A stretch of 43,824 nt of DNA from Klebsormidium nitens. Taxonomy: Eukaryota > Plantae > Klebsormidiophyceae. A program made the position numbers and the translations under genes. Shown here one piece after another: positions 1-43,824 of the stretch (position 1 is the stretch's first letter; each line of letters begins with the position of its first letter). The DNA lies in the NCBI GenBank assembly GCA_000708835.1, contig DF237638.1, positions 1 to 43,824 of the forward strand, read 5' to 3'. The notes under the pieces are model-generated. The model ran no database searches and was not told the DNA's origin. It saw nothing but the letters and a program-made list of their open reading frames with translations.

Positions 1-364
1 CAGGTCGGATGCTCCAGAACATTAAGAGCATGTATGCTAACCTGCGCTGTCGTGTTAAAGAAGCCATGTGGAGGCTCGGAGAAAACTTTTCGAAAGCAGC
101 CCGGTGGGGTGGCCGTGTCGTTCGGTAACTCTCTATTCACGACTGCACATAGACGGGCTAGAGAATTTGATGGGCGAAACGGCAGACAGTTCGGAGCTGA
201 GCGGGGTCGAATCCCCGTTTTTAGCGTTTGCCTGGCAACAACGTAGTACGTTCAATTGTTGACCAGCGCCGCGGGGCTGCAAAGCAAGTTGGGCCTGTTG
301 CAATGTTCAGGCCCATGCAGAAACTTAGCAACTTAGAGAGTGGGCTTGCTTCGATCTTCAAAAC

Positions 365-1015
365 TTACATTGAACACAGGCTAGTAATTTGCGTACCCTA
401 GGTTTGCGGTGGTCCCTCGACGGTCGGTTGCCCAAACCATCGGCCAACAACTCCGCAACACTTGTAAAAGTGTCGCAACATGGTGTTGCGATACTTGCCC
501 AATAATTTTCCCCTAAATATGGGCAAATTGACACATGTTCTACACGGCGTTTCACCGTCGCTCGAAAAAGCAGTCCCTACTTCAAGACTTAAGCAGACCT
601 AGGTGCCTGTAACATACTGCAACTTACAGCAGAGTGTTTCAATCCAAGGCAATTCGAAATGGTCATGGTGTCAATATGCTGCGACAACACGTTTCACAGT
701 GATGAAGTCGTCGGGCCTCTCAAGGCCTGCGCTCGAATTGCCGTCCGGCTATCGATAAATTACCAAGTCTACGATGTAAGCTTGAAGCTTCGTAAGCTAA
801 AAATTTGACTAGTTAGGCAATTATGTTCGTCAAATATGAAGATCGAATGTCGAGGATGTACTTTTGAGTGTTGCGACACTCCAGCGCCGATGGTTGCAAC
901 GCTGTTGCAATGTTGTTGGCCAACCGTCGGTTAGCCAAAGAGTGCCCGACCGTCGCGACGGTGTCGCGAAATCCAGAATTGCATATAACATTAGCCTGTG
1001 AAGTCATGTGAAGTC
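365..1015. repeat. Degenerate inverted repeat, possible old MITE
   Basis: The reverse complement of about 365-485 shares ordered blocks (TGTTGCGACACT, GTTGTTGGCC, CCGACCGTCG, TAGCCTGTG) with about 866-1015. Ends and TSD are not resolvable. Confidence 0.35.
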
Positions 1016-1816
1016 AGAGGTTTTCGGGGTCAAATCGCTGGGCAAAAAGAAAGGAACGAGTTCCGTTATGAGGGAGACTACCGGAGACTCGGCGGAGACT
1101 CGTGGCGAGTGCAAATATTAGAGCTATTGCATTGGGGAGTGCACCTCCATTGCAACGGGAGCTTTTGAAAGGGCCCCTTTCATAGGGGGTCCAGCTTGGT
1201 CTGGCAGCGGCTGGGCACAAAGCAAAAATCTTTCTGGGAGCGGTCGGATGTCGGGAGTTGGAGGTGCGGAAGATTATTGGATTGAAGACTCGGATCGGTT
1301 TATTTGCTGTGCTAGTGGGGCTAATTGTGCACTGGTACGAGGCGGAAGTGTGAGGTCCGGAGTACGGTCCAAGGTGGGGGTGGAACACCAATGGGAGATT
1401 GGGCAGTGCAAAGAAAGTTCACCGGGCGTTTTTACGGGGTCTCTTGCGAGCCAATTGTTGAGGTCGACTCTGTCAGAGGCGAATCCGAGGCGAGTTAGGC
1501 GGGTTCCTGCTGGCCATATCTAGATGGGAGCAGATCTTCGAAAGTGTTACCTAATCGAACCGCAAGTCTCCTGCGCAGGACAAATTGGCTCGATTACCTC
1601 TTTAGAATCCAAGGGCATGTGGACGGCTGGTGAGAGAGGGTGGTTTGCAGACGTTTGCGGCAAAGACTCGAGAACAGTTGTTGATGACAAGATTGCACAG
1701 GGGTTCCACATCAAATCTCTCTGAAGTTTGTCAAAATTTGCATACACGCATGATTTGAGAGCCTGAGGAGCACGGTCGCAAGTACAGCACGTATTTCGAG
1801 GAGGTAAAGCAAGGCT

Positions 1817-1865
1817 ACTCGGATGGGCCTACTTCGACTCGGATGGGCCTACTTCTACTCGGATG
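1817..1865. repeat. 20-bp tandem repeat, about 2.5 copies
   Basis: ACTCGGATGGGCCTACTTCG / ACTCGGATGGGCCTACTTCT / ACTCGGATG read directly. Confidence 0.9.
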
Positions 1866-3198
1866 CGCCGTTTCTTCCTGCGCTAGCCAATTCAAGTTGA
1901 CTCGGAGCTCATAATCTAGCTATAGAAACCGAAGTCTGGCAGGGGATACCTCAAGAAAAAGGGTATTGTGCATAGTGTGCAACGGGTGAAATAGAGGACG
2001 AATCTCATTTCGTATATGTATCTATACTTGCCCATCGTATACTGACCTTAAAAGAGATTTCCCTTGCATGTTTGAGATAAGAGGGGAGACCATTTTTCCA
2101 CTTTCCGATCGATCTGCAGGACAAGTATGCTTTAGGGCTTTAGGGGGGTATCTACACTAACATCACCACCCGCACTTTATAATCGGGCAAAGCGGTCGAA
2201 CCGGGTCGGCATTGTTGCCAGCGCGGTTCAAACGGTCACCCAAATTACAAATTGTGGTCCGAAGGCGCATGACTCTGCGACCCAAAAGTGGCCTTTTAGC
2301 TGAAAATGACAGAAGCATTTCTTCATCGTTTTCGGCGGAGTCCTCCTCGAATGGTCTGGAAACAAACATCCACCAATTATCGAATCGAAACCGCCGCTGA
2401 AATTGATACAAAAATCCGGATTTTATATGCATCATAGTACCTCCTCGCTCGGTTGCGCCCCTGCAAATTTTTCAACTTGCGGAACATGATTATGCCAATC
2501 CTACCATGTCGGAGTATTTACAATGCGGGTGGTGGTTTAAGCTTTGCGGTGTACAGTTCCAAAGATAGACAATCGTCGACTTGGCCTGTAGCCGACCACG
2601 GCTCCGAACCGACGTCAAATCAACTAAATCCGAATCTAAATCATATATGTCAATGACCATAGACATACTCACGAGTTGGATCGAGACTGCATCTTGTTGA
2701 ACGATATATTACATAACATGCATAGCAGACGTGCATACATTGCAATGATAGAGCCGGCGCACATTAATTGGGGGCTAGGCGCTGGGCTCGAGCTTAATCA
2801 CAATAATGTCACATGCTTGATTGTGCCCGTACTTTCATGTATACATGCTTCACTTGGCCGGTGATGCTGGTAACCTCATAGGTTTTCAGGTTTACCTCTT
2901 TATAACTTTAGTGTTATTTGCATACACCAGTAGCCTTCGTCAAGCTGAGCCAAAATTACACTCAAACGCCACAGTCAGTCTTAGAATTTGAGCCCGGGCA
3001 CGCCCAAGCCTCGCCAGGATCCGGATGCATCATATCCCGTAGTTGAAATTTTACGCCGTGCAAGGAATTGAGCTTCTTCGGTCATACAAAGGACGGTTAC
3101 CCTCCCACCAAATGAGCCCATTTCGCTTTCAGAACCTGACGCTACTGTACCCATTAACTTCTAGTAGCAATGAAAGCACAGGGGATGGGCAGGAGGCA

Positions 3199-5150
3199 TC
3201 AATGAGAACCTCTCCTTTTGAATGCAACAGTACAGACTCGAGTACCTGACGACCCGCCAAAGTGATACACAGGGTACGAGCGCACATGATCAACATAGTC
3301 GAAAGCTGGGTCGCAGCAATAGACTTCGCTTCCGTTTTCTTCCTCGTTCAGGGTTCCATTAGAAGCCGGGGTTGCCTCTGATGGTGGCATGGTGAATTCG
3401 GCAATGAGCTCGTCGGTGGTGCTATTGCACGACGTGATTACCTGCCACAGGCAACAAGCATCACCAATGTTGCCGCCATGGCGTGCTCGATTGGCACAGA
3501 GGGAATAGCATTTGAAATCGGGAACTCCACCTCTTAGTTGGAGGAGGCGCTTCACATCCCGCTGACGAAGACCCCGCTTGCCTTTGAAAGCATCACAGTA
3601 GCTTTCAATCTTGCTATGCTGTGTGGGCTCAACCACAGAGATGCTTATTGTGAAAAGGGGGTCAAAAGTAAAGCGCAGAATATTCACGAGCGAAGGGCTC
3701 TTTCTAGAAAAGAAGCTGTAGGCTCAGGCTTAGGGGAAACAAACGAGAAGCAATCTTGGTGGTGCGTAGCAGCGGGCCGCTCACCAGCAGCCCCCCTGGG
3801 CGCACGAGGTGCGCCATGGCGTGGCGGTAGGCGCGGCGGCGCGCGGCCCCCTGCGTGGGGTGCAGCCCCACGGCGTCCAGGGTGCCCTTGTCCGTCACCA
3901 GCTGGAACGGCGCCGCCAGCTTGGAGGCCAGCACGTCGTCCACCAGCAGCGCCGCAGCACGCAGCGCGGGGGAGGCGGCGGCGGGCAGGCGGGCCAGCAG
4001 GTCGCACGCCAGCTGCACCCCCGCCTCGCTGTAGTCCGTGCCGGTCAGGCGCTGGAACCTGCAGGCGCACCAGCAGCAGTCAGCCGCCGTAGGGGCGATG
4101 CAACAAGAGTCTCTGCAGGAAGGGAATGACAAACGGGCCCAGCATGGCCAGCCGTGGGAAAGGTCGCAGGGGAGGTTCCCGAGGAGGTGCGCGGCAGCAT
4201 ACCCGCGGTGCGCCAGCGCGTGCAGGAGCAGGCCATTCCCACAGCCCACGTCCAGCACGTCCCACTGCGCGGCCCCGCCCGCGTCTGGGCGCCCCCGCTC
4301 GCCCAGGCTGCCCGGCCCAGCATAGGTGCCCCCCGCGACGGCGGCGGCGAGGCGCGCAGTGAAGTCGGCCATGGTCTCCTGGACGTCCGCGCCAAACCTG
4401 AGAGAATCGGCATGGCATCACAATCAGGGAGGCTCAGCACGGCATTGAAATAGAAAATGTGGTGCTCACCGGGCGCAATCCAGAACAGAAACCTCCGGAG
4501 AGGCCAACCTTTCACAAGTAGTTGCACCTAATCCCAATGCCCATTCGGTTGCGGCTTTGAGAAAGGTCTTCAAAACTTAGCCCCACATACGAGTTCCATT
4601 CTACAAGGGCACATCATAAGGAACACAAAGGGCTCAATAGTTGGGAGTGGGGACACAATTTGTAAGTTCACACGAATCACCCAGTGGCAACTTAAAGTGC
4701 AAAGGCATGCCGGTGCTGGCGCGTCACAGCAACCAGCATCTGCGAGGAAGTGCATGGAAGAGGAGGGGGGGGGCCCACTGCTGGTGCGCTGCTGCGGGGC
4801 CTCACCAGATCTCCCCCTGCTCCCCATGCTCGCGGTGCAGCGCCAGCTCGTGCGCGTACACGTCGTCCCAGTGGCTCTGCAGCCCCAGCTCAGAGCCGTC
4901 CCCCTCCTCCTCCTCCTCCTCTTCCTCCTCTGACGCGGCCCCTGCCTCCTCCGCAGCGGGGGGCGCAGCCCTGGCAGCCACCAGCAGGGGCAAGCAAGGG
5001 CGTCAGAGAGGAGGGGCGGGGCGCAGACACAGCCAGCGGGTGGCAGCCCGGCAGGACGGGCCTCTCAGCGCTGACGCCGAGCACGGGCCGCGCTGTGGTG
5101 ACTCACCCGTGGTGCCCGTTGTCGTGGTGCCCCCCCTCAAGGCCGTCCAT
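3199..5150 (-). CDS. EEF1AKMT2: Protein-lysine N-methyltransferase, METTL10/EEF1AKMT2/Efm4-like (5 exons, about 306 aa)
   Basis: Exons 5150-5107, 4970-4806, 4397-4203, 4058-3785, 3441-3199 join in phase over GT-AG introns. Motifs: SELGLQSHWDDVYAHELALHREHGEQGEIWFG, VLDVGCGNG (SAM motif I), LTGTDYSE, VTDKGTLDAVGL, VITSCNST and DHVRSYPVYHFGGSSGTRVCTVAF, as recalled for the METTL10/Efm4 family. An in-frame upstream ATG at 5225 is an alternative start. Confidence 0.88.
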
Positions 5151-5849
5151 GGCGTGCGGGTCGTCCCCCCCGTCCAGCGTGGACCAGTACTCGCTGCAGC
5201 TGGATTTTTTTCGTTCTAACAACATGCTACATAGAACATATGGGGTTCTAGTAAGAACATGATGGAACACCGGGACGTTCTAGGTAAGCTGCTGAGTAGA
5301 AATATATCTGAGATTGCTCAAACTGAGTAGAATATTGCACAAACGTCCTGCAGACTGCAACATCGCCCACCGTAGCGATGCTAGCTTCAGCAGATGTGGA
5401 GTCTCCACACGTTGCTTGTCACCTTTTTAGAGATTGCGATGCACCTTGCGTCGCACCTGACCCCGCTTCCGGTTGGCCAGCAGGCCAGTGAGGCCAGAGA
5501 TATTGAGGCCGGAGAATCTGCTGGAGTGAAGGCGCCTCCGAATCCAACGTCACGTCTGCCCCCGGACGTTGATGTCAACAATGCAATGTAGACCTGCTTC
5601 CACCTCTTCACTTGCTTCACTGTTCACAAAGACATATTTATGCAGCCTTGGGACGCCATGTTTTGGGCCACAGCCCACTCGAGTTCCTGCCATCTCTGCC
5701 TGGTGTAAACAGGGACGAGCTGGAAGGTTCTCGGCACGTCATGACTCATGCCGGCCGGAGTTCGCAAGTCTAAACCCTGAACATCCGCAGGACGAAATTG
5801 AACGGCTCTCCCGGCAGAGTGTCGCAGGGGATCGAAGGGGCAGCTGTTC

Positions 5850-6581
5850 CAACCCAGTCTCACGCCCGTTTCGAGAAAACCTCTCAAAACACCAGCCGTG
5901 TCGGTTTGGACAAAATGCTCGAAAGTGCCGGCCGGTTTTTGAACAAATTGCTCGAAATAGCCGGTCGAGTTTTGATCAAATCGCTCGTATTCTAGCTGCG
6001 CCATTCGAAGAAAAGGTTCGAATTTGTGGAGGCCCCGGGCACACACTAAAACCAAAAGGACTTGCTCGGTTGTCACTCGCAGTGGTGTAACCCTAAAGCG
6101 GGAAGGCCCGGTTGTCCCAGGGTTGCCCGCAAGACCCTAATGTCACAGGCAGGGCCCGGTTGCTTCTCAGGTGCCACGGTCCCTAAACTACTACTCTAAG
6201 AGGGAAGTGTCCGTTGTCCCCGGGAAGTTGCGGCCGCCCGCCGCCCCGACCAACCACCCATAAGGGTACCGTCCTTTCTGTACCGCAATCCCGGCGGTCT
6301 TCGCGATCGATGTTGTGGGCCGCGATGGTCCACCTGCATCGACGGTGGAGATTTCCCGAAAGCTACCCGCACGTCGCGACGGCAGACCCGGACGGACCAG
6401 GTCGCAAATTTGAACAATTTGTTCGTATCGCCCGACGCAGTTTTGAGCATTTTCTCCAAAATGACCCGACCGGATACGAACGATTTGTCCAAAATCGATC
6501 GCCGTATTTTGAGAGATTTACTCAAACTTTCAAATTGGTGTTTTGAGAGGTTTTCTCAAAACGGGCCGTGAGTCTGGGTTG
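5850..6581. mobile_element. Non-autonomous DNA transposon (MITE/foldback-like), 732 bp
   Basis: 45/46-bp TIRs (5850-5894 and 6536-6581; 2 mismatches + 1 indel) begin CAACCCAG. They are flanked by the direct repeat GCTGTTC (5843-5849 and 6582-6588). Each arm carries degenerate 33-bp subterminal repeats, inverted between arms. No transposase. Confidence 0.85.
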
Positions 6582-7395
6582 GCTGTTCACACCAAGGATC
6601 TGATGCTGAGGCCCCGGAGGGGCGCCCTCTCCTCTAAAATTGGAAGGCTCGAAAGATGTCAGACTTCTCTACTACCGTACGGCACTACCGTCGGTAGTAC
6701 AAGCTGTATCAAAGGCATGGGGCACGCAAGAAGCTTAGCCAGCATACCTATTAAAGTAGAAAGTCTGAACTAGATAGCGCAAAGCGGTGAAGGAGGGGAG
6801 CGAAGACACAAGAAGACACTTGAGCCTGGTCTCCGAAACCTTTCCTCAAGTCATCGCATAATTGGCATGGACCAGGTTCGGAGGTAAGCCATAGCCTTAG
6901 GTGCATGTGTCATCAGTGCACCTGAGCGGCCAGCTGGCGGCGCAGGGCTCCTGCGTATGCGCTGGGAGTAGCAGAGGGAGGCCGCGGGGCAGCCATCGGT
7001 GAGGCGGCACAGCCTGGTGCAGAGGCAGCTGGGCAGCAGACTGGGCGAGAGGGTGAGGGCAGTGGCTGGCTATGGGGTTGAATGGATCGTACCGATCCGA
7101 AATCGCCATGTTCAGAGGTTGATGGGTCCAGACAGGCAGCCTCGCATTGGCTTACGTTTTTGGTGCATTCTGTATCAGCTTTAGCTGGAGGAAGCAAGCT
7201 CCGTGCAAATGCACCCCGCTTGGCTTGTGTTGGGACAGGTCCTGACGCCACCTGATGACAGGCATGTCCGTTGCCTTTCTTCTGCTGCAGGGAACTGCGC
7301 ACAAAGGTCGCTGATTGGGGAGGGCTTCCAAACCAGTGCCCTATTGCTGCTGGAACTGTTAGCGTGCCGCCCCGATCCCTTCCCTTGGAGCCACC

Positions 7396-9724
7396 ATGAG
7401 CAGCGAGGAGGGGCTCCAGAAGCGGCAGTTCAACTTCCCCCTCTTCTGTGGGCTGTGGCTGCCGGCCAAGGTGAGGCATCCCGCTGCCGGCAGCTGCTCC
7501 ATGCACCGGGTTCATCAGTGGACACGCATGGGAGCCACCCTTTGCAAGCAGAGTTTTTGAGGGGGTTAGCCACGCGGGCTGTCCTTGACTCAGGGCCTCC
7601 GCCCCAGTTGCTTTGCAGTGTGCTCCCCTCGCTGCCCCTGTCCCTGTCTCAGAATGGCAGCCCGCTTGCAGAGCTACCGGCTGAGCCGTGCCCCGCTCGT
7701 TGTGCAGCCCGGCGAGGAGGACGCCGGCCGCCAGTTGCTGGTGCTGGGCGGCGGCGGCGGAGCGGGGGCTCATGGTGTACTGAACCGGCTGGTGCTGGCG
7801 GCCTGGGACGCAACCACGGCCACGCTCCTGCCCGAGGTGCGCTCCCGGGCAGCCCCTGCCTTCCAGTAGACGACGAGAGGCCCAACGTGGCGCCCCGCTG
7901 CGGCCCAGCTGCCTCCACTGTGCCTGGCTTGCTCCCTGCCCCCCTGACCCTGCCCGTCTTGTGCTCCCTGTCAGCTTGCAGGGGAGGAGACTGGCGAGGA
8001 TGCGGCCCAGGCTGCGGCGGTGCACCCGCAAGGGGCCGTGCTCGTTGTGGCATTTGCGACAGGGGCCCCCCTGCGGCGCTACGATGTTCGCTCCGGGCCA
8101 TCGCCGCGCCTGCTCTCAGGGGCAGCCCTTCCAGCGGGCTTGCAGGGGTGGGGAGAGCAGCGCGCGCTGGCCTTCAACGAGAGTGGGGACCGGCTGGCGC
8201 TAGGGGGGCAGGTCAGCCAGCCACTCTCAGTTCCTTCCGTCCTCGCAGCGGTGGGCCCATCGCCTATCATAGAACAAGGGGTTCAAGGACGGAAGCGGGG
8301 CCAGACTCTGATGGAAGGGTCCCTGGGGGTGTTTTTTCCTGCTGTTCTGCTGGGGCACCCCCGCGCCCCGCCGGCCTGCCCTGGCCCCCCTCCCATCCCG
8401 GCTGGCCCCTGCTTGCAGGACGGCGCGGTGCGCGTGGTGGAGTGGCCGAGCGGGCGCGTGTCTGTGCAGCTGCCGGAGGCGCACACGGCGGACGTGCGCA
8501 GCCTGGCCTTCAGCGCGGACGGCCGCTTCCTGGCCAGCACCAGCCGCAGCGCCGCCTGCCCCGTCTGGGACCTGCACCGTGATGGCGAGCAGGCAGCCAC
8601 GCTCACAGTGCCCCAGGTCAGTCAGCACGGGCCGCCTTTGAGGTCCGCCTGGCTTGGACTCCTGGCTCAGACTTCTGGCTTGGACTTTCAACCTTGGGAT
8701 AGCAACCCCAGCCTCCAGTTTTGAAGTGCGCTCTTTGTCCCCTCCCCCGCGCTGCCTGCGTAGAGGGGGTCCTCCGAGTGAAGGTGGGCCAAGAGCCGCT
8801 CTGTCTCCCTTTGCCCCGCATGATTCCTTGCCTGCTCCCCGCTGCAGGGCTGCACCATCTCGGCTGTTCGCTTCTCGCGCGTCGGCCCCCTCGTGGCGTA
8901 CCTCGCCGTGCAGCGCGCCGGCCACGCCTGGCTGCATGTCTGGGCCGCGGCCCCCTGTGGGCGTGCCGCCGCCGCCGCCGCGTGCACTCGGCCCCGCTGT
9001 CGGCACTGGCGCTGAGCCCGAGCGGCGCGCTGCTGGCGTGCGCCAGTGCGGAGGGCGCCATCGCCGTGCTGGCCGCCCCGCACCTGGCGCCCCTGCTGCG
9101 CGTGCGCCGCGCCCACCCCCTCTTCATCACCGGCCTCGACTTCTCGCCCGACTCCAGGTGAAGGCCCATCTGTAGCGGGCCAGCGCCGGTGCCTGCTGGG
9201 AGCTACGCTGCAAGTGCCGCTATAATCAAGCCCTGCTTGGTCTGCGTTGGGTGGTGCCGTCGTTTGGCATTCCCTGCTGGGAGACGGGTGCCAAGCTTGT
9301 GTTGTGCCACCATTATTGTCGTTCCCTGGCCTATTACGCACCTCATGCCTTGCTGCCTCTCTCCTGCCCCCCTCCTCGCAGCGCGCTCCTCTCCATTTCG
9401 GCCGACTCCAGTGCGCGCGTGACCGACCTGCGCCATGTTGCCCACGGTGAGTGTGCGTCACCCGCATCCCGTGCCCTGGCTCGGGGCAACTCCCCCTGTG
9501 TGGCGCTGCTGGAGCCTCGGCAGCCGGCCTGCCCCCGCCTGCTCGACCCTCGGGCTGTGCCCGCCCTCAGTGCTTCCAGTGTCGGCCCCGCCTTGGCGGC
9601 GCCGCTTCCCTGCGTGACCCCTTCTGCCGCTGTGCTGCGTGCAGGCTCTGCCTGGTGGGACCTGCTCCTGGCCCTGCTCGTGGCGCTCCTGGCAGTCGCT
9701 CTTGCGGCGTTCCTGCAGCGCTAA
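7396..9724 (+). CDS. SEC12: SEC12/PREB-like WD40 Sar1 guanine-nucleotide exchange factor with C-terminal TM helix
   Basis: Exon 1 7396-7470 (MSSEEGLQKRQFNFPLFCGLW). Exon 2 7708-7836 has LVLGGGGGAGAHGVLNRL (Sec12 glycine/K-loop motif). Later exons give AVHPQG, WD40 repeats (HTADVRSLAFSADGRFLASTS; HSAPLSALALSPSGALLACASAEG; AHPLFITGLDFSPDS; SISADSSARV) and a hydrophobic tail WWDLLLALLVALLAVALAAFLQR*. Confidence 0.85.
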
Positions 9725-10871
9725 CCACCTCGCCGCATGGGGCAGGAAAGGCCGTTGGGAGCGGCGCACCCTGCGTGGCCCCTGAACTTGTGTCCAAAGA
9801 GGCGGAACCTGAGAATCACCGGCTGATATGACAGCGATTGCAGCTGGGATAGAATCCAGTTGTTGGGCAACAAGACTTGTCCTTTCAAGCAAGCAAAAAA
9901 GGATGCATAGAGATAACTCTGGTCACGAGTTCCTGGGCTGAACTTCTCGCCGCTTCCTTCTTGCTCTCCCTTCGAGCAGCACTGAAAACCCTACAATTGC
10001 CTAGCCACAAGTTCCTATTGCAGACACATACGTTATTCTCTCAATGAACTCGACTACTGCAGAACCTGTCCAACCTGGCCGCTTGGCGTTAGCTAAAAGT
10101 GACCCTCGTGGCGTGGCGCTTCATGTAGGGGCATCGATTTATTTCCCGCATGAGCACATGCTGGGACGTACAATCACATGCGAATGCACAATCACCGGAT
10201 GCATGTTATGCAGATCATCCTCGGGCTTAGAATTATCTAGTCAGATCTAATCCAAAGGGTACTCGGCTGCCACCATGCAGATGATGAAGAGCCTTTGCAT
10301 GTGACTTGGGATATGCATTCGAAGAATGCCCAATTGCATGGCTACATGTCAGCATAGTGAGCTGCCCTTTAGGTCATGATGGACCAACGCAGTCAATGAC
10401 ATTCAATCTGTGGAGTGCATTTTAGACCGTCTAAATACCATCCAAGCTCGCCCAAATATATCGTAACAAGTAGTGCCCAATGTTTCCAAATGGAACTACT
10501 CGGAACTGAATGAAGGACCTTCTGAGATACGGACGCTTCATAGCTTTCCCGAGGCAATCCTTCGATGAGTAACGGAAGCAGCGTTGCAAAGGAGCAAAGG
10601 GCTAACATGCACTACGCACGTAGATGTATGACCAGATCATCTAGGTTTGTCGACTGCCTCGATCGACTTCACATCCTCTCGCAGTGATGCCCCATTATTG
10701 TAATTTGACCAAGATGATTTTAGAAGCAAGGACAGGCGCTGTCTCGCATGTTGCCTGCTTCGTCCAGGACTTTGCGATTCAGCCGCCCCGCGGAGCTCTC
10801 TGCTGCTGCAGTCTCCCGTGTGCTCCCTCCTGGTCTGTGCCCTCATCGCCCCCCCCTGCCTCCCCCGCCTG

Positions 10872-13800
10872 CTATCGCTGCTGCCGCTCGTCGTCGTCCT
10901 CCTCGTCCTCCTCGTCGTCCTCGTCCTCGTCGTCGTCTTCCTCGTCGTCCCCCTCGTCCTCGTCCTGCTCGTGCCCCGGGTGCCGTCCCCGCTGCACCCG
11001 CCGCCGCTGCCCTTCGTCCTCGTCGTCGTCCGGGGGGGGCCCCATCGGCGGCAGCTGCTCCTCGCCCTCTTCGCCCTCATCTGCAGCACCACCCCCGCCA
11101 CCATCAGCGCACTGACCAGCCAGCTGGGGAAGCCTCGCCAGCGGCCTGCTTGCGTCACTGCAATGCTACCTTCTGCGTCCTTGCCGCAGGCACAGTGCAG
11201 GCCTGGCTGGTTGCAAACGACCCAGTGCATCATGCCGCGGTGCTCACCTTCGTCGTCCGACCCGAGGTCCTCTAGTTGCTGCCGCAGCTCCTCCTCGCGC
11301 CGCTGCACCAAAGCACACGCCCACATGGCATCAGTGACACGCAGGCACGCCGCCCCACACACCCAGATGCTGGGCCACGATGCAGAGGTCCTGAAAGCGC
11401 CATCGGAAGGTGCACCACGGCGGCGTGCGCTGGCCTCACCTTGAGCTCCTCCTTGGCGCGGTCGATCTCTTCCAGGCTGGCAGCCCCGCCCAGGTTCAGT
11501 CCCGGCAGCCCCGCCCCCTCCAGCCCCTCCTCCCCCCGCTCCTTGCGCTTCCCNNNNNNNNNNNNNNNNNNNNNNNNNNNNNNNNNNNNNNNNNNNNNNN
11601 NNNNNNNNNNNNNNNNNNNNNNNNNNNNNNNNNNNNNNNNNNNNNNNNNNNNNNNNNNNNNNNNNNNNNNNNNNNNNNNNNNNNNNNNNNNNNNNNNNNN
11701 NNNNNNNNNNNNNNNNNNNNNNNNNNNNNNNNNNNNNNNNNNNNNNNNNNNNNNNNNNNNNNNNNNNNNNNNNNNNNNNNNNNNNNNNNNNNNNNNNNNN
11801 NNNNNNNNNNNNNNNNNNNNNNNNNNNNNNNNNNNNNNNNNNNNNNNNNNNNNNNNNNNNNNNNNNNNNNNNNNNNNNNNNNNNNNNNNNNNGGCCGCGC
11901 CCTCGGCCGCGCGGGCCCGCAGTGCCGCGCTTCACCTCCTTGGCTGCAGAGAGGCCCCGCGCCCCGGCGAGCAGGGGCTGGCCGGCCTGCATGAGCAGCG
12001 AGGGATCCGCAGGCCCCACAAAGCGGAGGTTGTCGCCCACCTGGCAAGGCAGCCCGCCGCCAGCGTAGTCAGGAAGCGGCCCAGCTATGTCGGCGGGTTA
12101 ATATTGCAAAGCAGCAGGGGCCACGCGTGCAGCCATGCGGGCCCCTTGTAAGGTCCAGAATGCTTGGAGAAATAGGTCACAGGCGCACAGCGAGGCCGCT
12201 TCGGAGCAAGCCGGCGACAGCAGTGCGGAGGCAATGATGCAGTGATGCACTCACCTCAGCCAGGCTGATCCACTCCCACTGCTCGTCCGGCGTGTTGATG
12301 TTGTAGATCAAACAGTGCATGTCCTGTGCATGACAGGTGGGAAGAAGCGAGGGTCAAAAGAGCCGTCACCAGAACAGTGGCCGTGCCATGGGCGCCAGCA
12401 GAGAAGGCGCACGAGGGGAAAAAGCAGCACGCAGGAGCAGGCCCCGCCCACGCCAGGAGGGCCGCTGCGAGGAGGCCTCACCGTGTCGGGGTTGTAGTCG
12501 CTGATGATGGCCTGGTACCAGCCATCTTCATCCCACAGCGTCTCCACCCGCTTCCCCACGTGCTCGTTGATCGTCAAGCCCACTGGCAGGCTGCCCGCCG
12601 GGCCGGCCGCACGCCCAGGACGGCCGCCCCGCCCACGCCCAGACGGAGCGCCCTGCAGCCCCACAATGCGACGCAGGCAAGTCAGCAGCGGCGGACGCGC
12701 CCACGTGAGGCAGGTTCGGGGTAAGGGGAATACATTGGGGGGGAATACACTGGAGGTGCCGGCCTACTGTTTCGAAAACGCCGGCGGCCTTCAAAATCTC
12801 AACGGGACTAGGATTCTCTGCTAGAGAGCAACCGGAAATTCTCTGACACCTCAATCTAGAAAACATGCCTTTCTATGCCTGACACCACAATCTAGAAAAC
12901 ATGCCTTTCTATGCCTGATACCACAATCTAGAAAGCATGCCTTTCTATGCGCGTACTGCTGCCTGCTTGCCCTGGGTCGCTCCCAGTCCTCACCCCCCGT
13001 CCTTTGGTGGCCCCCAGTGCCCCCCCTCTTCCCCGGGCTGCCAGGCTGGGCGGCGGCGCGGTCTTCCTGTCGCGGGGCGGCGGGGCCTGCAGCGCGGGCG
13101 GCGGGGCCATGCTCATCGGCCCCAGCTTCGGCTTCTTGCGGCCCCCGCCCCCCCGCCCGACGCCGGCCCAAAGCCCGCCCCCGGCGTGCCGTCGTAGTGG
13201 GTCATGGCCCCGCCGTAGCCGCCGCTGCCGCCACGCTGTTGCAACCCCTCACTGCGCAGCGACACATGGGAGAGGAGGGGTGTAAGGAACAGATGGCGAC
13301 AAGGAACACGGAGACAGAACTGCGAAGAGGCAGTCAGGAAGGCGGAGGGGGTGGACCAAGAGGGTGAGCAGCAAGGCTGCCTCTCGGTTTGATCAGCCAG
13401 CCGCAGTAGAGAGACAGGCGCACATGTCCGCTCCCTCCGTGGGCACAGCATTGTGCTGGGCAGCATTCGCGGGTGCCACCATGCGAGGCGTTTTTGCTGG
13501 CACGCGTGCACTTGCACAGTCAGGCTGACAGCGGAGCATGGGCCTACCGGATCCTGCGCAGGCCTTCGTTGTGGCGCTCCGCTTGCACGATGGAGCGGTG
13601 CGTCTCCTCGGCCACGTGCAGGCTCTTACGCAGGCCCACCAGCAGCTCCTCCTCGTCCTGCACGCCAAGCGGAGGCACGCTAGCGCAGGGGCAACGGGGG
13701 CGGCGGGAGCAAGAAACGGGGGGGGAGCAAGCACTCGATGCAGCCAATGGGTGCCAAGCACACCGGCGCACGAGAGCGCGCTGCTCACCCAGCCAATGTT

Positions 13801-14455
13801 GTTGGACTGTGCCATGAAGGCCCTCATGACCCCTGTGTAGGCGTCCTGCTGCAGCTGCCGCAGCTGCGCACCGTAGTCAGAACCCCCACCGCGCGCTGGC
13901 TCCTTGGGACCCCCACCGCCGGCCCTCCCAGAACCGCGGCCATAGCGGTTCTCCGGTGGTGGAGAATTGTCATCATCGGTGTCTGCAGAGAAGAGAGGGG
14001 AGAAAATGAAGCGTGCAGCACAGCCACAAAACAGACTGGGAAGAAGGAGTAATCCTCGGCCTTGCCCATAGTGGTGCTCCTCAGGCGATAATTGGCCGAA
14101 GTGGCGGGATTACCACAACAATGGCATGATGCATCGGGCTCAGCAGCACACCGTAATAGCATCAAGCTCTGCTTAGCTAAGAAGAACTGCATTGCAAGAG
14201 TCTGGGCACTCACTACTGTCAGACTGCATCCTAGAACCGCGCTTGCAGGCTGCAGGCCAGCAGGGACTCCAAAAGGAACCCTCGAAAGAGTAGACACGGA
14301 CTCAGGACCTTCAACCCAGCGAATCAAGTGTTTCAGGAACTACAGAACAGACAAAGCTAGCAGCTGTCGTTCATCAATGAGCCATTGTCATGCCGACCAG
14401 GCCCGCTGGTTGTGGAAGCACGTCGCCGCCTTGTTGAAAGGATACCTCGCGCCAT
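10872..14455 (-). CDS. EML: EMSY-like (EML) chromatin protein: ENT domain + Tudor/Agenet-like domain + acidic tail
   Basis: The exon from 13982 gives TDDDNSPPP...QLRQLQQDAYTGVMRAFMAQSNNIGW, then DEEELLVGLRKSLHVAEETHRSIVQAERHNEGLRRIR (ENT domain as recalled for plant EML1-4). HVGKRVETLWDEDGWYQAIISDYNPDT / MHCLIYNINTPDEQWEWISL is Tudor-like. The last exon is D/E-rich with TAG at 10872-10874. The first exon is tentative (ATGGCGCGAG|gtatcc at 14455-14446), and the middle is interrupted by the N gap. Confidence 0.85.
11554..11892. other. Assembly gap (339 N)
   Basis: Run of n within the EML gene. Confidence 1.
12843..12950. repeat. Intronic 36-bp tandem repeat x3
   Basis: Unit CTGACACCACAATCTAGAAAACATGCCTTTCTATGC at 12843, 12879 and 12915, about 1-2 substitutions per copy, no spacers. 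Confidence 0.95.
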
Positions 14456-14928
14456 TGCAGTACCGTATCAGCCACTTTGGCGCGGCACCACTACAATCTG
14501 GCTACCTACCTCATGCACGCCCTGTGCACACTTGAATATACCTATACCTACCGTAATCGGAGTGTGACTTCAGTGTGCCTATTCACACTCGTAGCTTCAG
14601 TGGTCCTGCGGAGGGCTACCCTGGAGGCTACGACTTCGGAAGCGGATATAAAAAATGTGAGGGTCGAAACTGGTATCGACGGTACCAGCGATCAGTGACG
14701 TTTCAATTTTACCGGCCCGTATCCAAAAACCTATGCTTTTGCCGCGCAGGGGCCCAACGCGACGGCCGCAGCGGCCCGGTTCCGTGAACATGCGAGTCGT
14801 GACCTATCTTCGATACAGTCAGTTCGATTGGGGGCCTCCAAAACCTCGCGGATCGAACATCTTGGCCGAGCATGTGAACGGGGCGTGCAGAGTCCCTGGG
14901 GCCTGGAGTATACTGTCTAGTACTAATA

Positions 14929-15202
14929 CCGTAGTGGCACGACCCATTCACCCTGAAATTAATTATTTTGGGCTTGTGTGAAAAAAATAATTAATTCTGA
15001 ACAGCTTGTGTGAAACTGCGAAACTAAAAGATCCGGGTTAGTTGATTGGTTACGTCTGTTTTGGGTGGTTAATCACCTGATTCTGTAGGGTTATATTGCT
15101 GGTACGAAATGAAATAAATACTCTTGAGCTTGGTGTGAAAAAAAATAAGTGAAAAAAATAATGTTCGCAGAGAGGGGTCGCGAATGGGTCGTGCCACTAC
15201 GG
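14929..15202. mobile_element. Tc1/mariner-type MITE, 274 bp
   Basis: Perfect 21-bp TIRs CCGTAGTGGCACGACCCATTC (14929-14949; reverse complement at 15182-15202), TA on both sides (14927-28, 15203-04), AT-rich interior with GTGAAAAAAATAA repeats, no ORF. Confidence 0.88.
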
Positions 15203-15221
15203 TACCGTATGGCGGGCCCAC

Positions 15222-18110
15222 ATGTGTGACATGGTGCTCGCTGCCACCCTTCGAACAGCGCCGGCAAGGACAAGTTTGGGTGTGCTAGGTGCCCACAGCG
15301 GTGGGGCAATGTCGGTGGCAGCGGATTGGGCTTGGTATCCTTTCGGCCAGTCAAAGACGATCTTCCTCATTCGCCATGCCCAAGGGTATGCAACGAGCAG
15401 CAACTTTGCAGTATTTTTCGTCCTGTTGGCTTGCGGATTGCGTGCTTCATAGACAGATGGTGTGGAATCCAGTCTCTTACGTTGCGTATAAGGGACAGAT
15501 CTGCGGAATCAACCACATCTTATCAGAGCATAATCCAGGTGCAGTGGTCACGCATTTGAAAGGGGCCTTCCTGGAACAGCTTCGAGGCAGAGACACCTTG
15601 CCTGATCAAGCCAGGTCTGACGATGTTGCAGTGCACCTTCGTTGCCTCCTTTCCCCCCTTCCCTCCTCCTACAACCCCAAACCTCAGATACGGTACACCG
15701 CTGTGACCTCAGCTTCTGGTCGCTCCTGATCATCCTGCTTTGACTCTGTTGCAGGCACCACAATGTTGCTGGTATGTTGCTGCAACCATTCTAGGGGACG
15801 CTCCTGCTGGCCCCCAGGCACACCTGTGTTGTTCTTGTGTCCCTGCTGCCGCACAAAGCGCCGACGTTGAGTTGGGCAGATGCCGTTCGCGATCCCTGGT
15901 CGAAGCCAGATGGCACCTGGCGGGCTGATTCTGTGTTGCTGCGCCAAACATTGCGTTCTGCTGGCACCCTGAGTTGCCGACCTCTAGTGCTGTGCCTGTT
16001 TGGTGACGCGTTCGCCGTGGCTGCAGGCGAGAAGGACATTGCTGCCTACAAGTCGTGGGATTGGGCGGATGCGTCGTTGACCCCCCTTGGTTTTTCACAA
16101 ACACGCTCCCTGCGGCGCCACCTGGCCCAGCTCTCGCCCGCTCCCCGCCTAGACCTCGTGGTCGTATCCCCGCTGACCCGCACGCTCCAGACGGCGTGTG
16201 CCGTCTTTGGGACCCCGGCCGATGAGAAGCCCCCTAGCGCGGGCGACCAGCAGGCTGCACCGGTGCTCATGCTGCCATCGGACGAGGCGCCAGGCTTCAC
16301 AAGCAGCGGCGCCCCCCCATTTGTGGCCACGGAGCTCTGCCGGGAGTAAGTGGCGACTCATGCGAAGACCTGTTGTAGACATGTTTTGCCAGAGAGTGAT
16401 TTGCACCTGTTGTGGCCAATTCTTGAGTGGTTGGAGTCTGGGACAGTATGGGCACCGTGGTTTTCTATATGACGGGCTTTCCCCGACCCCACCGCAGGCA
16501 CTACGGGCTGCACCCCTGCGATGCCCGCCAGAGCCTCTCGCACTACGCCAAGACCTTCCCCGCCGTCGACTTCTCCCAGGTGCGTCACAACAGGGACGGC
16601 TGCCACCAGCAGGGACAAAGCTCTCGAGGAAAAGAATTGCCAAGCTGCCGAATGTGGGCCGTCGCTTTCACCATTGGGAGACATCGAGAATGAGATTTTG
16701 GGTGTGCCGAACGATTTCGGCTACTTTGTTCCAGAACTTTTGCAATCTGCTTTCTGCTTACCATAGAGCAGTTCATTGTTTCGCCTGATTTCTGCAGGGG
16801 CCCCTGAGGTGCTTGCCGCCATCACCAATTGTCTGAAAGGGCCCCTACCCAACGTTCTCATGTGGAGAACCGCCTCGCCTTGCGAATCTTGGAAGCAGGC
16901 CTTTTTTCCATCCAGCAAGCCGACCTACCAGAGAAAGTCGCTATCTGAGCTCGAAGATGCCGGTTCTGTTCAAGCTGTGCTTGACCCGCTTCCCCCTTCG
17001 CGTGGCACAGGTGGAGTCGGAAGAGGATGTGCTGTGGAAGCCCGACATCCGCGAAAGCGATGACGATCTGCTGGAACGAAGCCATCACTTTGTGAAGTGG
17101 TGAGTCGTCCGGCAGAGCTGTTCGTTTCAATCAGCAAGAAGTTACGGGCGTGGAGCAGTGCTGCCATTCGTGTTGTACAGATGTCCGTGTTCCCACTTCT
17201 AGAGCGCACGCCTTTCCTTCTTTTTCCGCACAATATGGTCCTCAAAGCCTGGTTCGTGCCAACTTTCCTTGCTGCCCCTCTCTGTCGCCCTGGCTGCGCT
17301 GTACCGCTGCGTGTCCCCCTGTCTGCTTGTCCAGGCTGTTGCAGCGACCGGAGGAGCGCATTGCCGTGGTGACCCACAGCGGCTTCCTGCACGCCCTCCT
17401 CAGCCACGCCGGCCACGACTGCCCGCCCCCGGTCCAGGACTATCTCCGCACCGGGTGAGCCGCGCCGCTCGACAGCCGCTCGCGGCGGTTGGGTCAATTA
17501 GGGAAACTGGGCTTTTGCCCCAACATACTCACAGCATGCTAACGTTTCTGATGGTGTACCCTTCACTGAAGCAAGCGGCTTGAGATGCTAACACCTTCTT
17601 GGCGTTTGGACCGTCAGTTATGTTTGTACTCTGGTCACTACCAGTACCCAATTCGGTACCTCTTTAATTTGTGAGGTTTTTATGTTTGTACTCTGGTCAC
17701 TATCAGTACCCATTTCGGTACCTCTTTAAATTGTGGGTTTTTTGTGTGCAAGGTTTCGGAATTGCGAGCTGCGGGTTCTCACACTTGCAAACAAGCGGTG
17801 AGTCATCGAAAGAAAGCTGTTGCTACTAATGAGATGGGCAGCAAACAAGTCGACAATGCTCCATTACTTCTTCGATGTATGCTTGGCTGCATCAGTTGCT
17901 ACACTGGAAAGCTGACTGCCCGCATCTCCTTGATTCACCAACCACATTTGCAAATTTCCATTTAGGAATGGATCGGTTGCGCCCACAAGCATCGGGTTGA
18001 ACTTCCCGGGGGGCCATCCGTCTGGACCCAGCGCTGGCTCCGACCTGCTTGACGACGTGGAAGGAACCGTGAAGGAGCAGGAGGCAAGCGATGATGCAAA
18101 TAAGAGTTGA
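15222..18110 (+). CDS. Histidine phosphatase / phosphoglycerate mutase-like protein
   Basis: The spliced product has KTIFLIRHAQG-HHNVAG (RHA catalytic motif), DASLTPLG, DLVVVSPLTRTLQTA, ELCRE-HYGLHPCD, IAVVTHSGFL, FRNCELR and a final NFPGG. This is the layout of plant PGM-like proteins. Start is 15222 or 15309; TGA at 18108-18110. Confidence 0.88.
17618..17741. repeat. Intronic 62-bp tandem duplication
   Basis: TTATGTTTGTACTCTGGTCACTA(C/T)CAGTACCCA(A/T)TTCGGTACCTCTTTAA... begins at 17618 and at 17680 and ends about 10 nt before the acceptor at 17751-17752. Confidence 0.92.
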
Positions 18111-18981
18111 CGGGCGTTGATTATCTCACAGACATTCTTATGCACGCATAGTTGTTAAGCTGTTACTGCTCAAAAAGGTTATCCAGATTCTGACGTCATT
18201 TTCCTGTTGAATCGTTTTACGCTTCACCCGAATTTCTCGCTGACAGCGACATCAAGCATGTTGCAATAGTGGAATAGTTGTAGCTTGTTTCAACGAACGC
18301 TCTCAGTGGGACAAGCCTGGGCACTGAGTTGGGGACGATGTATCGATGCGTCCCGTCCTTGTCCATTATTTTCCCTTTTCCATGTTGGGTATGTTTTTGA
18401 AGGCTACTTTTGGGGGAGCAATCCGACGTACGAGACAAACGTGATGATTGAGGATTGTTCAGACACTTGGAGTGAACCACATACCTCGATGACCTTGCCA
18501 TACGCTAGGAGGCGTTCCATGTACGTAAAAGGTGGCAGATTGTTGGATTTGTCAATGAAGATATTTCGCCCGAGATATCACATCAACATTATGTTGTCCA
18601 TTCCATCATCCCGTTATAAGCATTCAATGATTAGCTTATGCGAAATTTAGTATACTACACGTCGCTTACGCGTGGTATAAAGCAACATACAACGCAGATA
18701 TTACCGGTATGGCGACACAATATAAAGGGTGTGTCGTCGATCAACCTAAAGCATGTGCAGTGATTACTAACTTTACCGTCATCCATGTTGGATTACACAT
18801 GTAAACAAGGGAATTATGATGCATCAAGGGAATTAACGAAACAAAACACGGGATGTCCATGCAAAATTTCAAACAATGATTCTGATCATATATTTATATC
18901 AGCTTTAGTTAGCTTCGATTGGAGCAGGTAACATCGGCCTATTCGCAATACTGATACTCATACTGGGGCACTCGACATGGA

Positions 18982-21900
18982 TTACCGGCGTTTGGCCGTT
19001 GACATACTCCCTTGACTCTCCCTCTCTTTCTCTTGGCATATCTTCAATCGAATCTGCTCTTCGTTGATCTCCACCTGAACCATCCAAAAGGCAAGAAGTT
19101 CCTTTTTTATTGCAAGGGTTCAGCATAAAGAAGAGACGCTCGCAACAAACGTTCCAGGTTTGAGTTGTAAATGCTCGGCACGTCCTTCAAACGCTTGGCG
19201 AACATGCGGCTCACCTGCTGTGAAAATTGCAGAAAGAGCGCATGTGTCTCTTCTCGTCCGGTCACTGCCAGTTCGGCTCCTCGATACCAGAGTACAGTGT
19301 CCACATGGCTCTTCTGCTTGACAGCTACTTCCAGCGCCCTGTATCAAATCACCTTGAATTAGGTGCCCGTAAACCTTGCACTCAAGAGGCAACGACCGGA
19401 ACTGGACCAACCTGAGATGTAAAAGCAACTTAAAACAACAGGCTGTGAATGTTGAAACTTTTGGAAGATCCATGAAATGATTTCATCACTCGTCCGTTTG
19501 CGAAGCCTGCTCTGGCGACGCGGGCCAGCTTGTTGCAAGTGCTACTCACCTGTCCCAGTTCTTGGCACGGATGTGGATTTTGATGGCTCGATATACAAGT
19601 CCCGCTTGGAGAAGGATGCCTTCCGCCTCTTCTATCCTTCCTTGCAAGACCGCCAGCTGTGCTGCGCGTGCCTCTTCGCGCGGCAGCGCGCGTATGTACG
19701 CCAGCGCGTCCACCATGGCCACCTGCGAAGCAAGGCCCCGCCGCGGCAAGGGGTCGGTCACACGCTCCCGGCCACCAGTGACGCCGCCCAGAAATCAGAC
19801 CCGCATACCGCACGACACCAGCGTCGCAGCCACGAGCTTTCGATCACGAGCGACTGAACAGGGCAGCCATGCCAGACCTCCGTTTGCTAGCTTGAGCATG
19901 ACGGACTGCTGAGAAGTGTCCCTCGAGGACGGGTCTCCACTGCAGACTGAGGCCGCTCTCGTGGCACTAGCTGCGCCGCTCACCTGTCCCAGTGCTGCGT
20001 AGGCCGCCTCTGCGGTGGCGGTCTCCCGTGCGGCCAGGGCCCGTGCGGCCAGTGCTGCCCAGAGGCCGTCGTCGGCCACGCAGCGGCACAGCCGGGTGGC
20101 GGCCTCCCACCGGCCTGCGGCGGCGGCTTGGGCGAGCGCGAGCGGGTACGGGGACACGGCCACGTGCACCAGGGTGCCGCGGGGGGTACGCAGCGTGGCA
20201 GCAGGCTCGCCGTAGGCCACTAGCTCCAGGCGGGGGCCGTGCTGGCTGGAAGGGGGGGTAAAAGAACGTACAGGAACTTCAGAGAGGGCAGCAGGCAGTG
20301 GAGGAGCAACGCAGAGCAACGCCAGTGCGTGGACGAACCACGTAGGTTGGCTCGGGCCATGATCGCTCCGAGCATTGTTCCAGTGCCCAAGAACGACAGG
20401 CGGTCGCCGGGTGCGCGGCGTGTACCTGACGTCGAGGCTGGCGGTGGTGGCGGGGAGCAGGCTCGGGTCGGCGGCCAGCACCCCGGGCGCGGCCCACTGC
20501 AGCACGCGGCCGCCGGCGAGGCCCAGCAGCACGTCCGCGGCCGCGTGCCACGCCAGGCCCTCCACCGCGGCGCCCAGCCGGCCCAGCGCAGGCGACTGCA
20601 CGGACCACCACCAAACCGTCACCAGGCCAGCAGCTGCATCGAGAGCCGCGTGAAAGGCGAGAAAAGGAAAACGCCGTGCGCGTATTCTTTGTTGCATGAC
20701 GTTTCAGGTGACGCACTAGTCCTCAGATTGAACCGCCCCAGTTGCGGAGGCCCTGCCAGACATGTGGGGGCCTCACCTGGAGTGCGGTGCAGTAGAGGTC
20801 GCGGTTTCTGTCGATGAGCGCTAGGCGCCGCTCCGCGGGCGTCCCGCCCTGGCTGAGCGCGACGTGCAGCACGTCCTGGCTGTGCCGCAGCGGCTCCCCG
20901 ACCGGTTGGCCCGTGGCGGTGGAGAGGCAGCGCACGCAGCGCGGGTCCAGCCGGTCGACCACGGCCAGAGTGTCGTTGCTCAAGCTGCAGTTGGCGCCCG
21001 TCAGCGCCTCGGGCCGCAGGCCTGCACGGACAGCCCCACACGACACGCTCAGCACGGGGGCTCGCCGACACTTAGCCGACTCGTCGGCATTTCAGGCTGC
21101 TGCGGCATTGGCAGGCAGGGCCGTGAGCACGAGCGTGCGCGGGGGGGGGCGGACCTTGCCACTTGGGGGTGGCGAGCGTGCGGCCGGTGTAGGAGAGCAG
21201 CTGCACGCCGGCGGAGGGGTCGGCGAGCAGGAAGAGGCGCTCCGCCTGCAGCAGCAGCAGCGGCGTGTCCGCCACCTCCACCACCACCGGCGTGTTCCAC
21301 GACGCCACGCCGTAAATGGCCACCTGCACGCGCCGCACCGAACACCCCGCGCGTCAGCTGCGCCGCAGGAGGACGGCTCGCCGACCGAGGTGGCACCTGC
21401 GCACCCCAAAGAGCACAGGCAGGGAGCCAGGCCGACGCTGGCAGGGGCCGCAAGAGGAGATCAGCACTGCATGGCAGAGAGAAGCGGGCAGGCAGGATGC
21501 GATCATGAAGCCTTGCTCGTCTTGAAGGTGCTCTACCCGCGGGTGGGGATTCGAAGGACGAGTCCTCCACCCCAGGAGCAGCCGGGGTGCGTGGTCGGCC
21601 TGGCGCCGGGGCCTCACCTGATGCGCGGTGGCCACCAGGAGGTGGTCGTACGCGAAGCTCATGGCCACCACCGCCTCGCGCACCTCCAGCTCCTCCTGCG
21701 CCGCGCTGCCCACCTCCTGCGCACCGCCCACAGCCCACCGTGAGCGTGCAGGCGAAACCACTGGAGAGAGCCGAGCGTGGGGCTTCCCGGTGGAGACAAG
21801 CAGGGTGTCCCTGCCCGGCCAGGCTGGGTGGCAGCGCAGGGGCGGGCTGCCTCACCTGGACCCGTATGCGCGCGGGCTCTGCCAGCAGCGCGCTGTGGCT

Positions 21901-24107
21901 GCCCCACTCCACCCTCCGCTTCACCATGTGGCCCACCGCCAGGAGCCCGCCCGCTCCACCGACCGCCAGCCGCGATCCGTCGCAGCTCCAAGCTACACTT
22001 CGCACCATGCTGCCCTCGAACGAGTAGTGCGATGCAAACACGCCGCTGCTCTCGCACAGGTACACCGCACCTGAGGAGGGAGCAGCAGGGGCGGGGGTGA
22101 GCTTGATAAGCAGGGAACGGCTGCGAGTTGCACGAAAGCACAAAGTCACAGCTGGGCGAGCAGCTGCACAGCATCCCCCCTGTACACTACACTGGCTTTG
22201 TCGGTGGCCTTCGTGCCTGCTTTGTCCGCACTTGGAGCCAAGTTTCCTCACACGCCTTTGCCCAGTTGCCTTCAAGGCTCACCGCGTGTAGCAACGGCCA
22301 GGTGGCAGCCCCCCGGCGCCCAGGCGAGGGCGGTGCAGGCGCTGGGCAGCGGTGCACTCTGGAACAGCGGCCGCCCGTCCGTGTCCCACACCTGCGCAGG
22401 GCCGCGCGCATCAACAAGGGAAGGCTACCTCAAGCGGGCACCGGGCGGGCACCATCGACCACAGCCCGCATGGCAGAGCAGAGGTGCGCAGGACAGGGCA
22501 AGGTCGTACCCCAGTCGATATGAAGGAGCAGGCCTTCCTGACCGGGTGTTCTGCGCCAAAAAGGCCCTGGAGGGCAGGTCCCCCTTCAGGGCTGGCTTGG
22601 TGCCTTACCTTGTAGATGGCGTCTTCCCCTCCTGACGCAATCTTGTCAGCGGCAGGGCTCCAGTCCACTGCCAGAATGGGCGCGTCGTGGGCTCTCCACT
22701 GTAGAGGCCTGGCCCCCGCGGCCAGGGGCGCCACCAGCAGCAGCCCCCCACGCGGGTACACCAGCGCGGCCGCATCAGGGCTCCACGCCAGGCACAGCAC
22801 CGGGCCATCTGCACCACAGCACTCTCCGGAGATCAATGACAGTCTCACCAAAGATGGAGCACCTCTGAACTTCTCAAAGCGCTTTTCGGACGAGTCGGCT
22901 TTCCTTCCTCCCGGCTGGGGAAGATTCTCCATGCAGGGCTCACCGATTTGCGCTAGGACGGAGCGCAGCATGCCGCTGCGAGACCAGATCTTGAGCGCCC
23001 CGTCCTGGCCCCCCGTGGCCACAGCAGTCCCTGCAGCCACAGGCCCACGCACCGAGATGAGCGGCAGGGAGGACAGCCGGAGACGAGCGGGGCAGGCCTG
23101 GTGGAGGGACGCCAGTGGGCAGAGGCAACTGTCCATTGCACGAGTGCATGAGCGCAGACTTGGCACAAGCCAAAGTTAGATCCATGCGTTGCTCATGAAA
23201 GAGCAGCACCATCAAGAGCGGACTGTCCTTCGCCCCAGTCAGGAGCTGACTAGCCAGTATTCCCACCTTCCTGGTTCCATTGGATGGCGGTTAGCGGGCC
23301 CGCATGCGCGTCCACTCGTTTCTCCTCCCGCCCGTTTGCCCGCATCAGCCGGAATGTGCCTGCCAGGCCCATGAGAGGACGGCCTTCAGTCTTCATGAAG
23401 CGTCAGGGCTTGCAGACATGGCCTCCCTCAAAACATTCGGGCAGCAAACACACGTGGGGCGATCATTGCCCCAGGTTTATCCCCCACGGCTCACCATCGT
23501 CCGCGGCCAGCAGGAAGACATCGGTGGTGGCGCCTGGCTGAGGCTTGCGAGAGGCGCAGGGGTACCAGTGCAGCGAGGAGCAGGGGGCATCCAGCTCACA
23601 TACCTGCACCCAGCCGCGCAGCGCAGGTCAGCAGCCAGCACGCAAACAGGCGCGGCGCAGGCAGCCAGAAGGGACGCAGACAGGGCACACCGCAGCAGCT
23701 GGCGGGCACGCATGGCAGCCAGAGCGCTCTGCCCTGGGCTTTGCGGAGGGCGGGGTACCTTGCTGGGCGGGTTCCCTTCCGCTGGCCAGCGCCAGAGGGC
23801 CTGGTCCTCGCTGCACGCCCACACGTCATTCCCCGCCGTCCAGGCCACCCCCGTGAGGCCCTCCGCATCTGAGGTCATTGGGGGGTCAAGGCGGGCCAAT
23901 TGCGCGGCAGACAGGGGACCAGGGAGCAGCAGGGCCCACCGCAGGGAGCAGAGCAAAGCACAGCAGAGCCAAAAACAGCAGACAGGGGGAAGAATAGTGC
24001 ACTGAAGGCTGAGCCTAGGGAAACCAATGCAGCATGCTAAGACTGAACGAGGCGGAGCGATGGTGCAGGATACGAGGTGCCGCCGCCTTGGTGACCTGCA
24101 GCCTCAT
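18982..24107 (-). CDS. IFT80: Intraflagellar transport protein 80 (IFT-B), full length
   Basis: Exon 1 24107-24074 joined to 23868 gives MRLQVTKAAAPHAEGLTGVAW. Then TAVATGGQDGALKIWSRSGMLRSVLAQ, WRAHDAPILAVDWSP...GGEDAIYKVWDTDGRPLFQS, LLLQAERLFLL, SLSNDTLAVVD, LALIDRNRDLY, WEAATRLCRCV, AEGILLQAGLVYRAIK and HVDTVLWYR, collinear with IFT80 as recalled. Last exon 19074-18982. Confidence 0.95.
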
Positions 24108-24861
24108 TGGGACCTCCCCAGCTTGGGGGGCAAGTGAGCAGGCTGGCGACAAATGAAGGCAGGCAAGGTCAGTTTCGATCAGAGCTCAGAGTTGAGCCTG
24201 TTCCCCAGGGGACCTGCTCCTCGTCTGTGCTGCAAGAGCAATTGGGCCAAGCAAGCAGCGCTGTATGGTCATCCAGAAGCTGTGGCGGGGCCAGCTGTGC
24301 TTTTCCTCACAGATTGATCAGCATGTGGAGCTGATTTTGCGGTGCCAAGTCTTTGATCAGAGCAAGCCCTCGTACGTTGGGCTGCTTTGTCTAAGACCAG
24401 CAGGGCTTGGCACCTCCGCCACCACTCTCATTCGCAGGTCCACCCTGCAGAATGCCTGCGAAAATGCTGTGCACACGTCTCTCCCACTCTCTGCAGTCTG
24501 AGTGAGCCTTCCGCAGCCAATGTTGCCAATGGGCTTCGGAAGACAGGCACCCAACTTCAAACAAGCAAGTCTCTGCGGTTAATATCATCGACGGTCGTCA
24601 TATAACCTGCTTGCCCACAGCATGAAATCGAACGGCTTCGCTTGCTTTCAGTCAGTGTGCGCGCTCCAATTCGTCCTCGGGAGTGTGCATAATATTCGAT
24701 TCTTGCCTTGCCAGTTGCAGGCAGCCTTGGTCCGCTCCCTACTTCCTGTCACAGGTAAATGTTGTAGGTAGCACTGGGTACTAGAGGTAGCAGCAAAAGT
24801 AGACTGTAGAGGGAGGTATCCGCAGCAGAAGCATCCCTAATTGAAGCTCGCTTCTCTCCCA
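24108..24861. promoter_or_regulatory. Putative bidirectional promoter between IFT80 and LRRC6
   Basis: 754 bp separates the two divergent ATGs. No specific cis-element identified; position-based inference. Confidence 0.5.
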
Positions 24862-27800
24862 ATGGCTCCCATCACGCATGCCATGCTCCAAAAGCGAGCT
24901 GAACACAACGAAGGAATTGTCTCGACACTGAAGGTGAGGCTTTGCTTCTGTGCTCCCGGCCCCTTTGCTGTACCGTGCAACTTTTAAGAGATTACACTCT
25001 GGTTTCCTGCTTCCCTGCGCGTGGATTCGTATCTGTGCTGTGCTTCCCTGGTGCTGGACCGTGGCTCCCCGCGTTGCAGGAGGTGTCCCTGCACCAGCAG
25101 GACATTGAGCGGATTGAGGGCCTGGGCCAGCTGTGCCGCCAGCTGGAGATCCTGTACCTACAAAACAACCTGATCAGCAAGATTGGTGAGCTCCCCCCTC
25201 CCACCCGCCAGGGTAACCCCTGGCAGGCCCTGTGCCTGGTGGTGTCAGCTTCTTCCCGCAGGGCACCTGCTGCCTGGGCCTGTCACATGCATGGTCCGCT
25301 GGCGAGGCAAGGGCACAGCTGCCGTGTCGCTGCTTGGCTGAGAGGGCAGTGCATTGGTGTTGCAGAGAACCTGGAGCGCCTCAAGGAGCTGAACTACCTG
25401 AACTTGGCCGTCAACAACATCACGCGGGTGAGCGCCTGGCGACTCTTTTCCTCTGGAACCGCAGCTGTGCGCAGTTGGCACTGTTTAAGTGCGTTGTTGC
25501 ACCCTGGCATCAGTGGACCCCCTAGCTTACGGCCACCCCTGCCATCGGCGTCGCTGCCGTTTGCTTTCTCTCCCCTCTTACTCAGCCGCTGCGCTGTGCG
25601 CCTGCAGATTGAGGGCCTGGAGCGCTGTGAGTCGCTGCGCAAGCTGGACCTCACAGTCAACTTTGTGGACAAGGCCGGCCTCCTCACCATACAGCGCCTG
25701 CGCACCAACGCCGCCCTGCGTGAGCTGTGAGTGCCGCCCCACCGTCCCTTGTTGCCCAGCTGGAGCTCTCGCTCTAGCAATGCCGTCCTGCTGCCTGGTG
25801 CCTTGGCTGCGGCCTGCTGTTGGTGACACTACGCCCCGTGTGCAGGTATCTCACGGGCAACCCCTGCCAGGACGTCCCCGGGTACCGCCAGTATGTGGTG
25901 GCCAGCTTGCCTGCCCTGCAGGTCCGCTCCCTGCCCTCATCTCCTCACAGCGCCGCGCGGCGTGCCCTGTATGCCACTCTGTGTCATGCCTGCCTGTCTG
26001 CTCTTCAACGCTTACGGCCCCCTGTTATACTGACCCTGCCTCCACCTTCCTGTGTAGCGCCTGGACGGAGTCGAGATTACAGCGTCCGAGCGCATCGCCG
26101 CAGCTCAGGTGAACCTCTCTCCCTTCACTCAACCCCCACCCCCCAGTAATCTTCAACATGGCGTCTTTTGCTTGCTGTGGCCTTAGTTCCGTGCTGGTGC
26201 AGAGGGCGCCCGCTGCTGGGTGTGCTTCCTCTGCTCACGCGTGTGATGTGCATGTGCAGGCGCTGCCGGCCATCCACGCACAGCTGCAGGCCGAGCTGGA
26301 GGCGGAGGGCGTGGATGTGCCCGCCCTGCTGCGCCCCACTGCCAGGCGTGGCGGCCCCGCAGCAACGCCTCCGCAAGAGGCCCACGACGAGCTGGAGCCG
26401 GCCTGGTGAGAGCGCGGTACTAGCAGGAGCAGCTGCGCTGCACAGAGGGTGGCGGCGGGCCCGCTGTCATTGTGTGCCGGTGGAGGGGCGTTCCGGTGTG
26501 CCTGCCCACTGACATCGTCGTGTCTGTGCTTGCAGGGACGCTGCCGGAGAAGCGGTGCGGCCGTACTCCGCTGCGACCCGCCTGGCCGAGCACCGTGAGA
26601 TGGCCGCGCTGCGTGCAAAGGCGCAAGAGCAGCAGGTCAGCCCCGCTGTCACCGTGCTCATCAGGCTTACTATCGGTATGCCTGGAACGAAATGAAGTGT
26701 GCTCGCTGTGTCGTTGCTTCACACAGTGCCCGTGCTAACCACTTCGTCTAACAGACTGCCGTCCTCTGGTGGGTGCAGGAGCGTACTCGAGAGGGCGCCC
26801 TTGCTGGCGAATCTCGCCCGCCTCCGCGCCAGGGCTTTGACCCGCTGCCCACCGCGGGGCGCATCTATCAGAAGAACGAGGGCAGGTGCGCACGACAGCT
26901 CGGATTTGGGACTCTGTGCCGCACCAGGGTGGCCCCTCCTCCATTTGCAGCGACTGCTTGGTCTGTCGACTGAATAGGTCGGCTGCTGGAGTGGCCAAGC
27001 CCCTGGCAGGTCCGAACCCCCTGCCGTGCTTTGCTGCTTTCCATAAAGTGCCGTGCTCACACCAGCATTGCCGAGTGCCTCTGACGTGCGTCCTTGTGGC
27101 GGCCTGCGTGCCAGGTGGGACTTCACTTTGGGCGAGGCTGCGGACGGGGCGGCGTGCGTGCTGGACGTGGCGGTGGGCCGCTTCCTGGACAGCAGCCTGC
27201 TGGCAGTCGACGTGCAGCCGCGCCTCGTGCGCGTCCTCATCAAGGGCCGCCTCCTGCAGCTCGCCCTCGCAGCCGAGGTCAGCCCTCCTAGCCGCAGCAG
27301 CCCAGGGCGAGCGCACGCGCGCTGCTGTTCCCCCCACTCGCCTCTGCTGACCTGTGCGCCTGCTCCTCCCGCTTGTCCCCCGCCCCCGTCCCATTGCTGA
27401 GCGGGTAGTGCTGGTGGTGCTGCAGGTGTGCACCTCGCGCAGCGTAGCACAGCGGTCGCAGACGACGGGCCATCTGGTGGTCACCATGCCCCTCGCCTAC
27501 CCGCACCTCGTGCCGAACCCGGTGCTCGCCCCGCCGCGAGCACCGCTGGCAGCCCGGGACTCCAATGGGCGGGGCAGCCGGCAGGTCGAGGAGCGGGGCG
27601 GCAGAGGCGGGGCCGTGTCCACGCGCATCCTGGCCCCGGAGAACAGCGAGGCGCAGGGCAAGCCAGGACCCGAGCAGGGGGCCGACCGGGTGAGGGAATG
27701 ACAGGAAGGTGCAGCAGGCGTGCACAAGGGCGCTTGACGCAAGACGTCGTTCTGTGACGACCCCCTCTATCCGCGTGTCTCGTAAAGGCCCCTCCTTGAA

Positions 27801-27972
27801 GATTTCCTTCAACCTGGCACGGATTCGCTGCTCTTCGTACGTACGCTGCCTAACGTCCGCCTCCCGCTTGCAGCGACCCGCCCATCCCGGCCCCCGGGCA
27901 GGCCTCCCCGAGAAGAAGTCGTCCATCAGCCGGAGCGGCGCTGCCGACACCGATATCCCGCCCCTGGAATAA
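24862..27972 (+). CDS. LRRC6: Dynein axonemal assembly factor LRRC6/DNAAF11 (LRRs + LRRcap + CS-like domain)
   Basis: [37 protein letters not shown]...[54 protein letters not shown]...YLTGNPC...[17 protein letters not shown], then [13 protein letters not shown]...[34 protein letters not shown]...[18 protein letters not shown] proposed last exon 27874-27972 ends DIPPLE*; without it the stop is at 27701. Confidence 0.93.
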
Positions 27973-29182
27973 AGTTGGCGCATGCAGTCGTCCTCGCGAG
28001 GGGCAGAGATTTCCGGGCGGTGCGCGCGCTTCTTTCCTACACGGAGGCAGAGTCGCTACCGGGAAACTGGCATCGGTAATGACCGTTCGAAGAACCCCTA
28101 GCCGGAGGCACCGGGCCGCATAGGCGCCCCTTGATCAGGCGCGTTCACGGTCGGGTGGGCACTGCGGCAAGGTCCACCGCAGGCCGGCCTCTCGTGCGAC
28201 GCGAGGTTGCGGGCTGGACACGGGGCAACGGAACACACATTCGCAATCAAGACGATCGCCCGATGTGCGCCCGCGGCAGATACCGTTGCCCTCAGCGGAC
28301 AGAGCACCCGGGTGGAAGCAGGCCGAGGGGCTGGCACCGCCCAGGGGTTACGAGCGCGCGCCTTGCCTTTGCCTTTCTGCTGCTGGGAACCTACATCCCT
28401 TCCAATTACCCCGTGAAAGAACCGGGGACGGCGAGCACCGTCCGGGTTTCGACAGTCCAAAAAGAAATATCCACGATGTCGAGAAACGGTCCGCGGCATG
28501 GCACCATTTGCGTAAGTACCAAACGGGAACTAATTATGCAGATCGATGGCCGATAAGCGTTGTCTTGACGCCTGCCTTGTGAGTCAGCATAGAACGAATT
28601 TTGTGCGCAAGTGGCTAAGCGATGTGAGAAAGACTTTCTCAACAGCATACTTTCAAGTACATCTATCGACTCCGACTGGCGTGCTATGCATCTGGACGGG
28701 CCATGTTTCGGCCTGTGTTCGCAAAAGACATAATTCATATTCAGATGAAAACGTCATTTTAGAGAGTAAAGAAAGCTTATATATAGATTGAAATGACCAA
28801 TCTGGGAACCGGAATACATATACTAAGCGGCTCGAAACCGTTGCCTGAATGCCTTTCTTCATGTAAGTCGTTGTTGACTTTGCTTTTCTGAAGCAAAACC
28901 AGTAATACCACCATGCTGCAACCTGTGGTCGAGAATTCAAGTCCATGCAATGAAAGGAACCCACCCGCTATACTGAGTGGATAGCATATTGCATATGCAA
29001 GTACACCACGCAGCTATGCCCAGCGTATTTGCAGCACACATACCGCATGTAAGTCTGCTGTGCCGGACTGAGGCCCTGCAATTAGCGAGTTCATGTTGAA
29101 AAGAGGTGGTTAAGGTCTTGACGGGTAGAATGGATGACGCCGACACTTGTGCACAAGTTTGTTCTTGCCAGAGACATTTCCG

Positions 29183-32100
29183 TCAAGCGGTTTCGGGCAG
29201 CCCCCCGTCACTGAGCGCCCCCTCGTCCAGCGTCCCCTCTACTTTCCACTTGAGGATGGCGCTCGTGTCGTAGCTCTTGCTCCCCTTGACCAGCCCCGTT
29301 CGGAGCACACGCTCCACGAACCGCTCCACGTCCACGTCCACGCGCGCGGCCACCATGCCCGGGATCTCCCCCGCCGCCACCATGCCGCACCCCAGCGCCA
29401 GGAGCGCCTCCAGCTCCGGCCCGGCCTTGCTGCTGTCGAACCTGCGACCAGGGAGTCAAACGGCGGAACACGCTCATCGCACCAGGCTTGCACCAGCGGG
29501 AGGAATTGTATATGCACTTCCTCTGTCTCACAGCGTATTCTGCAGGCTAGACTTCTAATCTAAGTGTGCCTGCTCACGGATCCTGCGCATGCCCACTTCA
29601 GAACGGCGGTTGTAGCGTGCGCCACTCCGTCTTCTCTCTGCCGGGGCTCACCTCTCGAGGGCGGTGCTGACGTCGGCGAGCGTGATGGTGCGGTTCTGCT
29701 CCGCGGCGTCGGTCCGCAGGCGGTCGAGGGCGGCGCGCAGGCGCGCGGTGTAGTCGCGCACTTCGGCGAGGTGCTGCTCCAGGGCCAGCCCCAGCAAGCC
29801 GGGGGGCGCCAGGCCGCTGCCCAGCACGTCCTCAATCACCACCTCCTGCACGCGGCGCACGCGCGCACAGCATCAGCGACGCACCACGACCGTCTCGCCG
29901 CACTGCGAGCCGGGCATCGTGCGAAAAAGGAAACCTGCCGAGCCCGCCTGCGTCTGTTGCGCGCGCTCACCTCCTTTTTGGCATGCGCGCGGAGGGCCTT
30001 GTGCAGCGCCTTGCGGCTGTCAGCGCTCTTGGCAGGGAAGAAGGCGTCGAGCGCCTCAAGGCAGTCCGCAGTGCGCGCCTTGGTATGGTTGGTGGGCGAG
30101 CACGCGCGTGCCACCGTCCGCAGCAGCTCCGCCAGCGCCGCCGCCATACGGCAGCCGTCGCGGTACGCCGCCTCGCTCAGCTCGCCAAAGAGTACCTGCA
30201 CGCCGCGCCGCGCTATCAGCACTTATAGCGCGGGGCAGCAAGGACCACGAAAAGCTGCCGCGCTCGGGGCACGGGCGCTGCCTTTCCGGCACCAGGCGAT
30301 GCTGACGCCGCCAAGTCGGACTTCAGGGCCCACAGACGTCCCTGCCGAGGGCGAGCCAAGCAACTGCCCGATGCTGGTCTCGCCGTCCTCATACCCGCAC
30401 AAACCAAGAATACTATGACCGCTACTCCAAAGAGACGTGAAAGCGCTAGCCTAGGGGGCCGCTTCCGCGACTGGTTGCGGCGCGGCTCACCGCGCGGAAG
30501 CAGTCGACGGGCGGCGGGAGGCGCGGGAGGCGGTGCAGGGCGTGCAGCATGGTGTACGTCCACTCCACCACCGCGCCGTGCGTCTCCACGCTGCGCCGCA
30601 CGTGCGCGTACAAGTACTCCTGCACGCACCGCACCCCGCGCGTGGTCAGCAACGGGAAGCGCACCAGCTGCCGAGGGCCGGCCCGGGAATGACAGGCAAG
30701 AAGAAGGGACCAGCGTGCAACACACAGGGGCGCGATAAAGCCTCGTCTACTGCGATCAGGGTGTATTTCTGCTCTCAAAGTCTGTTGCGACCCCGGCGCT
30801 CGCCCGCTGGCTCATGTTTGCGCGGGGGCGGCGTACCGGCATGGTGGACCGGGTGGCTCGCTCGGCGTCGAAGGCAGCCTTGCTGTCCCAGATGTCGGCC
30901 ACGGTCTGCAGGAACACCTCCTCGTGCAGTTGGATCTTGTGCACTGCCGGGCCCACCGCGCGCAAACACCGCGGCAACTCCGCACCACAGCCCAGCACCT
31001 GCAAGCGGGTGGGACATAGATTCGAACTTCCGTACGGACGTCATCAGTCAGGGCGGCTTGTTGTGGTGAGCTTTCCAGTCCCCAGGGATAGCGTGGTTGC
31101 TGAGTGGCGCTTCTAGGAAGATAGCAGCAGCTTCTGAATGGTCATCCGATCCCCTTCTCCCCGGTGCCGCGGTGGCCCCACCTTGAAGCGGTCGGGGTCC
31201 TTCCCGGCGACCCCCGGCAGCTCCTCGATGCTCCGCGCGGCGTCGGGCATGACGGCCACGTCGGGCGGCGCCAGACAGTCCGCCTCGCGCAGCCGCTCCG
31301 TGAGGTCGGCCAGCGTGACGCGCGCCTGCGCCGACTCCTCGCGCAGCCCGTCCACTTCCGCGCCCAGCCGCTCCGTCAGCGCGCACAGCTCCGCGGCCTG
31401 CTCCGCCGTGGCGCCGCGCGCGCCTGCGCCGCCATGCCGCAGCTTGGCCCACGCGGGCCGCGGCGTCAGCTCCCCGCGCCGCTCCTTGGCGGCCACCAGC
31501 GCGACCGCCAGCTTGGCCTGCACATCCACCAGCGCCACCTGCGCCGCGTCCAGCTCCTTCTTGGGCACGCTGCACCAGCACGGGCCGCGTCAGGGCAGGG
31601 CGCGCAGCAAAGCACGCGGGGCAGGGACACCGCAGGGCCGCCTTTTAGAACTGCCTTCCATCAGGTACCCAAAGGGGTACATCTTGGGGCAGAGAGGTAG
31701 AGTACAGGGGCCCTTCCGCTGTGACGTACAAGCACGGGCCCGGCTCCGCCGCTGTGGCTGCCTGTGGGTGGCGGCGCCCACCTGTCTGCGGCCTCGCGCC
31801 TCTCGGTCTCGAGGTGCGCCTGCAGGCGGTGCAGCTCGTGCACGCTTTGCTGCTGGGTGGCGCGCAGCCGCTGGAAGTCCTCGCGCTCCGCCAGCTGCAC
31901 GGCAGACCGGGGGGGGGCGCAGGTAAACGCTCAGCACGGCAGCGGCACGGCCAGGACAGGAAAGACGGCAAGGGTAGAGCGGGATTCGGGGAGACCGTGA
32001 CGGCAACGGGATCACGGCCAAGGGTAAGCACATTGGGCAAGACTTTGATAGGGAAGAAGCGCCTCTCGGGAGAGGGTGGGTGCGAGGTGCAGACCCGGCT

Positions 32101-34324
32101 GCACAGGAGGTGGCCGAGACAGCAGGCAGGGTTTGGCAGGACGGGTGCGCAGGGGGCGGTACTCACGCACTCGGCCTCGACCGCCAGCGCACGCTGGACC
32201 TCCTCCTTGGCGCGCAGCAGCTCCTTCTTCAGTCGCTTCATCTCCTCGCGCGTCAGCCGCACCTGTCACACCAGAAGCGCCTCAGGCAAGGGCCGACTTG
32301 CGGTGCGACTGCCTGGGGCAGCCGCTAAGCCTGGTGCACTCGACCTGAGCACAAGATGGGTCAGGATAGGCCCAGCCGTGGAGCACGACTTTGGTCCGGA
32401 AGCATAACAGTTGCTGGCTGCGCAAGTGCTGGACGGTCGACCCATGCTCCCCTCACATCCCGTGTTTTCTGCTGCCGCGGTGGCTCACCTCCGCCTTGGC
32501 CCCTTCGAACGCCTCCTGCCCCGCCTGCAGCTCGGCCCGCAGCCCCGCATTGGCGCCCTCGGTAGCACGCACCTGCGCCTCAAGCGCCTGCACACCCCGC
32601 GCCATGAGTCAGCCGAGCCCCAGAGCGCCTGTGTGCTGCTACTCAGTGTGCCACCAGTCTCGGTGAGCAAAGGGTAACAGTAGATTGCTGTGTCTCTTCT
32701 GGTGATTGTCACTCCACACGCTCCAGGAGGGGCGAGCGGCAGCCGCTGGAGGCGCGCCTAGGCTGCCCGGCCTGCGTTGGCTCACCTGCATCTGTTGCTC
32801 GATGCGCCCAACGTCCCCTTGCCGCTCCAGCAGCGCCGCCTTCCAGCGCTCCCGCTCTGCGGCCATCTCTGCCTTGTCCGCCTCTAGCCGCGTCACCACC
32901 ACAAAGAACGGGACCTGCAGGCCACCCACGCGCCGCAGGGTCAGAGCAGGCCGACGGAGCGGCGGCCACGCGCAGGCCGGTGCAACTCAGTGGGCCAGGA
33001 TGCGCCAGCTGCTCTCCCGCCAAGGTGGCAGAGAAGGACAAAGACAAGGAGACGGACAGACTCTCTTCCTCGCCAGCTCTTGCATCCGTGTCCTTTTCCA
33101 CATCATGACCGGCTGGCATGAGCAGGTTGGCGGTGTTACCTGGTCGAAGGTGAGCGAGCCGTCGCGCGAGAGGAAGTGGTCGCTGTAGATGGCGCGCACC
33201 AGCTCGTCGCGGATCACCGTGAGCACCGCCGCAAACGGCAGGCCCAGCTCGCACAGCTCGCTCAGCAGCTGCACCACCATCCGCGAGTGCGCAGACGCGG
33301 GTGAGGAGGACAGCAACCGGGGGTGGACCACGGAGTAGCACAGGAGACGCGCTGGTCAGGAGGAGGAGTTCCAACAAGACGGCATGCCTCTATGACTGCG
33401 TTAACGAATATCCTGCGGGGGGGTGAAAAAGCAGAACCCATCCGATTCAACTGCCCCGGAGTGTCTGATCCTGCTGGCTCACCTGACAGCACACTGCAGT
33501 GCGGTAGGCATCGGGTGCCCCGGGTTCTTCCGCTGTGGCGAGCCCCTTCTGGTCCTTTTTCCCCTTGTGCAGCATCTCCCGTAGTTTCACCTGCATGCGG
33601 CACAGCGCGGATCGTTGGCAAAGCTTGGGACACCCCCACCAGCTGCCTTGCTGCGGCCTGATGCGCGCCGTGACTGTGATACCTGGCGCGTCTGAGCATT
33701 GATGGATCTGCGTGAGGTGCAAGTGCCTGGAACCTAGCGGTCTTGCCTGCCCACAGCCTGGCCTCCTGGGCCAGGATCTGTGCAATGTGATCAACTAACC
33801 CCCCATAATCATGCTCCACGTTTCATTTCCCCATGCCCATGGGGTTTGGCCAGCCACAATGCGTGTTGTCTCGCGCACATACTCTGACTTCATGAGCGCA
33901 ATTGGGTCAGAGTCAGTCCCATGTTGCAGCAGCCAGGTATTGTAGAACGGCATGCGGCATGGCTCGTGCGTCTCCCCGGCGGTGCCGCTGCGTGCCTCAC
34001 CTCACAGTAGACGGCGGTGGAGCGGAACCTGTTCTCTTTGCCCTGCAGGCTGGGCGCCACGCTGCCCATCGGCGCCGTCACGCGCTCCACCTGCTGCTGC
34101 CACGTCTTGGCCACCACGTGGGGGCCCAGAGCGCCCGCCGCCACCGCCGCCCCCATTCCCTCCGTCTCTCCGGTGCTGCCTCGCCGCAGCTTGCTCGCAG
34201 CACCATTGGCAGCCAGGTCAGCAGCCGGCCTGGCCGTGCTTGAGGCCGACTTGCGGGACGGCTTGCGGCCCGAGGCGGGGCCGGCAGCAGCCCCTCCTGC
34301 TGCTAATGCTGGGATGCGCAGCAT
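29183..34324 (-). CDS. TSNAXIP1: TSNAXIP1-like coiled-coil protein (translin-associated factor X-interacting protein 1 family)
   Basis: The spliced product has AVLTVIRDELVRAIY, a long coiled coil, VLGCGAELPRCLRAVG...VADIWDSK, EYLYAHVRR...AVVEWTYTMLHAL, VLFGELSEAAY, FFPAKSADSRKAL and EQHLAEVRDY, in the order recalled for the TSNAXIP1 C-terminal half. Start MLRIP at 34324. Confidence 0.75.
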
Positions 34325-35237
34325 GGCGGCCTGCTGTGGTGCATAGGCCCACGGGGCTTCTCTCACTTTGAGGGAGGCCAAGCGGCAGCTGAAGAGGAGG
34401 TCAACAGACCGCAGCTCTGAGTGACGGGGGTTGCAGCTCCTGCCCGGCAGCTGCTGATGCAGCAAGAGGCGTCATACGCTCCGCAGAGTGTCGCAGCCGT
34501 GCACTGCAAATTATCGTTGCTGAGCTGGCGCCAGATTAACAGCCATCAGCTCTGCCTAGAGCCGAGGAAGCACTCCCGGTTGCAATATTACTTCACAGGA
34601 GGAGGGCATCGCCAAGCCTTCAGCTGTTTTCGTGAGAGGGGCCTGTTTCATTGCCCTTCATATCTGCAAGGCCGCTGTTGTGCAGTGTCCCCCAAGGTGT
34701 ACAGGAGAAAGAGCCTGGAACCACATTGTGAAAGCAGGAGATACTGCATCTGGTCAAGGACACCCCTCTGGACTCGCATCACGTCAATCATCGTGCTTGC
34801 GCATGGCATGCGTTCTCCAGCTGGTTACGGCCACTTCATCAGTGAGTGGGCGCACCGCGAGCCACTGCGTGCCTGATCCAAGAGAAGTATCCATCCAGCA
34901 GCCCGGCATGCCGGTGGGGTCCTAAAACTGCGCTGAGCGACAGCAGAAACACGAGGTCCCATGCCAATGGCCGGTCCTATGTTAAAGTCCCGACCTGAAA
35001 CGCTCAGCGGAAGGGAGTACTAGTGCCCACGCACGAGTGACGAAAGCAGGCAACACGAAGAGGCGGATCAAATGATCTGGGGGAAAGTTCAAGTTCAACT
35101 TTACTTGAAGAAAGCGGACACCGAGCGCGCGCAGTCCTTGATGACCTCTTCATCGTCGAATTGTTTGTCATGTTTTTATCGACGGCTCAGCAGATCTATT
35201 GCGGCCCTGTGAAGAGGGCTCCCCCTCCAAGACGCAG

Positions 35238-35462
35238 GTACCTATGATGTACGTTTGTACCGTGCCCTGCTGTAAGTTACCTTAGGTACGTACGAAAGCC
35301 CGTCGGCACTACCGGTGCCCCATACATACTATGGTACCATAGTACCGGTATAGGACAGTCGGCTTGTACAAGTAGCTAGGTAGGTACCTACTGTACCTAC
35401 CGTATGTCATGCAGTACCATCCTCCGGTACAATCGCCATGCAAGTGCCTTATCAGCGAGTAC
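35238..35462. promoter_or_regulatory. GTAC-dense palindromic cluster in a divergent intergenic region
   Basis: 13 GTAC copies counted in 225 bp, plus perfect palindromes TACTATGGTACCATAGTA (35327-35344) and GTAGGTACCTAC (35380-35391). The sequence pattern is certain; the regulatory role is inferred. Confidence 0.45.
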
Positions 35463-36043
35463 TACCTAAGGAGGTAACACGCTGGCAGAGCATTTCAATC
35501 AGTCACTTCAAGAGCTGCACACTTGCTGATCCTCAGCCGGCCCATTTGCTGGGCAGACCTGCAAAAATCGTAGTTGCCGTGAGGAGGCCAGCGTTGACAC
35601 TATACATCATTGGATCATAGTATCACTGTTCCTGCGGTGAGCCCCACTGCATTGCCCGTAGCACCCTATCTAAAGAAAGCCGCAATCACTGGCGCGACAC
35701 TGACCTTGATGCCAATTGAAAGGACCCGTGCAACACCTTTGAGGCCTAGCATTTGGCAACTTGGTACGACTGACATTAGACGTCGCCGCAGTCCCGTCAT
35801 TGCCAATTCAGCAAGCGGGTGCAGCGACCTACACAAAACGGAGCATGAGTACCTAAGGCGTCCGAGTTGGTCTGCAGACGCCTTTCTGCCATTCTCAGCT
35901 CGTCCCAAGAAGCCGGTACTTGTATTGAGCACGTCTCGCTTGTGATTAACGAATGGCAGACATCTGATTGAAAGAGGCCGCCAACCTGCAGGGTGGACTC
36001 TCCTTTCGTGTCGGTTGCTCTTAGAAGAAGTTCCTTCACAGCC

Positions 36044-38165
36044 ATGCCCAGCACCCGACCCTCCGGTTGGGCCCCAGACAATGCCAGCGCCGCCCTAGAG
36101 CCAGGGCCCTCGGCGGGTCCGTCGGCCCCGGTTGGCGCCTCGCCGGCCAGCGCGCAGCGGGGCCAGCAGGACGGCCAGGCAGCCTCGACCCGCCCCGGGG
36201 AGATGCGGCACATCCCCGGGAAAGCGGAGTACCGGCGCTGGGACTTCCTCAAAGGCGCAGGCCCCAGCGCGCCACCCCGCGTGGTGAGCACACGCGGACG
36301 GGCCCTGCGGAGGCTGCGGCTGAAGCAGTCTCGGTGGCTCAAGGGTCTGCCAGACTCGGAGCTAATTACCTAGACTGTTCTTGTCTGCAGTAGCCAATCC
36401 TGAGCGGCCAATTTCAGCTGCACTGTGTGGCCTTCCTTGCTGCGATGTCCTCAGCGTGATCTTGGGCAGTAGTGACCAAAAAGTTCTCGCCACTGAGGAT
36501 CGTCATGGAGCAATGCTCGTCCACCCATGGCCCGCATTGTTGGCCCGTTGATACCAACAGCCTTGTCCTCACAAGGTTGAGTGGGCGTGCAGCTGGTCCA
36601 CCATGCCAAAGACGTGGGCAAGTTCAAGGCAGGCTGGCACACAAAGAAGGCGGTCAATGTGATCAAACCAGACAAGTGAGGCCCTCGGCACACACTCAAC
36701 GGTGTACATGTCGCGTCAACAGGAAAAAACTTTGACTGGAGGCAGATCTTTGCGTTCCTGGCAGAAGTGGTACGGTTGACAAGTTTAAGAAGATGATTGG
36801 GTCAGCTGCCAGAACTTGCATGCATCGTGTACCCAAGAGATAAGTGCACTTGAGAGAGGACTCAGGAAAATGAAAAGCTTCTGGTACTGCAGTGCTCGAT
36901 TGATCCACCGAATTGTCAGACCTCTCATCAGGCCTTGCCCTCGACTTGGTTCTAGTTCACCAGTGCATTGGCCCATGGAAGGATGTCAGCAGTGCAAGCT
37001 GCCTAGTCTCACTGCCCGCTTGTGGGGCGTGCTGATGCAGGAAGCGTGTAGAGCAAGAGGCGCAGAAGTCCCGCCGCAGTGAGGCCGCGCACGCGCAGCG
37101 CAGTGCCCGCCTGAGCGAGATCAGCAATCACCTGGGGTTCAACCCGATCACGGGGGAGATGCGCGACACGCGCCCCGTCAGGTCAGGCGCCACAGCCCTG
37201 GTGCACGCCTGGAAAGTCTCCAGGCAGCGAGGCTGCCCGCCGTGCACAAAGCTGCACCGCGGGTGCAACAGCGGCCCAACGTCTCGAGCGCGTGTCCCCA
37301 AACATCGTGCAAATACAAACTACACCTTTAGTTAAGCGACAGCTCTCATAACCGTCGAATTAGATCCATGCCGGCCTGCTCACATCACATTCCCTGTGCC
37401 TCCTCCAAAATCCTTCAGAACGGCCGATCCGGTATCAGGGATCTCGGCTGGTTACAGTTGCGAGTCGCTCTGCCAGGGCGCCCGGTGCAGTCCCTTTTGG
37501 TGAAAGAAAACCTTTTGAAGCCATTGACAGTTAAGAGGGACGTGGTCGAGAAGCATAAGAATCTTACGAAACTCCAGGTTCTTGATCCCAGTTCGAAGAG
37601 CCAGTGCGGGTTGGATCCTTGGGCGGGTCGCCTGGCTGGCCATGTGACTTGGCCCGTGGGTGGTTCCTGGTGCAGGCCCCGCGAGGAGGGCATCAAGTGC
37701 TTCCAGCGGCCGCAGACGCCGCCAGCCGTCGTGCACGCCAGGCACGTGGCCGCGGAGACCAAGTTTCAAGCGCGAGCGGTGAGGGCCGGCACCGGCGGCG
37801 CGATCTGGTGCTGCCTGCCCCAGTCCCAGCCGTCCCATTCCTCCGTAGTCACCTTGCATCATGCTAGTTGCACTGAAACATGTAGGGTGTATTTGCAAGT
37901 GCACGCGTTGCTGCTGCCGCTCGGTGCAAAGGTTGGCGAGAGAGCCGCTTAGCCTCTCAATGAAGGCTTGCCATGTCCGGAAGGCCGTTCACACAGGCGT
38001 TCCAGTATTCGCACGAGTTGGCCTATCGTAGTTGATCCAGGCTGCCTGGCTCGCAAAGAGTTTACTTCTTGCACGGTGCTCTTGCAGGATCTCATCCGGC
38101 GAGAAGGACTGGCGCCGCGGCCAGTGACCGTAGCGGACAACTTCAAGCCAGAGCACTATCTGTAA
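36044..38165 (+). CDS. Hypothetical protein, 5 exons, about 214 aa
   Basis: Exons 36044-36283, 36593-36675, 37041-37181, 37676-37778 and 38088-38165 join in phase over four GT-AG introns with GC3-rich codons. Contains EMRHIPGKAEYRRWDFLKG, GFNPITGE, GIKCFQRPQTPP and LIRREGL...TVADNF. No family recognised. Confidence 0.72.
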
Positions 38166-39294
38166 ACCTGCGGGTTTATTTCAAACATCTGTCCCAGAAG
38201 TCTGCTAAGTTGAATCATGCTACAATGTTCCAGCTTGTATACGATACGTGCATGATTAAACACGAAAGATCTTGTCTCACTGCAGCTGCTGCGATCAAAG
38301 GGTAAAACCCGCTTCCAGTTTTTACAAGGTGCAAACGATTGATCGGAGAGTGCTTGACTTGCCCGCTCGAGGTATGCTGGAATATCTGGGGCTTACCCGC
38401 TGGCAGAGCTCTAGTTGATCAAATTGGACGTATAAGTGCATGCAGTTATGGGCCCAAACCACAGGCTCACTCTCCTGGACAGTGACATGCTATGCTGGGG
38501 AGATGCCACTCGTAATGTTAGATTGCGGCCTGTAAGGCTAGGCCCGGGTGCGGCCTGCAACGGATCTTTAGATATTGGTCACATTCATTCCCATACTTTT
38601 GCGCGACTTTGGCTTAGACGTGCTCAGAGTGTTGGCGACCTTTGTTTTCGAAATTGCGCAATTGGATGCGCAGGTGAGCTGCATTCTACTTGCAATCCTT
38701 ATAAGCGCATGTACAAGTACCACCCAACCGTTTGCGATCAGCTAGGACGGTACGTGACCAGCAAACTCTTGCGTGGCAAGTAATGATCCGAAGCCGGGGG
38801 GCTTGTGCACAGGTTGACAGACATCCATCATGTAGGCGTTGTTCTAACACGCCAGATTACGAAGCTGGCGCGGCAGTGACCAACTGAAACTTTCCTATAT
38901 TGGGTTCCGTCCCGCTATGTCTCATTGAAGTTTTCCGGTGCATGATTGATGCAACAGCTCGAAGGCCCCTTGAGAAATGAAAAGCGATAAGCATCCAAAG
39001 GACTGCGCTCACAGCAAACAGTACCATGATCTGATCATGGACACGAATAATGATGGCGCTTTTTCAATCTGACCGTGCACATAAGCCGTCTTCAAAACAT
39101 CAGCGGCTTTTCCACGCAACTTTGACACATGATGTGCAGCACCCTCCACTTTGGATCCACTTAAGAGGAGACGTAGTGCTTTCGCAACCGCGGGAATGAA
39201 AGTCCGCAGAATTCCTTGATAAGTCACCGACCTATCTAGCTTCCGTCGAAAGAGTGGTCGACATGCGGAGCGGCACGTGACCCGTCGTATGCCG

Positions 39295-42200
39295 TTACGT
39301 GTCGCCTCGGTCTCGTTGGTCAAGCATTTTGGCTGCAACAGCGTCCAGTTGGTCCTGCAGAGGACGTGGGAACGGAGCATCAAATGGAGAAACAATCGCA
39401 GCTTTCGTACTTGTCTTCTCACCAATCTTTCTGGGAAAGGACCCTTCGTTCTCGGAGGCCGGGTGTCAATAGTGAATACTGACCGATTGGCCGATGCTGT
39501 CTTTCTGCGGGGACTCAGCGGCAGTATCTGTTGCTGGAAAGAGCCACATGCATGTGGGTCACGGTAAGTCGTCAGACAAGCGCACTCGCAGTCCAGTCCC
39601 GCAAGCACATAACAGAGCTGCGTCCCGCGCGCGTGGCTGCTGCGCGGCTGTCCGGCTCACCCGCACGGCCGCGAGCTGCTCCACGATGGACAGCGGGTCC
39701 GTGCCGCCCGTCTCCGCGTCCAGGGCCACCTCCCGGACGCGCCGCTGGATGCTAACCAGCTGCGCCGCCGCCATGCACGACGTCAGCAGCGACGTCAGCA
39801 GTCGTAGGCGGGCAGGGAGAGAGCAAGGGGCAACGCACAGAGTGGGGCGGAGGCAGGGAGGCGCTGCCAGCGATCACCAGCTGTGCCTCCATTCAACCAA
39901 GCAGGGAGACACAGGCGCAACCAGTCTGTGCCAACGCAGAGGTGTGTTTCCCTCGGGTGCAGGGCAAGGCCTGCGGCGGTCACCTGCTTCCGGACGAGGC
40001 CCATTTCGCTGGCGAACCCCTGGATGTCCAGCGCCCGCCGGTACTCTAGCTCCCGCGTCCTGCACGCCCACACCATGTCAGCATCTTTTGCGGGCCCCTA
40101 AAATCAGCGACCAGGACGCAAGGCAGCTCGAACACCTCGCTTTGCTCGCTTCCGCACGATAGCGCACCGCTGCGGTTGCAGGCTGGGGCGTGGCCTGACC
40201 TGCCCTTGAGGCTGTGCAGCTGCTGCTCCAGCTGGCGGATGCGCTGCTGCTGCTGCCGCCCCACGCTGTGCGCCGCGCCCCGCGACGACTTCAACTCCGC
40301 CTCCAGCGCAGCTGCCTGCCGCAGCGCACGCCGCTCCGCGCCAGACTGGGCCTCTGCGGCAGCGGCCAAGGCAGCCTGGACAACCACACCAAGGCCTTGC
40401 AGTCAGTCGGAGGAATGGATCGAATGACAGACAGGGGCACGGCATGACACTGTGAAGCGCTTCGCTGCACCGGGCTTGCTTCAGCCAGGCCGTGGTGTCA
40501 CGAGCAGGGCGTGTTCGCATAGGCTGACCTCCCGACAGCTGGCCGCGGGGTCGTCCCCGCTGTCGTCGTGTGGCCCGGGAGTCCCGTCGCTGGAAGCAGC
40601 CTGGGCCAGGGCGGTGCCCATGGCCCGCACAGCGTCCGCACACTGGCGGGGCAGGAGCTGCACACCAGGGAAACGCCTATCGTGAAGACGGCGCACAGGG
40701 ACACCCTATGCTCCGATCCTTGCAGGGAGCGTGTCTGGATCGCAAAGAGAGCAACTTATAAAGAATCAGACTCGGTAAAGACAACAGAGCGAGGTATTTT
40801 CATGCTGCGGCAGCCTGAGGGCGGAGTGAATGGGCCATAGACCGGACTGGTTGGCAGCCTTGGCAACCAGCGGAAGGGTCAATCCGGCGCACGCTTTGTT
40901 TGCACCCCCGCCTCCATCTCAGTGCTGGCTCTCACCTCGAGGGCGAGGTCTAGCTGCTGGCGCATGCAGCGGCTCTCTCGCTGCGCCTGCCTTGTGCCAC
41001 TGGCGTGCTCCGCCAGCCGCTCCTGGAAGTCCCGCTCCGCAGCCTGCTGCTGGTGGCGGCACAGAAGCAGCTCTGCACACGAGGCAGGGCGGGGGGTCAT
41101 GCGACAGGCTGCCCGCAAAGAAGCAGCCCCGCTTTCCCCTCTTCGTACAAGGGATTGGGTAACAGAGGACGAGTGCTATATCCAAGAGTTGCATAGGCAT
41201 GATGCAACTCCTAGGTGGGAGCATGGCAACTCGCAGTAGGCTCCCCGCCTGGGCTCACCGCGCGTAGTTCTTTCCAGCAGCGTACACCGCTTGTCGAGCT
41301 GGGCTTGCAAGTCCTGTAAGGACAAGCAACAAGTCAGAACTTGGAGGCCAGCCGCAGTGCGAGGAGGCCCCAAACTTGGGGTGGACTTTTGGTTGCGGGG
41401 ATCCAGTCCAGCCTTAGCGGCCCTGGTACCACAGGAGCGCACTCACCTCGAGCTTGCTGCTGGCCTCGGCCGCCTGCGCGGCAGCGGCGTCCTCGCGCTG
41501 CTTGCGGTCATCCAGCAGAGCCGTGATGCGCTCCTGGGAAAACGCGTGCTGCATGATGGCACACGGAAGACAGGCCGCCTGTCAGGGCTCACTCCAGCTG
41601 GGGCAGGTGCCACGGCCAGGGCAGCGACGCCGGCAGCAACAGGCAAAGGATGCCGGTCGGAGTCCAGCTGTTCCCTTCTGCAATTTTGCCCCGGCGTGAG
41701 TGACAGCCCACCTGGTGCGCCAGCTGTGCCTGCAGCGCGGCCAGCTTGGCCACCAGCAGCTGGGCCTCCTCGTTGGGCAGGAACACCGTCCGCAGCACCT
41801 GCACACGCAACGCCTGCACGTACGTCCACAACAGGGCGGCCAGCGGGGGTGACAGAGCCAGACAAGCACCATCGTCGGGCAGCCAGAACGAGGCTCGCTG
41901 GCTGTACAGCTTCTTCCCCAATTCACTTACACAGCACAGTGTTTCAACAGTGACATTACCTCGTGTGGCGACTGCCCCGTGGTGCCCCTACCGTTCCTGC
42001 AGAGAACATATATTATTTTCAAAAACAAGTATGCTAAGGATAAGTTTGGAACAATGACAACAAGATGCTTGTCTGCTTGTGACCCCGAGTCCCCACAGAT
42101 GGAGTTACCACTTGAGCTAGTCTAGACAGGAGGCCAGTCTCATCATCTTGCCTTTTCGTTGCAAGAGGATGGGTGGCTACTCCGGCTGGCTCCTCGGCGT

Positions 42201-43123
42201 TGGCATAGTGGACGTCATGGAGCACTGGCTGGGTGAATGCCAGCAGGCTCTGGATGCGCGCCTTGTCTTGCTTGCCCTCCAACAGCAGGCTGGCGCGCTC
42301 CGCCTGCACGCACCGCACACGCATGTGGGCAGCCAGCAAAAGGCGCCCGAGCAACAACAAGGACATGGTGCCTGGTTTAACCAAAGGGAAGGCTCCTGCT
42401 GGCAAGACCAGCCCAGCAATACGCGCGGCCATGGCTGCTTTGGCTGGGCCTGCCCGTGGTGGCCTGGCTGCGGCGCGGCCTTACCTGCAGCTGCCCCACC
42501 TGGTCCCTGACCTCAAACAGCTGAAGGTGGGACTCCGCAAGCGCCTGCAGCACAAGCGAGCAACCGCTGATGAGGGGAGAGTGCCAGGTATGGGCTACCT
42601 TGTGGCCAAAGCTCTCCCACAAGCACCTTTCTTTCAATTGATGTTCAAGCCTGATGTCTCAAGCAAGAGCAGACGTTTGAATCCAGTTTGCCGTGATTAC
42701 TACACACCGGACCTTCCTCACTCGATCTATATCGGACTACACGGGGCTGCCCGCGTCTTGCTCAATCCTAGTTCATGCTTGTGCGCTTGCTGTTTCCGTG
42801 CGGCCCCACCTTCTGCAGCTGGTGCACCTGCGCTGCAGCCTTGCTGGCGGCTTGCTCCAGGCGGTACACACGGCCCCGTTCCACGCTGGCCTGCTCCACG
42901 AGGGCAGCCGCTGCTGCCCGCTCCGCGTCAAACGCGTCTGCAGAGGCAGGGGGTACGCGCGGTGTTGGCTTCGGTGTGAGCGCCAATGCAAGTGGTGCAA
43001 AGGCACGACAAAGTCGATGCACACAGGCTGCCCAATGCAGGGAGCAGCACATGAAGACTCACCCAATCGGGACTTGTAGAAGGCCACCAGCTCGGGGGAG
43101 ACTGGAAGATTTGCACGCACCAT
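39295..43123 (-). CDS. CCDC77: CCDC77-like coiled-coil (centriole-associated) protein
   Basis: MVRANLPVSPELVAFYKSRLDAFDAE..., ALAESHLQLFEVRDQVGQLQAERASLLLEGKQDKARIQSLL, VLRTVFLPNEEAQLLVAKLAALQAQL and RELEYRRALDIQGFASEMGLVRK match recalled CCDC77 blocks in order. Proposed last exon 39354-39295 (DQLDAVAAKMLDQRDRGDT*). Confidence 0.78.
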
Positions 43124-43824
43124 GCTGGCAGCAGAGGCACAATGAAGAGCCTCAGGTGATGTGCGCGTTTGGATCTGGATCAACCAAATGTCACTTACTT
43201 TGGCAAGCAATCCTGCCTTCAGCTGGCTACAGGGCGCTAATCTTAACAGGCTCTTAGGTTTGTGTCATTTAAACCTACCGGTGCCAATTGTGGCGATAGA
43301 ACAGAGATTCTGAAACAGCTCGAGAGTGGCTGGCTGGCAATATTAAAGGGCAGGATCGAAGCAAAGCCTGCAAGCGGAACCCTATTAACTGTGCTCGACA
43401 CTGTACCTATTTGAAACCGGCGCTGACGGTTGTGATTACGACGCGAAGGCGCTCCCTCGGATCAACGCCGTCGATGCCTGACATTGGACGGACTCAGGAA
43501 GCCGCAATATACGAAGCCTTAGGCAAATTTCGGTGGCATCAATGCAGCTCTGCAGACAGGTTGGTCACATTTGTTTCCTCCGGATCGCGCACTGACCCTC
43601 AGGGTGCGCACTGCGCAGCGACCCTAGTGTGCTGCCCAAGAGTCACCCCCTCACTTCGTCATCCCCTGCTGTACGCGAGCCCACGCGCGCGCGGAAGGAG
43701 TTTCGCGCGGCGACCGGCGACCGAGAAGATATTTGGGTGGCGTTCAGGCGTCGACGGCGACGATGAAGACCACCAGTAGTTAGAGTCGTAGATTTGGTGC
43801 TAGTCCCGGTTCTGCGGGATAGCG

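Follow-up and report, generated by a model that had tools for sequence, protein, structure and literature searches.

Results

Organisation of the locus

The window analysed here was the entire scaffold DF237638.1 of Klebsormidium nitens (assembly GCA_000708835.1), 43,824 bp in length. The public annotation of the scaffold, together with the reading of start and stop codons, placed five coding regions at positions 18982-43123, and the coordinates and adjacency of the five genes that a first-pass annotation of this DNA had reported proved to be exact. Gene 1, assigned as IFT80 (an IFT-B subunit), lay on the minus strand at 18982-24107 and ran from ATG to stop through many exons, its predicted product beginning with MRLQVTK. 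Gene 2, assigned as DNAAF11/LRRC6, an axonemal dynein preassembly factor, lay on the plus strand at 24862-27972 and encoded 454 aa with leucine-rich repeats (LRR) and a CS_DNAAF11_C domain; the start codons of these two divergent genes were separated by 754 bp (24108-24861). Gene 3 (KFL_006890080; 29183-34324, minus strand), coding for a 784-aa coiled-coil protein with a remote TSNAXIP1-like character, comprised at least 12 conserved exon blocks and diverged from gene 4 (KFL_006890090; 36044-38165, plus strand) across 1,719 bp between their start codons (34325-36043). Gene 4 encoded a FAP275-like protein of 214 aa in five exons, located approximately at 36044-36286, 36593-36676, 37039-37182, 37671-37778 and 38088-38165. 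Finally, gene 5 (KFL_006890100), which encodes another coiled-coil protein, had an annotated range of 39295-43123 on the minus strand and an annotated length of 452 aa.

The strand alternated along the five genes, four of which formed two head-to-head pairs with upstream regions of 754 bp and 1,719 bp in common, both of them candidate bidirectional promoters. An operon or polycistron reading was ruled out by the alternating strands. Neither RNA genes nor any other gene were found between the five coding regions, in agreement with the earlier claim that no recognisable non-ciliary gene interrupts the run. The four genes to the left had been described as housekeeping or chromatin genes; those sampled carried methyltransferase, WD40 and His_Phos_1 domains, which fits neighbours without a ciliary role. 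Long stop-free ORFs in wrong frames, such as 21052-22278 on the minus strand of the window and 10636-11697 in the related locus L001, were set aside as products of GC-richness.

Genes 1 and 2 encode IFT80 and DNAAF11

A WD40 region in gene 1 was followed on the minus strand by the Pfam domain Beta-prop_IFT80_2nd, whose profile positions 22-56, 54-113, 111-195 and 197-253 fell on four successive exon pieces (22-253 overall), and then by TPR_IFT80_172, with profile positions 1-29, 26-85 and 85-128 on three pieces (1-128 overall). The best solved-structure match of the WD40 piece was Chlamydomonas IFT80 (5n4a, 8bd7; 1.4e-20), and the exons were conserved in L001. The LRR exons of gene 2 matched the Pfam family LRR_4 (1.2e-11, 44.9 bits) and the next two pieces matched CS_DNAAF11_C with 63.9 bits (profile 43-102) and 23.3 bits (97-119), the cut-off being 27. 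The gene product therefore has N-terminal leucine-rich repeats followed by a DNAAF11-type CS domain, and the precomputed matches of the annotated 454-aa product (LRR_9 and CS_DNAAF11_C) agreed with the search of the exon pieces. On this domain evidence gene 1 is firmly assigned as IFT80 and gene 2, equally firmly, as DNAAF11/LRRC6, as the first-pass annotation had proposed for both. Two metagenome scans for the IFT80/DNAAF11 pair elsewhere returned, in one case, nothing and, in the other, a single 1.4-kb contig without flanks.

Gene 4 is a predicted FAP275 homolog

The protein encoded by gene 4 (P0004, which maps back onto the window) was compared by phmmer with all solved-structure sequences at E up to 1, and the single match was Chlamydomonas FAP275 (7n6g, 7sqc; E 9.6e-6), with query residues 64-148 aligned to residues 7-92 of the chain, a conserved core. 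FAP275 is one of the proteins inside the C1 microtubule (PMC9113940, PMC12297659); no human homolog is listed for it (PMC6548120), and T. brucei lacks it (PMC12154619). The Chlamydomonas protein (Cre05.g239200, an arc-type C1 central-pair inner protein) and the gene 4 product share 85 aligned residues and the motifs RWDFLK, GxFKxGWxTK and RSxRL...GFNPI, and both are small (168 aa and 214 aa, respectively); they differ in that a 60-residue N-terminal extension rich in Ala, Pro, Gly and Ser is present in the K. nitens protein, whose C-terminal third is also different. All five exons of gene 4 were conserved in the related loci L002 and L009, with changes at the third codon position dominating in four of them. 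By similarity of sequence, gene 4 is a FAP275 homolog and thus flagellar, its product having a putative location in the central pair. The gene that had been left as unknown has in this way received an identity, one that fits the ciliary run, and the presence of a FAP275 homolog in a streptophyte is a by-product of this analysis that stands alone.

Genes 3 and 5 encode coiled-coil proteins

Conservation of gene 3 with respect to L002 was confined to the exons. Among the matches listed for a profile of its 131-aa exon there were only proteins of Marchantia, Selaginella, ferns and Klebsormidium-like organisms, and a word search with profile A2, which covered at most 8,000 candidates, gave only fern relatives among the matches listed, with neither K. 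nitens nor animal proteins among them. Taken together, the relatives among the matches listed came from land plants with flagellate sperm, in addition to Klebsormidium-like and other contigs, and seed plants were absent. In land plants the family appears to go together with swimming sperm, a correspondence that is the second by-product standing on its own.

The first-pass annotation had called gene 3 TSNAXIP1-like. When the Selaginella homolog P0012, rather than the K. nitens protein, was used as query in a protein-language-model look-alike search, its two nearest Atlas clusters were TSNAXIP1 (0.94; 207 and 205 of 256 features), with 5 of the 10 best family-bearing matches in agreement, a result flagged as doubtful by the tool itself; the nearest clusters also included a ciliate family, and the scores of a single exon piece of gene 3 in the Atlas, about 0.8, were uninformative. 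The TSNAXIP1_N family (PF15739) aligned to residues 127-194 of P0012, the region conserved with K. nitens gene 3, with an E value of only 0.67 (10.7 bits; cut-off 27). No match of TSNAXIP1_N to the K. nitens gene 3 pieces was found up to E 0.05, nor to its two N-terminal pieces up to E 10; none was above the gathering score, and the 784-aa product had no recorded match. Searches of the gene 3 pieces and of profile A2 against solved structures returned coiled-coil noise only. In view of both searches, "TSNAXIP1-like" may be taken as a lead, denoting a remote resemblance.

Gene 5 is a real, conserved coiled-coil gene. Its exon pieces showed 83-96% protein identity to L001, and the changes were in excess at third codon positions. 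No Pfam family was found on it, and two of its exon pieces gave no match among solved structures. Its putative resemblance to human CCDC77, a centriole A-C linker protein, is offered as a candidate lead.

Conservation of gene order and upstream regions

All five genes were found in unchanged order in L001, a close relative with about 77% nucleotide identity, introns included, and at such closeness common descent would lead one to expect the shared order. The head-to-head arrangement of genes 3 and 4 was kept in L001, L002 and L009. This pair was all that survived of the run in L002, L009 and L011; both flanks differed in L002 and L009, and in the more distant Klebsormidium-like contig (L009/L011), where the five-gene run was not found, the pair had calmodulin and an amino-acid kinase gene as its neighbours. 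The gene 3 homologs of Selaginella and of the alga L006 had none of the partner genes within 10 kb. Linkage beyond what descent alone explains was not seen in any of these comparisons (L002, L009, L011, Selaginella and L006), and the absence of the run from the distant relative, together with the lack of partners near the Selaginella and L006 homologs, argues against strong long-term selection on linkage. Microsynteny, proposed earlier as a check, was found for the five genes in L001 and for the gene 3/gene 4 pair alone in the distant contig. Codon-position counts against L001 in high-identity cores, which were picked by protein identity, gave an excess of third-position changes; crude dN/dS values against L001 (0.3-0.65) were not used, since reading through introns in the pieces had raised them.

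The upstream regions were poorly conserved even in L001, and sequence conservation of the 1,719-bp region between genes 3 and 4 was low. The X-box pattern occurred 3 times in the upstream regions, compared with 5.2 expected, showing no excess, and was not found in the 754-bp region. No word of at least 9 bases recurred in all three upstream regions, whose common words did not go beyond those of shuffled sequences, or was retained in their L001 and L002 counterparts. Although short 7-mers exceeded those in shuffled sequences, orthologous DNA has words in common by descent and this excess was given no weight. A promoter function of the 754-bp and 1,719-bp regions is suggested by their position, and two divergent pairs with short common upstream regions offer a plain route to co-regulation.

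Discussion

Our results give three of the five neighbours a firm flagellar identity (IFT80, DNAAF11 and a FAP275 homolog) and a fourth a probable one. At least three, and probably four, of the five genes encode flagellum parts, and non-homologous genes that serve one cellular function lie side by side here. Its content is more ciliary than the first-pass annotation knew, because the gene then without a name is the homolog of a central-pair microtubule inner protein. The neighbourhood is also young and lineage-limited, not an ancient ciliary cluster, because a single head-to-head pair is all that the more distant relative retains of it. The proposal of a co-regulated ciliary locus may be kept in part: the ciliary content and the two divergent pairs speak for it, and the lack of a common promoter word or X-box, and of the run beyond the close relative, speaks against it.

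The reading that we prefer, with confidence evenly divided for and against, is that flagellum and basal-body genes form a neighbourhood which is real but limited to one lineage, in which pairs would share promoters, and which would have grown by rearrangement round genes 3 and 4. K. nitens is vegetatively non-flagellate and makes biflagellate zoospores (bioRxiv 10.64898/2026.02.05.698958). Each head-to-head pair would be driven from one bidirectional promoter or open-chromatin patch, which would be turned on when the non-motile filament makes zoospores; an older gene 3/gene 4 pair, followed by rearrangement around it, would have given the five-gene run. Common promoters, co-induction and any selective value of linkage are what we infer.

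A real possibility, which we hold as tentative, is that rearrangements in the K. nitens lineage happened to make neighbours of two or three ciliary genes or pairs that are independent of one another, with no regulatory meaning beyond that of any divergent pair. The break of the run at the calmodulin and amino-acid kinase flanks, the lack of synteny in Selaginella and L006 and the lack of a motif common to the upstream regions are all in line with it. Random expectation, with which the first-pass annotation had asked for the run to be compared, was estimated by simulating random gene order with 16,215 genes and an assumed 400-800 ciliary genes, a model which ignores the many functional classes that a scan could notice. 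A run of four arose with a probability of 0.4-9% and a run of five with 0.03-0.5%; with 800 ciliary genes, 29% of the random genomes had by chance at least four ciliary genes among five, and 9% had a run of four. That a scan covers many windows and pattern kinds also favours chance; against it stand the low probability of a run of five, if all five genes are ciliary, and the layout of four genes in two divergent pairs, which is the one expected of co-expressed neighbours. It is rather improbable that the run is shorter than it seems, with gene 5 and perhaps gene 3 being generic coiled coils without a flagellar role, which would reduce it to the IFT80/DNAAF11 pair and, apart from this, the FAP275-like gene. 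The lack of a Pfam family on both gene 3 and gene 5, the E value of TSNAXIP1_N, the partial agreement of the Atlas matches of which the tool itself warns and the putative nature of the CCDC77 similarity would fit such a shortening, but the relatives of gene 3 among the matches listed occur only in plants with flagellate sperm and not in seed plants, the nearest Atlas clusters of its Selaginella homolog are TSNAXIP1 and a ciliate family, and three lineages keep it in head-to-head order with the FAP275-like gene.

A selectively maintained cluster dating from early streptophytes, comparable to a metabolic gene cluster, is very improbable and largely refuted: the same order of five genes in one related species would favour it, but that species is close enough for the order to be expected by descent, the more distant contig keeps one pair only, and in Selaginella and L006 the gene 3 homolog has no partner gene at a distance of up to 10 kb. 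Also unlikely, if less so, is a selectively favoured neighbourhood for the zoospore flagellum, in which the TSNAXIP1-like/FAP275-like pair would have been the seed, further flagellar and basal-body genes would have been recruited into one chromatin domain, and the block would be induced jointly. If true, it would provide the first description, in any eukaryote, of an organelle-assembly gene cluster for cilia.

Ciliary genes are usually regarded as scattered and coordinated only in trans, in animals by factors such as RFX or FOXJ1, and no published description of their physical clustering was found in literature searches. Since K. nitens makes flagella only on demand, a neighbourhood with two candidate bidirectional promoters would offer a compact place to seek the cis-elements and regulators through which flagellar genes are induced in the plant lineage.

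Among known systems, the run resembles the co-expression neighbourhoods and divergent pairs of eukaryotes, such as the physically clustered male-reproductive genes of Arabidopsis (PMC5389543), in that unrelated genes of one developmental programme are adjacent, head-to-head pairs have short common upstream regions, and linkage is loose and evolutionarily labile. It differs from them in that its theme is one organelle (flagellum and basal body) over a length of five genes. Bacterial flagellar operons and green-algal polycistronic loci also have motility genes linked on the chromosome, but the K. nitens genes alternate in strand and lie 0.75-1.7 kb apart, and therefore cannot have a common transcript; eukaryotic and bacterial flagella are, besides, unrelated. 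Plant and fungal metabolic gene clusters likewise bring together non-homologous genes of one function. These encode the steps of a single pathway and are as a rule retained or lost together, whereas the run of K. nitens is not kept outside close relatives and its products span several sub-structures, namely the IFT train, dynein preassembly, the central pair and possibly the centriole.

Organisation of the scaffold

The window is the whole of a small K. nitens scaffold (DF237638.1, GCA_000708835.1), on which KFL_006890090 is placed. This charophyte alga has 1,814 scaffolds and 16,215 annotated genes (PMC4052687); its filament is non-flagellate and its zoospores are biflagellate (bioRxiv 10.64898/2026.02.05.698958). 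The G+C profile showed five GC-rich gene bodies set apart by low-GC spacers. Five adjacent genes alternate in strand (-, +, -, +, -): IFT80 (gene 1, 18982-24107, minus), DNAAF11/LRRC6 (gene 2, 24862-27972, plus), a remotely TSNAXIP1-like gene of 784 aa (gene 3, 29183-34324, minus), a FAP275-like gene of 214 aa and five exons (gene 4, KFL_006890090, 36044-38165, plus) and a conserved gene of 452 aa (gene 5, 39295-43123, minus), the start of which lies only 701 bp from the scaffold end. The start codons are 754 bp apart in the IFT80-DNAAF11 pair and 1,719 bp apart in the gene 3-gene 4 pair, and the two tail-to-tail spacers measure 1,210 and 1,129 bp.

Spliced models were searched exon by exon, as stop-free pieces of the window and without joining exons; gene 4 alone was searched as a whole protein, via its annotated product. 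The left-hand genes that were sampled bear methyltransferase, WD40 and His_Phos_1 domains, and no RNA genes were found anywhere in the window. An assembly gap of 339 N is present at 11554-11892, a long Asp/Glu-rich tract coded by a TCN/GAN triplet repeat at 10875-11165, and tandem repeats occur on the left side of the scaffold (36-bp x3 at 12843-12950 and 62-bp x2 at 17618-17742). Within the GC-rich genes, stop-free ORFs run to as many as 409 aa in the wrong frame or antisense (e.g. 21052-22278, minus); these were discarded as a by-product of composition.

Identity of genes 1, 2, 4 and 5

Successive exon pieces of gene 1 matched the Pfam family Beta-prop_IFT80_2nd (profile positions 22-56, 54-113, 111-195 and 197-253) and then TPR_IFT80_172 (1-29, 26-85 and 85-128), and the top solved-structure match of its WD40 piece was Chlamydomonas IFT80 (5n4a, 8bd7; 1.4e-20). 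Pieces of gene 2 matched LRR_4 at 1.2e-11 and CS_DNAAF11_C with 63.9 bits against a cut-off of 27, and its annotated product (454 aa) is recorded with LRR_9 and CS_DNAAF11_C. The domain content thus identifies these genes as IFT80 and DNAAF11/LRRC6, as the first-pass annotation had named them. A DNAAF11-like match was also seen in a short contig (JGI Ga0314704_10108097, 1-1386), which appears spliced because query residues 55-275 fit within 306 bases, and which is probably an environmental transcript.

Gene 4 had been listed as unknown. Its five exons are all conserved across two contigs that are more distant, with changes clustering at third codon positions in four of the five blocks, and the gene is real; its unknown status did not hold, since the search of all solved-structure sequences gave a single match, Chlamydomonas FAP275 (7n6g, 7sqc; E 9.6e-6), over an 85-residue alignment with motifs in common. 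No Pfam family was found for it. The C1 central-pair microtubule has FAP275 as an inner protein lying across its lumen (PMC9113940; PMC12297659), which makes gene 4 a flagellar gene too. The human homolog of FAP275 is listed as none (PMC6548120) and T. brucei is without it (PMC12154619). As a streptophyte homolog, gene 4 is kept in three Klebsormidium-like lineages (L001, L002 and L009).

The exon pieces of gene 5 showed 83-96% protein identity to a related species, at an overall nucleotide identity of ~75%, and third-position changes were in excess, both arguing for a real gene under constraint. It had no Pfam family, and two of its pieces gave no match among solved-structure sequences. It is a candidate CCDC77-like gene, as in the first-pass annotation, with a putative collinear similarity to human CCDC77. 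In centrioles, CCDC77 belongs to the A-C linker (PMC12290023).

Conservation of gene order

All five genes were found in the same order in the contig of the related species (L001), as descent predicts at ~77% nucleotide identity, introns included. In a metagenome contig of 38 kb that is also Klebsormidium-like but more distant (L009 and L011, near L002), genes 3 and 4 are kept head to head, flanked by an AA_kinase/ACT gene, probably an aspartate kinase, beyond gene 4 and by calmodulin beyond gene 3 (L011, 15176-16273, and L009, 12892-17600); searches of it turned up nothing of IFT80, DNAAF11 or gene 5. The neighbours of the Selaginella homolog of gene 3 are BAH-PHD, EamA, Spt5, Myb and carrier genes, and the partner genes were absent within 10 kb of the homolog in a GC-38% eukaryote scaffold (ENA ERZ12298651 scaffold_236_c1, 155929-176465). 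The run of five is therefore young or lineage-limited. This microsynteny contradicts a maintained ciliary cluster, and among the contigs compared the divergent gene 3-gene 4 pair appears to be the sole unit with some evolutionary depth. The gene 3 homolog of the GC-38% scaffold is about equidistant from those of Marchantia and K. nitens.

Chance and co-regulation

When 16,215 genes, 400-800 of them taken as ciliary, were put in random order, 0.4-9% of the simulated genomes had one or more runs of four, 0.03-0.5% had a run of five and 2-29% had four ciliary genes among five neighbours; these figures assume the ciliary gene number, ignore the neighbour tendency of co-expressed genes and leave out the many kinds of pattern that a scan can notice. 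A run with three firm ciliary genes and a probable fourth is unusual though not extreme; it would become clearly unusual if gene 5 were counted as ciliary. Literature searches turned up no account of ciliary genes being physically clustered in a eukaryote.

The upstream regions showed no X-box excess and no word of at least 9 bases common to the three or kept in orthologous regions, and were poorly conserved even in L001, so that the case for co-regulation comes only from the layout. For the two divergent pairs, the proposed co-regulated ciliary locus is plausible though unproven. The five-gene observation itself mostly holds, and one aspect of it is stronger than originally proposed; we read the run as a putative co-functional gene neighbourhood with bidirectional pairs.

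The remotely TSNAXIP1-like gene

Neither the exon pieces nor the annotated product of gene 3 matched a Pfam family. Comparison with a divergent metagenome contig showed twelve conserved exon blocks in the gene. When 1.84 billion representative proteins were screened with a profile of its 131-aa exon, no more than 12 matches came up, with none from a seed plant or an animal passing E 0.001. Two were repeat proteins; the others comprised Klebsormidium-like pieces, proteins of Marchantia, Ceratopteris and Selaginella, and a small number of short, unnamed pieces from metagenomes or read assemblies. An Adiantum relative was added by word search. The named matches are all plants with swimming sperm, and this phyletic pattern, together with the partner gene, indicates that gene 3 is probably flagellum-related. 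Several blocks, including an invariant TPRPxW motif, are common to gene 3 and its homologs. Its C-terminal extra of ~330 residues (five conserved exon blocks, from 29183 to 31003, minus), for which no family was found, is missing from the Marchantia, Selaginella and fern homologs, which end right after the TPRPxW exon.

The TSNAXIP1-like call is a lead. The two Atlas clusters nearest to the Selaginella homolog are TSNAXIP1 (score 0.94; 207 and 205 of 256 features), with a borderline agreement check, and a ciliate family comes third. The Pfam family TSNAXIP1_N reached just E 0.67 against this homolog, though at the conserved N-terminal block. The resemblance is thus remote, and gene 3 may be regarded as a candidate member only. 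In this it is like FAP145, whose relation to TSNAXIP1 is likewise weak and which is a known flagellar protein of Chlamydomonas (PMC11151096).
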